Of a stretch of DNA of 64,000 bases, positions 1 to 64,000 are shown piece by piece. The number at the start of each line of letters is the position of its first letter. The stretch's first letter is position 1. Location of the stretch: contig JBLDXI010000020.1 of the NCBI GenBank assembly GCA_047495785.1, positions 3,100,001 to 3,164,000 of the forward strand, given 5' to 3'. The translations under genes and the position numbers were made by a program. This DNA comes from Lepidodermella squamata (Eukaryota > Animalia > Gastrotricha). The notes beneath the pieces are model-generated. The model had not been told where the DNA came from. It saw only the letters and a program-made list of their open reading frames with translations, and did not search any database.

Positions 1-3000
1 TCTTTTAGCGATAAGAAAGGGGCAAACCATGGACGGCGAAAGAAGGAGTCTCCGAAGTCATGGTGAGTGTTTTATTCATATTTTGGCAATTATTGCTGCA
101 TTATTAGACGTTGTGGTGATACATATCATGATCTTGGGTCCTGAATTTCAAAATTTACTGGTTTTAATCAAAAATTGAAACAACAAAAAATTGAGGGCTC
201 CCATTCAAGTTATAATGACGTAAATCTTGAAATATTGAGTAATTTTCAAATCGTTTGATTCATACCTAGATAACCCTTGTTTATTTCGTGTTGACAGTGG
301 GTAGGGTGCTGGTCATCCACGGAGGTCAATCTCAGCTGCTGACCGAATACCAGACTTCGCATGAGCTGCTGATGTGCCGACCCGAAGGTGCCTTGCCGAT
401 CAATTGGCCCGCATTGCCCTTGTCGCTGAAAGCTGGTCATCACCTGCTACTTGCCCGCGTCAAGTTTGGCTCGAAATCCTACATCGTTTTTCGATGGTCG
501 CCTAGCTTCAGTGGCTGGTGGACAGTAGAGCCTAGCGGGCGAGTGGTTCGTGGTGTCAGTGATCAGCACATGCGCTCTGACGTCCAATTTGCGATTTACG
601 CTCTGCCTGGCAACCAGACGTTCTGCAATCAAGCCGTCCGTCAATCGCTCGGTGGTCAAAGCAAGGCTGCCTGCGAAATGCATTTCGACTCTGTCGAGTT
701 CAACTTCACTCTTATGAAAGTGCCGGTGAAACATAAGGTGAAGTGTTGCATGCGATCACCGGGAAGAGCCAATCAATGCGGCAAACCTGCTCAGTTGCGC
801 TGTCCTGCGGGCTTGCAGAATGGCAGCTTGTCGTGCAGTGTCGGCATCTGCACGCGGTGCTTCAAGAAGCTTCCAGCGGACGGTATCACCAAGCTCTCAG
901 CGCCTGACTTTCTGCCTGATGTGCCTGAAGATGCTGAATTGCAACTGTCAGCTAGCAGGGCATCGAACTTGGAAGCTCAAGCCGACGAGGTTCCGCCGCA
1001 GCCTGAGCAGCTTCATTTGGCTACTGATATTCAATTTCCTCGAGGCGATGCTGAGCCGCTGTATGATCCGACCAAGGGTATTCTCGCCAAGTATCTCTGG
1101 CAGCACTTGGGAATTCTGCAGCGAACCAGGCTCGCTTTCGATTCTGCCCAGAAGTCTTTTCTACTGCAGCAGATGGTTGCCTTCGGAGATGCCCCTGCTA
1201 CTTCCATCTTGTACCCGGAGGGTGCTCTGTTTCCGTCACTTTTCTATTGCCAACGTGATGGCAGTGTTGTTGGTGCTTTGCCTCACCATCACTACTCGTC
1301 CTACAACTCCGACTATACAGGTGGAATCGGCTCCCTGTCTGATCATGTCAAAGTCAGGTTGCGCAACTTCTTCTTGGCAACAAGCTGGTCGTTTGCGTCA
1401 ATCTACTTCTCCTTTGACATGAAGCTATCGGCGCAGCTGAACAAAAACAGCACTGCAATCTTCATGAAGCGTGGGACAGAAGGCCTGGCAGGTAAAGGCG
1501 CTGTTGGCTGGTCTCCTCCTGGCACGGCTCTCGAATACGAGGAGTTCGACAAGGAGTCGAGGCTGAAAGAGCTTGGCGCCCTAATCAAGCATGAAGAATG
1601 GAAGTGGTTCGGGACAATTACTTGTAATGATACAGGTTAGCACAAGTTTTGGTATTCAATCTCACTCAATTGTAGACTGAATAATTTCTCCAAGAATTGT
1701 TTGAAATTTGAAATTTTACCACCTCGACCTACACAATGCATTATTTTTCAATTCCAGGCACACCTGGTGTATGTGAAATCGTCAAAGCCCTTATGATAAA
1801 CGCTCAAAGGCACCATGGTCCACGCCCTGTTCTGTCGAAGGCCGACTATCAGCGAACTTTTCGTCAGCGTCTGCTCCTTGTTTCAAGGCTTGACGAGACC
1901 GAGTACAAGCGGCTGTACTACGCCCATTTCATCCTCATCAGCATGGCTTGGCAACGAGTGCAGGAGCATCTGATCGAGTTCCTGAAGCGCACGAATGTTG
2001 TTGGCACTGTCACCACTATTTTCGTCAGGAACGAATTTCAGAGCGAATCACTCGTTGGCAACAAAAGTCATCTGCATATGGGCATTTCAGTACGCGAAAG
2101 CCGGGCAGAACTGCTGGAGAAAGTTTGCTGTGATCCTCGTGAATTCTTCTCGGAGCGGTACGGCACGTCATTCGACGAGCTTCAGCGCTTGAGGTTGGTC
2201 GAGAGCCGAGATCACTTCGAGCTGCTCAAGGAGGTCCATTACCCCTTCCAACGTCACGAATGCGAGAAAGCGTTTTGGAAATGTCAAGTTCCACGCGGCG
2301 AAGGAGGGGAAATGGTTTGCCGAGTTCGCCAGCACGGCGTCTCCAGCAGCGGCTATTTCGAAGAATTCCGCAACGTGTACTCCGAGGATACCCTGAAAGA
2401 GCTGCAATCCCTAGACCTCGCCAGAGAAGTGCCCAATCCCACTGGCGACTTTGACTGGGAATTTCTGGCTGATCAGCTCAAGTCGGGCGTGTACCACTAC
2501 GCGATCAAGCATCTCGAGAAGGGCGTGAAGTTCATTCCGCAAATCCCGATCATCGCGGCAATGATGGGCGGCTCCACGAACTTTCAGATATGCGATTCTC
2601 ATTTCAGCGTATCTTACCTGACGAGCTACGTTGCCAGCTCCGACGCTCGCCCTGAAGCTTACGCTGCAACGACAGATGTTCCGGGCCAAGTCGTTGCTTT
2701 GTTCCCTGCTGGTTTTGAGCGAGGTCAAAAGCTTGCTAGTGTTCGGTGAGTAATATCTTTGCACTTCAATTGACTTGAAAAACTTTGATGTTTTTAGGAA
2801 AGTGATGGAAGCGAAGCTGAAGCATTTCCGTCGAGAAAGCATGCAGAGCTTTATCTTCATCGCCTTGACAGAAGTTGCTTGGTTCGCGTTGGGGTTTCCC
2901 TACACCATCACGAATGTCGGTTTCGTACACATCAACACACACCCACCAGCTTCGCGGCTAATGTTGTGGCGACCGAAAGAAGCAGTGAAAAAGCGACTAC

Positions 3001-6000
3001 CGGGTATGCTCTTGAGAATAGTTATTGTGATTATTTTCAAATAATATTCCAAAAACAGGTACAGATGTAGTTGCTGTCGACCCAAACTACAATCGCCGGG
3101 GCCTGCCTCAGTGGCGCTTGTTCACGGAAGCATGCATTCGTCTGATCATGAAAATGAGAGGCACGAATCTGCTAGCTGGCCCTGTCGAGAAGTTCGAGAT
3201 TCGACCTCCCGAGGCTCGTATCTTTGCGTCACCTGCTATCTATCACGCGGTGTTCGTCATCGACCGGAAAAACCGACGACCATACAACCCGATGGTCGAT
3301 CCTTACATCCGTTTTTTCGACGGCTTCAAGCGGGAGGTCCGAATCAACGATTGCAGTTTGCGCATCGCGCTCGACTATCTGGCTCAGCAGGACCAATCCA
3401 ATGCAGCCGTTCAAGCACTCACGGAAATTTTCGAACTCTTGGTCGAAGGCGATCCTGTCTATGTTGACCGGTAACGATCTTTACGTTTTTATAATTTTCG
3501 GAATATTTCAAATGTACGCTGAACTAGGTACTTGCACGTCACAAATAAGGCGGCGATAATTCCAGTCCTATCCACCATCTCTCCGCTCAACCGCTTCAAC
3601 TTCTTGTATCACGTCGTCATGACGTTTGGTCGAATCGAAGATGAGGCTACTACCTTTCCGGCTGGGCATCTCCGGGCGGCATTTGTTCGATCGGGGCTCA
3701 TTCGGGTCAATCCTGAAGGCGAGCCGACCAACCTTCCTGCCGACGTGAGGTCTCTGAAGCGTCGCGTCATTCTCGAAATCTTCGCTTTCCTGCCAATCGG
3801 TGTCAAGAGATTCGATTTTTACGTCGCCACTCTGAAATCCATGTTCGAGCAGTTTTTCTTTGGCGATGGAGGCACCGACAATCTCTCGGCACTGACTGAC
3901 TGGGATGCGATTGAACGGGAAGTTGACGAGGATATTGTCCGAGCGGAAGGAGAAATGAAGCGGTCTGTGGTTGAGGTGACGCATTCGCAGCTTGTCGGGA
4001 AATTGCCGCTACCACCGCTGTCGGATTTCACTGACGCTACATCGTGTCAACCTTTGGAATGGATTCCGAGTCTTCAACGACAACCAGGTCAGTCGGACCA
4101 GTCTTTCCAGGAGCAGCAGGCGGCTCTGGCTTTCGGTATGAAGACACTCGAACGCTTCCGAAGCAGAGCTAGCTTCAAGCACATCGCACTGGTTGGTCCT
4201 CCTGGGGCTGGAAAGACAACGCTGGCGCAGATCCTTGCCATGGTTGCCGTTTCTAAGGGACTACGAGTTGTCATTACTGCTTTGACCTCGGAGCGAGCAC
4301 GAGTTCTTGGCGGTCGGCACATCCACCTGCTTTTTCCTTTGCCGGTTAAGCAAATACCGTACAAAAATGTAATGGCGTATGCTGACGGCTGCCTCAAGAA
4401 TCTGTGTTTCAAGACTACGCCGTCTGTTGTCCTATATCGGGCTGACGTCTTCATCATCGAAGAAATTGGGCTGGTCTCTGCTGAAACCCTGGAAATCTTG
4501 GACACAGTTATGAGGAGTCTTACAGGTAAGCAAACCAGCATTCAATTATTACTGGTATTTATAGTTTTCATTAGGAGTCGATGCGAAAATGGGTGGCAAA
4601 TTGATCATTGCTACCGGGGACTTTGCTCAGCTCGAGACGATCAATGGTGAGAGTTGATTTATTGCAATACTAACATGTATATTGTATTTGTTTTTTTTAA
4701 TTATCCCAGGTCGATCCTTTTGGGAATCAACACAATTGTACCTCAGCTACGACGTCGCATTGTTGAAACATTTCGTTCGGGCTGCCACTGACCCGCTACT
4801 CCAGCGGGTGCTGTTGATTTTGCGGCAAGGCGTTCTTGACGAGATTGACCGGGACTTCATCCTCAAAGCTGTGACTAGAACGTGCAACTTTTACGACACT
4901 TGGGACAACGTTCCGTTCCTTGTCCAGCGGATCGTCCCAACAAGAGAAGCTGAACAAGAGGTTAGTTGGAAACGGAAAATTTTGGTGATCACTCTTGCCT
5001 TTCATTAATTGATCAGGTCATTCGGAAGTTCCTGCAAGACGCTAGTCTCAGTGGCAAGACTTTGAAAACAGCTCTATGCATCGACGAAGTAAACACGCGT
5101 GGTGCCTGGGAACCTCTTCACCGTCCCGAATGGAAAAAAGCTATCAACAAACAGTCACTCAAGCCCGAGAACTTAACGCTCTTTGTTGGTGCTGTGGTTG
5201 CTATGACCTACAATCACGTAGCGTCGAACCCGCAACACTCCTTCTCCCAAGGGCAGCTAGCTCTGGTGACGCAGTTGCCGGAAGACATGGCCGCACCGGA
5301 TGCCAAAATTTCTGTCCGCTTGGTTCCTCCAGGGCTGCGTGACATTGCACCAGATGAGGCTTGGCCAGAAATAAGTGTGGGCCGGCATCGGGACGATAAC
5401 ATTGTTGTTGGCGACAACAAAACGCACCTGCGTCGTGTTCAGTTTCCGCTGCGGCATTACATTGCCTCGACTATTCATCGTGAGTGCTAACCTTGTTTTT
5501 ATATTCAAGTATATAAAAATGTTAATTGTTTTCAGGAATCATGGGTTCTACCTGCGAGAACGGCGTTGCAGCCAAGATTGCTTCCAACGAGAAGGTACGT
5601 ATTGCGAACAATAACTGTGGATATTGATATGTTCAATGTACTGTAATGAAGGGCTACGTGCTATGGGAACGGGCGCAGCTTGCTGTCATTCTCTCGCGGT
5701 GCCGTTCACTTGACCGTGTGTCATTTGTTGGCGAACGCGCAGACATCACTGTGGCCATCGAAAGGCTGTTGATGGCAGTCGATGAGCCATACGAGGCTAT
5801 CGTCGCATCGCTGCAAACGCTGGACGTGCTGCCTACCTCAACAGTCGCCAGTAACTGGTCAGCCGGACGACAGCAGCAGGTCAGCGACCCCGACGAACTG
5901 CCCGACATCACGTTCCGCGTTTTACGAACAACTTCCGGGTTAGTCCACTTACTTATTTGGCTCTTTGTATAGTCAACTCACTAATTGCGTATGTCCCATT

Positions 6001-7007
6001 ATATATCGAGTCTTGACAGTTCATATTTCTATAACCATTTTATTATATTTCAAAATAGAATAAGTCGAACGTTTTCAAGAAAATTTTTCTTATAGATCAT
6101 TCACGATCGAGCAGCTTGGCGATGCTCAAACTTCCATCCCATTGTAAGTATGGCATTGTTCATCTGCTTTATATACTATTCAAAACTTCTTCATAGCCCT
6201 GCAACCGTTGACCAGGCAAGCTCCTCCGATGCGCCTGTTGTCCCACGGTTAGTATAACCTATCAATTCCATTTCATTGCTTCAAATTCTGCTCAATTTAT
6301 CAGAGTGCCGACATTGTTGGACTTCTACCGCGTCGTCGGTCCTGATTTGTCGGAACGCGAGCCCAATGGCGTCGTTTATCAATTGGTGGAGGTGGCTCAG
6401 CCGTGGGCCAGCTACTTTGGCGAAACCGAGCAAGCGCCTCTACAGCGACTTTATGACCACAATCACAGTAAATACAAGAGAGACTAAAAAAATCGAACTG
6501 CTAACATTTGATTTCAGATGCAGGGGCCGCGATGACTCGCGGCAAGCAATGGCATTTGTACGCCGTCGCTCGTGGCTTGCCTGATGACGAAACCAGGTTG
6601 AACCTGGAGAAAAGGTGCCAGGACCTTATTACAGCGCAACCTGAGCTTTTGCCGTGGCAAGTTAGGACCAAATTTGAGTCCTACGTGGACGACATCAACG
6701 CTCGCCTGCATGGGTCCACTGCTGTAATTCGTTACGGCGAGTTGGACGAGGCTAAGGTTCACCGCCTGCGTATGATCTCCTTGTGAGTCAGCTGATGGAT
6801 GTCATTCTTTTTACTCAATCCTTTCACTTTTCAGCACGTCGACAATTAGAGTAGCACCGGCGCCACCGTCAGCGCAAGAAGAAGCAGGTGAACTAATCGA
6901 CCAAGATCCGCCCCCAAAGCGGTAAATAGATTTAAGTTCACATTTGCTTGTAGCTTTTTACTATTATTTTCAGAATTCATCTCGCAAATAATTGTTCGCC
7001 GTCTTGA
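1..7007 (+). CDS. 3' part of a spliced Helitron-like Rep-helicase-GIY-YIG gene, copy 1 (5' end lies outside the window)
   Basis: Exons join in frame: 298-1635, 1758-2745, 2798-3003, 3059-3470, 3528-4525, 4575-4646, 4710-4960, 5017-5479, 5536-5594, 5652-5938, 6096-6143, 6197-6247, 6304-6467, 6518-6782, 6835-6921, 6974-7007. Rep motifs: FGTITCN, RNEFQ..KSHLH, YLTSY. Helicase motifs: GPPGAGKT, IIEEIG, GDFAQL, QFPL..ASTIHR, AQLAVILSR. Confidence 0.85.
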
Positions 7008-7490
7008 TGTTTCTGCCGATCTTCCGATAAATGAAATGTTCCAATTCAATGTTTTTCCTAGTAGTAGCCAATAAACGTATCGCACTTTTTCTAATAGTGT
7101 TTATTGAATCAGAGTTATCAGATCGACTTGACTTAATATGAATCAAATCGCCACGAAACCGTAATTTTTCTGATCCTTGTGCTTCGTCCATTATATAATT
7201 TTTCTAAAAGATTACCTAACCTCATTGCCATGCTCTTGGCTCTGTGGCAACCGAACCATATTCATCTCACAAGTTGGCACTATAGTTGCTTCCGGAACCC
7301 ACCATAAAGATGACAGATCTTAGTTTCAAGTTTTTCCATTGCATCACCATTGCTAAATCAAAATCCATCAAATAAAAATGCTTCCCTGCGTAAATCTATA
7401 ATTTCAAATCTTAATCACGGAAAATAGGGTTTATATCAAATCAAATCAAACCCAAAGCACTGATGAGAATATCAAATTTCAAATGTCATT
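1..7490 (+). mobile_element. Helitron-like rolling-circle unit, copy 1 (partial)
   Basis: Near-identical to 15000-22489 at an exact offset of 14,999 bp (for example ORFs 288/15287 and 3532/18531). Confidence 0.8.
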
Positions 7491-8109
7491 AACACTGGGG
7501 TGAGGGGGAGCCACCGTCCCCTCCAACGACGTGGAGGGGATCTCCAAGGGGTGGTTCGAGTCCTTACCCATTACCCAGGAGAGTGGAGAAAAAGAAAGAA
7601 AAGGCTAGCGCAGCGTAAGCCTTGTCGAACTCTCCTGGATGGGGGCGCGACTCTGGGAGTTCCGAAGGAACGCCAGTTCCTTTACACGTGTTTTACACAT
7701 ACGCCGTAGATTACCACGAACGAAGTGAGATTTCATCCCAACAGGGGGGCCCGAGAACGCGTTGGTTAACAGGACATTCTCCGATGAAGCCGCCCGATTT
7801 ATGGTAGTATCCTGGACCCCTCAGGACCTCCCAGAAACTTTTTCAGCTCTAACGGACCTTCCGTTGATTTTCTAGAAATTAGGACGGTTTTTTCCTATTT
7901 TACCGTATTTTTTGGTCACGTGACCCGGAATGGGTAGTATATGAGGGGACAGTAGGAGGATATGATAAGGACACCAAAAAACTAACCACGCTAACCAGAG
8001 TATCCAAGCCAGCTGACAGGCTGGCCCCTCGCCCCTGGGGGAGAGGGGCCTACAATAAATCAACAATGCTAGCTGGCGACCAAAGAGCAAACGACGAAAA
8101 GGCAATATA
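7491..8109 (+). repeat. Module M copy 1: ~620-bp GC-rich, hairpin-rich direct repeat
   Basis: Runs aacactggggtgaggggg...ggcaatata. Recurs at 22490, 24953, 30619 and 59351 in the same orientation. Confidence 0.9.
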
Positions 8110-8464
8110 CGTAAAAGTCAAGGTCAATTGAACAATTCTGCGGCGAATAAATTGTGCATTTTCCATATACAACAATAGGTTTACATGTAATCGACAACGG
8201 AGAATCCGAATATGACGTTCATTTTGTTATGAAGCAATTATAACCCAATGATAGCCCCTCCAACTAATTTTTCTGTTCACTGCTATGGAGTTGGCATGGT
8301 TATATTTTTTATTAAATAACATAATGCAGTTCAAGTTTCAGGGCTCGAAGTTTTAAAGCACATTTTTAAGTGAGCGGTTCAATAACGCACTGTCTTATTT
8401 CCATATTCATATGCATGCGCAGAAACAAAAAAAAATAATAATAACAATAAAAAATTAAAAGAAA

Positions 8465-8543
8465 ATGTGTCGCGGCCGGGACTCGAACCCTCCATTAACT
8501 GCATTTCACAACGTTACACTGAAACCACTCGGCCACAACACAT
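8465..8543 (-). other. tRNA-like / SINE-head-like element with Pol III A and B boxes
   Basis: Minus strand reads GTGTTGTGGCCGAGTGG (A box) ... GGGTTCGAGTCCCGGCCGCGACAC (B box). The ends pair and are followed by TTTT. No convincing anticodon arm. Confidence 0.5.
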
Positions 8544-9274
8544 CTGACATATCCATCGCAAATTAAATTTCAATTAAATATTCAACGAAATTATCAAAAC
8601 AGTTTCCAGCGCCTTCCGGGAATCGGACGCGTCTCTATATAATTTATTCACTATATAATTCGCTACGCAGTGGTTCGGAAGGCAGTGGTTCGATTGCTGC
8701 TCACATCACATTTTTCCTTCTCATTTTTTCTTCTTAAAATCAGATTTATTTCTGTTTAATTTTTTTGCAGAGTGAGCAATAAAAAATAAACGTTTACCAT
8801 TCACGTGAATCTTCATGAGTACAAAGTGCATGCCTGTCATATGGCCGACACGCGATTCAGCATCAGCTGTTTCACGGCGCAGCGGCGGCAACAGCAAGCA
8901 GACGGTTCGATCCGGTATTCAACCATCATTCACAACGATTTATTTCTCTTCAAAACAACCTCTATTTCCCTAATCATTAGAATTACTTATGCTGCCAGCT
9001 CCTATCAATCTATCTTCCGCTCGAATCGATAACATTGTGACAATGTTGCTCTCTCAGGTTTGCTAGTATATTATTCCCAGTTCATATCACCATTCCCACT
9101 ATAATTACAGCTACTGGATGAAATGGCGATTTCAACACTGTTGTCCACTTTGGTTTTCCATGGTCACTACTCCCTACCAGAAAGCGGTGAGTACATTATT
9201 TTCCTCATTCATTTTTTTTACTATTGTAAAATTTATTGATTTTTTCATTCATTAACACGTTTTTTTTGCTCCCC

Positions 9275-11217
9275 AATATTTTCTTTCGTCGTTATGCTCC
9301 CGTATTCGACGTTTTCGCCATCAGCAACGTCGATTCCACTAATTCATGTCATTTAATTTTACCCTGATTTACTTTTTTCAAGAATTTTTTCAAACTTTGA
9401 AATTCCAAACCAAGGTCGTAGGTTGGTGCCCGACCTCTCATTTTTTCGCCCTCAAATATTTTCTTTCATCGATATGCTCCCGTTCTCGACGTTTTCGCCA
9501 TCAGCAACGTCGATTCCACTAATTCATGTCAATTAATTTTACCCTGATTTACTTTTTTCAAGAATTTTTTCAAACTTTGAAATTCCAAACCAAGGTCGTA
9601 GGTTGGTGCCCGACCTCTCATTTTTTCGCCCTCAAATATTTTCTTTCATCGATATGCTCCCGTTCTCGACGTTTTCGCCATCAGCAACGTCGATTCCACT
9701 AATTCATGTCAATTAATTTTACCCTGATTTACTTTTTTCAAGAATTTTTTCAAACTTTGAAATTCCAAACCAAGGTCGTAGGTTGGTGCCCGACCTCTCA
9801 TTTTTTCGCCCTCAAATATTTTCTTTCATCGATATGCTCCCGTTCTCGACGTTTTCGCCATCAGCAACGTCGATTCCACTAATTCATGTCAATTAATTTT
9901 ACCCTGATTTACTTTTTTCAAGAATTTTTTCAAACTTTGAAATTCCAAACCAAGGTCGTAGGTTGGTGCCCGACCTCTCATTTTTTCGCCCTCAAATATT
10001 TTCTTTCATCGATATGCTCCCGTTCTCGACGTTTTCGCCATCAGCAACGTCGATTCCACTAATTCATGTCAATTAATTTTACCCTGATTTACTTTTTTCA
10101 AGAATTTTTTCTAACTTTGAAATTCCAAACCAAGGTCGTAGGTTGGTGCCCGACCTCTCATTTTTTCGCCCTCAAATATTTTCTTTCATCGATATGCTCC
10201 CGTTCTCGACGTTTTCGCCATCAGCAACGTCGATTCCACTAATTCATGTCAATTAATTTTACCCTGATTTACTTTTTTCAAGAATTTTTTCAAACTTTGA
10301 AATTCCAAACCAAGGTCGTAGGTTGGTGCCCGACCTCTCATTTTTTCGCCCTCAAATATTTTCTTTCATCGATATGCTCCCGTTCTCGACGTTTTCGCCA
10401 TCAGCAACGTCGATTCCACTAATTCATGTCAATTAATTTTACCCTGATTAACTTTTTTCAAGAATTTTTTCAAACTTTGAAATCCCAAACCAAGGTCGTA
10501 GGTTGGTGCCCGACCTCTCATTTTTTCGCCCTCAAATATTTTCTTTCATCGATATGCTCCCGTTCTCGACGTTTTCGCCATCAGCAACGTCGATTCCACT
10601 AATTCATGTCAATTAATTTTACCCTGATTTACTTTTTTCAAGAATTTTTTCAAACTTTGAAATTCCAAACCAAGGTCGTAGGTTGGTGCCCGACCTCTCA
10701 TTTTTTCGCCCTCAAATATTTTCTTTCATCGATATGCTCCCGTTCTCGACGTTTTCGCCATCAGCAACGTCGATTCCACTAATTCATGTAAATTAATTCT
10801 ACCCTGATTTACTTTTTTCAAGAATTTTTTCAAACTTTGAAATCCCAAACCAAGGTCGTAGGTTGGTGCCCGACCTCTCATTTTTTCGCCCTCAAATATT
10901 TTCTTTCATCGATATGCTCCCGTTCTCGACGTTTTCGCCATCAGCAACGTCGATTCCACTAATTCATGTCAATTAATTTTACCCTGATTTACTTTTTTCA
11001 AGAATTTTTTCAAACTTTGAAATCCCAAACCAAGGTCGTAGGTTGGTGCCCGACCTCTCATTTTTTCGCCCTCAAATATTTTCTTTCATCGATATGCTCC
11101 CGTTCTCGAAGTTTTCGCCATCAGCAACGTCGATTCCACTAATTCATGTCAATTAATTTTACCCTGATTTACTTTTTTCAAGAATTTTTTCAAACTTTGA
11201 AATTCCAAACGAAGGTC
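9275..11217. repeat. 180-bp tandem satellite, ~10.8 near-identical units
   Basis: Exact 180-bp period (units at 9301, 9481 ... 11101) with only scattered substitutions. Confidence 0.97.
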
Positions 11218-11917
11218 ATTTTTTTGAATTTTAGAATTTCGGAAATTTATATTAGCATTTCATTTTTTTTTATTTTTTCTCTTTTTTACCAGTTTGCGAA
11301 TCGAATGACCGATGTTGCACATGCTGTAATCAAATGGCTGAAAACGATTTCAAGACGAAGTGATTTGTGATTTTTCAAACGTGCTACTTCATTTGAACGT
11401 TGTTTACCAGCTTTGCTGTATGATGCTTTTTAAATTATATTGTTCCAAACCCCATTTTCGCTGACCCAGGCAGTAATAGGGTAGAGATGCCGTCTCAATG
11501 CCCGGCTATGCAGTTAAATAGCCAACCGACGTTGGAATAGTCGGTATAAACTTCCACCGTCCCGGCTCAGACGGCGAAAACGACCACGTCTTGGTGAGAC
11601 GGTAAAAAAAACTCCGACAAGGCAAGGTCGGTAAAAAACTTCCAAAATGTCCGCAGGGCTGAGCGACCAGCGCCCTCACTGTGATTCGTCACAAATACTA
11701 AGCTGGAAGGGAACCTATGACGATCTGTCAGGCATCTTCGGATCCGAGGTTTCTCCCCGATATTTCAATTATTGATGTGCATTGGTAATTTCAATAAAAT
11801 ATGTTTTTCATTTCAATATATTTTTTTTAATTGATGTTCTTCATTCCATTCGCATATGGTGTTATTTTTTATTTATCTAGTTTTATGATGACAATTTTGT
11901 GATTATGAACTGGAATC

Positions 11918-14900
11918 ATGGTGAAACCGCCTAATTGGAAGCCAAAATCGAAGGGATCGCGTAAGTGTTCCTTTTGCAAACGGAAAGGTGTTCGAATCTC
12001 AACCCACTGCGGACTACTCAATTGCTCTAAAGCTAAAGGGCAACACCATCCCAAGCCGTGCATTAAGGTTCAACCTCCACAGTCCGCTTCTCAGTCCAAT
12101 TGTATGTTTTCCTAATCAATCAGTTATATATGTTTCATCTGTTTTTACACAGCCACGTCGTGTTCGCATGTTGGCGAATCTTTATCGGTAGCTCCATCCT
12201 CACTCACTGTTCAGAATACGTCTCAGCAGTCGTTGATATCTCAAGGCTTGTTCTTGTTATTCATCCTCAAATTGTATAAATTTGCGATAAAATTTCCCCA
12301 TAGGTAGCGGCGCTGTTCTGACTGCTTCGGAGCAATTGTTGGATTCTCAAGGTCAGTAATTTTTATTTCTCAACTATAACTTGACATGTGGCTGTGCCGT
12401 TCCAGCTGTTCCGGCTACCCGGGAAGATCCGCTGCCACCTCCGGGTTAGTTGTTAGATTGAGATTTATTTCATGTCTTGAGCGAATACCACTAAGCTCTT
12501 TTAAGAATTATAAGAATTGAAGAGGTGTTAACATATGATTGTTATGTCATTTAGTCTTGTCAAATAATATTTTCAGGCGCTTCTTTGAACGAACGGCAGG
12601 AATCTAGCGCGCCTGCAACACGTCAGCCAGTAACTCAGCCATCTTGTCCAGTATGCGGCGCAAAAGGCAGGAAGTATCTGACCCACTGCGACAATGAGGA
12701 ATGCCGGATTAGTGGCCGCGGGCATCACGCTAATCCCTGTTTCCAGTTGGAACGACCCGGGCTACAGGCCGGTGTAAATCTTGAGCAGCAACGTAAGTAT
12801 TATCCACCGGGTAACAACCTTTCATAAATAATGATTCATTTAGCTGTGGCGTCCTCTGGAGCTGTTGCTGCTACGTCACAACGGTCGCTGCCATCTATAG
12901 GTTAGTTATTTAATCAAGAATTGTGCTGCCTGGTGTTAACTAAAACTGCTGTTTGTTGCAGCTAGTGGTGGTTCTTCTAATGCACCTATTCTATGTGACA
13001 ACTGCAGAAGACGATCGGTGCCCTTTTTCGACATCGACATTGCTGTCGTGGAAGAGCCGGTATCTGGACGCAGCTATGGTGCTCTAGGACTAAGGAAAGT
13101 CTATGAAAACTGCTCGTTATGCCGTTGTTGCCGTCACTATTTGCGCAACGGCGATGCTCGTTTTCCCGCCGGATGGCCAGCCCTTGTTTATAGCCTTTTC
13201 TTCAAAGCAGCGAATAGGCACCTAGCAGAGGCCCTCTCTAACTACATATCGCCGCTCATGAAAATGATGTGGAGCGAGGTCGACGGCTCAAATGTTATGC
13301 GGGACTCGCAGCCGTGTTTCGTTGACAAGACACGTGATCTGGCTGATTTCATGGCCAATATCTACAAAGACGCAGGTATTCTATCAACCTACTAAATGAG
13401 TATACGAATGCAGTTTTTTTTTTAATTGCAGGAGGATTCAGTTACGCGCTAAACATGTACCCAGTGCCCGACGTGATATGTCCGCAAGGTTGCCTCGCTT
13501 TCATGGAGAAGTGCCAGCTAATCCCGTACCATCATTTGATCCAACATGTCACTGGCAGCAATTTCTTCGATTCCGACTTGCGCTGGTTCGAGTCAAGGAG
13601 ACCCGACTGGCCGTGCAACCCAGTGCCTTTCCTCGCTTGGGATTTCGCTGCTGCAATGGTCATGGACGAGACAAAGGGCCTATGCATCCTTGCCTGCATT
13701 GACCACAGCAAGCCGGACCTGTTTTCCATGTACCTGCATCTCCCTGCGAATCCCGAGTTCGACCGGTTCCACGATCCGCAGCAGACCGAAATCTATGCAC
13801 CCGTGCACGTGCAGCCCAATTTCGTCAGAGGCGGGCGAGTCGGTCAGTCGAACGCATCAGTGCCAGTGACAAAAACTCTGGGTGATCAATTAGGTGTCGG
13901 CAGCTTTACATTGCGTGGTGCTCACTCGGCAAATCGCAAGGCTTTGAGCATGTACGCCAGCGCCTTTAAGCCACACCTTTTGGCCTTGCGATATCGTCCT
14001 GAGATTCGCAACACCGCGATCAGCAGATTTGGCGAGGAACACGTGGCTCACGTTCTTGCTGATTTTGATCAGCATTGCCCAACTGCTGTCGTGAGAAACC
14101 ATGTCAAGGGTGGCACTTTCATCGAGCTAGCTGACTGTTACTTCACCTGGGCTATTCGCCGCAAAATCGCGACAGGTCAGTACATTTCATTCTTAATCTA
14201 CTACTATAGATTAGACTCAACAGAATTAGCACTGCATTAATTTTGCTGATAGTGATAGCCTTGTAATCGGGCCCTGCACTGAATTTTAGATGCGTTTTGT
14301 CCAATATAAAATTCTCCAATATAAATGGTCAAAGAACGGATGTAGCAACTGTAGTAGAGTATCGCGCGGGATAACCACTGCAAATTATTATGTAGTGTAC
14401 TTCGGGAGGATAAGATTAGGCCGATCGAACTGCTCCAAATTCTCGATATAATAAACAAATATAGAGATACTAAGATTCAAGCGCATTAACAATTCATCAT
14501 CGATTCCTACGAATTGTCTCATTTCGTCCTTCTTTATTTTAGGAAGTGATTCGTCGAAAAAAGGGAAAACACCTTCAGAAGCCGTGATCTTCAATCCGGT
14601 TCACCCGAACGATGATCATGGCTTAATCCCCTGGGCGTTCAAGTCGGGTCAAGGCGACAACCCTAGTCAGCTCCTGACACTGGTTGCCAACGTCGTTTCG
14701 TTGTGCCGCCCTGTGTACCGTGCGGCGTTGAGTCATCTAGTGCTTGGCAGTCCCGATTTAACACGCGTCGACATCGGTGACTTGCTCAGTCATACTGTTT
14801 CGCTGCCGCGCCCGAAAACCCCTCGTACTCTGAATTTGTCGCATCTGGCAAGGGACTTCTGGTCACTGACAGAACCCGAAAGTGATAGCGGATCTGACGA

Positions 14901-17900
14901 TGACGAAGAATCCCCCGATGTCGTTACGCGGGCATTAACTTTGATTGGGAGAGTTACTGCGCCGATTAATGATGTCGAGTTGTCGTTTGCTGGATCTCAT
15001 CTTTTAGCGATAAGAAAGGGGCAAACCATGGACGGCGAAAGAAGGAGTCTCCGAAGTCATGGTGAGTGTTTTATTCATATTTTGGCAATTATTGCTGCAT
15101 TATTAGACGTTGTGGTGATACATATCATGATCTTGGGTCCTGAATTTCAAAATTTACTGGTTTTAATCAAAAATTGAAACAACAAAAAATTGAGGGCTCC
15201 CATTCAAGTTATAATGACGTAAATCTTGAAATATTGAGTAATTTTCAAATCGTTTGATTCATACCTAGATAACCCTTGTTTATTTCGTGTTGACAGTGGG
15301 TAGGGTGCTGGTCATCCACGGAGGTCAATCTCAGCTGCTGACCGAATACCAGACTTCGCATGAGCTGCTGATGTGCCGACCCGAAGGTGCCTTGCCGATC
15401 AATTGGCCCGCATTGCCCTTGTCGCTGAAAGCTGGTCATCACCTGCTACTTGCCCGCGTCAAGTTTGGCTCGAAATCCTACATCGTTTTTCGATGGTCGC
15501 CTAGCTTCAGTGGCTGGTGGACAGTAGAGCCTAGCGGGCGAGTGGTTCGTGGTGTCAGTGATCAGCACATGCGCTCTGACGTCCAATTTGCGATTTACGC
15601 TCTGCCTGGCAACCAGACGTTCTGCAATCAAGCCGTCCGTCAATCGCTCGGTGGTCAAAGCAAGGCTGCCTGCGAAATGCATTTCGACTCTGTCGAGTTC
15701 AACTTCACTCTTATGAAAGTGCCGGTGAAACATAAGGTGAAGTGTTGCATGCGATCACCGGGAAGAGCCAATCAATGCGGCAAACCTGCTCAGTTGCGCT
15801 GTCCTGCGGGCTTGCAGAATGGCAGCTTGTCGTGCAGTGTCGGCATCTGCACGCGGTGCTTCAAGAAGCTTCCAGCGGACGGTATCACCAAGCTCTCAGC
15901 GCCTGACTTTCTGCCTGATGTGCCTGAAGATGCTGAATTGCAACTGTCAGCTAGCAGGGCATCGAACTTGGAAGCTCAAGCCGACGAGGTTCCGCCGCAG
16001 CCTGAGCAGCTTCATTTGGCTACTGATATTCAATTTCCTCGAGGCGATGCTGAGCCGCTGTATGATCCGACCAAGGGTATTCTCGCCAAGTATCTCTGGC
16101 AGCACTTGGGAATTCTGCAGCGAACCAGGCTCGCTTTCGATTCTGCCCAGAAGTCTTTTCTACTGCAGCAGATGGTTGCCTTCGGAGATGCCCCTGCTAC
16201 TTCCATCTTGTACCCGGAGGGTGCTCTGTTTCCGTCACTTTTCTATTGCCAACGTGATGGCAGTGTTGTTGGTGCTTTGCCTCACCATCACTACTCGTCC
16301 TACAACTCCGACTATACAGGTGGAATCGGCTCCCTGTCTGATCATGTCAAAGTCAGGTTGCGCAACTTCTTCTTGGCAACAAGCTGGTCGTTTGCGTCAA
16401 TCTACTTCTCCTTTGACATGAAGCTATCGGCGCAGCTGAACAAAAACAGCACTGCAATCTTCATGAAGCGTGGGACAGAAGGCCTGGCAGGTAAAGGCGC
16501 TGTTGGCTGGTCTCCTCCTGGCACGGCTCTCGAATACGAGGAGTTCGACAAGGAGTCGAGGCTGAAAGAGCTTGGCGCCCTAATCAAGCATGAAGAATGG
16601 AAGTGGTTCGGGACAATTACTTGTAATGATACAGGTTAGCACAAGTTTTGGTATTCAATCTCACTCAATTGTAGACTGAATAATTTCTCCAAGAATTGTT
16701 TGAAATTTGAAATTTTACCACCTCGACCTACACAATGCATTATTTTTCAATTCCAGGCACACCTGGTGTATGTGAAATCGTCAAAGCCCTTATGATAAAC
16801 GCTCAAAGGCACCATGGTCCACGCCCTGTTCTGTCGAAGGCCGACTATCAGCGAACTTTTCGTCAGCGTCTGCTCCTTGTTTCAAGGCTTGACGAGACCG
16901 AGTACAAGCGGCTGTACTACGCCCATTTCATCCTCATCAGCATGGCTTGGCAACGAGTGCAGGAGCATCTGATCGAGTTCCTGAAGCGCACGAATGTTGT
17001 TGGCACTGTCACCACTATTTTCGTCAGGAACGAATTTCAGAGCGAATCACTCGTTGGCAACAAAAGTCATCTGCATATGGGCATTTCAGTACGCGAAAGC
17101 CGGGCAGAACTGCTGGAGAAAGTTTGCTGTGATCCTCGTGAATTCTTCTCGGAGCGGTACGGCACGTCATTCGACGAGCTTCAGCGCTTGAGGTTGGTCG
17201 AGAGCCGAGATCACTTCGAGCTGCTCAAGGAGGTCCATTACCCCTTCCAACGTCACGAATGCGAGAAAGCGTTTTGGAAATGTCAAGTTCCACGCGGCGA
17301 AGGAGGGGAAATGGTTTGCCGAGTTCGCCAGCACGGCGTCTCCAGCAGCGGCTATTTCGAAGAATTCCGCAACGTGTACTCCGAGGATACCCTGAAAGAG
17401 CTGCAATCCCTAGACCTCGCCAGAGAAGTGCCCAATCCCACTGGCGACTTTGACTGGGAATTTCTGGCTGATCAGCTCAAGTCGGGCGTGTACCACTACG
17501 CGATCAAGCATCTCGAGAAGGGCGTGAAGTTCATTCCGCAAATCCCGATCATCGCGGCAATGATGGGCGGCTCCACGAACTTTCAGATATGCGATTCTCA
17601 TTTCAGCGTATCTTACCTGACGAGCTACGTTGCCAGCTCCGACGCTCGCCCTGAAGCTTACGCTGCAACGACAGATGTTCCGGGCCAAGTCGTTGCTTTG
17701 TTCCCTGCTGGTTTTGAGCGAGGTCAAAAGCTTGCTAGTGTTCGGTGAGTAATATCTTTGCACTTCAATTGACTTGAAAAACTTTGATGTTTTTAGGAAA
17801 GTGATGGAAGCGAAGCTGAAGCATTTCCGTCGAGAAAGCATGCAGAGCTTTATCTTCATCGCCTTGACAGAAGTTGCTTGGTTCGCGTTGGGGTTTCCCT

Positions 17901-20900
17901 ACACCATCACGAATGTCGGTTTCGTACACATCAACACACACCCACCAGCTTCGCGGCTAATGTTGTGGCGACCGAAAGAAGCAGTGAAAAAGCGACTACC
18001 GGGTATGCTCTTGAGAATAGTTATTGTGATTATTTTCAAATAATATTCCAAAAACAGGTACAGATGTAGTTGCTGTCGACCCAAACTACAATCGCCGGGG
18101 CCTGCCTCAGTGGCGCTTGTTCACGGAAGCATGCATTCGTCTGATCATGAAAATGAGAGGCACGAATCTGCTAGCTGGCCCTGTCGAGAAGTTCGAGATT
18201 CGACCTCCCGAGGCTCGTATCTTTGCGTCACCTGCTATCTATCACGCGGTGTTCGTCATCGACCGGAAAAACCGACGACCATACAACCCGATGGTCGATC
18301 CTTACATCCGTTTTTTCGACGGCTTCAAGCGGGAGGTCCGAATCAACGATTGCAGTTTGCGCATCGCGCTCGACTATCTGGCTCAGCAGGACCAATCCAA
18401 TGCAGCCGTTCAAGCACTCACGGAAATTTTCGAACTCTTGGTCGAAGGCGATCCTGTCTATGTTGACCGGTAACGATCTTTACGTTTTTATAATTTTCGG
18501 AATATTTCAAATGTACGCTGAACTAGGTACTTGCACGTCACAAATAAGGCGGCGATAATTCCAGTCCTATCCACCATCTCTCCGCTCAACCGCTTCAACT
18601 TCTTGTATCACGTCGTCATGACGTTTGGTCGAATCGAAGATGAGGCTACTACCTTTCCGGCTGGGCATCTCCGGGCGGCATTTGTTCGATCGGGGCTCAT
18701 TCGGGTCAATCCTGAAGGCGAGCCGACCAACCTTCCTGCCGACGTGAGGTCTCTGAAGCGTCGCGTCATTCTCGAAATCTTCGCTTTCCTGCCAATCGGT
18801 GTCAAGAGATTCGATTTTTACGTCGCCACTCTGAAATCCATGTTCGAGCAGTTTTTCTTTGGCGATGGAGGCACCGACAATCTCTCGGCACTGACTGACT
18901 GGGATGCGATTGAACGGGAAGTTGACGAGGATATTGTCCGAGCGGAAGGAGAAATGAAGCGGTCTGTGGTTGAGGTGACGCATTCGCAGCTTGTCGGGAA
19001 ATTGCCGCTACCACCGCTGTCGGATTTCACTGACGCTACATCGTGTCAACCTTTGGAATGGATTCCGAGTCTTCAACGACAACCAGGTCAGTCGGACCAG
19101 TCTTTCCAGGAGCAGCAGGCGGCTCTGGCTTTCGGTATGAAGACACTCGAACGCTTCCGAAGCAGAGCTAGCTTCAAGCACATCGCACTGGTTGGTCCTC
19201 CTGGGGCTGGAAAGACAACGCTGGCGCAGATCCTTGCCATGGTTGCCGTTTCTAAGGGACTACGAGTTGTCATTACTGCTTTGACCTCGGAGCGAGCACG
19301 AGTTCTTGGCGGTCGGCACATCCACCTGCTTTTTCCTTTGCCGGTTAAGCAAATACCGTACAAAAATGTAATGGCGTATGCTGACGGCTGCCTCAAGAAT
19401 CTGTGTTTCAAGACTACGCCGTCTGTTGTCCTATATCGGGCTGACGTCTTCATCATCGAAGAAATTGGGCTGGTCTCTGCTGAAACCCTGGAAATCTTGG
19501 ACACAGTTATGAGGAGTCTTACAGGTAAGCAAACCAGCATTCAATTATTACTGGTATTTATAGTTTTCATTAGGAGTCGATGCGAAAATGGGTGGCAAAT
19601 TGATCATTGCTACCGGGGACTTTGCTCAGCTCGAGACGATCAATGGTGAGAGTTGATTTATTGCAATACTAACATGTATATTGTATTTGTTTTTTTTAAT
19701 TATCCCAGGTCGATCCTTTTGGGAATCAACACAATTGTACCTCAGCTACGACGTCGCATTGTTGAAACATTTCGTTCGGGCTGCCACTGACCCGCTACTC
19801 CAGCGGGTGCTGTTGATTTTGCGGCAAGGCGTTCTTGACGAGATTGACCGGGACTTCATCCTCAAAGCTGTGACTAGAACGTGCAACTTTTACGACACTT
19901 GGGACAACGTTCCGTTCCTTGTCCAGCGGATCGTCCCAACAAGAGAAGCTGAACAAGAGGTTAGTTGGAAACGGAAAATTTTGGTGATCACTCTTGCCTT
20001 TCATTAATTGATCAGGTCATTCGGAAGTTCCTGCAAGACGCTAGTCTCAGTGGCAAGACTTTGAAAACAGCTCTATGCATCGACGAAGTAAACACGCGTG
20101 GTGCCTGGGAACCTCTTCACCGTCCCGAATGGAAAAAAGCTATCAACAAACAGTCACTCAAGCCCGAGAACTTAACGCTCTTTGTTGGTGCTGTGGTTGC
20201 TATGACCTACAATCACGTAGCGTCGAACCCGCAACACTCCTTCTCCCAAGGGCAGCTAGCTCTGGTGACGCAGTTGCCGGAAGACATGGCCGCACCGGAT
20301 GCCAAAATTTCTGTCCGCTTGGTTCCTCCAGGGCTGCGTGACATTGCACCAGATGAGGCTTGGCCAGAAATAAGTGTGGGCCGGCATCGGGACGATAACA
20401 TTGTTGTTGGCGACAACAAAACGCACCTGCGTCGTGTTCAGTTTCCGCTGCGGCATTACATTGCCTCGACTATTCATCGTGAGTGCTAACCTTGTTTTTA
20501 TATTCAAGTATATAAAAATGTTAATTGTTTTCAGGAATCATGGGTTCTACCTGCGAGAACGGCGTTGCAGCCAAGATTGCTTCCAACGAGAAGGTACGTA
20601 TTGCGAACAATAACTGTGGATATTGATATGTTCAATGTACTGTAATGAAGGGCTACGTGCTATGGGAACGGGCGCAGCTTGCTGTCATTCTCTCGCGGTG
20701 CCGTTCACTTGACCGTGTGTCATTTGTTGGCGAACGCGCAGACATCACTGTGGCCATCGAAAGGCTGTTGATGGCAGTCGATGAGCCATACGAGGCTATC
20801 GTCGCATCGCTGCAAACGCTGGACGTGCTGCCTACCTCAACAGTCGCCAGTAACTGGTCAGCCGGACGACAGCAGCAGGTCAGCGACCCCGACGAACTGC

Positions 20901-22006
20901 CCGACATCACGTTCCGCGTTTTACGAACAACTTCCGGGTTAGTCCACTTACTTATTTGGCTCTTTGTATAGTCAACTCACTAATTGCGTATGTCCCATTA
21001 TATATCGAGTCTTGACAGTTCATATTTCTATAACCATTTTATTATATTTCAAAATAGAATAAGTCGAACGTTTTCAAGAAAATTTTTCTTATAGATCATT
21101 CACGATCGAGCAGCTTGGCGATGCTCAAACTTCCATCCCATTGTAAGTATGGCATTGTTCATCTGCTTTATATACTATTCAAAACTTCTTCATAGCCCTG
21201 CAACCGTTGACCAGGCAAGCTCCTCCGATGCGCCTGTTGTCCCACGGTTAGTATAACCTATCAATTCCATTTCATTGCTTCAAATTCTGCTCAATTTATC
21301 AGAGTGCCGACATTGTTGGACTTCTACCGCGTCGTCGGTCCTGATTTGTCGGAACGCGAGCCCAATGGCGTCGTTTATCAATTGGTGGAGGTGGCTCAGC
21401 CGTGGGCCAGCTACTTTGGCGAAACCGAGCAAGCGCCTCTACAGCGACTTTATGACCACAATCACAGTAAATACAAGAGAGACTAAAAAAATCGAACTGC
21501 TAACATTTGATTTCAGATGCAGGGGCCGCGATGACTCGCGGCAAGCAATGGCATTTGTACGCCGTCGCTCGTGGCTTGCCTGATGACGAAACCAGGTTGA
21601 ACCTGGAGAAAAGGTGCCAGGACCTAATTACAGCGCAACCTGAGCTTTTGCCGTGGCAAGTTAGGACCAAGTTTGAGTCCTACGTGGACGACATCAACGC
21701 TCGCCTGCATGGGTCCACTGCTGTAATTCGTTACGGCGAGTTGGACGAGGCTAAGGTTCACCGCCTGCGTACGATCTCCTTGTGAGTCAGCTGATGGATG
21801 TCATTCTTTTTACTCAATCCTTTCACTTTTCAGCACGTCGACAATTAGAGTAGCACCGGCGCCACCGTCAGCGCAAGAAGAAGCAGGTGAACTAATCGAC
21901 CAAGATCCGCCCCCAAAGCGGTAAATAGATTTAAGTTCACATTTGCTTGTAGCTTTTTACTATTATTTTCAGAATTCATCTCGCAAATAATTGTTCGCCG
22001 TCTTGA
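11918..22006 (+). CDS. 25-exon, ~2,678-aa protein: Zn-knuckles, HUH Rep, Pif1-like helicase, GIY-YIG endonuclease
   Basis: 5' exons 11918-12101, 12153-12245 (GC donor), 12304-12351, 12406-12444, 12577-12792, 12844-12900, 12962-13375, 13432-14175, 14543-15061, then the copy-1 exons shifted by 14999. Total 8037 nt, open throughout, with consistent splice phases. AATAAA about 60 nt after the stop. Confidence 0.82.
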
Positions 22007-22489
22007 TGTTTCTGCCGATCTTCCGATAAATGAAATGTTCCAATTCAATGTTTTTCCTAGTAGTAGCCAATAAACGTATTGCACTTTTTCTAATAGTGTT
22101 TATTGAATCAGAGTTATCAGATCGACTTGACTTAATATGAATCAAATCGCCACGAAACCGTAATTTGTCTGATCCTTGTGCTTCGTCCATTATATAATTT
22201 TTCTAAAAGATTACCTAAGCTGATTGCCATGCTCTTGGCTCTGTGGCAACCGAACCATATTCATCTCACAAGTTGGCACTACAGTTGCTTCCGGAACCCA
22301 CCATAAAGATGACAGGTCTTAGTTTCAAGTTTTTCCATTGCATCACCATTGCTAAATCAAAATCCATCAAATAAAAATGCTTCCCTGCGTAAATCTATAA
22401 TTTCAAATCTTAATCACGGAAAATAAGGTTTATATCAAATCAAATCAAACCCAAAGCACTGATGAGAATATCAAATTTCAAATGTCATT

Positions 22490-23102
22490 AACACTGGGGT
22501 GAGGGGGAGCCACCGTCCCCTCCAACGACGTGGAGGGGAACTCCAAGGGGTGGTTCGAGTCCTTACCTATTACCCAGGAGAGTAGAGAAAAAGAAAAGGC
22601 TAGCGCAGCGTAAGCCTTGGAACTCTCCTGGATGGGGGCGCGACTCTGGGAGTTCCGAAGGAACGCCAGTTCCTTTACGCGTGTTTTACACATACGCCGT
22701 AGATTACCACGAACGAAGTGAGATTTCATCCCAACAGGGGGGCCCGAGAACGCGTTGGTTAACAGGACATACTCCGATCGACTTGCCCGATTTATGGTGG
22801 TATCCTGGACCCCTCAGGACCTCCCAGAAACTTTTTCAGCTCAATCGGACCTTCCGTTGATTTTCTAGAAATTAGGACGGTTTTTTCTTATTTTACCGTA
22901 TTTTTTGGTCACGTGACCTGAAATGGGTAGTATATGAGGGGACAGTAGGAGGATATGATAGGTACACCAAAAAACAAACCACGCTGACCAAAGCTTCCCA
23001 GCCAGCTGACAGGCTGGCCCCTCGCCCCTGGGGGAGAGGGGCCCACAATAGATCAACAATGCAAGCTCGCGACTAAAGAGCAAACGACAAAAAGGCAATA
23101 TA
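22490..23102 (+). repeat. Module M copy 2
   Basis: Variant of 7491-8109 with small indels and substitutions. Confidence 0.9.
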
Positions 23103-24434
23103 AATAAAATGCAAGGTCAATTGAAAAGACGTGAGGCAAATAAATTGTGAATTATGCATTTAAAGCAACAGAATTACCCGTAATCGACTACGGAGAATCC
23201 GAATACGACATTCATTTTGTTAAAGCAATGATAATCCAATGATAATCACTTCAACAAATTTCGCGCTCGAGCAGCTGCGTTACGGACTACGGAGAATCCG
23301 AATATGACATTTATTTCATTATCGAAATATGATAACCCATGATAACCCTTCAAACCATTTTCGCCCTCCTTTTACCCACTTTCGCCGCGCCACTTGCGTA
23401 TTTTCACCACGAGTTGCGTATCTTTCACCACCTAACAACTTACGACGCATCACTGTTGAGGTAAGAAACTTCGAACAAGCACTTCAAATTATGCGCCACA
23501 TCGACCCATCGACATCGAGCTGCGTATCGCTGAGGACCATCTCATCATTGTTGTAAATTCAGTCATTCATGTACACTGATGATTGTTATACGTTATACGT
23601 ATGTGTTCCTTGTGATATGAGTTCTTTGAGAACCTTGTGGAATATGTGTTAAACGTGATTCACCACAAAAGATCCGCCTTGAAACACAGCTAACTTACAC
23701 TGCCTTTTTGTGTCCATTGCCATAGAAGGTGCATTTTGCACATTAATCTATGGGTTTACCCGTAATCGACTACGGAGAATCCGAATATGACATCCATTTT
23801 ATTATAAAGCAATCCTAACCCCATGATAATCCTTCCAATAATTTTCCAAAAATGTTCCGGCTCGCGCGGCTGCGCCGCACTCGCTGAAAGAGTTGCGTAA
23901 CTTTAACCACCTTACAACTTAACGAATCCTCACCGATGAGGTAAGAAACTTGCAAGTGTGAATATGCACAGTTTCACATAGCAAAAACCAGCAAGTTGGA
24001 CATGGCACCCCATTAAAAAACCAAATTAGCCAAATTAGCTGAACATGTTCTTTACGAAGAAATGTTTCATATTTCGACGTTTTCGTCATCAACAATTTTT
24101 TATATTATTTAATTCAACCCTGCTTGATATTTTACAAACATTATTCGAAACTTCTAAGAAAGGTCCATAAAGTTTCACATTTCACAAAATGCATTTTTAT
24201 TTTTCATTCATGCTACTACGAAGTACTAATGATAGCGCGGTACAATAACAAACACGTTGACATATGATATCTCAACGAAGCCGTCATTCACCAGATCTGG
24301 ATACGGAATCCTCGCCACTTAATTCAACGTTGATTAATATTTTGCAAACATTTTTCGAAACTTTTAAGTATCCCAGTAGGGTCCAAAAAGTTCAACATTT
24401 CCCTTGACAATACCCTCGGGAAGTAGCTGTAGCG
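22790..24434 (+). repeat. ~1.65-kb direct repeat (3' part of M plus flank), duplicated at ~30929-32573
   Basis: Offset 8139 (ORFs 22865/31004 and 23329/31468 are identical). Both copies end at agtagctgtagcgc. Confidence 0.88.
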
Positions 24435-24952
24435 CTGTGTTACCCCGATTAATTTTTACAACAACCTCTCGAAACTTCGAAACTTTAGCTCAAACCTTCT
24501 TGTTTTGTTCTTTTTGCGTTCTCGTCATCAGTGACATGGATTCTACCAATTCATGTCATTCAATTGTTACCCTGATTGTTTTTTTACAACAAACTCTCGA
24601 AACTTCGAAACTTCAAAACATGGTCGTGGGTTCGAACCAGATCTCTCCTTTTTCTACTCATCAATTTGTTCTTCAACCTGCACGCATTCGTTGTTGGCGT
24701 TTTCGTCATCAGCTACATCGATTCTACCAATTCATGTCATTCAATTGTTAACTCGATTTTACAACATCTTCTCGAAATTTTATGAAAGCGAATAAATGTT
24801 CAACTACTCTTTAACGTGCATTCTTCTCTAAATATTTCCAAGCCATTCAAAAATACGTTGGACGGTTCCTGAGCGAACCCGAAATTACTACTTATCTATA
24901 AACACCTAATCCGGAGAACATTCAAATTTACAATTCAATTTCATGTTTCATC

Positions 24953-25574
24953 AACATTGGGGTGAGGGGGAAGCACCGTCCCCTCCAACGACGTGGAGGG
25001 GATCTCGTAGGGGTGGTTCGAGTCCGTACCCATTACCCAGGAGAGTAGAGAAAAAGAAAGAAAAGGCTAGCGCAGCGTAAGCCTTGTCGAACTCTCCTGG
25101 ATGGGGGCGCGACTCTGGGAGTTCCGAAGGAACGCCAGTTCCTTTACACGTGTTTTACACATACGCCGTAGATTACCACGAACGAAGTGAGATAGATCTT
25201 AGGCGGACCACCCCGCATTTTCCGTGTTGGTTAACAGGACATACTCCGATCGACTTGCCCGATTTATGGTGGTATCCTGGACCCCTCAGGACCTCCCAGA
25301 AACTTTTTCAGCTCAATCGGACCTTCCGTTGATTTTTTAGAAATTAGGACGGTTTTTTCCTATTTTACCGTATTTTTTGGTCACGTGACCCGGACTGGGT
25401 AGTATAGTGCAGGGCAGTAGGAGGATATGATAGGTACACCAAAAAACAAACCACGCTGACCAAAGCTTCCGAGCCAGCCAACAGGCTGGCCCCTCGCCCC
25501 TGGGGGAGAGGGGCCCACAAGAGACCAACAATGCAAGCTAACGACCAATGAGCAAACGACAAAACGGCAATATA
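24953..25574 (+). repeat. Module M copy 3
   Basis: Variant of M. Its upstream flank (~24440-24952) matches ~58838-59350 (offset 34398). Confidence 0.9.
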
Positions 25575-28073
25575 ACGGCAATTTGATACAGTCAGTCCTC
25601 GCCATAGTACAGTCCGATATAGTACACTTATTCGTCATAGTAGACGTTAAGGCCGGTCCCAATTATGAGCTAACAAGGTAACTATGACTCGCAAGGGTAC
25701 ACTTTTCGTTTAGGTACACCGTTTTCTTGTCTCCCGTGAAAGTGTACAATAGCGAATTCTGACTGTATATAACAATAGTGATTCTTTCAAAATTTGAAAT
25801 GTCGTGGGTTCGAACCCCAAGCTCTCGTTTAACTTCTCTCTAAAGATTTATTTCAACCTCATGCTCTCGCTGTTAGCGATTTCTTCGTCACCGAGTTTAA
25901 TTCAATTTATTCATGTCATTCAATTGTACTCTGATCAATTTTTTCAACTATGTTCCGAAACTGTGAAACCTCGAAAAGGGAGCTCGAGGGTTCGAACTCA
26001 AGCTCTCGTTTAACCGCTCTCATGCTTCGTTCTCAGCGTAGTAGTTATCATCGACATCGATTTAACTTGTGGATGTAATTCGATTGTACCCTGCTTAATT
26101 TGTTACTCAACTTTTTTGAAAATTTGAAATTTCAAAGGAAGGTCGTGGTTTCGAAGCCAAGCTCTTGTTCTTTCGCTCTCTAACGCTTTCTTTCATCATC
26201 ATGCGTTTTCAGCGTTTTTGCCACCGGCAACGTCAATTCAACTCTATATTTTTATAAACGCCATAGATGCGATATCATAACTGAGCTACGTAGGCTGCTT
26301 AGTTCCTGCAGATACCTTGATACTGTCTATCAATAGGTTTAAACGTTGTAGACGACATGGTGTTCACTCGGTGTGTTCCCTGAATTTTTGGAAAAATGCT
26401 ATAAGAGCAATATGAAATAACGCAAATGATATTTTTTCTATGAGCTCATGGCAAAGATGTTATTGGACGCAAGATATGTAAAGATTGCCTATCAGTAATG
26501 CCAATAACTACAATGAATTGATGTACCATCATCGTTTACAGGGAATACGGAAATACTCAGTCCGAATATTTATAGACGAATCGGTTTTCACTCGGTGTGT
26601 TCCCAATTTTATACGGAAATCGTGATTGTACCCTGCTTAATTTCTTAAAAGATTTTTTTGTAAATTTTTGGAGGCGAAAGAAAGGTGGAGGTTCCAAAGA
26701 AAGGTTCGAACCCATGCTTTCGTTTACTGCTCTCCAGGGCGACAAGAGATCATAAATTGACGAAAGATATAAGTGAGCAAACTACAAAAGAGCAAGTCTT
26801 ATTACTGTTAAAATCCAAGGTCCAAAGTCCAAGGCTCAAGGCCCAAGGTTCAAGGTCCAAGGTCGAAGCCAAGCTCTCGTTCAAGTGTTCTCCGAGGATT
26901 TCCATCATCTTAATGCATTCGTTCTTGGGGATACCGTCATCACCGACATCGATACAACCTGTCGATGTTATTTAATTGCACCATGCTAAATGTTTTCCAG
27001 CAATTTATTCCGATTTTGTGTCTCGTTCAAGCCAGAGAAACTGCGTTATCTACACTCTACCCGTCAAGCGTCCACTATTTATTCCAGAGTACCTTGAACT
27101 TCGAGATTCCCTATATGATTCCTACTGAAATGCATCAGCGATATCGATTCACCTTGTGGATGTGATTGAGACGTATTCTGTTTAATTATTTCGAATAATT
27201 TGTTAAAACTTCCAAATTCTAAACGAAGCTCGTGGGCTCGAACCCAAGCTGTTCTTGAGTGACTTCTTTCATCCTCATGCTCTCGTTCTCAGCGTCATCT
27301 TCATTCTTCATACTCATCACCGACATCGATTTCACTTGTCAAAGCTATTTTAAAAATTTGAGGCCAAAGGAAGGTCGAGGGTTCGAACCCAAGCGTTGTT
27401 TACTGTTCTTCAGGCCGCCGGAAGATGATAAATTGACGATAGATACAAAAGAGCAAATCTTATTATGATAAATTCAAAGGTCCAAGGTCGTGGGCTCGAA
27501 CCCAAGTGCTCTCCAATAATATCTTTCATCCTCATTATTTGGTTCTCGGCGTTATCGTCATCACTGACATGGATTCAAAATATACTTGTCATTCAATTGG
27601 ACCCTGTTTTATTATCCTTGCTATTCAATTGTAACCTCAACAACTTAAAACGAAGGTCCAAGGTCAAAGGTCCACGTTCCAAGGTCCAAGGTCCAAGGTC
27701 GTGGGTTCGGACCCAAGCTCTCGTTTAGCTGCTTTCCTATGATTCCAATGATCATCCTCATGCTTTCGTACTCACCGTTATGTCATCACCGACATCGATT
27801 CAACTTGTCGATGTTATTCAGTTGTACCTTGATCAATTTTTTCCAAGCATCTTTTGAAAATTTCAAATTCCAAAGAACGGTCCTAGGTTCGAACCCAAGC
27901 TCTCGATCTTTTGCTCTGTAACGCCTTCTTTCATCCTCATGCTCTCGTTCTCGGCGTTAACGTCATCACTGACATCGATTTAACTTGTACATGTTATTCA
28001 ATTCCTACCTGCTTAATTTGTGATAAGTGTTTTTTTGAAAATTTCAAAGGAAGGTCGTGGGCTCGAACCCAAG

Positions 28074-28410
28074 CTTTCGTTTAACTGCTCCCCGATGAGA
28101 TTAACCTAGATTAATGATAGCGTGGTACAAGAAACACGATAACATAACATAACTGAACAAAGCCTCCATACAACCGAAAGGCGACTTTGTTGTTAGTGTC
28201 TAGTTCAAGCCGAATCACTTAGTGAAAGGAGAAACAGCGTTATCTACGTTTCTCCTTTCACTAAGTGATTCGGCTTGAACTAGACACTAACAACAAAGCT
28301 CGCCTTTCGGTTGTATGGAGGCTTTGTTCAGTTATGTTATGTTATCGTGTTCTTGTACCACGCTTATTCATTAATCTAGGTTTAATTCTTCGGGAGCCAG
28401 TTAACGAAAG
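28074..28410. repeat. Long fold-back inverted repeat (~160-bp arms, 12-nt loop at 28236-28247)
   Basis: ...cacttagtgaaaggagaaac agcgttatctac gtttctcctttcactaagtg... Inner arms are perfect; outer arms differ by single-base indels. Confidence 0.9.
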
Positions 28411-30618
28411 TCGTGGGTTCGAAGCCCAAGCTTTTGTTTACTGCTCTCCAGGCCGAAAAGAGATCATAAATTGAAGATGGATACAAGAGAGCAAACTACA
28501 AAAGAGCAAGTCTTATTACTGTTAAATTCCAAGGTCCAAAGTCCAAGGCTCAAGGCCCAAGGTTCAAGGTCCAAGGTCGAAGCCAAGCTCTCGTTCAAGT
28601 GTTCTCCATGGATTTCTGTCATCCTAATGCATTCGTTCTTTGCGTTAAAGAGCAGGGAATGCGAAAACTGTTCAAAGTCAATAAAAATACGTGTAGACGA
28701 TTCAGTGTTAAGGCGGTTTGTTCCTCTTTATTTTGATAAAACGCCATAGCTGCGATAACATGATATGACTGAGCTTCGTAAGCTGGTTTTGACCTTAAAA
28801 TATGTAAAATATGTAAAATTATCCTAAAATCTGTAGATAAATATAAGTCAAGGTCGATTGAAAAAGCCTGCGGCAAATAATTTGTGCATTTTGCACATTA
28901 ATCTGTGGGTTTACCCGTAATCGACTACAGAGAATCCGAATATGACATCCATTTTATTATAAAGAGGGGCCCACGAGAGACCAACAATGCAAGCTAACGA
29001 CAAATGAGCAAACGACAAAACGGCAATATAAATATAAGTCATGGTCGATTGAAAAAGCCTGCGGCAAATAATTTGTGCATTTTGCACATTAATCTATGGG
29101 TTTAAGTACTAATGATAGCGTGGTACAATAACAAACACGTTGACATATGATATCTCAACGAAGCCGTCATTCACCAGATCTGGATACGGAATCCTCGCCA
29201 TTTAATTCAACCTTGATTAATATTTTGCAAACATTTTTCGAAACTTTGAAGTATCCAAGTAGGGTCCAAAAATTGGATTGTTTTACCCTGATTGTTTTTT
29301 ACAACAACCTCTCGAAACTTCGAAACTTCAAAACATGGTCGTGGGTTCGAACCCGATCACTCTTTTTTCTACTCTTCAATTTGTTCTTTAACCTAATTCT
29401 TGCATCCGTATGATCTCGTTCTCGGCGTTTTCGTCATCAGCAACATCGAATAAACTTATCCTTGTCATTCAATTGTATCCTGATCAATTATTATTAATTT
29501 GTTTACCAAAATTTGAATTTCCAAAAGAAGGCCGATTGTTTGTTACACTTCAGCTCAAACCTTCTTGTTTCGTTCCTTCCGTTCTCTTCATCAGTGACAT
29601 CGATTCTCCCAATTCATGTCATTCAATTGTTACCCCGATTAATTGTTACAACAACCTCTCGAAACTTCGAAACTTCAGCTCAAACCTTCTTGTTTCGTTC
29701 CTTCCGTTCTCTTCATCAGTGACATCGATTCTCCCAATTCATGTCATTCAATTGTTACCCCGATTAATTGTTACAACAACCTCTCGAAACTTCGAAACTT
29801 CGGCTCAAACCTTCTTTTTTGTTCTTTTTGCGTTCTCGTCATCAGTGAGATCGATTCTCCCAATTCATGTCATTCAATTGTTACCCCGATTAAATGTTAC
29901 AACAACCTCTCGAAACTTCGGAACTTCGGCTCAAACCTTCTTTTTTGTTCTTTTTGCGTTCTCGTCATCAGTGAGATCGATTCTCCCAATTCATGTCATT
30001 CAATTGTTTTGAATGACATGAATTCATTTTATTAAATTCTTACACCGATTAATTTTTACAACAACCTCTCGAAACTTGGAAAATTAAACTCAAACCTTCT
30101 TGTTTTGTTCTTTGCGTTCTCGTCATCTCGTCATCTCGTCATCTCGTCAACTTGAATACATTCACTATTTTTTTCTACGTTTTCTTTCTTTGTGGTTTCC
30201 TTATTTTTATTTTCTAAACTTCATGTTTTCCTTTCTGGCGTTCTTGTCATCAGTCGAAACTGTCGAATCTTCGAAACTTTAAACCATGCTCGTTGTTTCG
30301 AATCCTATCTCTTCTTTTCTCTTCTTTTCGTCTTTTCGCTCTCAAATTGTATTCACTATGTTCTTTCTTTCTTTGCGTCCTCGGCATCAGGGACATCATT
30401 CTACCAATCCATTCTACCAATGTCATTCGATTGTTACCGTGATTGTTTACTACAAGAAATTCTTGCAACTTCGTAACTTCAAAACATGGTCGTGGTTTCC
30501 AACTCGATCTCTCGTAGTTTCACTCTCCGAACTTTCTTGTTTTCTTTCTTTGCGTTCTTGTAATCAAAGACATCGATTCTACTAATTCAGGCCATTCAAC
30601 TGTACCTCAAATGTCATC

Positions 30619-31241
30619 AACGTTGGGGTGAGGGGGAAGCATCATCCCCTCCAATGACGTGGAGGGGATCTCGTAGGGGTGGTTAGAGTCCTTCCGCCGT
30701 GCGCAGCACCCAGGAGAGTAGAGAAAAAGAAAGAAAAGGCTAGCGCAGCGTTAGCCTTGTGGAACTCTCCTGGATGGGGGCGCGATATGAGAGTTCCGAA
30801 GGAACGTAGTTCCTTACAAGTGTTTTACACATACGCCGTAGATTACCACGAACGAAGTGAGATACCTTCCGAAAGGCACCCCCCGGGAACGAGTTGGTTA
30901 ATAGGACATACTCAGATCAACTTACCCGATTTATGGTGGTATCCTGGACCCCTCAGGACCTCCCAGAAGTTTTTTCAGCTCAATCGGAGCTTCCGTTGAT
31001 TTTCTAGAAATTAGGACGGTTTTTTCTTATTTTACCGTATTTTTTGGTCACGTGACCTGAAATGGGTAGTATATGAGGGGACAGTAGGAGGATATGATAG
31101 GTACACCAAAAAACAAACCACGCTGACCAAAGCTTCCCAGCCAGCTGACAGGCTGGCCCCTCGCCCCTGGGGGAGAGGGGCCCACAATAGATCAACAATG
31201 CAAGCTCGCGACTAAAGAGCAAACGACAAAAAGGCAATATA
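30619..31241 (+). repeat. Module M copy 4 (most divergent 5' half)
   Basis: Variant of M. Its 3' half and downstream flank match copy 2. Confidence 0.88.
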
Positions 31242-33772
31242 AATAAAATGCAAGGTCAATTGAAAAGACGTGAGGCAAATAAATTGTGAATTATGCATTT
31301 AAAGCAACAGAATTACCCGTAATCGACTACGGAGAATCCGAATACGACATTCATTTTGTTAAAGCAATGATAATCCAATGATAATCACTTCAACAAATTT
31401 CGCGCTCGAGCAGCTGCGTTACGGACTACGGAGAATCCGAATATGACATTTATTTCATTATCGAAATATGATAACCCATGATAACCCTTCAAACCATTTT
31501 CGCCCTCCTTTTACCCACTTTCGCCGCGCCACTTGCGTATTTTCACCACGAGTTGCGTATCTTTCACCACCTAACAACTTACGACGCATCACTGTTGAGG
31601 TAAGAAACTTCGAACAAGCACTTCAAATTATGCGCCACATCGACCCATCGACATCGAGCTGCGTATCGCTGAGGACCATCTCATCATTGTTGTAAATTCA
31701 GTCATTCATGTACACTGATGATTGTTATACGTTATACGTATGTGTTCCTTGTGATATGAGTTCTTTGAGAACCTTGTGGAATATGTGTTAAACGTGATTC
31801 ACCACAAAAGATCCGCCTTGAAACACAGCTAACTTACACTGCCTTTTTGTGTCCATTGCCATAGAAGGTGCATTTTGCACATTAATCTATGGGTTTACCC
31901 GTAATCGACTACGGAGAATCCGAATATGACATCCATTTTATTATAAAGCAATCCTAACCCCATGATAATCCTTCCAATAATTTTCCAAAAATGTTCCGGC
32001 TCGCGCGGCTGCGCCGCACTCGCTGAAAGAGTTGCGTAACTTTAACCACCTTACAACTTAACGAATCCTCACCGATGAGGTAAGAAACTTGCAAGTGTGA
32101 ATATGCACAGTTTCACATAGCAAAAACCAGCAAGTTGGACATGGCACCCCATTAAAAAACCAAATTAGCCAAATTAGCTGAACATGTTCTTTACGAAGAA
32201 ATGTTTCATATTTCGACGTTTTCGTCATCAACAATTTTTTATATTATTTAATTCAACCCTGCTTGATATTTTACAAACATTATTCGAAACTTCTAAGAAA
32301 GGTCCATAAAGTTTCACATTTCACAAAATGCATTTTTATTTTTCATTCATGCTACTACGAAGTACTAATGATAGCGCGGTACAATAACAAACACGTTGAC
32401 ATATGATATCTCAACGAAGCCGTCATTCACCAGATCTGGATACGGAATCCTCGCCACTTAATTCAACGTTGATTAATATTTTGCAAACATTTTTCGAAAC
32501 TTTTAAGTATCCCAGTAGGGTCCAAAAAGTTCAACATTTCCCTTGACAATACCCTCGGGAAGTAGCTGTAGCGCCAGTTTTTTCGAGCTGTACGGCTCTG
32601 TGATGCATTACTCAAATTTCGAACTCGTAAATGGGAGGGAAACCAGATCCTTCACAACTTCACTGGTCTTCTTTTTATAACAAAATCATTCCATCCCATA
32701 TCTTGCGTCACACGCCGCGTTCACACGCGCATGATTGAGGTTGGAGGTCTTCGACTTTAAAATGATAACCCTACCAGCAATCCGTGCTAACGATTACGTC
32801 AGCCGGGAAAGTTCATCTTTTTCGGACCTTCATCAGCGGGAACGATTACGTCTCATAAAAAAACTAGTTGTTCCCTTCCACGGTCCCGTATATTTCGCGT
32901 TGCAGAGATTGTGGATGTTCCCCAGGCAAAATTGAACTTTAAAGTACAAGTTCCCAACTGCCGTATCGCGCGGAATAATTACTGCAAAGGTTTACCTGCC
33001 ATTCTCGTTATCACTTCTAAATAACGTAAAACAGTCTCGTATCAATTTCGTTGATTTTCGATTTTCACTACATTTAAGGAAAATATATAGTTGGTGCTTG
33101 ACGTACCGAAAAATGAGTGTGTAGTCTGATTCAATGTTAGGGTTCGTATTGTTCGCTTTTAGAGCGGCGTCCTTTTCAAGCTTCACTTTCCGCCCCGTTC
33201 ACTTTCAAAGGAAGGTCGAGGGTTCGAACCCAAGCTTTCGTTGAACTGCTCTCTAATGATTTCTGTCAACATGCTCTCGCTGTTGGCGATATTTGGTCAT
33301 CGACTTCAATTCAACTTCAATTCAATCCTTGTCATTCAATTGTAACCTCAACAATTTGTTTTTCAAGAAATTACCGAAACTTCGGATAGTCGTTGGTTCG
33401 AACCCAAACCCTCGTTCAACTGCTCAGCAACGATTTCTTTCATCCGTATGCTCTCAATCTTGGCGTTAACGTCGTTACCGAAATCGATTTACCTTGTACA
33501 TGTTATTCAATCGCACCCTGCTTGAATTAGTATGCCAATTTTTTGAAAATTTAAAAGTTAAAAGGTCGAGGTTTCGAACCCAAGCTTTCGTTGAACTGCT
33601 TTGTGATGATTTCGTTCTCCTTCATGCAGCCAGAAGCTCTTGACGTCTAAATGCTCTCGTTTTCGGCGTCAACGTCATTACCGAGATCGATTCAGTTTGT
33701 ACATTCAATCGCTCCCTCCTTCAATTTTTATAACAATCTCGTCATCAGTGACATGGATTCTACCAATTCATG

Positions 33773-34057
33773 AGCAGTAGGAATCGGCCGATCCTAGGCC
33801 AGCCACCTCAAAATAAAATTTTCATCTTTTATCATATTCTCCGCGGCAAATCTTCGGCTTTTCGCATAGCCCATGCGAAATGCAAAAATCATCACCAACG
33901 AGTCAAAATCACCGCCTAGGCATATCCAGCTCAAATTAAATTGAGTTTCACCGAACATCAGAATTTTCCGCTCTAAAAAATTTGAGAATAGCCTGAAAAG
34001 GGGTTGTTTTCAGAACACCACCTAGAAATGAAATTTACTCCGGATAAGACGCCCTGC
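33773..34057 (+). repeat. Left TIR of the Polinton
   Basis: Reverse complement of 57921-58205, about 21 mismatches in 285 bp by manual alignment. Confidence 0.93.
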
Positions 34058-34538
34058 GCACTGTTTTTTCATTGCTAAAGGGTTACCCGTCAATCATGCG
34101 ACGACGCCTGTGTAAATTTTGAATTTTCCGCCAAAGTAAAAAAGCATGCGGCAAATAATTATTAAATAAAAAAATAAAACATATCAATTTATTATTCCTA
34201 GTTAACATACATTCTGAAAATGAAGAAAATAACATAAACTTTTTTTTTATTCAAAGTGACCTTGACCGCAAGGTGCGTGGCGTGCACGGAACAGCCAAAA
34301 CGAGTTTTTTCATGCTCTGGAACCTTCTTCCGGCGCTTTTAAACCGCTGCAGCTCCGCAGATCAGTATCATTCATGCGAATTACAACTTAACTCAATCGT
34401 TTCAGATAATGAATTTCGCGATTCTGTATTTTTTATAATTTTATAATTTATAATTTATTAATTTATTTTAAATAATATTTTTGAATAAATTCATTTTTAT
34501 TTATTTTTATTTATCTGTTTATTTTTAGATAAATTAAA

Positions 34539-35243
34539 ATGAATAATCTGGAAGACCTGGCCAATCAACTTGGAGCTAGTCATGCGAAATCTACTCTAAA
34601 AATTCTGGAGGAGATGGGCTTATCGGCAGCAGAACGACAGCCAATTGCTAAGGAGATAGATCGCATCAAGCCAAAGAAAGCAAAACTTATGAATAAAATT
34701 CAATACAATCAGCAATTAATTAAATCAATCTTAGATAGGTGGCGACAAGATGAAAAAGTGAGTCTTTTTTTTTTATTTATGTTATGTCAACTGTTTTCTT
34801 AATATTTTTAGACTCCAAATCTTCACGCGCATAGAATTGGAGAATTATACAATCTTGTCATTTCTGCCGATACCGATATGCTTAGGAAAATGTTGGATTA
34901 CTTAAAAACTTGCTTCTTACCCAGTAGTAATAGTGCAATTCTACAGACATATTATGATGACTTAAGCAATCTACTCAATCTTACTAAAGATACTGTTTTC
35001 TTTGTCTTGGAATATCATGTACTCGCTGTTAATTTAGAACAAGTCAAGGGAAAGGCTAAAGATATGGTAGCGAAGAAGTTAGCAAATGTGAACAATGTTA
35101 TTGATAGTGCCATTCCTTCTATTATGAATCCTTTTAGTCTACCTTCTCTTCAATCTAGCAATCATCCTGGATCTGATGTTGCCAACTCTTCGCTTGAAAT
35201 TGATGAGATTTGTGACCAGTTGAAGGGAATAGCATCTGAATGA
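34539..35243 (+). CDS. Spliced hypothetical Polinton cargo protein A (~216 aa)
   Basis: Exons 34539-34757 and 34812-35243. The GT-AG intron joins ORF 34539 in frame to ORF 34878. Confidence 0.6.
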
Positions 35244-35337
35244 GTGTTCAATCTATTTCTGAAAATTATGTTATGAACAATTATTTTGAAAAACCAAGTT
35301 CAATAAATCTGCAATTACAATCTTTCTATATTTTTAG

Positions 35338-36260
35338 ATGAATGTTAGCAAAATATTTACTGATGCTATTGGGCGTGGGCGAAAGAAAACCAGAAATTCT
35401 CTGAAGCTCCGAATCGCGAAGAAATTCCATGCTGGCATCATGGCCCATAATAAGGATCTCAATGAAGTTCTGGCCTTCGTTGAAAAAGTCCGTCAATCGA
35501 AGCCTAATGAGCCAATGAAGCGCGTCATCGACTTGGCTAAGAAACTTCCTGACGTTTCTTTGATTGAACCAGTTGAAACTAAGCGTCCGACGAAACCGAA
35601 GAAAAAACGTGCTGGCGAAGAGGCTGAATATCAAGTCGTCGGCGACAACAGCGATGATGAATCTGGTATAGATGAAACAAGAGATGACGATGACGTAGCT
35701 TCTAATCATACGGCCTCCACTGAAGCTAGTAACGATGTTATTAAGGTACTGTATTAATTATTAATTGCTCGGAATTAAAACGATTCTGTCTTTAGATTTA
35801 CGGCGCCGAATATGATATTAGCAGCAACGACAAAATTTGTGATATGTTTGTTAAATTGTATAATGCTAGTTATGATGGTATTGCGAACTTAACTTCTATC
35901 ACTGATTCCCGTTCTGTAGAATCGATTGTAGAGTTTGTAAAAGAAAAGCAAAAATCGTTCAATAAGATTAAAGGCCTACAATTGTTATGTTCTTACTATA
36001 CTGCCGAAGCCGTCGATAAACTTTATGGAATGTTTGAAGATAAGAAAGAATTCTATAAACTTGTTTCTGTACAATTCAACTTCGGTAAAACATGGATATC
36101 TTATCTCTTAAAACTATTCAAATATTATAGATCATATCCAAAGCTTATGAATTGTGCCATCCCGCTTAAACAAATGCTCTACTTAGCTGAAAATACTTCT
36201 ATTCTAACATTCTTAGCTGGTAATAAAGCATTTTATGAGACATTAGGATCCAGAGTGTGA
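35338..36260 (+). CDS. Spliced hypothetical Polinton cargo protein B (~290 aa; basic NLS-like and acidic tracts, helical C-terminal domain)
   Basis: Exons 35338-35745 and 35796-36260 join in frame through a GT-AG intron. Contains KRPTKPKKKR and DDNSDDES-like tracts. Confidence 0.6.
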
Positions 36261-36286
36261 TTACTTAAGCGTATCTCGTAAACTTG

Positions 36287-36601
36287 AAATCTTATGAATT
36301 ATAAAATCTCATATTATGTGATCATTATTATCATGGTATGTTACAGATTTGCGTTGTTCACCCAGGTGAACGTGAAATTCTGTTACAATCCTTTCATCGT
36401 TAAATCTTATGAATTATAAAATCTCGTATTATGTGTTCATTATTATCATGGTATGTTACAGATTTGCGTTGTTCACCCAGGTGAACGTGAAATTCTGTTA
36501 CAATCCTATCATCGTTAAATCTTATGAATTATAAAATCTCGTATTATGTGTTCATTATTATCATGGTATGTTACAGATTTGCGTTGTTCACCCAGGTGAA
36601 C
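36287..36601. repeat. 115-bp tandem repeat, ~2.7 copies, between convergent genes
   Basis: Units start at 36287, 36402 and 36517. Each contains the hairpin gttcacccaggtgaac. Confidence 0.9.
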
Positions 36602-36730
36602 AGTGTGCTATTAATTGAATCAGTCGAGCTTGATTGAATGATCAAAATTATGATTAATGCCTAATAAAATTAATAAGGAATAAGTAATAAGTACCGGTGT
36701 TTTTATCTGTAGTAATAGCAGCTTTACACA

Positions 36731-39700
36731 TCACACTGATACATTGCGTATAAATGAGTGTCCATGCGCATATGTGCTCACGCCGTCGCTGCGTACCCAT
36801 CTTTTATCATCATATGGACATAGCGCTACTTTAGTACTTTGAATAGTTACCAGCTTATGATTAAACGATCGAATTTGATTGAACGTAGCTTTAGTCACTA
36901 CATGCTTCAATACGCAATCTTTATAGTTTTCAAATTGTATCTGCTTTTTCACACAATGTTTGACAACTCCTTTAGCTTTCTTTACTGATGTCTGTTTATA
37001 GAGCCCAGAGTTATCTCCAGCACTCGAAATTACTGTAGATTTAAAGCTATATGATTTGGATCTCAAGCCAACGAATTCAGTAATGGTTGAAAGGGTAATA
37101 CCTCCCGCGCATTCATCTTTGAACTTACCAATAACTTTCTTGTTCATGTTTGAATGCAATGCGTGATCTTTAGGGTAATCACTGAAGTCCATCAGTTCTT
37201 TGAGACTTTCCATGTCCTTATATATATCTGCTGTTTCTACATGATAACACAGTGAATCAGTATCAGTGAATAAGAGCTTCGCTTTATCGCCATAACTATT
37301 CTTTATCACGTTGTAATGAAAATCATACATTAGAGTTTTCGATAATTCTAAAACGCTGAAACCGACAATAATCGGACGATCAAATTTAATTGATGTTTTT
37401 GCCATATTTACGCTGCATAAATCTTCGGCAATCACTTTGGCATCTTTGAAATTTGGCTTGTTTATCAATTTTTGTAATTTCGTGGATTGAGTCACAAGTC
37501 TAACGTCAACTCTTTTTCTTAGATTCTCCATAGTTTTTCCGAATACGGCATTATTCATTAATTTGAAGAAGTCTTTTTCAAAGTCATTTTTAGCTTCACT
37601 TCTTTTCTTAGTATTAAATTCAATATACGGTGCCAGCCATTTGGACTGCTCAAAGATCAACACTTTATGCACTTTTTTCAAAACCAAACCCATTTTCAAT
37701 GCCTGCTTCAGGTTTCTGTAATGAATAATATAGCGAGTCTTGTCATATAGATTTTGAGTCAGCTTTTTCATGACTGGCGGTTTCGGCAGCTTCAATTCTT
37801 GGATAACATTTTGCATGAAAGGGCTAGGGTTGCAACTTGTCTGCTCAGGGCAGAATGGATAGTCATTATGCGCATCGTGCAGCGTTGCAGGATATTCTAA
37901 ATCTACCATAAACATATATCCAGTGTTATCATCATCTCCTAAATTCATTATAAATTCGGTGGTATATTTATCCAAGTTATTTTCCCATTGATATCGTCCC
38001 AATGGTAATACTTGTGACATGGCATAGCCGTAAAGATTATTAGCATCCAGGTATATTATATATGAATCAGGCTTCGCCGGATCGTATTCTAACATGTATT
38101 TGTTGTTTGCTCCTGCATATCTATGAGTAATTACGCTGACACCGCCTCGAATTCCCTCCTCTACAAATGTTAGCATTTCTTCGTTATCTAATAGTTCGAT
38201 TTGAACTCCGGTTTTCTTCAACATGGCATCCCAGGACAAGCTTGGTGCCGTTAAATAATGAGCAGGATCCAAAGTATAATACTTCATACATGTTTCCCTG
38301 AAACTTTCGAAACAATCAGCTAAAAGTAACACATCAGTTTTCAAATAAAGGTTATGATAGTCTTTCAGTTTTCGACAGCCAAATTCATTATATACACGTT
38401 TAGCGTGTTCATAATCTTCTCGTGATATTGGTACCCGCTCTAATTTCTCATCTATTGAACTTGAGTGAAGGCTGCTAGAAAAATGTTCAATATCTGGTAG
38501 CGAAGGCTCCTCCAATTTTTCAGGGCCATCCATATATTCATAGGGATAAAATCCCTTCTGTTTTATCAGATCTAATTGCAGGTCTGTCAACCTCGAAAAT
38601 TGACTCTTTAAATGAGGAAACGCTCCGTTTGATTTTTTCAAATTTTGTACCAAATCAGCCAAACTTATTGACATGAAATTAAGACTATCCATGAACCTTA
38701 ATTTTCCAACGTTGAAGGAAATGAATTTCTCTGAGCTATTCGCAATCGCTCCTATCTGTAGCAGAGGTTTCTTGCTACGATTTTTCTGATCCTTTGGTAA
38801 TTTATCCCTTTCTTTTATTCTTTCCTCATTTATTTCCTCTATCACTTTTCCAGCTGCCTGTAAAATCAAATGTGCATCATAACCTTTCAAATTATGAAAT
38901 ACAACTGGTATATTGATATTTCTATAGCTATATTTCAAGTTACATAAACTATGAGCTGCACCTCTGTAATAACCTGTCAGATGATCATGATCTCGCACTT
39001 TTTTCAATTTCTCTGAATCATTGACAATGACGCCTTTGCAAATATGACACTGTGATGCCTTATTGTATTCCATTTCTTGTTGCCTTGTCAATTGCATCGC
39101 CTTGTTGGTATTTCTCAGATATGTACTCAAAAAAGATTCGGTTTTTATCAAATATCTCAGAAATTTCTCAGTGCATTCCTCGCCCTCAAATTTTACATAC
39201 CGTGAGGTGATGCTATCCACATCACTTGCAAGGTAAGCACCAAAAGAGTTCGCTACATGTTTCTGAAAAATATTCGAGTTTTCTCCCTTTTTCTCATCTG
39301 TTTTAACCAGGAAACTCTCTGCGTCGCAATAAAATACAAATGGTATTTTTAGTTGTTTGCCATAATTTTTAAACATAACCGATTCGCCCTTGGGCATTTC
39401 AACTTTAACTTTCCCATTTTTCTCATTGCACTTCTGTCTATCAATATGTTGTTGCTTTGACTCAGCGCTATTAAAACCTTGAAAACATTTGAAACACCAG
39501 AATCGCTTATGCTCATGCTTGTTCACTCGTGATAAAAGTGCACTTGGATTTTTAATCCAGCAGTAATGTGCTTGCTTATTTTCAACAATTCTGAGCAGAT
39601 TAACTTCTTCTCGAAATTTTTTATCTGATACGTAAAACGGGAAGAGGACCTCCTTATCAATTTTCCCACATTCAATAATGTTGATTCGTATTTTATTCAT

Positions 39701-40972
39701 ATCTTCCAATTTCGATATATCTTTAATGGTAACTGGGAATTTTACGCCTTCAATTTTTATCGTACTTTCATATTTAACATACTTCGAAACTCGGTAAGCA
39801 TGATCATCAAATCGATGTCGTGAAGCGAGAATGCTCCATATTATGCATTTATTATCTTTGTTCTGGACATTAATGACAGCTTTTTTATTAGCGATCCATT
39901 TGGGTGTCTCAATATATGAGCCAGCTGCCAGCGGCGTATACGTAAATGTACATACGCTTGTATTTCCAATACCTAACAAAGTCCCACCAGTATCTCGCTG
40001 ATGGTATTCTTGAATACTCGACCCCATTTGTGTGAACATATTTTCTACAACACCAGGGATATCTTCGCAACTAATTATTGTTGGGGCTCTCTCATTTGAT
40101 GAACTCCATTTATAAGTTGGTGTCGCGTTATTTTCTTGATAATATAAGGCTGTTATCAACACAGCTTTTACAGGGCCGCGTTCAGTGAATTGTTTCCAAT
40201 ATTCGTTTATTACTTTAGGTTTAATTTTCCTTGCATATTCGAAAAAATCTATTTCATATGTGTTTGTTGGCTCTAAGTCAGTGCGAGAAAGAATATTTCT
40301 GAAATGTCCGAAATTATCAACATTTACTATATGAAAGTAATCATCCTTTTCTAAGCTGTTAGTACCTTTAACGTATTTATATCCATCCGCAATGAGCTGA
40401 TGAAACTTATTGCCATCAATTTTGATCTTATTCATTGTTTTTGGGTTGACAACAAACCCAATCTTTTCCTGTCTTTTAAACATTTTATTTGAATTATCTT
40501 TAATAGCATAGCCCTGTCTTCGCAAGCTTTCATATCTTTCTCCACCTATCAGTATAGGCTCACCATTTATCGGGTCAAATACATATCCTTCTCTTATCTT
40601 ATTTTTATATTTGATTAATATGTTATTTTCAGAATCGTAAGCATGTGTATTTCTAACCATTTTTACAAATTCTCTTGATCCGACTTCAATTTTTCCGCCA
40701 TTTAAAAATGCTATTTTTTTTAGTTGGTTTCTATATTTTTCATATTTATAATTACGTTCTATCAATTGATTAAATATTTCCCCATTAACAGGGATTAAAC
40801 TTCCGTCTTCAGGATTAACAACATGATGAATATACGGCTGACCATTTTTAAGCCATTTTTTACCAATTTCATCATATGTAAAACCCTCTTTAATGTACTT
40901 TCTGAAGGCTTTTCCACCCATTTTCATATCAAAACCCTTTGGACTCTGTATGCACGAATTTTCTTGACTCAT
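36731..40972 (-). CDS. Protein-primed family B DNA polymerase (pPolB), 1413 aa
   Basis: Exonuclease motifs YCDAES, FHNLKGYD, YLKTD. Polymerase motifs DANNLYGYAM, KLMNNAVFGK, TDTDS. Inserted CxxC...DHDH...AHSLCN segment. Confidence 0.97.
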   Translation of the reverse strand: MSQENSCIQSPKGFDMKMGGKAFRKYIKEGFTYDEIGKKWLKNGQPYIHHVVNPEDGSLIPVNGEIFNQLIERNYKYEKYRNQLKKIAFLNGGKIEVGSREFVKMVRNTHAYDSENNILIKYKNKIREGYVFDPINGEPILIGGERYESLRRQGYAIKDNSNKMFKRQEKIGFVVNPKTMNKIKIDGNKFHQLIADGYKYVKGTNSLEKDDYFHIVNVDNFGHFRNILSRTDLEPTNTYEIDFFEYARKIKPKVINEYWKQFTERGPVKAVLITALYYQENNATPTYKWSSSNERAPTIISCEDIPGVVENMFTQMGSSIQEYHQRDTGGTLLGIGNTSVCTFTYTPLAAGSYIETPKWIANKKAVINVQNKDNKCIIWSILASRHRFDDHAYRVSKYVKYESTIKIEGVKFPVTIKDISKLEDMNKIRINIIECGKIDKEVLFPFYVSDKKFREEVNLLRIVENKQAHYCWIKNPSALLSRVNKHEHKRFWCFKCFQGFNSAESKQQHIDRQKCNEKNGKVKVEMPKGESVMFKNYGKQLKIPFVFYCDAESFLVKTDEKKGENSNIFQKHVANSFGAYLASDVDSITSRYVKFEGEECTEKFLRYLIKTESFLSTYLRNTNKAMQLTRQQEMEYNKASQCHICKGVIVNDSEKLKKVRDHDHLTGYYRGAAHSLCNLKYSYRNINIPVVFHNLKGYDAHLILQAAGKVIEEINEERIKERDKLPKDQKNRSKKPLLQIGAIANSSEKFISFNVGKLRFMDSLNFMSISLADLVQNLKKSNGAFPHLKSQFSRLTDLQLDLIKQKGFYPYEYMDGPEKLEEPSLPDIEHFSSSLHSSSIDEKLERVPISREDYEHAKRVYNEFGCRKLKDYHNLYLKTDVLLLADCFESFRETCMKYYTLDPAHYLTAPSLSWDAMLKKTGVQIELLDNEEMLTFVEEGIRGGVSVITHRYAGANNKYMLEYDPAKPDSYIIYLDANNLYGYAMSQVLPLGRYQWENNLDKYTTEFIMNLGDDDNTGYMFMVDLEYPATLHDAHNDYPFCPEQTSCNPSPFMQNVIQELKLPKPPVMKKLTQNLYDKTRYIIHYRNLKQALKMGLVLKKVHKVLIFEQSKWLAPYIEFNTKKRSEAKNDFEKDFFKLMNNAVFGKTMENLRKRVDVRLVTQSTKLQKLINKPNFKDAKVIAEDLCSVNMAKTSIKFDRPIIVGFSVLELSKTLMYDFHYNVIKNSYGDKAKLLFTDTDSLCYHVETADIYKDMESLKELMDFSDYPKDHALHSNMNKKVIGKFKDECAGGITLSTITEFVGLRSKSYSFKSTVISSAGDNSGLYKQTSVKKAKGVVKHCVKKQIQFENYKDCVLKHVVTKATFNQIRSFNHKLVTIQSTKVALCPYDDKRWVRSDGVSTYAHGHSFIRNVSV

Positions 40973-40975
40973 TCT

Positions 40976-41088
40976 TATATATATTATATTAAGAAAATAA
41001 TTCCTTATATAGAAATTTCAATTTTTTTCTTTTTCCATATTCTTTTTGGAAATGCTTAAAGAATTATTTTCTTGATATAATATATATA
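40976..41088. promoter_or_regulatory. Divergent promoter region with a 28-bp inverted repeat (27/28 match)
   Basis: GAATTATTTTCTT(A/G)ATATAATATATATA lies directly upstream of both pPolB (40976-41003, minus strand) and ORF 41099 (41061-41088, plus strand). Confidence 0.55.
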
Positions 41089-41098
41089 GAAATTCACT

Positions 41099-41350
41099 AT
41101 GACAACAATTAATAAGCAACCCAGAGGTAGACCTAAAAAATACCTGACAGAAGAAGAAAAATTATTAGCATATAAAGAGGTTCATAAAAACAGCTGTAAG
41201 AAGTACTGGCGTGAAACGTTTCACATGGCGCAATTGAACGATACGATTCTTAATACGACAGATAAGCTGTTGGTTATTTCAGAAAAGCAATTGGAGGAAC
41301 TTGTCAGTAACATCATCGCGAATAAATTGAAAAATATTTTCTTGACTTGA
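41099..41350 (+). CDS. Small AT-hook-containing protein (83 aa)
   Basis: KQPRGRPKK AT-hook motif at the N-terminus. Confidence 0.65.
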   Translation: MTTINKQPRGRPKKYLTEEEKLLAYKEVHKNSCKKYWRETFHMAQLNDTILNTTDKLLVISEKQLEELVSNIIANKLKNIFLT

Positions 41351-41470
41351 TATATAGATGTGAAATATAAATATTACTTAACGCATTGAAGCCAGTTTGA
41401 ACTCATTCTTATATATCCACCCTTTTCCCATTTTGACTCAGTAGGGAGTAATTCATAAATGCATCACTCT

Positions 41471-42937
41471 CTAATCAATGATATTTTCTGCTTTTTCCCA
41501 TGTAGGATGGTCATATCCTGCCCATTTAATTAAAACCATATCTTTCCCTTTAACTTTCTTCCTTTGTAATATTTGCTCAACTCGGTGAATACTGTTGTCA
41601 TATAAATCACTCTCATTTATTTTAGATTTTAGTAACTCCTGCTCATAAAAACTTCCAACTACTTCCTCTCCGTCTAATGCTTTTAATTTATATGTTCTTG
41701 GATATGTATCATTGACTTTTACTATTCTCAACAATTCTTCAGACCAATTTGGATGAAATCCTTTTTCAAAATGCTCTTTAATCCTACTAATCCTGACAAT
41801 GTCATTCAGCATGAATTTTGGCTTTTTCAATTTTGGCGAGGGATTAGGATAGAGACTTCGTAATACCCTTTCTTTGTTATTCGGATTTACTGCTTCTGAC
41901 GGGGTCATCTTAATTGATCTATGATTCTTATTGTTATAAGCATCCAACAAAGTATCTAACATATTTATCCATCTTCGTGTATTTTCGAGAGTAAACCTCT
42001 TCCACATCATAGTTTTAAGTGTTCTATTAAATCGCTCTATAATTGGGTTATGAAAGTTTTCATACGTCGAATATCTGATGACATCATTTGTTTTTAACCA
42101 TTTTGTGAATATTGAGTTATAAAATTCACTACCTTCATCAACCCAAATATTGTTTGGTTTTCTGTTACTTTTATTTATAACAGTCATGAATGCGTCAAAT
42201 ACAGTTTTAGCATCTTTTGTTTTTAATGGGACAGCCCATGCATATTTTGAAAAGCAATCAATGATAGTTAAAAGATATTTGTAGCCATCATTGTCATCTG
42301 CCAAGTCAACCATGAAACATATATCCATTCCCCATGTTTCATCAACATCATGGAGGATAACCCTGCGTCTTGGAAATCGCTTTCTAACCGGTTTATGTAA
42401 TTCATCAGCTAGAATTGGGAAGTTTACTTTACTCGTTTCTAAAGGTTCGGAAAGATTAGGAACATGCTTGATTTTCTTAATCTTTTTAGTTTCATTTTTA
42501 CTTACTAGTTTTGGCTCTTCATAACTTACTTTCGTCTTTCGTTCACGAAGTGTCATTCCTTTTCCTTGAAACTTATCAGCTAAACCACCCTCTGTAAACG
42601 TTTTGTAAACAAAAGCTGCCATCAGTTTTTCATTACTATTTTTATTCGGATCCTTAGCAATTTTCAAAGCTTTTTCAGCCAAAATTCTATCAGATATTGT
42701 TCGTGGCTCCCTATCTCTATGAAAATAATAAGCTGCATCATGTTCCATTGCTGCTCTATCCAAATCATTTATGCCTTTGTATCCTTCGTTTATCCTTTGA
42801 ATAAATTTAGTGCCGGGGCCAGCATATGAATACTTGTTCGTATTGTTAAAACTACCTTTCCGCACATATTCACCGAAACCTGGAAAACTAGGTAAATGCA
42901 ATTCGGTCGGCAAGTTATTAATTATCTGATCAAACAT
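41471..42937 (-). CDS. Parvovirus-type PLA2 domain fused to rve DDE integrase and chromodomain (488 aa)
   Basis: PLA2: YAGPGT...DRAAMEHDAAY. Integrase: WGMD, WVDEGSEF, IERFNRTLK. Chromodomain: VEQIL...LIKWAGYD.PTWE. Confidence 0.93.
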   Translation of the reverse strand: MFDQIINNLPTELHLPSFPGFGEYVRKGSFNNTNKYSYAGPGTKFIQRINEGYKGINDLDRAAMEHDAAYYFHRDREPRTISDRILAEKALKIAKDPNKNSNEKLMAAFVYKTFTEGGLADKFQGKGMTLRERKTKVSYEEPKLVSKNETKKIKKIKHVPNLSEPLETSKVNFPILADELHKPVRKRFPRRRVILHDVDETWGMDICFMVDLADDNDGYKYLLTIIDCFSKYAWAVPLKTKDAKTVFDAFMTVINKSNRKPNNIWVDEGSEFYNSIFTKWLKTNDVIRYSTYENFHNPIIERFNRTLKTMMWKRFTLENTRRWINMLDTLLDAYNNKNHRSIKMTPSEAVNPNNKERVLRSLYPNPSPKLKKPKFMLNDIVRISRIKEHFEKGFHPNWSEELLRIVKVNDTYPRTYKLKALDGEEVVGSFYEQELLKSKINESDLYDNSIHRVEQILQRKKVKGKDMVLIKWAGYDHPTWEKAENIID

Positions 42938-43012
42938 TTCTGAAGTATAGCTAGAAGTTCAATGGTTTTAAAAAATCCTAATATTTTCTAAATTTCTAAT
43001 ATATTTATAAGA

Positions 43013-43348
43013 ATGATTAATTTCGATGATATAGTTTCCAAAGGCAGTAATAATTATATAAATCCAAATCCGTTTTTCCCACAGCATCCTGCTAGAATAT
43101 TAATTATCGGGCCTAGTAATTCAGGTAAAACTAATGATTTGCTGAACATCATACATAACTCATTTTTTCATAAAATATACGTTTATTCCAAAACACTTGA
43201 TGAGGATAAGTATCAATTTCTAATAAATGTTCAACATCGGAAAGAAGAGGAATTAAAGAAATCGGGTATCTCCGAAAGTCTCATTCATTTTAGCACAGAT
43301 TTAAAAGATGTAATACCTATGGAAGATCTGGATAATCTGGATAATTAG
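43013..43348 (+). pseudogene. Truncated copy of the packaging ATPase (first ~107 codons)
   Basis: Identical to the N-terminus of ORF 46112, broken at the duplication junction gatctggataatctggataattagg. Confidence 0.85.
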
Positions 43349-43638
43349 GAACATGCTTGATTTTCTTAATCTTTTTAGTTTCATTTTTACTTACTAGTTT
43401 TGGCTCTTCATAACTTACTTTCGTCTTTCGTTCACGAAGTGTCATTCCTTTTCCTTGAAACTTATCAGCTAAACCACCCTCTGTAAACGTTTTGTAAACA
43501 AAAGCTGCCATCAGTTTTTCATTACTATTTTACTATTTCTTCTAATAAATGTTCAACATCGGAAAGAAGAGGAATTAAAGAAATCGGGTATCTCCGAAAG
43601 TCTCATTCATTTTAGCACAGATTTAAAAGATGTAATAC

Positions 43639-44148
43639 CTATGGAAGATCTGGATAATCTGGATAATTAGGAACATGCTTGATTTTCTTAATCTTTTTAG
43701 TTTCATTTTTACTTACTAGTTTTGGCTCTTCATAACTTACTTTCGTCTTTCGTTCACGAAGTGTCATTCCTTTTCCTTGAAACTTATCAGCTAAACCACC
43801 CTCTGTAAACGTTTTGTAAACAAAAGCTGCCATCAGTTTTTCATTACTATTTTTATTCGGATCCTTAGCAATTTTCAAAGCTTTTTCAGCCAAAATTCTA
43901 TCAGATATTGTTCGTGGCTCCCTATCTCTATGAAAATAATAAGCTGCATCATGTTCCATTGCTGCTCTATCCAAATCATTTATGCCTTTGTATCCTTCGT
44001 TTATCCTTTGAATAAATTTAGTGCCGGGGCCAGCATATGAATACTTGTTCGTATTGTTAAAACTACCTTTCCGCACATATTCACCGAAACCTGGAAAACT
44101 AGGTAAATGCAATTCGGTCGGCAAGTTATTAATTATCTGATCAAACAT
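43639..44148 (-). CDS. Stand-alone PLA2-domain ORF (169 aa) created by the duplication, copy 1
   Basis: Identical to the integrase N-terminal ~161 aa, with a new tail YPDYPDLP. Confidence 0.6.
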   Translation of the reverse strand: MFDQIINNLPTELHLPSFPGFGEYVRKGSFNNTNKYSYAGPGTKFIQRINEGYKGINDLDRAAMEHDAAYYFHRDREPRTISDRILAEKALKIAKDPNKNSNEKLMAAFVYKTFTEGGLADKFQGKGMTLRERKTKVSYEEPKLVSKNETKKIKKIKHVPNYPDYPDLP

Positions 44149-44421
44149 TTCTGAAGTATAGCTAGAAGTTCAATGGTTTTAAAAAATCCTAATATTTTCT
44201 AAATTTCTAATATATTTATAAGAATGATTAATTTCGATGATATAGTTTCCAAAGGCAGTAATAATTATATAAATCCAAATCCGTTTTTCCCACAGCATCC
44301 TGCTAGAATATTAATTATCGGGCCTAGTAATTCAGGTAAAACTAATGAGAAGAGGAATTAAAGAAATCGGGTATCTCCGAAAGTCTCATTCATTTTAGCA
44401 CAGATTTAAAAGATGTAATAC

Positions 44422-44931
44422 CTATGGAAGATCTGGATAATCTGGATAATTAGGAACATGCTTGATTTTCTTAATCTTTTTAGTTTCATTTTTACTTACT
44501 AGTTTTGGCTCTTCATAACTTACTTTCGTCTTTCGTTCACGAAGTGTCATTCCTTTTCCTTGAAACTTATCAGCTAAACCACCCTCTGTAAACGTTTTGT
44601 AAACAAAAGCTGCCATCAGTTTTTCATTACTATTTTTATTCGGATCCTTAGCAATTTTCAAAGCTTTTTCAGCCAAAATTCTATCAGATATTGTTCGTGG
44701 CTCCCTATCTCTATGAAAATAATAAGCTGCATCATGTTCCATTGCTGCTCTATCCAAATCATTTATGCCTTTGTATCCTTCGTTTATCCTTTGAATAAAT
44801 TTAGTGCCGGGGCCAGCATATGAATACTTGTTCGTATTGTTAAAACTACCTTTCCGCACATATTCACCGAAACCTGGAAAACTAGGTAAATGCAATTCGG
44901 TCGGCAAGTTATTAATTATCTGATCAAACAT
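44422..44931 (-). CDS. Stand-alone PLA2-domain ORF (169 aa), copy 2
   Basis: Identical to 43639-44148. Confidence 0.6.
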   Translation of the reverse strand: MFDQIINNLPTELHLPSFPGFGEYVRKGSFNNTNKYSYAGPGTKFIQRINEGYKGINDLDRAAMEHDAAYYFHRDREPRTISDRILAEKALKIAKDPNKNSNEKLMAAFVYKTFTEGGLADKFQGKGMTLRERKTKVSYEEPKLVSKNETKKIKKIKHVPNYPDYPDLP

Positions 44932-45526
44932 TTCTGAAGTATAGCTAGAAGTTCAATGGTTTTAAAAAATCCTAATATTTTCTAAATTTCTAATATATTT
45001 ATAAGAATGATTAATTTCGATGATATAGTTTCCAAAGGCAGTAATAATTATATAAATCCAAATCCGTTTTTCCCACAGCATCCTGCTAGAATATTAATTA
45101 TCGGGCCTAGTAATTCAGGTAAAACTAATGAGAAGAGGAATTAAAGAAATCGGGTATCTCCGAAAGTCTCATTCATTTTAGCACAGATTTAAAAGATGTA
45201 ATACCTATGGAAGATCTGGATAATCTGGATAATTAGGAACATGCTTGATTTTCTTAATCTTTTTAGTTTCATTTTTACTTACTAGTTTTGGCTCTTCATA
45301 ACTTACTTTCGTCTTTCGTTCACGAAGTGTCATTCCTTTTCCTTGAAACTTATCAGCTAAACCACCCTCTGTAAACGTTTTGTAAACAAAAGCTGCCATC
45401 AGTTTTTCATTACTATTTTACTATTTCTTCTAATAAATGTTCAACATCGGAAAGAAGAGGAATTAAAGAAATCGGGTATCTCCGAAAGTCTCATTCATTT
45501 TAGCACAGATTTAAAAGATGTAATAC

Positions 45527-46036
45527 CTATGGAAGATCTGGATAATCTGGATAATTAGGAACATGCTTGATTTTCTTAATCTTTTTAGTTTCATTTTTAC
45601 TTACTAGTTTTGGCTCTTCATAACTTACTTTCGTCTTTCGTTCACGAAGTGTCATTCCTTTTCCTTGAAACTTATCAGCTAAACCACCCTCTGTAAACGT
45701 TTTGTAAACAAAAGCTGCCATCAGTTTTTCATTACTATTTTTATTCGGATCCTTAGCAATTTTCAAAGCTTTTTCAGCCAAAATTCTATCAGATATTGTT
45801 CGTGGCTCCCTATCTCTATGAAAATAATAAGCTGCATCATGTTCCATTGCTGCTCTATCCAAATCATTTATGCCTTTGTATCCTTCGTTTATCCTTTGAA
45901 TAAATTTAGTGCCGGGGCCAGCATATGAATACTTGTTCGTATTGTTAAAACTACCTTTCCGCACATATTCACCGAAACCTGGAAAACTAGGTAAATGCAA
46001 TTCGGTCGGCAAGTTATTAATTATCTGATCAAACAT
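45527..46036 (-). CDS. Stand-alone PLA2-domain ORF (169 aa), copy 3
   Basis: Identical to 43639-44148. Confidence 0.6.
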   Translation of the reverse strand: MFDQIINNLPTELHLPSFPGFGEYVRKGSFNNTNKYSYAGPGTKFIQRINEGYKGINDLDRAAMEHDAAYYFHRDREPRTISDRILAEKALKIAKDPNKNSNEKLMAAFVYKTFTEGGLADKFQGKGMTLRERKTKVSYEEPKLVSKNETKKIKKIKHVPNYPDYPDLP

Positions 46037-46111
46037 TTCTGAAGTATAGCTAGAAGTTCAATGGTTTTAAAAAATCCTAATATTTTCTAAATTTCTAATA
46101 TATTTATAAGA

Positions 46112-46813
46112 ATGATTAATTTCGATGATATAGTTTCCAAAGGCAGTAATAATTATATAAATCCAAATCCGTTTTTCCCACAGCATCCTGCTAGAATATT
46201 AATTATCGGGCCTAGTAATTCAGGTAAAACTAATGATTTGCTGAACATCATACATAACTCATTTTTTCATAAAATATACGTTTATTCCAAAACACTTGAT
46301 GAGGATAAGTATCAATTTCTAATAAATGTTCAACATCGGAAAGAAGAGGAATTAAAGAAATCGGGTATCTCCGAAAGTCTCATTCATTTTAGCACAGATT
46401 TAAAAGATGTAATACCTATGGAAGATCTGGATAAACGTTATCAACATCTATACATTTTTGATGATGTATGTTTAACCGAAAAGAAAAGTCAAGAAAAATA
46501 CATTGGCGATTTATATATAAGAAGTAGAAAATACAACTGCTCAGTTGTGTATTTATCTCAATCGTATTTCAAAGTTCCAAAAATAATCAGGGACAACGCT
46601 TTATTCGTTGTGTTAAAGCATTTGAATGATTTTAGAGAGGTTAAAACTATTCATAACATATATGCATCCGAAATAGCAAGAGAAGACTTTATGAAAAAAT
46701 ATGAAGAAAGCATCAGCACTTACAATCGCCATGGTAGTTTCATTATTGATTGTAATTCCAGGCATAAGTTTCTGAAACTGAGAGCAAACTATGTAGGCAT
46801 ATTTCATTCGTAA
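46112..46813 (+). CDS. A32/FtsK-HerA-like DNA packaging ATPase (233 aa)
   Basis: Walker A GPSNSGKT, Walker B YIFDD, and RSRKYNCSVVYLSQSY (Arg and Gln motifs). Confidence 0.93.
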   Translation: MINFDDIVSKGSNNYINPNPFFPQHPARILIIGPSNSGKTNDLLNIIHNSFFHKIYVYSKTLDEDKYQFLINVQHRKEEELKKSGISESLIHFSTDLKDVIPMEDLDKRYQHLYIFDDVCLTEKKSQEKYIGDLYIRSRKYNCSVVYLSQSYFKVPKIIRDNALFVVLKHLNDFREVKTIHNIYASEIAREDFMKKYEESISTYNRHGSFIIDCNSRHKFLKLRANYVGIFHS

Positions 46814-46842
46814 TTATCTAGTCATTGATTAAAAACACTTTC

Positions 46843-47955
46843 ATGACGATCAAAGAACTAACAATACCCGAACAAATTCAAATTTTGAAAAATTTGGAAA
46901 AACAGGAAAATCTGCACAATCAAAATATCGCCCTTGCCAATGGAGATACATACACTTTGAAGCATAAATATAACGTAGAAACCGAATTGAATCCTCTAGC
47001 ATCCATTCAAAATGCGATCAAACAACGACCTGTTGTCAATTCTATAGAAAAATTGAATAATAATTTAACAAGAATGAAACCTGAGGTGATAGCCAAAGAA
47101 ATAGCCCAAGAAGTTAAATCTGAACTAAAGCAACCTAAATTGGAACCTTCAAGCCCATTATCAAAAAGTGAGTCATCTGATAGAGATGAAACCACAAATG
47201 AAGAATATCAAAGTGCTCGAGAGCCTGAGATCGATATTAAAAGCATTAATGAGAATGTAATCAAGAAACATAATTTCCCCCTGGTTGATGACATTGAAGC
47301 TGATAATATTGAAGATGTCATACATGATATATCTGAATATAATAAGAGGGTTTTAGGATCACGTTTAGCTACTTTGACACGTGGCGGTAAAAAAGAATCA
47401 GAGGAATACAATCAAATAAAATTCGAAATTGGAGAACTTAAAAAATACAGGTCAGCATTAGAGAAACTAACTGGGGAACAGAGTGGCAGCGGATTTGCTA
47501 AACCAATTCCAAAAAATTTAATAAAATTTGGGAAATATTATGCTAAGATTAAAGATCTTGCGAGTAACAAATTATGCATTAGGAAGAAAAATAATGCGAT
47601 AGTTTTTAATATGAATATAACCAATGGAGTAAAACATTTGTTATTCAAAAACTACGATCCAAAGAAGTACAACTATACGAATGAAGATATTGACGTGTAT
47701 AAAGAAATAATAAGAAAGACCAATTTCGAACCTAAAAAACATTCCAAGGTAAATAGGGTTATAAAAGGAGAATCACTATTTCTGAATGTCAAGGATGCAA
47801 AAACAAGACTATTACATTGCATTGGTGAAATAAAAGCCGGTAACAACAATAAAGAAATTAAAAATGAATTAGTATCCATAGCTGATTTACTTCTGAAACA
47901 TAAAAATATCTCAGATGCAGAATACAAGAATGTTTGCACGTTCGCCGGCGTGTGA
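46843..47955 (+). CDS. Conserved Polinton virion-module protein with a C-terminal RL...GE..AGNN..I.NE motif
   Basis: RLLHCIGEIKAGNNNKEIKNELVSIADLL resembles a motif common in Polintons/adintoviruses. Lies between the ATPase and the minor capsid. First ATG at 46843. Confidence 0.65.
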   Translation: MTIKELTIPEQIQILKNLEKQENLHNQNIALANGDTYTLKHKYNVETELNPLASIQNAIKQRPVVNSIEKLNNNLTRMKPEVIAKEIAQEVKSELKQPKLEPSSPLSKSESSDRDETTNEEYQSAREPEIDIKSINENVIKKHNFPLVDDIEADNIEDVIHDISEYNKRVLGSRLATLTRGGKKESEEYNQIKFEIGELKKYRSALEKLTGEQSGSGFAKPIPKNLIKFGKYYAKIKDLASNKLCIRKKNNAIVFNMNITNGVKHLLFKNYDPKKYNYTNEDIDVYKEIIRKTNFEPKKHSKVNRVIKGESLFLNVKDAKTRLLHCIGEIKAGNNNKEIKNELVSIADLLLKHKNISDAEYKNVCTFAGV

Positions 47956-48009
47956 ACGTTGGCACGTTTGCAATATTTGTAAATTCGCCAATATCTAACT
48001 TAATACTAA

Positions 48010-48750
48010 ATGAGTATGATATTTTTGCCATTAGAAAATAATCAGAATAACAAGTCAACACTAAATAATACTATAGATCGCTATCTTAATCAAAAGATCA
48101 ACTTTTCAGGACGGAAAATAGCTGTTTCCTATATTCATTTTTATGACACATTTCATAATGTTTCTGGGAAATATAATAACAACAAACTAAAATACATAAC
48201 AGAAGGTGAAACATTTGAGGTTACATTTCCTGATGGGACCTATACTTACAAAGATTTTGATAATTACTTACACTTCTCCATGAAAAATAATAATCACTAT
48301 TCCCTGGATAAGGAATCAGGGGTTGAAATTTATCCAATAAATCTCGTGGTAAATAGTGTATTTTCTTGTCTCAGCATTAGGATATCAGAGAAATCTAGCC
48401 TTTTAATAGAATCTGACGGGATTTCAAAATTTTTAGGAATCGAAATTGGAAATTACGATAGTGATTTCAATTCTCAGAAAATACCTGACATCACAATGGG
48501 GTTTGATACTTTATTTGTTCATTGCAATGTTGTTGATAATTCTATAATTCCTGAATATAACACAGTCATTTTCACATGTCCCATGAATAGGAGGTTCGGT
48601 GAGCATGTAAATATAACACCGAATGAAAAACGGTATTTAGATTGTAATAACGCAAATACGCAAAATATTAAAATCTGGCTGACAAACCAAGACGGATTGC
48701 CTATTCACTTTGTTGAAAACAAATGGGGCATTGGATTGGATATTTTATGA
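48010..48750 (+). CDS. Minor capsid protein (penton, single jelly roll)
   Basis: FHNVS..NN, FPDGTY, LFVHCNVVDNS and IKIWLTNQDG.PIHF motifs typical of Polinton minor capsids; 246 aa. Confidence 0.8.
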   Translation: MSMIFLPLENNQNNKSTLNNTIDRYLNQKINFSGRKIAVSYIHFYDTFHNVSGKYNNNKLKYITEGETFEVTFPDGTYTYKDFDNYLHFSMKNNNHYSLDKESGVEIYPINLVVNSVFSCLSIRISEKSSLLIESDGISKFLGIEIGNYDSDFNSQKIPDITMGFDTLFVHCNVVDNSIIPEYNTVIFTCPMNRRFGEHVNITPNEKRYLDCNNANTQNIKIWLTNQDGLPIHFVENKWGIGLDIL

Positions 48751-48771
48751 AATTTCTAGTTTGATAATAAA

Positions 48772-49083
48772 ATGAAACAGAAATCTATAAAGGTTTATAT
48801 TCAGGGTAGAGGATTTGCTGAAGTGAGTAGGCAATTATTAGGGAAATTAATTAGCATAGGTAGAGAACCAGTTCAGTCTTTATTAAAATCTGCTTTGAAA
48901 TCTGGAAGTGAAACAGTAGGCGATAAATTGGGGAATTATGTAGCAGACGCAATTACTGAAAAATTAATTCCTGATTCAAAACAAAATATAAAAGCCATCG
49001 AAGAATTGGAAAATAAAATTAAAAAAGAGATTGCTGATTATAGTTCTGGTAAAGTCGTTGGCAAAGGGTTCAAAAAAATCTAG
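48772..49083 (+). CDS. Small putative virion core protein (103 aa)
   Basis: Sits between the capsid genes. GRG and GKG motifs could be protease sites. Confidence 0.5.
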   Translation: MKQKSIKVYIQGRGFAEVSRQLLGKLISIGREPVQSLLKSALKSGSETVGDKLGNYVADAITEKLIPDSKQNIKAIEELENKIKKEIADYSSGKVVGKGFKKI

Positions 49084-49096
49084 TTATATTGATAAA

Positions 49097-50476
49097 ATGT
49101 TACAGCAAGAAATCATTAACAATCTGTTTGAAACCAACGAAATTGATGACAGATTATTTGAGAAGAAGGTATGGACTGAAACTCCCGCGCAGAATTTCAT
49201 TCAGGATAGTCAGAGCCAACCAAACAAATTAATTTTTTCAACGATAAACTTGAAAGACAATTTTCTATTAGTTCGGGAAGGGTACATTGAATTTCAGCTT
49301 CACTTTGTCAGAAATAATGCTAAGGATTTTGCTGCTACTGATAAATACGCTATTCGCAATCATGTACTAAGTTTATTCGAATCAATTGAAATTCAAATTT
49401 CAGACAGTGATCATAAAATTGAAGAATTGAGATTCACCGAACATTGGGCAAATATCAACTTCTTGTTAAAATGGAGTAAAGAATATGCTGAGACGTATGG
49501 AGAAGAATCGTTGTTTTCTAGGGATTGTCCATTGCCAAGAGCAACAAGAACACTTAGCGAAGATGTAACAGCTGATTCATTTGACGGATCCAAAGCTACT
49601 GCGAATAATGGCCTTATTGTAAGGAGTTCATTTGTAAAAAGTAACCAAATGATATGTACTCTGTTCTTGAAAGATCTTCCATTTTTCAATTCATTCAATG
49701 GTATTTTCACCAAATCAAGATTCAGAATTATATTAACCCCGAATTATAGTAAAAGCCTAATATATGTCATTGCAGATGCAGCCACGGGTGAAACTGCTGG
49801 CATGACATATAAAATATCGAAAGCAAATCTGATGATTCCAGAAGTTACGCTCATGAATAAAAATAAGTTGGAAGTTTTAGAAAAATTCAATTCAGGATTT
49901 TCAAAAGTTCACAAATGGATGTCGATCGAACCATTCCAATCACAGCAATTTGCAAATAATATTCAGAATATTCAATGGACAGTGTCAACAGAAATTAAGA
50001 AACCAAATTACATTTATTTAGTATTAATTCCTGATTATACTGATACTGAAATACCTAAAAAATTAAACCAGATATACAACCTATGGAACATTACTTCATA
50101 TTCTTTGTTGATTAATAACAAGGAAGCTTTTAATGAGTCAAATGTTAGTTTTAATTCATTGAAGGCCCATAAATTATATCAATATATAAAACAGAATATG
50201 TCTCAATCAGGTGACAGAGAAAGTTTAAATATAGGATCACAAATTTCATATCTTGATTTCTGCAATTTGTATAGAATCTTATGTTTCAATCTAAATGATA
50301 TCGATGCAAGTTCAATATATAATTCACGTGCTGATAATACTTGTTCAATCGTTTTCAAAGCTACTGTTGGAGCAGTTAATAAACCATTAGTAATTTATAG
50401 CTTTATTGAACGTGAAAAAGAAATCGCGTTTAATTATAAGCATGGAACTTTGGATATTTCTCTGCAAAGTCTATGA
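49097..50476 (+). CDS. Major capsid protein (hexon-like double jelly roll), ~459 aa
   Basis: Size, beta-rich composition, SLFESIEIQI and KPNYIYL segments, and position in the capsid module. First ATG at 49097. Confidence 0.75.
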   Translation: MLQQEIINNLFETNEIDDRLFEKKVWTETPAQNFIQDSQSQPNKLIFSTINLKDNFLLVREGYIEFQLHFVRNNAKDFAATDKYAIRNHVLSLFESIEIQISDSDHKIEELRFTEHWANINFLLKWSKEYAETYGEESLFSRDCPLPRATRTLSEDVTADSFDGSKATANNGLIVRSSFVKSNQMICTLFLKDLPFFNSFNGIFTKSRFRIILTPNYSKSLIYVIADAATGETAGMTYKISKANLMIPEVTLMNKNKLEVLEKFNSGFSKVHKWMSIEPFQSQQFANNIQNIQWTVSTEIKKPNYIYLVLIPDYTDTEIPKKLNQIYNLWNITSYSLLINNKEAFNESNVSFNSLKAHKLYQYIKQNMSQSGDRESLNIGSQISYLDFCNLYRILCFNLNDIDASSIYNSRADNTCSIVFKATVGAVNKPLVIYSFIEREKEIAFNYKHGTLDISLQSL

Positions 50477-50501
50477 AAAGAAAATCTAGTCTTCCAATAA
50501 A

Positions 50502-51119
50502 ATGAGTAGATATTTTGAATATGAAATTCCTCTGTCTGATGGGCAAATTCAAAAATTACAATCAGGGATAAATAATAGGAAATGCATAACATTGCTAATA
50601 AGTAAGAAAGATATTCATTCAAAAACTAACTTGAAAAAAGTGTTCCTTACGAAATCCCAAATCAATAAAATAGAAAAACATAGAACTATGAACACGGGAG
50701 TGGAAGTACAATTTAGCCTTTCACAGTTAAAAAAGAACCAAACAGGCGGAATGATTCCTTTACTGCCGATATTAGCGAAAGTTGGATCAATTGCTGCCCC
50801 ATTGGCCATTTCTGCAGTATCTGGTTTAGTCAATTCAGCTGCTAATGCAATAGGCAATAAACTTGCAGGGAATGGCGTAACTGAAAATGTGAATCTCAAT
50901 ATTCCTAAAAAGGATTTGGCTGAGATTATCAAATACATTGATGTTTTGGAAAATAAAAATATACTACCTGGCGGATCTAAATCAGCATCTGAGAAAGATA
51001 TTGAACAGAGTGGCGGCGCATTTGTTCTACCGCTGATTGCTAGTTTATTGGGTACGTTTTTACCCACATTATTCCAGAAAGGAAATGGCATATATTTGCC
51101 ATGGGAGTCAAAAAACTGA
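50502..51119 (+). CDS. Putative core/membrane-active protein with QxGG-hydrophobic motifs (205 aa)
   Basis: QTGGMIPLLPILA and QSGGAFVLPLIASLL. Adjacent to the protease. Confidence 0.6.
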   Translation: MSRYFEYEIPLSDGQIQKLQSGINNRKCITLLISKKDIHSKTNLKKVFLTKSQINKIEKHRTMNTGVEVQFSLSQLKKNQTGGMIPLLPILAKVGSIAAPLAISAVSGLVNSAANAIGNKLAGNGVTENVNLNIPKKDLAEIIKYIDVLENKNILPGGSKSASEKDIEQSGGAFVLPLIASLLGTFLPTLFQKGNGIYLPWESKN

Positions 51120-51556
51120 AAAAATTCTTCCCTCTTTCAAATAGGCAAATTGATAATATTTTATCTATGAAATTGGGGAGAGAATACAGCGGATGCTTTC
51201 CGCGAGATGGCCTACCGTATGTTTTGAAAAATGGTTATTATGTCATAAATTTAGATAATCAATCTGGAACGCATTGGGTATGCATGCAAGTGACTGATAG
51301 CAATATAGTTTATTTTGATAGCTTCGGATTTATATGCCCAAATGAAATAATAGTTAGAAAAGCTGCGAGGGATATATATTACAACACCCATGAGATTCAA
51401 AATATGAAATCGGTGGCCTGCGGTTTTTACTGTATCTATTTTTTGTGTGAATTGTACAGAGGCCGAGATAAACTTGAGATACTGCTGGATTTCGAGAACA
51501 ATAACAATCTCTCGAACGACTTGAAATTGATGAAATGGTTTAATGATAACTTCTAG
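51101..51556 (+). CDS. Adenain-like maturation cysteine protease
   Basis: GTHWV (His), YFDSFG (Asp), QNMKSVACGFYC (Gln and Cys). Confidence 0.92.
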   Translation: MGVKKLKKFFPLSNRQIDNILSMKLGREYSGCFPRDGLPYVLKNGYYVINLDNQSGTHWVCMQVTDSNIVYFDSFGFICPNEIIVRKAARDIYYNTHEIQNMKSVACGFYCIYFLCELYRGRDKLEILLDFENNNNLSNDLKLMKWFNDNF

Positions 51557-51569
51557 TTAGAATGTAAGA

Positions 51570-51701
51570 ATGTTTTGTATGAAATGTAAAATCGTTACTG
51601 GGAATGCTAATGAGCAAATTGCATATACAAAAAATAAGAAAAAAGTCTTAAAATGTATATGCATTTTATGCAAGTCCAAAAAGTGTAAATTTATTACTTG
51701 A
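51570..51701 (+). CDS. 43-aa zinc-ribbon protein (DUF5679-like), below the ORF-track length cutoff
   Basis: Translated by hand: MFCMKCKIVTGNANEQIAYTKNKKKVLKCICILCKSKKCKFIT. TCTAGT lies 18 nt upstream, as for its neighbours. Confidence 0.65.
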   Translation: MFCMKCKIVTGNANEQIAYTKNKKKVLKCICILCKSKKCKFIT

Positions 51702-51732
51702 AGCTTTGTTACTGTTATTAGGTAAGTTGCTA

Positions 51733-52227
51733 ATGGAAAGAAAAATGACTGATGAAGAGCTTTTCGATTTGCATTACAAAATCGATAGAAGTGGGTCATA
51801 TGAAAACCTTGCACACAAATATATGACTTGCGAAGTTTGCAACATTGATCTATTTCCTGATTATCATGAAAATTTCAATATTTGTACGTCTTGCGGCCGA
51901 TGCTATCCTTATTGTAATCCTGAAGGTAGCACCAGGTTTTCGCCGCCTTACAAAAGGGCGTGGCATATCATGTCTGTTATCAGAAAGCATGACTTACACA
52001 TTAATGGTAATGAGCAAGACAAAATCATGAATTTATACAAAGAATTAGATAGACTATATTTCAAGAAATTTCCAAAGAAAAATATGATACATATACTATT
52101 TGTGTTACAATATATGTGTAAAAAATTAGGCTTTGTACATATAGCCCAAAGAATCAAGATTATAAAAAATGAAAAACTTTTGAAAAAATGGGACGATAAA
52201 TTAAATCTAGTATTTAACCAAGAATGA
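51733..52227 (+). CDS. VLTF3-like (poxvirus late transcription factor 3 family) zinc-ribbon protein
   Basis: CEVC...ICTSCG followed by YKRAWH, KKNMIHILFVL and KLLKKWD, matching the VLTF3 pattern. Confidence 0.65.
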   Translation: MERKMTDEELFDLHYKIDRSGSYENLAHKYMTCEVCNIDLFPDYHENFNICTSCGRCYPYCNPEGSTRFSPPYKRAWHIMSVIRKHDLHINGNEQDKIMNLYKELDRLYFKKFPKKNMIHILFVLQYMCKKLGFVHIAQRIKIIKNEKLLKKWDDKLNLVFNQE

Positions 52228-52958
52228 AAAGCTCCGTAATTTTTATCCCTAAAGAATGGAATGAACATAGCAAAAATAAAGGAAACGATAAATATATACG
52301 AAGTGATGGATCAGTGCCATTTGATGGAAATGTAAATATGAATAATAAAAGGATAGAGAATGTTGGCGACCCTGTGCATAATAGCGATGCAGTTAATCTG
52401 AAAGCTTTCGTGACAGAACGTGAGAAATTTATAAAGGGCTGTGAAGATAAACTAACATCACATGTTTCGACTTACAATACGTTCAAAGCCAAAGTTGAAC
52501 AGGATATGACGAAAATATCCGGTTTAAATCGGGAAAATATGTCTCTTTTTATGTCTGGGCATAATAGCATTGAAAATAAGAAATTCCTAGCATTTAATAT
52601 TTTACATTCTACTCATATGTCAATCGATAGCAGTGGTGCTTTTTCAGAGGGAGACGACGAAGGAGATGCGATTTTACCTGGTTCAGTGGCAATTAAGGAA
52701 CCCCTTTTTGCCCGCATACAGCTGTGGATAGCCGTAAATGGAGAAAGCACCTCAATCGCGATCAGCCTAGTGAAGAATGAGCATCAAGTTTTGGGGAATA
52801 AATACTCCACATATAATCAGCTCGGAGAAACACGTTTAGAACACTTGGAAATGATTGAAAACTTTGATAGAGGTGATAAATTTCAGGTTTTATTGACAAC
52901 CAAGTCTAAAATAACTTGTAAATTTTATCTAAGAATTTCTAGTTTATTATATAAATGA
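52224..52958 (+). CDS. Putative fiber/adhesin-like protein (244 aa)
   Basis: DGSVPFDGNVNMNNKRIENVGDP...DAVN repeat motif, then a coiled coil and a beta-rich C-terminal head. Confidence 0.5.
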   Translation: MKSSVIFIPKEWNEHSKNKGNDKYIRSDGSVPFDGNVNMNNKRIENVGDPVHNSDAVNLKAFVTEREKFIKGCEDKLTSHVSTYNTFKAKVEQDMTKISGLNRENMSLFMSGHNSIENKKFLAFNILHSTHMSIDSSGAFSEGDDEGDAILPGSVAIKEPLFARIQLWIAVNGESTSIAISLVKNEHQVLGNKYSTYNQLGETRLEHLEMIENFDRGDKFQVLLTTKSKITCKFYLRISSLLYK

Positions 52959-53563
52959 CCGAGCATAATATTTATCCAACAGCCCCTAAATTGGAAACGC
53001 GTTTAGAAACAAACAGTACTCAGGAATTTAGGATTAGTGAAATTAAAAAACTAAAAGAAGTAATGAAAAACGAGATTGATTTTCGCCTTAAATGCTACGA
53101 TAAGTATAAGAGATCAGCTAATGCACTTAATGGTGTTAATATCGGCCTGTCATCGATGTCAATTGGACTTGGCGTAGGAGGAATAGGGCTGCTAACAACT
53201 ATAATAAGCACTCCTATAGTTATTGTTTTAGAAGCTATTTCTATCGGATCTGGACTTGTTAGTATTGGGTTTGGTATTGGTGCTAAGCAGCTCATGAAAA
53301 AGGCTGAAAAGCATGAGAGATTGTGCATGCTAGCTATAAGCAAGCTGAACTCGATAAATGATCTAATATCGAAAGCACTGAATGACAATTTCATTAGTGA
53401 TAGTGAGTATAAAATCATAACTAAAGAATATGAAAAATACTTAGAGATGAAGTCTCCGATTAAAAAAGATTTAGATAGTAAATCTTCTGTTAGTGATAAA
53501 GAAATAAAAAAGGAGTTCATAAAAAAGATCCAAGAATTACAATTAGATGTAAAAAGTCGATAA
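52955..53563 (+). CDS. Two-TM membrane protein typical of Polintons (202 aa), N-terminal YPTAP
   Basis: Gly-rich hydrophobic hairpin; KHE...A.SKLNSI.DLISKAL.D..I...E segment. Confidence 0.7.
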   Translation: MTEHNIYPTAPKLETRLETNSTQEFRISEIKKLKEVMKNEIDFRLKCYDKYKRSANALNGVNIGLSSMSIGLGVGGIGLLTTIISTPIVIVLEAISIGSGLVSIGFGIGAKQLMKKAEKHERLCMLAISKLNSINDLISKALNDNFISDSEYKIITKEYEKYLEMKSPIKKDLDSKSSVSDKEIKKEFIKKIQELQLDVKSR

Positions 53564-53854
53564 TTCATTTGAATATTCATACGGCCGAACAGGATAGCCG
53601 AAATTTAACTTTGGGCTTGGCACCTTTCTCGAATTCTGAGAATCTGCCACCTTATTCACCCTAATAATTGTTGGCTTCTTAGCTGAATACTCCTTACGTA
53701 ATTTCAGTCCAACGTAGCCACTAATAATCACCAAAAAGATTACACATGTATACATAACTATCGTTTTCATTTCCAAATTGTTGATGTGGGCAGCTTTAAC
53801 AATTTCCTTGGTATGCCTTAACATCTCTTCCATGTAACTACAGGAATCGTGCAT
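53543..53854 (-). CDS. Single-pass membrane hypothetical protein (103 aa)
   Basis: Hydrophobic stretch IVMYTCVIFLVIISGYVGL. Confidence 0.45.
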   Translation of the reverse strand: MHDSCSYMEEMLRHTKEIVKAAHINNLEMKTIVMYTCVIFLVIISGYVGLKLRKEYSAKKPTIIRVNKVADSQNSRKVPSPKLNFGYPVRPYEYSNELSTFYI

Positions 53855-53866
53855 TTTTATTTTTTA

Positions 53867-54232
53867 CTATATACTCTCCCTGAGATTTTTCATTTCAGTG
53901 AGAAATTCTTTGATTTCGAGCTTTGCTTTCTCTTTCCTCTCTTTCTGACTTACTTTTCTAATTTCAGCCTGTTTTTCTTGTTGCTGCTTAGTAGTTAAGA
54001 AGCTGTTATAAAGAGACTCAAACTTAATCTTCTCTTTTTCCATGTCTAACAATTTTCGCTCAATGTCTTTCGCCGATCCTTTTTTCATCTTTTCGAGTTC
54101 CCTGTACTGTTTACTTAACGTTTTGAATCCTACGGAAATATCCTTAATTTCTTGTTTTAACTGCTCTTGGATGCTTTCATTATCATCCAACATTTCATCC
54201 ACTTCTGTCAGCGCTATGAATGTACCTGGCAT
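53867..54232 (-). CDS. Coiled-coil hypothetical protein (121 aa)
   Basis: Paralog of 54317-54598; E/K-rich. Confidence 0.55.
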   Translation of the reverse strand: MPGTFIALTEVDEMLDDNESIQEQLKQEIKDISVGFKTLSKQYRELEKMKKGSAKDIERKLLDMEKEKIKFESLYNSFLTTKQQQEKQAEIRKVSQKERKEKAKLEIKEFLTEMKNLRESI

Positions 54233-54316
54233 GTCTATATTAGTAGTCGAGAAATTTATTTTCGCTTTCTTCTCGCCTGAACTTTATTCATCGGCAAAAT
54301 TTTTAGTGGATATTGA

Positions 54317-54598
54317 TTATTTTCTAATTTCAGCCTGTTTTTCTTGTTGCTGATTAGCAGTTAAGAGGCTGCTATAAAGAGACTCGAACTTAATCTTCTC
54401 TTTTTCCATGTCTAACAATTTTCGCTCAATTTCTTTCTCCGATCCTTTTTTCATCTTTTCGAGTTCCCTGTACTGTTTACTTAACGTTTTGTATCCTACG
54501 GAAATATCCTTAATTTCTTGTTTACACCGCTCTAGGATGCTTTCATAATCTTCCATCATTTCAATCACTTCTGTCAGCGCTACGAATGTATCTGGCAT
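54317..54598 (-). CDS. Coiled-coil hypothetical protein, shorter tandem paralog (93 aa)
   Basis: Tandem duplication at a 366-bp offset with diverged sequence. Confidence 0.5.
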   Translation of the reverse strand: MPDTFVALTEVIEMMEDYESILERCKQEIKDISVGYKTLSKQYRELEKMKKGSEKEIERKLLDMEKEKIKFESLYSSLLTANQQQEKQAEIRK

Positions 54599-54621
54599 GT
54601 CTATATAAGTTGTGGAGAAAT

Positions 54622-54918
54622 TTATTTTCGCTTTCTTCTCGCCTGAACCTCATTCATTGACATAATTTTTACTGGATACTGATTATTCTCTTCCGGGGGT
54701 AGTAAATTCACCTTAATATTGCCTCCATGCTGATGTTTATAGCCGGAGTTTTCTCTAAATTCTTGATTCGAGCCTAGCCATTTCTGTAAATTATAATATA
54801 TCATCCCTTTGCTCACGTTGAATTTCGCCGCAATTTGTAATACAGGAGTTTTGCCTTTAAAATATTCTTCAATAATTTTGGCTTTAGTTTCTGTGCTTAT
54901 TTGTTTCGTTCTCAACAT
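54622..54918 (-). CDS. Helix-turn-helix DNA-binding protein (98 aa)
   Basis: STETKAKIIEEY..GKTPVLQIAAKFNVSKGMIYYNLQKW HTH pattern. Confidence 0.65.
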   Translation of the reverse strand: MLRTKQISTETKAKIIEEYFKGKTPVLQIAAKFNVSKGMIYYNLQKWLGSNQEFRENSGYKHQHGGNIKVNLLPPEENNQYPVKIMSMNEVQARRKRK

Positions 54919-54944
54919 ACTTACCTTATATACAGAAATTTTTT

Positions 54945-55755
54945 TAAAGTTTGAAAGTCTGAACGTTTAAACGTTTGAACTTCGCAGGCGTTGGCATGTG
55001 CCCTTTTACAAGCATATTTACACGTTTGAACGGTTGAAAGCTTGAACGTTTGAACGTTTGAAAGCTTGAATGTTTGAACGTTCGAATTATCAGTGTAAAT
55101 TGTCAGATCAGCATGATATCGGTCGAACAGCCCAACTCGGCGATTACAGTTTCGAATCATCGGCCGACTTTGCGGATTAAAATCGCCTGCGGCTAACCTC
55201 GATTGCGGCTAAAAATTGTGACCGAATTTATTTTTCAAATTTGCCCGGGTTTTATGAATTATCAGCTGATTTTGTGTATAACAGCTAAACTTGAGAAACA
55301 AGTTACAAATTTATTATTCTGAAAATTCCGAAGATGTCGCATACAAATCGCCTGCGGCTAACCTTGGGTTAATTATGACCGAATTTACTTTTCATCGCAT
55401 TTTTTGGCGTTGACAGAGCAGACATTACATCATCTTATAAGCTGCTATTCGCATTCGTAGACATAGATCATATGAATCGGTAGGCTCTGCTGAAACTCCT
55501 AGACCTTAGGAAAATTTGGTTGTCAAATCTCTCACAACGCTGGACACTGAAAATTGTTGAACCTTCGTTTGAAATCTGAACGTTCAAACGTTCGAACTTC
55601 ATAGGCGTTGGCATGTACCCTTTTACCAGCATATTTACACGTTTGAACGGTTGAAAGCTTGAATGTTTGAACGTTCGAATTATCAGTGTAAGTTTGAAGA
55701 TTAGATCTTTGTCAGATCAGGGTATTTAGCAAGATATCGGTCGAACAGCCCAACA
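54945..55755. repeat. TTGAACGTT-rich short repeats; the block at ~54945-55135 is duplicated at ~55570-55755
   Basis: gaacgtttgaa and gaaagcttgaa iterations; ggcgttggcatgt..cccttttac occurs twice. Confidence 0.75.
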
Positions 55756-56009
55756 CATTCACGCTTACTGTTTCGAATTCAGTGAATCATCAGCCGTCTT
55801 CACGAATGAAAATCGCATGCGGCCAACCTTGGGTTTATTGTGACCGAATTTTTAATTCCTTAATTCTTGGCTTCAGCATAGTCAGTTACATGAAGCGCGA
55901 GAGTAACTCTCTGAATGTAATGAACGATACAGTCGAGCTAGCCAACGTGACTTTCCGTCCACAAGTGCCGGCTAAACCTCTGCGCGACGAGATTGGAGAT
56001 CGGACGTAC

Positions 56010-56720
56010 GCCGAAATCGCGATTTCTGATACCGATTTCGACACGATCAACGCCGAATTTTTACAGTGGCCGTTGATAGTTTGTACAGAATTTCAAGGGC
56101 TATCTAATGATATAAAATTTACAGAACGGCGATACTGGGTTTCGACTGAAAATTGATTTGTCAGCCAAATTGATTTGTCATCTAGGCCAAAATCGCGATT
56201 TCTGAGGCCGATTTCGACCCGATCGTTGCCGAATTTGTACAGCGGCTGTTGGCAGCTTGTACAGAAGTTCAAGGGCTATCTAATGATATAAAAATTATAG
56301 AGTGACGATACTTGATTCGCCTTGAAATTGCGATCAAAATCAGTTGATTTAGCATGCCAGCAATGCCAAAAAAGATATTTCTAGAGCCGATTTGTACCAT
56401 ATCGACGCTGAATTTTTACAGCGGCCGTTGTTAGTTTATATAGAATTTCAAGGGCTATCTAAAGGTATAAAATTCATGGAACGGTGATACTGGTTTCCGG
56501 CTAAAATAGCGATCTAAGTCGGTCAAATTGGCGTTCCGCCACAGCCAAAATCGTGATTTCCGAAGCCGATTTCGACATAATCGGCGGCGTTCTTGTTCAG
56601 CGGGCGCTGTTAGTTTGTACAGAATTTCAAGGGCTATCTAGTGATATAAAATTTATAGAACGGTGATACTGGGTTCGCCTGGAAATTGCAAGAAAAGTCG
56701 GTCAAATTGGTGTGCTAAAT
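56010..56720. repeat. Degenerate ~178-bp tandem repeat, 4 copies
   Basis: caagggctatcta..gatataaaatt anchors near 56095, 56270, 56449 and 56628. Confidence 0.8.
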
Positions 56721-57153
56721 CTAAACGCCATTTTTAATTTTTTATTGCCTGATTCCCAGAGATGTTGACTCTGTCTGCTTTGAACTATTGCCTAGCACGC
56801 GCTCAAGACTTCGTCAAATTTTTTAATTGTTTCCGTTCATTCTCAGGACGGTACTGGATACATTTGAAGATTTACCATTGCGCTCAAAAGTGCAACTTGG
56901 GCGTGGACCCGTAGGCTGTAGGTGCTCATAGATAAATTCACTGAAGTTTAGTGCTTTCCGACCGAGTGTAGTATCTTTGGAGATTTACCATGAATACGGT
57001 GTCCAAATGCATTGAGCTCTATGGTAGTGCTCTATGGAGCTCCATGGATTCTACGGAAAAAACTCACAGTGAATGCAAGTGCGGTAATTTTTAAGGAGGC
57101 TGAAAGCATTCGCTATTATAATTTCAGCATTTCACATTTCACATTTCACTAAG

Positions 57154-57718
57154 ATGAATAGCTCTCTCTGCGTGTCATTGCTTTTAATAATGGCCATCGC
57201 ATCAACCATTGCGATCAGCTGCTACGATAACCAAAAGGACAGCACATCACCACCCTCGGTTTTTGTTGGATGTCGTGCATGTTATGTAATTTTAGCCATT
57301 ATTTCAAATCAAACCAAGTCTATAAATGAATTTTTTATAGCTTCTAGCCTACAGCGCTCAACGTGGGTCAATGACCTACAACCATTCTTGCATCAGAAAT
57401 GCAGAAGTACCATGCAATACTCAAACCTCGGCTGCAGCATATTCCGGAACAGTTACCACGTCCTGTGTATGCTGTAGTGATTGGTGCAATTATAAGGCCT
57501 CTCCGTGCTATTTTACCGTAGACTCCCCTGTTATGCTCTACCTTAATACCAGCGGAGCATGGCAGGGGGCATTCGGCTCTAATACCGCAAATTCATATGA
57601 CGTATCAACTTCGGCCACCATAATCTCATCTACGAAGCGTAATTTCTCCCCTTTACCCTCCTCGAGTCATAATATTCTGATCCTAGGACTTGGTTTGGCC
57701 TTCACGTCTGGCCTATAA
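57154..57718 (+). CDS. Secreted/GPI-type Ly6-uPAR (three-finger, Quiver-like) protein, ~169 aa, 2 exons
   Basis: Exons 57154-57285 and 57341-57718 join in frame. Signal peptide, ISCY...C..CY...C...C...CVCCSDWCN, S/T-rich stalk, hydrophobic C-terminus. AATAAA near 57789. Confidence 0.72.
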
Positions 57719-57920
57719 AAAAATTCAGGCCAATGAATACCGCCACATGCCTTATTGAAAAAAAATGTACACTTAAATATTACTTTGAATAAACGAAAAA
57801 ACGTTTTAAGCCACTGCGGATTTTTTAATGTCGCAATGAATAGACATTCTCTGTAAGAAGGTTCAATGAGTTATTTTTGCCTTTCACAATGCCGAGTGCC
57901 AAATGATGAAAATCCATTGA

Positions 57921-58205
57921 GCAGGACGTCCTATCCGGAGTAAATTTCATTTCTAGGTGGTGTTCTGAAAACCACCCCTTTTCAGGCTGTTCTCAAAATT
58001 TTAAGATCGGAAAATTCGGACGACCGCTGAAACTCAATTTAATTTGAGCTGGATATGTCTAGGCGGCGATTTTGACTCTTTGGTGATGATTTTTGCATTT
58101 CGCATAGCCCATGCGAAAAGCCGAAGATTTGCCGCGGAGAATATGATAAAAGATGAAAATTTTATTTTGAGGTGGCTGGCCCAGCTTCGGCCGATTCCTA
58201 CTGCT
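57921..58205 (-). repeat. Right TIR of the Polinton
   Basis: Reverse complement of 33773-34057. Confidence 0.93.
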
Positions 58206-59180
58206 TTCATGTCATTCAATTGTTACCCCGATTAATTTTTACAACAAACCTATCGAAACTTCGAAACTTAACTTAAATTATATTATCCAACCTTCATGTT
58301 TTGTTATTTGCGTTCTCGTCATCAGTGTCATCGATTCTCCCAATTCATGTCATTCAGTTGTTACCCCGATTAATTTTTACAACAACCTCTCGAAACTTCG
58401 AAACTTTAGCTCAAACCTTCTTGTTTTGTTCTTTTTGCGTTCTCGTCATCAGTGACATGGATTCTACCAATTCATGTCATTCAATTGTTACCCTGATTGT
58501 TTTTTTACAACAAACTCTCGAAACTTCGAAACTTCAAAACATGGTCGTGGGTTCGAACCAGATTTCTCCTTTTTCTACTCATCAATTTGTTCTTTAACCT
58601 TCACGCATTCGTTGTTGGCGTTTTCGTCATCAGCTACATCGATTCTACCAATTCATGTCATTCAATAGTTCTTTTGTTTGTTTTTCACAACAAAGTCTCA
58701 CTTCAAAACATGGTCGTGGTTTCGAATCCGATCTCTGGTCGTTCCGCTCTCAAATTTTATTCTTCAACCTTCCTGTTTTGTTATGTGCGTACTCGTCATC
58801 AGTGACATTGATTCTCCCAATTCATGTCATTCAGTTGTTACCCCGATTAATTTTTACAACAACCTCTCGAAACTTCGAAACTTTAGCTCAAACCTTCTTG
58901 TTTTGTTCTTTTTGCGTTCTCGTCATCAGTGACATGGATTCTACCAATTCATGTCATTCAATTGTTACCCTGATTGTTTTTTTACAACAAACTCTCGAAA
59001 CTTCGAAACTTCAAAACATGGTCGTGGGTTCGAACCAGATCTCTCCTTTTTCTACTCATCAATTTGTTCTTCAACCTGCACGCATTCGTTGTTGGCGTTT
59101 TCGTCATCAGCTACATCGATTCTACCAATTCATGTCATTCAATTGTTAACTCGATTTTACAACATCTTCTCGAAATTTTA
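58206..59180. repeat. Degenerate satellite (continuation of the Polinton target), with a 477-bp-offset internal duplication
   Basis: ORFs 58474 and 58951 are near-identical; the region matches 24440-24780. Confidence 0.8.
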
Positions 59181-59350
59181 TGAAAGCGAATAAATGTTCA
59201 ACTACTCTTTAACGTGCATTCTTCTCTAAATATTTCCAAGCCATTCAAAAATACGTTGGACGGTTCCTGAGCGAACCCGAAATTACTACTTATCTATAAA
59301 CACCTAATCAGGAGAACATTCAAATTTACAATTCAATTTCATGTTTCATC

Positions 59351-59969
59351 AACATTGGGGTGAGGGGGAAGCACCGTCCCCTCCAACGACGTGGAGGGGA
59401 TCTCGTAGGGGTGGTTCGAGTCCGTACCCATTACCCAGGAGAGTAGAGAAAAAGAAAGAAAAGGCTAGCGCAGCGTAAGCCTTGTCGAACTCTCCTGGAT
59501 GGGGGCGCGACTCTGGGAGTTCCGAAGGAACGCCAGTTCCTTTACACGTGTTTTACACATACGCCGTAGATTACCACGAACGAAGTGAGATTTCATCCCA
59601 ACAGGGGGGCCCGAGAACGCGTTGGTTAACAGGACATTCTCCGATGAAGCCGCCCGATTTATGGTAGTATCCTGGACCCCTCAGGACCTCCCAGAAACTT
59701 TTTCAGCTCTAACGGACCTTCCGTTGATTTTCTAGAAATTAGGACGGTTTTTTCCTATTTTACCGTATTTTTTGGTCACGTGACCCGGAATGGGTAGTAT
59801 ATGAGGGGACAGTAGGAGGATATGATAAGGACACCAAAAAACTAACCACGCTAACCAGAGTATCCAAGCCAGCTGACAGGCTGGCCCCTCGCCCCTGGGG
59901 GAGAGGGGCCTACAATAAATCAACAATGCTAGCTGGCGACCAAAGAGCAAACGACGAAAAGGCAATATA
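59351..59969 (+). repeat. Module M copy 5 (5' part like copy 3, 3' part like copy 1)
   Basis: gaagcacc/tctcgtagggg alleles of copy 3, then identical to copy 1 downstream (offset 51860). Confidence 0.9.
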
Positions 59970-60324
59970 CGTATAAGTCAAGGTCAATTGAACAATTCTG
60001 CGGCGAATAAATTGTGCATTTTCCATATACAACAATAGGTTTACATGTAATCGACAACGGAGAATCCGAATATGACGTTCATTTTGTTATGAAGCAATTA
60101 TAACCCAATGATAGCCCCTCCAACTAATTTTTCTGTTCACTGCTATGGAGTTGGCATGGTTATATTTTTTATTAAATAACATAATGCAGTTCAAGTTTCA
60201 GGGCTCGAAGTTTTAAAGCACATTTTTAAGTGAGCGGTTCAATAACGCACTGTCTTATTTCCATATTCATATGCATGCGCAGAAACAAAAAAAAATAATA
60301 ATAACAATAAAAAATTAAAAGAAA

Positions 60325-60403
60325 ATGTGTCGCGGCCGGGACTCGAACCCTCCATTAACTGCATTTCACAACGTTACACTGAAACCACTCGGCCACAACA
60401 CAT
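60325..60403 (-). other. tRNA-like element, second copy
   Basis: Identical to 8465-8543. Confidence 0.5.
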
Positions 60404-61134
60404 CTGACATATCCATCGCAAATTAAATTTCAATTAAATATTCAACGAAATTATCAAAACAGTTTCCAGCGCCTTCCGGGAATCGGACGCGTCTCTATAT
60501 AATTTATTCACTATATAATTCGCTACGCAGTGGTTCGGAAGGCAGTGGTTCGATTGCTGCTCACATCACATTTTTCCTTCTCATTTTTTCTTCTTAAAAT
60601 CAGATTTATTTCTGTTTAATTTTTTTGCAGAGTGAGCAATAAAAAATAAACGTTTACCATTCACGTGAATCTTCATGAGTACAAAGTGCATGCCTGTCAT
60701 ATGGCCGACACGCGATTCAGCATCAGCTGTTTCACGGCGCAGCGGCGGCAACAGCAAGCAGACGGTTCGATCCGGTATTCAACCATCATTCACAACGATT
60801 TATTTCTCTTCAAAACAACCTCTATTTCCCTAATCATTAGAATTACTTATGCTGCCAGCTCCTATCAATCTATCTTCCGCTCGAATCGATAACATTGTGA
60901 CAATGTTGCTCTCTCAGGTTTGCTAGTATATTATTCCCAGTTCATATCACCATTCCCACTATAATTACAGCTACTGGATGAAATGGCGATTTCAACACTG
61001 TTGTCCACTTTGGTTTTCCATGGTCACTACTCCCTACCAGAAAGCGGTGAGTACATTATTTTCCTCATTCATTTTTTTTACTATTGTAAAATTTATTGAT
61101 TTTTTCATTCATTAACACGTTTTTTTTGCTCCCC

Positions 61135-63257
61135 AATATTTTCTTTCGTCGTTATGCTCCCGTATTCGACGTTTTCGCCATCAGCAACGTCGATTCCACT
61201 AATTCATGTCATTTAATTTTACCCTGATTTACTTTTTTCAAGAATTTTTTCAAACTTTGAAATTCCAAACCAAGGTCGTAGGTTGGTGCCCGACCTCTCA
61301 TTTTTTCGCCCTCAAATATTTTCTTTCATCGATATGCTCCCGTTCTCGACGTTTTCGCCATCAGCAACGTCGATTCCACTAATTCATGTCAATTAATTTT
61401 ACCCTGATTTACTTTTTTCAAGAATTTTTTCAAACTTTGAAATTCCAAACCAAGGTCGTAGGTTGGTGCCCGACCTCTCATTTTTTCGCCCTCAAATATT
61501 TTCTTTCATCGATATGCTCCCGTTCTCGACGTTTTCGCCATCAGCAACGTCGATTCCACTAATTCATGTCAATTAATTTTACCCTGATTTACTTTTTTCA
61601 AGAATTTTTTCAAACTTTGAAATTCCAAACCAAGGTCGTAGGTTGGTGCCCGACCTCTCATTTTTTCGCCCTCAAATATTTTCTTTCATCGATATGCTCC
61701 CGTTCTCGACGTTTTCGCCATCAGCAACGTCGATTCCACTAATTCATGTCAATTAATTTTACCCTGATTTACTTTTTTCAAGAATTTTTTCAAACTTTGA
61801 AATTCCAAACCAAGGTCGTAGGTTGGTGCCCGACCTCTCATTTTTTCGCCCTCAAATATTTTCTTTCATCGATATGCTCCCGTTCTCGACGTTTTCGCCA
61901 TCAGCAACGTCGATTCCACTAATTCATGTCAATTAATTTTACCCTGATTTACTTTTTTCAAGAATTTTTTCAAACTTTGAAATTCCAAACCAAGGTCGTA
62001 GGTTGGTGCCCGACCTCTCATTTTTTCGCCCTCAAATATTTTCTTTCATCGATATGCTCCCGTTCTCGACGTTTTCGCCATCAGCAACGTCGATTCCACT
62101 AATTCATGTCAATTAATTTTACCCTGATTTACTTTTTTCAAGAATTTTTTCTAACTTTGAAATTCCAAACCAAGGTCGTAGGTTGGTGCCCGACCTCTCA
62201 TTTTTTCGCCCTCAAATATTTTCTTTCATCGATATGCTCCCGTTCTCGACGTTTTCGCCATCAGCAACGTCGATTCCACTAATTCATGTCAATTAATTTT
62301 ACCCTGATTTACTTTTTTCAAGAATTTTTTCAAACTTTGAAATTCCAAACCAAGGTCGTAGGTTGGTGCCCGACCTCTCATTTTTTCGCCCTCAAATATT
62401 TTCTTTCATCGATATGCTCCCGTTCTCGACGTTTTCGCCATCAGCAACGTCGATTCCACTAATTCATGTCAATTAATTTTACCCTGATTAACTTTTTTCA
62501 AGAATTTTTTCAAACTTTGAAATCCCAAACCAAGGTCGTAGGTTGGTGCCCGACCTCTCATTTTTTCGCCCTCAAATATTTTCTTTCATCGATATGCTCC
62601 CGTTCTCGACGTTTTCGCCATCAGCAACGTCGATTCCACTAATTCATGTCAATTAATTTTACCCTGATTTACTTTTTTCAAGAATTTTTTCAAACTTTGA
62701 AATTCCAAACCAAGGTCGTAGGTTGGTGCCCGACCTCTCATTTTTTCGCCCTCAAATATTTTCTTTCATCGATATGCTCCCGTTCTCGACGTTTTCGCCA
62801 TCAGCAACGTCGATTCCACTAATTCATGTAAATTAATTCTACCCTGATTTACTTTTTTCAAGAATTTTTTCAAACTTTGAAATCCCAAACCAAGGTCGTA
62901 GGTTGGTGCCCGACCTCTCATTTTTTCGCCCTCAAATATTTTCTTTCATCGATATGCTCCCGTTCTCGACGTTTTCGCCATCAGCAACGTCGATTCCACT
63001 AATTCATGTCAATTAATTTTACCCTGATTTACTTTTTTCAAGAATTTTTTCAAACTTTGAAATCCCAAACCAAGGTCGTAGGTTGGTGCCCGACCTCTCA
63101 TTTTTTCGCCCTCAAATATTTTCTTTCATCGATATGCTCCCGTTCTCGAAGTTTTCGCCATCAGCAACGTCGATTCCACTAATTCATGTCAATTAATTTT
63201 ACCCTGATTTACTTTTTTCAAGAATTTTTTCAAACTTTGAAATTCCAAACGAAGGTC
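61135..63257. repeat. 180-bp tandem satellite, ~11.8 units
   Basis: Same unit as 9275-11217 with one extra copy. Confidence 0.97.
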
Positions 63258-63957
63258 ATTTTTTTGAATTTTAGAATTTCGGAAATTTATATTAGCATTT
63301 CATTTTTTTTTATTTTTTCTCTTTTTTACCAGTTTGCGAATCGAATGACCGATGTTGCACATGCTGTAATCAAATGGCTGAAAACGATTTCAAGACGAAG
63401 TGATTTGTGATTTTTCAAACGTGCTACTTCATTTGAACGTTGTTTACCAGCTTTGCTGTATGATGCTTTTTAAATTATATTGTTCCAAACCCCATTTTCG
63501 CTGACCCAGGCAGTAATAGGGTAGAGATGCCGTCTCAATGCCCGGCTATGCAGTTAAATAGCCAACCGACGTTGGAATAGTCGGTATAAACTTCCACCGT
63601 CCCGGCTCAGACGGCGAAAACGACCACGTCTTGGTGAGACGGTAAAAAAAACTCCGACAAGGCAAGGTCGGTAAAAAACTTCCAAAATGTCCGCAGGGCT
63701 GAGCGACCAGCGCCCTCACTGTGATTCGTCACAAATACTAAGCTGGAAGGGAACCTATGACGATCTGTCAGGCATCTTCGGATCCGAGGTTTCTCCCCGA
63801 TATTTCAATTATTGATGTGCATTGGTAATTTCAATAAAATATGTTTTTCATTTCAATATATTTTTTTTAATTGATGTTCTTCATTCCATTCGCATATGGT
63901 GTTATTTTTTATTTATCTAGTTTTATGATGACAATTTTGTGATTATGAACTGGAATC

Positions 63958-64000
63958 ATGGTGAAACCGCCTAATTGGAAGCCAAAATCGAAGGGATCGC
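63958..64000 (+). CDS. Start of the Rep-helicase-GIY-YIG gene, copy 3 (MVKPPNWKPKSKGS...)
   Basis: Identical to 11918 onward. Confidence 0.75.
   Translation, partial: MVKPPNWKPKSKGS

What the first reader, a model, noticed from the sequence alone, without database searches (positions are those of the whole stretch)
7491..59969. One ~620-bp module (M) is the hub of a head-to-tail array of autonomous and non-autonomous units
Seen: five co-oriented M copies (7491, 22490, 24953, 30619, 59351) define units of 15.0 kb (coding), ~2.5 kb, ~5.7 kb and ~4.3 kb (after removing the Polinton), then another coding unit. Flanks are exchanged across M: M1 and M2 share an upstream flank, M3 and M5 share an upstream flank, M1 and M5 share a downstream flank, M2 and M4 share a downstream flank. 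M5 is a chimera of M3 and M1. Inference: M holds the nick/origin-terminator site, so circles or concatemers integrate into existing M copies and build self-targeted arrays. This differs from dispersed TC...CTRR Helitron insertion.
Basis: partly seen in the sequence, partly recalled or inferred. Interest (0 to 1): 0.82.

Follow-up and report, generated by a model that had tools for sequence, protein, structure and literature searches.

The report
Head-to-tail array of rolling-circle transposons
Five copies of one 640-bp module are the tail-to-head joints between six Helitron-like rolling-circle transposon units lined up in one direction, and the way the joints are mixed shows that whole units entered existing joints by recombination; this is a clear example of a known habit of these elements, in a little-described branch of the family.

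Summary
Five co-oriented copies of a ~640-bp module (M) separate six units: three 15.0-kb gene-bearing units (99.0-99.7% alike), two short units of one family (B) and a third short unit (X). One B unit holds a 24.4-kb Polinton-like insertion with 300-bp inverted ends and a 6-bp target duplication.

The 15-kb unit encodes a divergent Helitron-type Rep-helicase. Its HUH and two-tyrosine motifs are conserved and the helicase is PIF1-like. Helraiser is the only solved-structure match.

M is best read as the 3' end region of one unit joined to the 5' end region of the next. That alone explains the "exchanged flanks".

- M3 and M4 are reciprocal hybrids of a B-type and an X-type joint. Both switch within the same 14 bases, just after a 17-nt motif.
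- M2 and M5 switch on either side of a 32-nt variable patch.

This fits circular or tandem copies integrating into resident joints. It does not fit one fixed nick site.

A distant relative from another organism sits in a similar array and shares the 17-nt motif.

Helitron tandem arrays and satellite-carrying non-autonomous partners are already known, so this is a new variant of a known kind. Exact ends, autonomy and host remain unknown.

The parts
1..7475 (+). 3' part of gene-bearing unit A0, cut by the window edge. It holds a partial Rep-helicase gene copy at about 1-5954, treated as one part.
   Evidence: 99.0% identical to 15000-22474. Seven of the nine coding blocks are present.
7476..8114 (+). 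M1, the joint between two A units. Segment types are A / a / A / A.
   Evidence: Alignment A1.
7575..7638 (+). Nested stem-loop in M1: a perfect 10-nt inverted pair (7575-7584 and 7629-7638) enclosing a 23-nt palindrome (7601-7623). The same structure is present in every M.
   Evidence: The ssDNA fold has z = -2.75, with 2 of 200 shuffles folding as well.
7732..7760 (+). Variable patch V of M1 (alignment columns 360-391). It exists in three unrelated forms: a in M1, M2 and M5; c in M3; d in M4.
7841..7857 (+). 17-nt motif conserved in all five M copies. The other copies are at 22834-22850, 25306-25322, 30973-30989 and 59701-59717. It is also found in the joints of the array of a distant relative (L002).
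8115..22474 (+). Body of gene-bearing unit A1. The unit period is 14,999 bp.
9261..11217 (+). 180-bp satellite array, 10.9 copies at 98% identity, in the 5' part of unit A1.
12994..21692 (+). Rep-helicase gene of unit A1. Nine colinear coding blocks span 12994-20953 (about 2,130 aa): an N-terminal region, Rep at 16759-17745 and helicase at 18075-20480. A weak GIY-YIG-like tail follows at 21217-21692.
22475..23107 (+). M2, the joint between A1 and short unit B1. Segment types are A / a / B / B; the switch lies in columns 391-409.
23108..24937 (+). Body of short unit B1 (unit about 2.46 kb). It has no long ORF and ends in satellite monomers (24438-24780).
24938..25579 (+). M3, the joint between B1 and X. 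Segment types are C / c / B / X-type; the switch lies in 25323-25336.
25580..30603 (+). Body of short unit X (unit about 5.67 kb). It holds dispersed satellite monomers, 126-bp repeats at 29547-30008 and a 371-bp palindrome at 28058-28428.
30604..31246 (+). M4, the joint between X and B2. Segment types are D / d / Bd / B; the switch lies in 30990-31003.
31247..33772 (+). Left part of the body of short unit B2. It has 0 mismatches to B1 over 30993-32574.
33773..58205 (.). Nested Polinton/Maverick-like element, 24,433 bp. It has 300-bp inverted ends (91.7% identical) and a 6-bp target duplication (33767-33772 and 58206-58211) inside a satellite monomer. It carries an integrase ORF at 41471-42937 (-), an A32-like ATPase ORF at 46112-46813 (+) and a 1,413-aa ORF at 36731-40972 (-).
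58206..59335 (+). Right part of the body of unit B2, made of satellite monomers. It has 1 mismatch to B1 over 58928-59498.
59336..59974 (+). M5, the joint between B2 and A2. Segment types are C / a / A / A; the switch lies in columns 185-360.
59975..64000 (+). 5' part of gene-bearing unit A2, with a 180-bp satellite of 11.9 copies at 61121-63257. It is cut by the window edge.

Best explanation
The window is a head-to-tail array of rolling-circle (Helitron-like) transposon units, in the order A, A, B, X, B, A. A is a 15-kb unit that carries a Rep-helicase gene of a divergent branch whose relatives often end in a GIY-YIG nuclease. B and X are gene-less partners made mostly of 126-180-bp satellite monomers between the same end regions. 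M is not a separate module. It is the 3' end region of one unit (about 260 bp, with a nested stem-loop) joined to the 5' end region of the next (250-500 bp), around a 32-nt variable patch and a conserved 17-nt motif. Shown: the repeats, their orientation, the Rep-helicase identity, the segment mosaic, the nested Polinton-like insertion and a comparable array in a distant relative. Inferred: the array grew by nested integration of circular or tandem copies, each carrying its own tail-head joint, into a resident joint by recombination inside M. X entered a B|B joint by one reciprocal exchange just after the 17-nt motif. B, as a dimer or in two steps, entered an A|A joint, with the variable patch converted to the resident form on both sides. 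The Polinton-like element then inserted into a satellite monomer of one B unit.
For: Repeats and flanks.
Rep-helicase identity:
- A whole-library HMMER search gave 123 relatives, many of 1.5-2.8 kaa. Several reach the Pfam cut-offs for PIF1 and Helitron_like_N, and most have a C-terminal GIY-YIG domain.
- The gene is colinear with these relatives over nine blocks.
- The HUH motif and both tyrosines are conserved.
- Helraiser is the only solved-structure match by profile and the top fold match at probability 0.93.
End-region reading of M:
- In columns 97-213 the copies group by the unit on their left. From column 409 they group by the unit on their right.
- The inverted pair plus palindrome has the geometry published for Helentron-type ends that abut (PMC4067079, PMC7492417).
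- Satellite monomers are co-oriented in every unit.
Reciprocal exchange:
- M2 and M4 differ at 65 sites in columns 97-488 and at none in columns 489-745, nor over the next 1.58 kb.
- M2 and M3 differ at no site in columns 392-502 and at 25 sites in columns 503-745.
- Two independent end points would share one marker-free interval with probability 0.04.
- The form of the variable patch carried at the inferred B|B joint is absent from both outer joints. That joint therefore did not arise by unequal exchange between them.
Relative: locus L002 has 11 co-oriented copies of one module at about 1.3-kb spacing, with a 12.1-kb gene-bearing unit among them. Four of its joints carry the same 17-nt motif.
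Literature: tandem Helitron arrays, circles with joined ends and satellite-carrying partners are known (PMC4067079, PMC5148889, PMC7492417, PMC11934779).
Against: - There are only five joints and no solo end in the window, so the exact ends are not defined. Two candidates compete: about 7623-7628, from the geometry of the stem-loop, and 7857/7858, from the exchange interval.
- The outer pair M2/M5 does not show a clean reciprocal exchange and needs an added conversion of the variable patch.
- Gene conversion between array members could mimic integration.
- The Pfam marker reported for the Helentron-type group (DUF6570) is absent from the window's ORFs and from eight relatives.
- Five other relatives' loci show no bracketing repeats, though their flanks are short or untidy.
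- The gene lies in nine blocks with changing frames and four stops inside blocks, so activity is unproven.
- The zero-mismatch tracts between the two B units could in principle come from the assembly.
Confidence: 0.6

Rival explanations
1. Site-specific self-targeting. The Rep protein nicks one defined site in M, both in the incoming circle and in the resident copy, and joins the strands. Every unit is therefore inserted at exactly the same base of M.
For: The X event has both switches inside 14 bases (25323-25336 and 30990-31003). These lie directly after a 17-nt motif that is conserved in a relative with about 30% protein identity. The interval starts in the loop of a small hairpin present in every copy, and HUH nucleases often cut in such loops (general knowledge).
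Against: The outer joints switch elsewhere: M2 in columns 391-409 and M5 in columns 185-360. One fixed site therefore cannot explain all joints without extra conversion events. The small hairpin is not better than shuffled sequence (z -0.4 to -2.1). No nicking is shown.
Confidence: 0.2
2. There is no transposition in the making of the array. A tandem repeat block evolves by unequal crossing-over, segmental duplication and gene conversion, as a satellite does. M is simply the longest shared homology where exchanges resolve.
For: The A units are 99.0-99.7% alike and differ by one satellite monomer. The B units carry zero-mismatch tracts next to stretches that are 14% diverged, which is typical of conversion. 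The switch points lie at several positions.
Against: A single unequal exchange creates one hybrid joint, not a reciprocal pair flanking an inserted unit. The form of the variable patch at the inferred B|B joint is absent from the outer joints. Unit X differs from the B joint by about 13% on both sides of M, as expected of a separate element family rather than a local duplicate.
Confidence: 0.15
3. An assembly artefact has created or reordered the units.
For: There are 100% identical tracts of 1.58 kb between the B units. There are also 100% identical 0.7-1.1-kb tandem pieces inside the nested element.
Against: The copies of A differ by 0.3-1%. All five joints differ from one another. The nested element has a clean 6-bp target duplication. 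The mosaic is internally coherent.
Confidence: 0.05

Closest known systems
Tandem (head-to-tail) arrays of Helitrons in plants, bats, silkworm, Metarhizium and Hydractinia (PMC4067079, PMC5148889, PMC11934779, which cite Xiong et al. 2016)
   Same: Co-oriented units abut end to end. The literature explains them by rolling-circle concatemers, by bypass of the terminator, or by insertion next to or into the end of another copy.
   Different: Here the array mixes three families: one gene-bearing and two gene-less. The joints carry a readable reciprocal exchange. The protein belongs to a divergent branch, and no 5'-TC or CTRR-3' ends are seen.
Helentron/Helitron2 non-autonomous partners with central tandem repeats (HINE, DINE-1, Cg_HINE; PMC4067079, PMC7492417, PMC3627910)
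   Same: The short units have conserved 5' and 3' end regions around co-oriented satellite monomers. An 11-12-nt inverted pair followed by a palindrome sits at the 3' side, and TT is present at the candidate joints.
   Different: Those elements are dispersed insertions with defined solo ends. Here no solo end is available, both arms of the inverted pair lie 54 bases apart inside M, there is no AP-endonuclease domain, and the DUF6570 marker is absent.
Circular Helitron intermediates with joined ends (Helraiser; FoHeli1 in Fusarium, PMC5148889)
   Same: A circle carries one tail-head joint, which is what M looks like. Integration of such a circle into a resident joint gives exactly the paired hybrid joints seen around unit X.
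   Different: No circle has been observed for this family. The exchange points argue for homologous rather than end-specific joining.
IS91/ISCR-type rolling-circle insertion sequences of bacteria (general knowledge)
   Same: An HUH/two-tyrosine enzyme, distinct origin and terminator ends, read-through of the terminator, and tandem or composite products.
   Different: This is a eukaryotic element with a fused PIF1 helicase, long structured end regions and satellites. No sequence relation was tested.

Membership tests
Helitron-like elements (Rep-helicase rolling-circle transposons) | Rep domain with an HUH motif and two catalytic tyrosines | tested here: met
   In the alignment with 14 relatives the H-x-H is present in every sequence that spans the site. 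Y294 and Y298 are conserved in at least 90%. The profile's only solved-structure match is Helraiser, at both motifs. The top fold match is 7lcc, probability 0.93 but TM only 0.35. Pfam Helitron_like_N is reached by four relatives, not by the window's own ORF.
Helitron-like elements (Rep-helicase rolling-circle transposons) | PIF1-family helicase downstream of Rep in the same protein | tested here: met
   A Walker A motif and PIF1/AAA_30 hits lie on 18531-19649. PIF1 helicases and the Helraiser helicase are matched in the PDB. The gene is colinear with full-length relatives.
Helitron-like elements (Rep-helicase rolling-circle transposons) | Insertion without target duplication at A|T or T|T | not testable with these tools
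   There is no solo end or empty site in the window. No other copy was found in the public collections.
Canonical Helitron (HLE1) | 5'-TC start and CTRR-3' end, with a hairpin about 11 bases before the end | tested here: not met
   Neither candidate joint (about 7623-7628 or 7857/7858) has CTRR before it.
Helitron2/Helentron (HLE2) | Short subterminal inverted repeats: the 5' one within 0-4 bases of the start, the 3' one 20-60 bases before the end and followed by a palindrome | tested here: inconclusive
   A perfect 10-nt pair (12 nt with one mismatch) encloses a palindrome in every M, with the spacing expected for abutting ends. The ends themselves are not independently defined, and the one clean exchange lies 230 bases further on.
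Helitron2/Helentron (HLE2) | AP-endonuclease domain (Helentron) or the DUF6570 marker (PMC11417382) | tested here: not met
   Neither is found in the window's ORFs or in eight relatives. Six of the eight relatives scanned carry GIY-YIG instead. The window has only a weak GIY-YIG-like tail, which Pfam does not detect.
Helentron-associated non-autonomous elements with central repeats (HINE-like) | A gene-less unit with conserved end regions around co-oriented tandem repeats | tested here: met
   Units B1, X and B2.
Polinton/Maverick (the nested element) | Long inverted ends, 6-bp target duplication, retroviral-type integrase and packaging ATPase | tested here: met
   300-bp inverted ends; a 6-bp duplication; rve and A32-like hits.
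Polinton/Maverick (the nested element) | Protein-primed B-family DNA polymerase, protease and capsid proteins | tested here: inconclusive
   The 1,413-aa ORF has only an endonuclease VII-like hit and no solved-structure match. Its relatives are unnamed. The other ORFs have no Pfam hit.

The most novel reading that the evidence does not exclude
A branch of Rep-helicase(-GIY-YIG) rolling-circle elements lives mainly as self-built arrays. Circular copies of gene-bearing and gene-less units would enter the tail-head joint of resident copies at or near a conserved 17-nt hairpin motif that acts as a shared attachment and origin site. The family would then grow satellite-like blocks instead of dispersing. 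The same habit and motif in two hosts whose proteins are only about 30% identical would make this a lineage trait.
Probability: 0.25. Interest if true: 0.8.

Novelty: new variant of a known kind. Interest (0 to 1): 0.58.

Why it matters
Tandem Helitron arrays have been explained by concatemers or by insertion next to other copies, mostly without sequence evidence that separates the routes. Here one window preserves paired hybrid joints that read like a record of whole units entering existing joints. This would link circular intermediates, array growth and the birth of satellite DNA in one locus. It also points to a scarcely described Rep-helicase branch, often fused to a GIY-YIG nuclease, that appears in arrays in two distant hosts and may therefore have an unusual way of settling in genomes.

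Tried and rejected
- **M as an RNA gene or ribozyme.** M contains a box-B-like string, a hammerhead-like core lies just upstream of M1/M2, and its reverse complement occurs in the satellite monomers. Rfam at gathering and at permissive thresholds found nothing, and ARAGORN found nothing. The only Rfam hits are sub-threshold microRNA models on a 371-bp palindrome.
- **One fixed junction.** Neither column ~255 nor column 488/489 explains all five joints.
- **The variable patch as a target duplication made on insertion.** This fits M2/M5 but fails for M3/M4, which carry different forms.
- **Origin of the B|B joint by unequal exchange between M2 and M5.** Rejected, because its patch form c is in neither.
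- **Finding the same genome or family elsewhere.** All three attempts were empty: the word search, the exact look-up of a window ORF and the metagenome scan for a 22-mer of M.
- **Using L004 and L005 to find a relative's ends.** They are the same locus at 100% identity.
- **Pfam on the GIY-YIG-like pieces.** Negative.
- **Naming the host from relatives of the nested element's large ORF.** The hits are unnamed. I fetched no DNA of relatives of that virus-like element.
- **A joined (spliced) model of the Rep-helicase gene.** Not built. The blocks were searched one by one by reference.

Full report
**1. Observation**

A self-comparison of the window shows that 1-8270 repeats at 15000-23261 (99.0%). 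It also shows that 7468-11217 repeats at 59330-63077 (99.3%). One 14,999-bp unit is therefore present two and a half times.

Between the second and third copies lie three shorter units. Five co-oriented copies of a ~640-bp module separate all six units (alignment A1; column map):

| Copy | Coordinates |
|---|---|
| M1 | 7476-8114 |
| M2 | 22475-23107 |
| M3 | 24938-25579 |
| M4 | 30604-31246 |
| M5 | 59336-59974 |

M5 is indeed M3-like on the left (0 differences in columns 97-359) and M1-like on the right (1 difference in columns 360-745).

A sensitive search finds no further or reversed copy of M in the window. A 10-nt motif pair specific to M occurs only in these five places.

**2. The nested element**

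33773-58205 is AT-rich and has 300-bp inverted ends that are 91.7% identical. It is flanked by a 6-bp direct duplication (33767-33772 and 58206-58211) that lies inside one satellite monomer.

It encodes:
- an integrase with rve and chromo domains and an N-terminal phospholipase-A2-like domain;
- an A32-like ATPase;
- a VLTF3-like ORF;
- a 1,413-aa ORF with an endonuclease VII-like stretch.

A polymerase, protease or capsid was not identified. I saw no broken gene in it. I fetched no DNA of its relatives.

**3. The gene of the 15-kb unit**

*First searches.* Pfam sees only P-loop/PIF1-type hits on 18531-19649. The PDB sequence search gives PIF1 helicases and the helicase part of Helraiser. The candidate Rep ORF (16735-17748) had no Pfam, PDB or word-search hit. 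I therefore used the whole-library HMMER search.

*Relatives.* That search returned 123 relatives. The best is 34% identical, from the ostracod *Cyprideis torosa*; others come from a tunicate and from unnamed eukaryotic contigs in environmental assemblies. Eight long relatives were scanned. All carry PIF1, four reach the Pfam cut-off for Helitron_like_N, six have a C-terminal GIY-YIG domain and one has OTU.

*Colinearity and motifs.* The window is colinear with these proteins over nine coding blocks between 12994 and 20953, about 2,130 aa. An alignment shows:
- the first Rep motif at the end of ORF 15287-16639;
- the HUH motif;
- a zinc-finger-like insert;
- both tyrosines conserved.

*Structure.* The profile's only solved-structure match is the Helraiser Rep, at both catalytic motifs. 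A model of the ORF (mean pLDDT 71.6) has Helraiser as its top fold match, with probability 0.93 but low TM.

*C-terminal tail.* A weak, colinear GIY-YIG-like tail lies at 21217-21692. Pfam does not confirm it.

*Is the gene intact?* The nine blocks change frame at all eight discontinuities. Four stop codons lie inside blocks as tblastn delimits them, and the count is the same in the second copy. Every discontinuity can locally be bridged by a GT...AG interval of 32-59 bases. The inter-block DNA has lower GC (0.41 against 0.52). This fits short introns.

The relatives I fetched are single uninterrupted ORFs, so relatives do not share such introns, and no tool here predicts introns. I therefore did not build or search a joined model; the blocks were searched apart, by reference. 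Whether the unit is autonomous stays open.

**4. Anatomy of M**

M is not uniform. Variable columns fall into segments:

| Columns | Behaviour |
|---|---|
| 97-213 | Copies group by the unit on their left: {M1, M2}, {M3, M5}, M4 alone |
| 214-359 | Invariant except in M4 |
| 360-391 | A patch (V) in three unrelated forms: a in M1, M2 and M5; c in M3; d in M4 |
| 409 onward | Copies group by the unit on their right: {M1, M5} against {M2, M3, M4} |

So M behaves as a 3' end region of the upstream unit joined to a 5' end region of the downstream unit. Most of the "flank exchange" follows from different units abutting.

The left part holds a perfect 10-nt inverted pair around a 23-nt palindrome (7575-7638; fold z -2.75). 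Small length and base differences in M2 and M4 lie just after the palindrome. This is the geometry published for Helentron-type ends when a 3' end meets a 5' end. There the subterminal repeat lies 2-4 bases from the start and 38-60 bases from the end, and a palindrome lies near the end (PMC4067079; also PMC7492417, PMC3627910).

All units carry related, co-oriented 126-180-bp satellite monomers, as Helentron-type non-autonomous elements do.

Two features do not fit that group. The Pfam marker proposed for it (DUF6570, PMC11417382) and an AP endonuclease are absent. Canonical TC/CTRR ends are not seen either.

**5. The mosaic as a record of events**

*The two B units are nearly identical beyond M.* They have no mismatch over 22854-24435 against 30993-32574, and one mismatch over 24530-25100 against 58928-59498. 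Their first ~390 bases of M, by contrast, differ at 56 aligned positions, or 65 sites counting gap columns.

*The inner pair, M3 and M4.*
- M2 and M4 differ at 65 sites in columns 97-488 and at none from column 489 on.
- M2 and M3 differ at no site in columns 392-502 and at 25 sites from column 503 on.

M3 is therefore B-type on the left and X-type on the right. M4 is X-type on the left and B-type on the right. Both switch inside columns 489-502 (25323-25336 and 30990-31003).

Two independent end points would share a marker-free interval with probability 0.04. The X-type joint implied by the segment labels is about 13% diverged from the B-type joint on both sides, as expected of a separate family. 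I built no sequence for it.

This is the pattern left when a circular unit carrying its own joint integrates into a resident joint by one exchange. Here X entered the joint between two tandem B units.

*The outer pair, M2 and M5.* M2 switches in columns 391-409 and M5 in columns 185-360. Both carry form a of the variable patch, so B entering an A|A joint needs an added conversion of that patch. Form c, carried at the inferred B|B joint, is absent from both outer joints. The B|B joint therefore did not come from unequal exchange between them and looks like a preformed tail-head joint.

*Conclusion.* The switches lie in three different places, which argues against one fixed cutting site as the only process. 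It favours homologous exchange and conversion inside M.

**6. A conserved motif and a second array**

A 17-nt motif occurs once in every M (7841-7857 and its counterparts) and ends exactly where the X exchange interval begins. Its 3' half can pair with the following bases, leaving a 3-base loop, in all copies. That small hairpin is no better than shuffled sequence.

The same motif occurs in locus L002, a 1.1-Mb contig from an ENA assembly that encodes a relative with about 30% identity in Rep. The local alignment score is 6.6 sd above shuffles.

L002 is itself a co-oriented array. One conserved module occurs 11 times on the gene's strand. Six ~1.3-kb units come first, then a 12.1-kb gene-bearing unit, then at least three more short units. 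The locus has direct repeats only. The motif lies in four of its inter-unit joints.

Five other loci gave no such picture, but their flanks are short or untidy.

**7. Comparison with what is known**

- Head-to-tail Helitron arrays are reported in bats, silkworm, maize, rice, *Arabidopsis*, *Metarhizium* and *Hydractinia*. They are attributed to terminator bypass, to concatemers from rolling-circle replication, or to insertion into the end of another copy (PMC4067079, PMC5148889, PMC11934779).
- Circles with joined ends are described for Helraiser and FoHeli1 (PMC5148889).
- Satellite-carrying non-autonomous partners are described in flies, mites and oysters (PMC4067079, PMC7492417).
- A GIY-YIG domain in such an element is mentioned once, as a captured domain (PMC11417382).

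The finding is thus a clear and unusually readable case of a known habit, in a poorly described branch. It is not a new kind of system.

**8. Limits**

- There is no solo end, so the exact ends and the target are unknown.
- Only five joints are available.
- The host is unknown.
- Intactness of the gene is unproven.
- The assembly cannot be checked here.

Noticed in passing
window 42455-46434: Inside the nested element, 0.7-1.1-kb pieces are repeated in tandem four times at 100% identity. This gives three extra 169-aa ORFs (43639-44148, 44422-44931, 45527-46036, minus strand) that copy the N-terminal part of the integrase ORF. It is either a very recent duplication or an assembly effect.
   Followed up: partly
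window 41471-42937 (-): The integrase ORF of the nested element combines a phospholipase-A2-like domain (PF08398, the type known from parvovirus capsid proteins) with rve and chromo domains. This is an unusual combination.
   Followed up: no
window 28058-28428: A 371-bp near-perfect palindrome (91%) lies in unit X. It draws sub-threshold hits to several plant microRNA models in Rfam, which simply reflect a long hairpin.
   Followed up: partly
L002 1-26807: A distant Rep-helicase relative (one 2,268-aa ORF) sits in its own co-oriented array. One module occurs 11 times at about 1.3-kb spacing, with a single 12.1-kb gene-bearing unit. Four joints carry the same 17-nt motif as the window's M.
   Followed up: partly
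relatives P0003, P0004, P0008, P0011, P0017; locus L007: Six of the eight long relatives scanned have a C-terminal GIY-YIG nuclease, and one also has an OTU domain. In L007 the GIY-YIG is a separate overlapping gene call. In the literature I searched this architecture appears only as a 'captured' domain in one moss family.
   Followed up: partly
window 22854-24435 vs 30993-32574; 24530-25100 vs 58928-59498: The two B units have 0 and 1 mismatches over 1.58 and 0.57 kb, while the three A units differ by 0.3-1%. Unit X and the nested element lie between or inside the B units. The last events were therefore very recent, or the tracts are kept identical by conversion.
   Followed up: partly
window 7548-7560 and counterparts in M2-M5: The 3' side of M contains a string like the B box of tRNA genes, next to G-rich stems. 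ARAGORN and Rfam find no tRNA or SINE-like RNA.
   Followed up: yes
window 33767-33772 / 58206-58211: The nested element inserted inside a satellite monomer of unit B2. Its target hexamer occurs in the related monomers too.
   Followed up: partly
window 23285-23361, 23722-23844, 28837-29104, 31424-31500, 31861-31983: Parts of the right end of M and the sequence just beyond it (equivalent to 8042-8270) recur as 80-140-bp fragments, 78-81% identical, inside the bodies of units B and X.
   Followed up: no
window 53945-54691, 56010-56710, 36287-36601: There are further tandem repeats inside the nested element: 366 bp x 2, 179 bp x 3.9 and 115 bp x 2.7.
   Followed up: no

Follow-up and report, generated by a model that had tools for sequence, protein, structure and literature searches.

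A candidate Helitron-like element in the gastrotrich Lepidodermella squamata encoding an intron-rich Rep-Pif1 protein with an SLX1-type GIY-YIG nuclease domain

Helitron-like elements (HLE) are now sorted into two clades, and their accessory domains (RPA, OTU, and AP endonuclease) are usually viewed as dispensable captures. In the 64-kb stretch of DNA analyzed here (hereinafter referred to as the window), scattered open reading frames between 11918 and 22006 were proposed, in a sequence-only reading, to form one giant rolling-circle transposase that joins an HUH Rep nuclease to a Pif1 helicase and ends in a GIY-YIG nuclease. The locus raises the question of whether these frames constitute a single gene and, if so, how its product relates to the known Helitron-like elements.

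In dynamic-programming splice models, a single open frame began with the ATG at 11918 and ended with the TGA at 22004-22006, passing through GT..AG introns that were mostly 49-64 nt in length. The predicted transposase gene (11918..22006, forward strand, as are all features described below) contained approximately 23-28 exons with a coding sequence of about 8.0-8.4 kb, corresponding to a protein of about 2,690 amino acids. Three models comprised 23 exons (8382 nt), 28 exons (8079 nt), and 28 exons (8046 nt), respectively. The open frame was thus recovered as proposed, but the exact count of 25 exons and 8037 nt was not reproduced, although it fell within the range of the models. The best-scoring model introduced a false intron within exon 1 and an artefactual 1-nt exon at 14396; the uncut exon 11918-12101 bears a Cys/His motif that recurs in exon 12577-12792. 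A model with few long introns was dropped because it skipped real exons, and a model limiting introns to 135 nt or less was dropped because it stalled at approximately 15177.

Intron-free relatives were colinear with 12988-20956 (tblastn), and gapless BLASTP alignments to these relatives crossed the exon ends at 13375, 16634, 17744, 18002, 18469, 19524, 19645, 19959, 20478, and 20593. The exon ends at 20937 and 21466 were crossed with one gap column each. The sequence-only reading had assumed that the C-terminal exons are spliced to the helicase; this was supported by relatives that carry both domains in one uninterrupted open reading frame and by the BLASTP alignment to one of them (P0132), which covered both helicase and GIY-YIG sequence of the spliced model without a break between the two. 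Junctions before 12962, in 14180-14546, and in 15115-15268 are model-based and uncertain, as are the N-terminal junctions in general and the exact exon number between 23 and 28. The linker exons (21095-21246) and the last two introns are likewise model predictions. An AATAAA polyadenylation-type signal was present at 22069..22074, approximately 60 nt 3' of the stop codon, and Rfam and tRNA scans of the 64-kb window returned no matches.

The translated N-terminal region contained two copies of a zinc-finger-like motif (C-x2-C...THC...C...HH..PC; 11963..12061 and 12642-12743), for which no Pfam family was matched. These were followed by a family-specific domain of about 370 amino acids with conserved Cys and His residues (12994..14147; 268 bits with the family HMM), which was interrupted by an intron at 13376-13431 and was found in at least 50 family members. 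Searches of Pfam and of PDB sequences found no match to this domain, nor did fold comparisons with PDB and BFVD, suggesting a new, putatively zinc-binding Cys/His-rich domain.

The HUH Rep nuclease was located at 16565..17673 by its motifs and the family profile. Motif I (FGTITCND, 16607-16630) was separated by an intron (16635-16756) from the HUH motif (HLHMGI, 17068-17085), and the two-tyrosine motif (YLTSYVAS) was found at 17614-17637. In the family alignment, H104 and H106 of the HUH motif and Y286 of the YxxxY motif were invariant, as was motif I, and Y290 was nearly invariant. The best match of the Rep family profile among solved structures was Helraiser (PDB 7lcc; E 0.002), with motif I, HUH, and YxxxY colinear between the two, in accordance with the Rep nuclease originally proposed. 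The Rep exon as a single sequence had no match among PDB sequences (phmmer), and the Rep exons of the window, scanned singly, were below every Pfam threshold, including that of Helitron_like_N. Relatives scored 18-37 bits against Helitron_like_N (cut-off, 28.9), and only the C-terminal half of the profile was aligned. Pipelines that apply this profile to pieces of open reading frames would overlook the element.

C-terminal to Rep, a Pif1-family SF1B helicase (19065..20782) was identified by Pfam and profile searches, with five introns inside the domain. It included Walker A (GPPGAGKT, 19194-19217), Walker B (19443-19469), and the motifs GDFAQLE (19615-19635) and TIHRIMG (20469-20545). Pfam scans of the single exons of the window gave weak P-loop/PIF1 matches only, with weak PIF1/AAA_30 matches in a helicase exon; relatives were matched clearly, and the helicase profile matched Pif1 proteins and Helraiser in the PDB at about 1e-24, which agreed with the claimed identity and position of the helicase.

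The core of the nuclease domain (21364..21623; family profile and catalytic residues) was split by an intron at 21467-21516. Joining 21303-21466 and 21517-21781 by removal of this 50-nt intron (GTAAAT...CTAAC...TTTCAG) reproduced exactly the peptide quoted in the sequence-only reading (VYQL..SYFGET..QRLYDHNHNAGAAMTRGKQWHL..LNLEKR). The domain had been described as invisible unless spliced, and indeed Pfam gave no GIY-YIG match on either half-domain, nor did phmmer searches of the two halves find any match among PDB sequences. Once joined, the window domain scored 31 bits against a family profile built without it (E 7.6e-12, for a search space of one sequence) and kept every catalytic position (Y, Y, G, R, H, N, W, and E). 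The profile of the C-terminal domain matched SLX1 in the PDB (4xlg, E 6e-11; 7cq2; 6seh), and further At-HIGLE (7wme) and UPF0213 (1ywl). An AlphaFold model made for the C-terminal domain of a relative reached a pLDDT of 82, with a tail consisting of helices and a small sheet, and its top 11 Foldseek matches were all SLX1 or At-HIGLE. Both the profile and the fold predicted for the relative pointed to the SLX1/YhbQ type that had been claimed.

Among relatives, 19 of 29 C-terminal domains matched PF01541 on their own. The full catalytic set was retained in only 25 of 62 family members, and some members may thus have lost the ability to cleave DNA with this domain. The activity of SLX1 depends on SLX4. 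Neither the window translation nor the family alignment showed a Cys-rich RING/PHD finger C-terminal to the nuclease, so SLX4-type activation of the family nuclease appears unlikely.

A search of 1.84 billion proteins with the Rep exon yielded only 125 representatives, with a best identity of 36%, all of which apparently belong to one family of giant proteins. Their sources were an ostracod, an amphipod, a tunicate, a hagfish, and many environmental eukaryote contigs, with several clusters or copies per source and two or more loci in Styela clava. Pfam detected Helitron_like_N, PIF1, and GIY-YIG in relatives. The order Rep, Pif1, and GIY-YIG was therefore present as first stated, and this architecture occurred in 51 of 70 long members. 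Of 15 helicase-bearing members without a GIY-YIG match, all but one ended no more than 51 amino acids past the helicase, and the exception carried a 135-amino-acid tail that was matched by an iterated GIY-YIG profile. The domain was found in all major clades of the family Rep+Hel tree. No C-terminally complete member lacked it, which argues that the domain is ancestral to the family and not a sporadic capture. An N-terminal OTU domain was present in one subclade of relatives (P0004 and its kin).

Outgroup searches returned family members and one fungal Helitron (P0158), which scored 66 bits against the family profile, compared with at least 646 bits for members; the Rep+Hel tree covered family members, with P0158 as its sole outgroup. 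IMG/VR contained two weak helicase-only matches in giant-virus bins. No match was found in a low-sensitivity scan of prokaryotes (one genome per species) or in JGI metagenome contigs, and no tandem repeats were detected near the gene of one relative (L002). A word-indexed search with the 455-aa exon gave no match to proteins 250-796 aa in length, and an exact look-up of a polymerase encoded nearby was likewise negative. IMG automatic annotation labels some relatives "predicted GIY-YIG superfamily endonuclease." The only mention of Rep-Hel elements with GIY-YIG found in the literature was a side remark in HELIANO that one HLE2 family in the moss Sphagnum has "captured" such a domain (PMC11417382). 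Given this remark and the IMG annotation, the description of the system as undescribed was slightly too strong; the lineage is widespread yet essentially undescribed.

The gene was part of a longer element present in at least three near-identical copies, which were arranged in one orientation within 64 kb with an identical upstream junction each. The copy containing the gene (copy B; 8271..23261, about 15.0 kb, with provisional boundaries from self-BLAST and the 3' terminal motif) consisted of a 5' region, a 180-bp satellite, the single gene, and a 3' module. The tandem array upstream of the gene (9261..11217, 10.9 units of 180 bp) and the 126-169-bp arrays elsewhere in the window had in common a core of roughly 100 bp. 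The 3' module, delimited by self-BLAST and motif comparison, was about 800 bp long (22467..23261) and closed with a terminal motif, roughly 75 bp in length, that started at 23190 and ended at 23261 as ...CAACAAATTT. In the self-BLAST, 1-8270 matched 15000-23261 (offset 14999), and the match stopped at 8270/23261. This upstream segment (copy A; 1..8270), cut by the start of the window, adjoined copy B head to tail; its gene was retained from within the counterpart of the copy B exon ending at 15159 as far as a stop at approximately 7007, and its 3' module lay at 7468-8270. At 59330..64000, another 3' module (59330-60130) immediately preceded copy C, which was cut by the end of the window and of which the 5' region, a 180-bp array (61121-63257), and the gene start at approximately 63958 were included. 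Copies A and B differed at 3 of 7007 gene positions; the duplication of the element is very recent. Gene-less elements in the window had the same 3' module and a related satellite, and four different sequences were found 3' of the terminal motif.

Neither 5'-TC nor CTRR-3' ends were found at the provisional boundaries, which read TTCTG at the putative 5' end and ...AATTT at the close of the 3' motif. There was no significant 3' hairpin, as the terminal fold did not surpass those of shuffled sequences (z -0.1 to -1.8). With few independent copies available, only weak inverted matches of 6-15 nt were present around the junctions, none convincing as terminal inverted repeats, and no TT/TT insertion signature was found there.

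By its two-tyrosine HUH Rep and C-terminal Pif1 fusion, the predicted protein is that of a Helitron-like element in the broad sense. It resembles canonical Helitrons such as Helraiser (HLE1, 7lcc) in the order of its Rep motifs and in the Pif1 helicase that comes after them. In contrast to Helraiser, the Rep similarity is marginal, the N-terminal domain is different, and an extra C-terminal nuclease is present; the ends and 3' hairpin of HLE1 were likewise not seen at the provisional boundaries. Helentrons (HLE2 subgroup b) have a Rep-Hel protein with a C-terminal AP endonuclease and often an N-terminal OTU. The present protein shares with them the giant Rep-Pif1 form and the fusion of a second nuclease to the C-terminal side of the helicase; the element shares internal tandem repeats, and the P0004 subclade of relatives shares the OTU domain. 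The second nuclease, however, is of the SLX1-type GIY-YIG class and not Exo_endo_phos, the AP endonuclease family, for which there was no match in 15 full-length members or in pieces of the window. DUF6570 has been proposed by HELIANO as an HLE2 marker (PMC11417382). No match to it was listed for the 15 members (E cut-off, 0.01 or 0.001) or for 27 N-terminal domains (E cut-off, 1), a search that a very divergent version could escape. No Helentron protein was returned by any family search. As to the distinct lineage proposed earlier, none of the sequence searches put the protein among canonical Helitrons or Helentrons.

Replitrons are eukaryotic HUH transposons without a helicase. The element is likewise a probable eukaryotic transposon based on an HUH nuclease, but it differs from them in its Pif1 helicase and Helitron-type two-tyrosine Rep motifs. 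As a probable mobile element with a GIY-YIG nuclease, it resembles Penelope-like retroelements and GIY-YIG homing endonucleases; however, it has no reverse transcriptase, and its domain is best matched by SLX1 and not by the I-TevI, UvrC, or Penelope type. SLX1, At-HIGLE, and bacterial UPF0213 (YhbQ) share its GIY-YIG subtype by profile and fold and by the Tyr, Tyr, Arg, His, and Glu residues, whereas it differs from SLX1 proper in being fused to a transposase and in lacking the C-terminal RING/PHD zinc finger that binds SLX4. The only case found in the literature of GIY-YIG in a Rep-Hel element is HelenSM92 of Sphagnum magellanicum, compared here by its published description; this family is assigned to HLE2, has short inverted repeats and TT/TT sites, and is credited with a captured domain in one sentence (PMC11417382).

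These observations are probably best explained by an autonomous Helitron-like rolling-circle transposon, in which one gene encodes a transposase composed of an N-terminal zinc-binding domain, an HUH Rep, a Pif1 helicase, and an SLX1-type GIY-YIG nuclease. That the locus instead holds tandem or segmental duplicates of a domesticated host RepHel-nuclease gene, and no active transposon, seems unlikely. About 25 spliceosomal introns are unusual in a DNA transposon, and local or segmental duplication could account for three co-oriented copies with the same upstream junction without transposition; the missing termini and target-site signature also fit a domesticated gene. Such a gene would hardly explain the repeat-rich surroundings, the gene-less elements with the same 3' module and satellite, the four different sequences that the 3' terminal motif precedes, or the multiple copies per source among relatives, including those of Styela clava, whereas read-through of rolling-circle replication would itself yield head-to-tail copies.

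Helitron-like elements are known to capture host sequences, and the nuclease domain, being most like eukaryotic SLX1, probably originated from a host gene at some point. HELIANO also terms the domain of HelenSM92 "captured" (PMC11417382). Yet we consider it improbable that the domain here is a recently captured fragment of a host SLX1 gene carried as passive cargo, as it occupies the same C-terminal position in frame in every complete member across tree tips with about 25-35% identity, and its catalytic residues are intact in the window copy and in 25 of 62 members. Any capture would therefore be ancient, with the domain kept since. The remaining reading, a separate small GIY-YIG gene downstream of a helicase gene, draws on the poor conservation of the linker exons and on their two flanking junctions, which are model predictions. 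It is highly improbable in view of the uninterrupted frame shared by helicase and nuclease in relatives and the P0132 alignment bridging the two, and no start codon context or promoter-like gap was present where the frame remains open through canonical introns.

For the transposon favored here, a mechanism can be proposed by analogy with Helraiser. Rep would nick one strand at the 5' end of the element and remain tyrosine-linked, the Pif1-type helicase would displace the nicked strand in the 5'-3' direction, and a second Rep cut at the 3' end would allow the strand to be joined into the target. By analogy with SLX1, the GIY-YIG domain would act as a second, structure-selective nuclease in the position of the Helentron AP endonuclease, nicking the target or complementary strand at branched, flap, or hairpin DNA arising from strand displacement. 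Such a nick would let integration and second-strand synthesis finish.

We tentatively propose, as a possibility that we hold at somewhat less than even, that the family forms a deep lineage of its own within the Helitron-like elements, a third one alongside HLE1 and HLE2, with an ancestral SLX1-derived nuclease that is essential and a new zinc-binding N-terminal domain. If so, this branch would be spread over animals and many uncultured eukaryotes, and its nuclease would make the second-strand or target cut in a modified rolling-circle mechanism and would not be cargo. In all complete members, a nuclease of a different superfamily occupies the position of the Helentron AP endonuclease; this convergence indicates that a second DNA cut is required by some rolling-circle transposons, and the family would offer a clean system for testing the purpose of that cut. 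It also supplies a putative SLX1-like nuclease that would naturally act without SLX4, an N-terminal domain that is conserved and has no match in PDB or BFVD, and a recently duplicated transposase gene with about 25 spliceosomal introns where its relatives have none.

The DNA of the window was eukaryotic. On the plus strand, many separate ORF pieces between 11918 and 22006 could be joined via GT..AG introns, and splicing yielded a single open frame from an ATG at 11918 to a TGA at 22004-22006, with AATAAA at 22069, 3' of the stop codon. Most introns measured 49-64 nt; their donor sites read GTAAGT, GTTAGT or GTGAGT and their acceptor sites YAG. Depending on the splice scoring scheme, the model had 23-28 exons, and its coding sequence measured 8.0-8.4 kb; the 25 exons and 8037 nt proposed by the sequence-only reading fell inside this range, but the exact figures were not reproduced. 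Removal of the 50-nt intron 21467-21516, which connects 21303-21466 to 21517-21781, recovered the GIY-YIG peptide of that reading exactly.

Relatives from elsewhere encoded the same protein as one unbroken ORF and were colinear with the window over 12988-20956. Ten junctions of the spliced model (exon ends 13375, 16634, 17744, 18002, 18469, 19524, 19645, 19959, 20478 and 20593) were spanned by ungapped alignments to them, and those at 20937 and 21466 with one gap column apiece. In addition, the alignment to the relative P0132 was continuous from the helicase end into the GIY-YIG region. Homology to intron-free relatives was, at the level of sequence, a strong test of the predicted splice model; the junctions before 12962, two stretches (14180-14546 and 15115-15268), the exons of the linker (21095-21246) and the last two introns are predicted by the splice model only. 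In the model, exon 1 would be best kept whole (11918-12101); this unbroken exon contained a Cys/His motif that was repeated in exon 12577-12792. Some 25 short introns interrupted the window gene; its metagenomic relatives at loci L001 and L002 each had a single unbroken ORF (2,268-2,363 aa), implying that introns were either gained massively in the window lineage or lost elsewhere.

Local family profiles placed four domains on the plus strand of the window gene: an N-terminal domain (residues 172-537; 12994-14147), Rep (residues 1198-1526; 16565-17673), helicase (residues 1936-2414; 19065-20782) and GIY-YIG (residues 2520-2589; 21364-21623). In full-length relatives, Pfam identified PIF1, a GIY-YIG at the C-terminus and, at a borderline score and over just the C-terminal half of its profile, Helitron_like_N; one subclade had an extra N-terminal OTU domain. 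In the Rep family alignment, the HUH pair and the first tyrosine were invariant, the second tyrosine was nearly so, and motif I was conserved. The top solved-structure match of the family Rep was Helraiser, with the three motifs in the same order, but at an E value of 0.002. The helicase matched bacterial Pif1, Helraiser and eukaryotic PIF1 (E 1e-25 to 1e-19). The N-terminal domain, with conserved Cys/His, was found in at least 50 family members and modeled confidently over its first 220 residues; it had no match in Pfam, PDB or BFVD.

The spliced C-terminal piece matched the GIY-YIG region of the relatives directly, and it scored 31 bits (E 7.6e-12, single-sequence search) against a profile of 39 relatives built without the window copy. 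Against structures, a 29-relative profile matched SLX1 (4xlg, 6e-11; 7cq2; 6seh), the plant SLX1 homologue At-HIGLE (7wme) and bacterial UPF0213 proteins, and 19 of these 29 C-terminal domains individually matched PF01541. The AlphaFold model of the Styela domain had a pLDDT of 82; the eleven best matches to it in Foldseek were all SLX1 or At-HIGLE. No RING-type finger was found C-terminal to the domain in the window protein translation or the family alignment. The window nuclease retained both tyrosines, the arginine, histidine, asparagine and glutamate; the full catalytic set was kept in only 25 of 62 family members, so that part of the family may have an inactive nuclease. One GIY-YIG-retaining clade (P0034, P0105, P0015, P0124, P0074, P0062, P0030 and P0042 in the family alignment A1) had the second tyrosine, arginine and histidine replaced, and here the domain may be a non-catalytic module.

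By analogy with Helraiser, Rep would nick DNA, attaching covalently via tyrosine, and carry out strand transfer, while the Pif1 helicase would drive strand displacement. We tentatively suggest, at somewhat less than even confidence, that the GIY-YIG domain acts as a second, structure-selective nuclease cutting the target or complementary strand, in a role analogous to that of the Helentron AP endonuclease. Its substrate would be branched or hairpin DNA arising in strand displacement.

The window held further copies of the element. Positions 1-8270 repeated 15000-23261, so that copy A adjoined copy B, which carries the full gene, head to tail, and 7468-11960 recurred at 59330-64000, where copy C starts. 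Across the gene, copies A and B differed at only 3 of 7007 positions (99.96% identity), but across the 3' region (7008-8270 versus 22007-23261; ~94%) at 77 of 1255, indicating different 3' module variants. The module of A resembled that ahead of copy C (99%) and the module of B that at 30607 (97%), implying that elements have exchanged their 3' modules. Each gene was preceded 5' by a 180-bp repeat array (10.9 units in copy B, 11.9 in copy C), whose core also built 126-169-bp arrays in gene-less elements of the window. A ~75-bp 3' motif ending in AATTT occurred nine times, followed by four different sequences, and is the best right-end candidate; no terminal inverted repeats or significant hairpin were found at the element. 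The segment past the 3' end of copy B (23262-24435) recurred behind another 3' module at 31401-32574 (97% identity), each with two more diverged copies of the terminal motif (23289, 23772; 31428, 31911), reminiscent of a tandem stack of 3' ends. Because all the copies share an orientation and fall within 64 kb, transposition, as against local duplication, is not proven here.

The window also contained a Polinton/Maverick-type element (33773-58205) with inverted repeats of 300 nt at its two ends (33773-34072 and 57906-58205; 92% complementary). The element encoded a polymerase-like ORF of 1413 aa (36731-40972, minus strand; FTDTDS motif by eye, weak Endonuclease_7 match), a chromodomain-bearing rve integrase (41471-42937, minus strand), a packaging ATPase of the A32 type (46112-46813) and several further ORFs without assignment (46825-53563). 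N-terminal to its rve core, the integrase carried a phospholipase-A2-like domain (PF08398, 29.6 bits), which is better known in parvovirus capsid proteins. Within the Polinton, 42455-46434 held repeated blocks that were 100% identical; among them were a truncated start of the ATPase and three additional copies of an N-terminal integrase fragment of 169 aa. These blocks may reflect genuine amplification at this site or an error of assembly. Tandem repeats near the right end (56010-56710 and 53945-54691; 179/358-bp and 366-bp units) appeared unrelated to the 180-bp satellite. Outside the Polinton, a large near-perfect palindrome (28063-28422) had 100% complementary arms (28133-28235 and 28248-28351) around a 12-nt loop, flanked by another 55-nt arm pair (76%).

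A search of 1.84 billion representative proteins with the Rep exon (16759-17742) found only 125 with E values of 0.001 or less; the best identity was 36%, and many were 1,500-3,600 aa long. Named hosts were the ostracod Cyprideis torosa, the amphipod Hyalella azteca, the tunicate Styela clava and the hagfish Myxine glutinosa. The remaining relatives came from ENA, JGI and Logan assemblies, and two loci fetched from such assemblies had gene-poor, eukaryotic-looking surroundings. Scans detected no family members in viral contigs or, at low sensitivity, in prokaryotic genomes. In the Rep and helicase tree, the window protein grouped with the ostracod proteins (support 97), followed by a metagenomic pair and the tunicate. 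Of the 70 members 1,500 aa or longer, 51 combined Rep, helicase and GIY-YIG. Fifteen had the helicase but no GIY-YIG match; fourteen of these ended at most 51 residues past the helicase and are thus truncated predictions, and the 135-residue tail of the fifteenth was recognised by an iterated profile. Since the GIY-YIG domain is present in all major clades of the tree, the fusion is ancient and has been kept since.

The family search matched no canonical Helitron or Helentron except one fungal Helitron at 66 bits, compared with at least 646 bits for members. The literature search yielded one relevant published statement, a mention in the HELIANO paper (PMC11417382) of a 'captured' GIY-YIG in HelenSM92, an HLE2 family of Sphagnum magellanicum. 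That paper also gives DUF6570 as the marker of HLE2 and assigns the AP endonuclease to HLE2 subgroup b; domain scans detected neither feature in the GIY-YIG family members. This family may form its own deep branch, or it may be an HLE2 subgroup that has gone unrecognised. The observation of the sequence-only reading is confirmed, and its proposal of a distinct Helitron-like lineage is supported, at a somewhat lower novelty than claimed; we are highly confident of the element's identity and architecture. It is a Helitron-like lineage that combines an N-terminal domain unmatched in PDB or BFVD with an ancestral SLX1-type nuclease.
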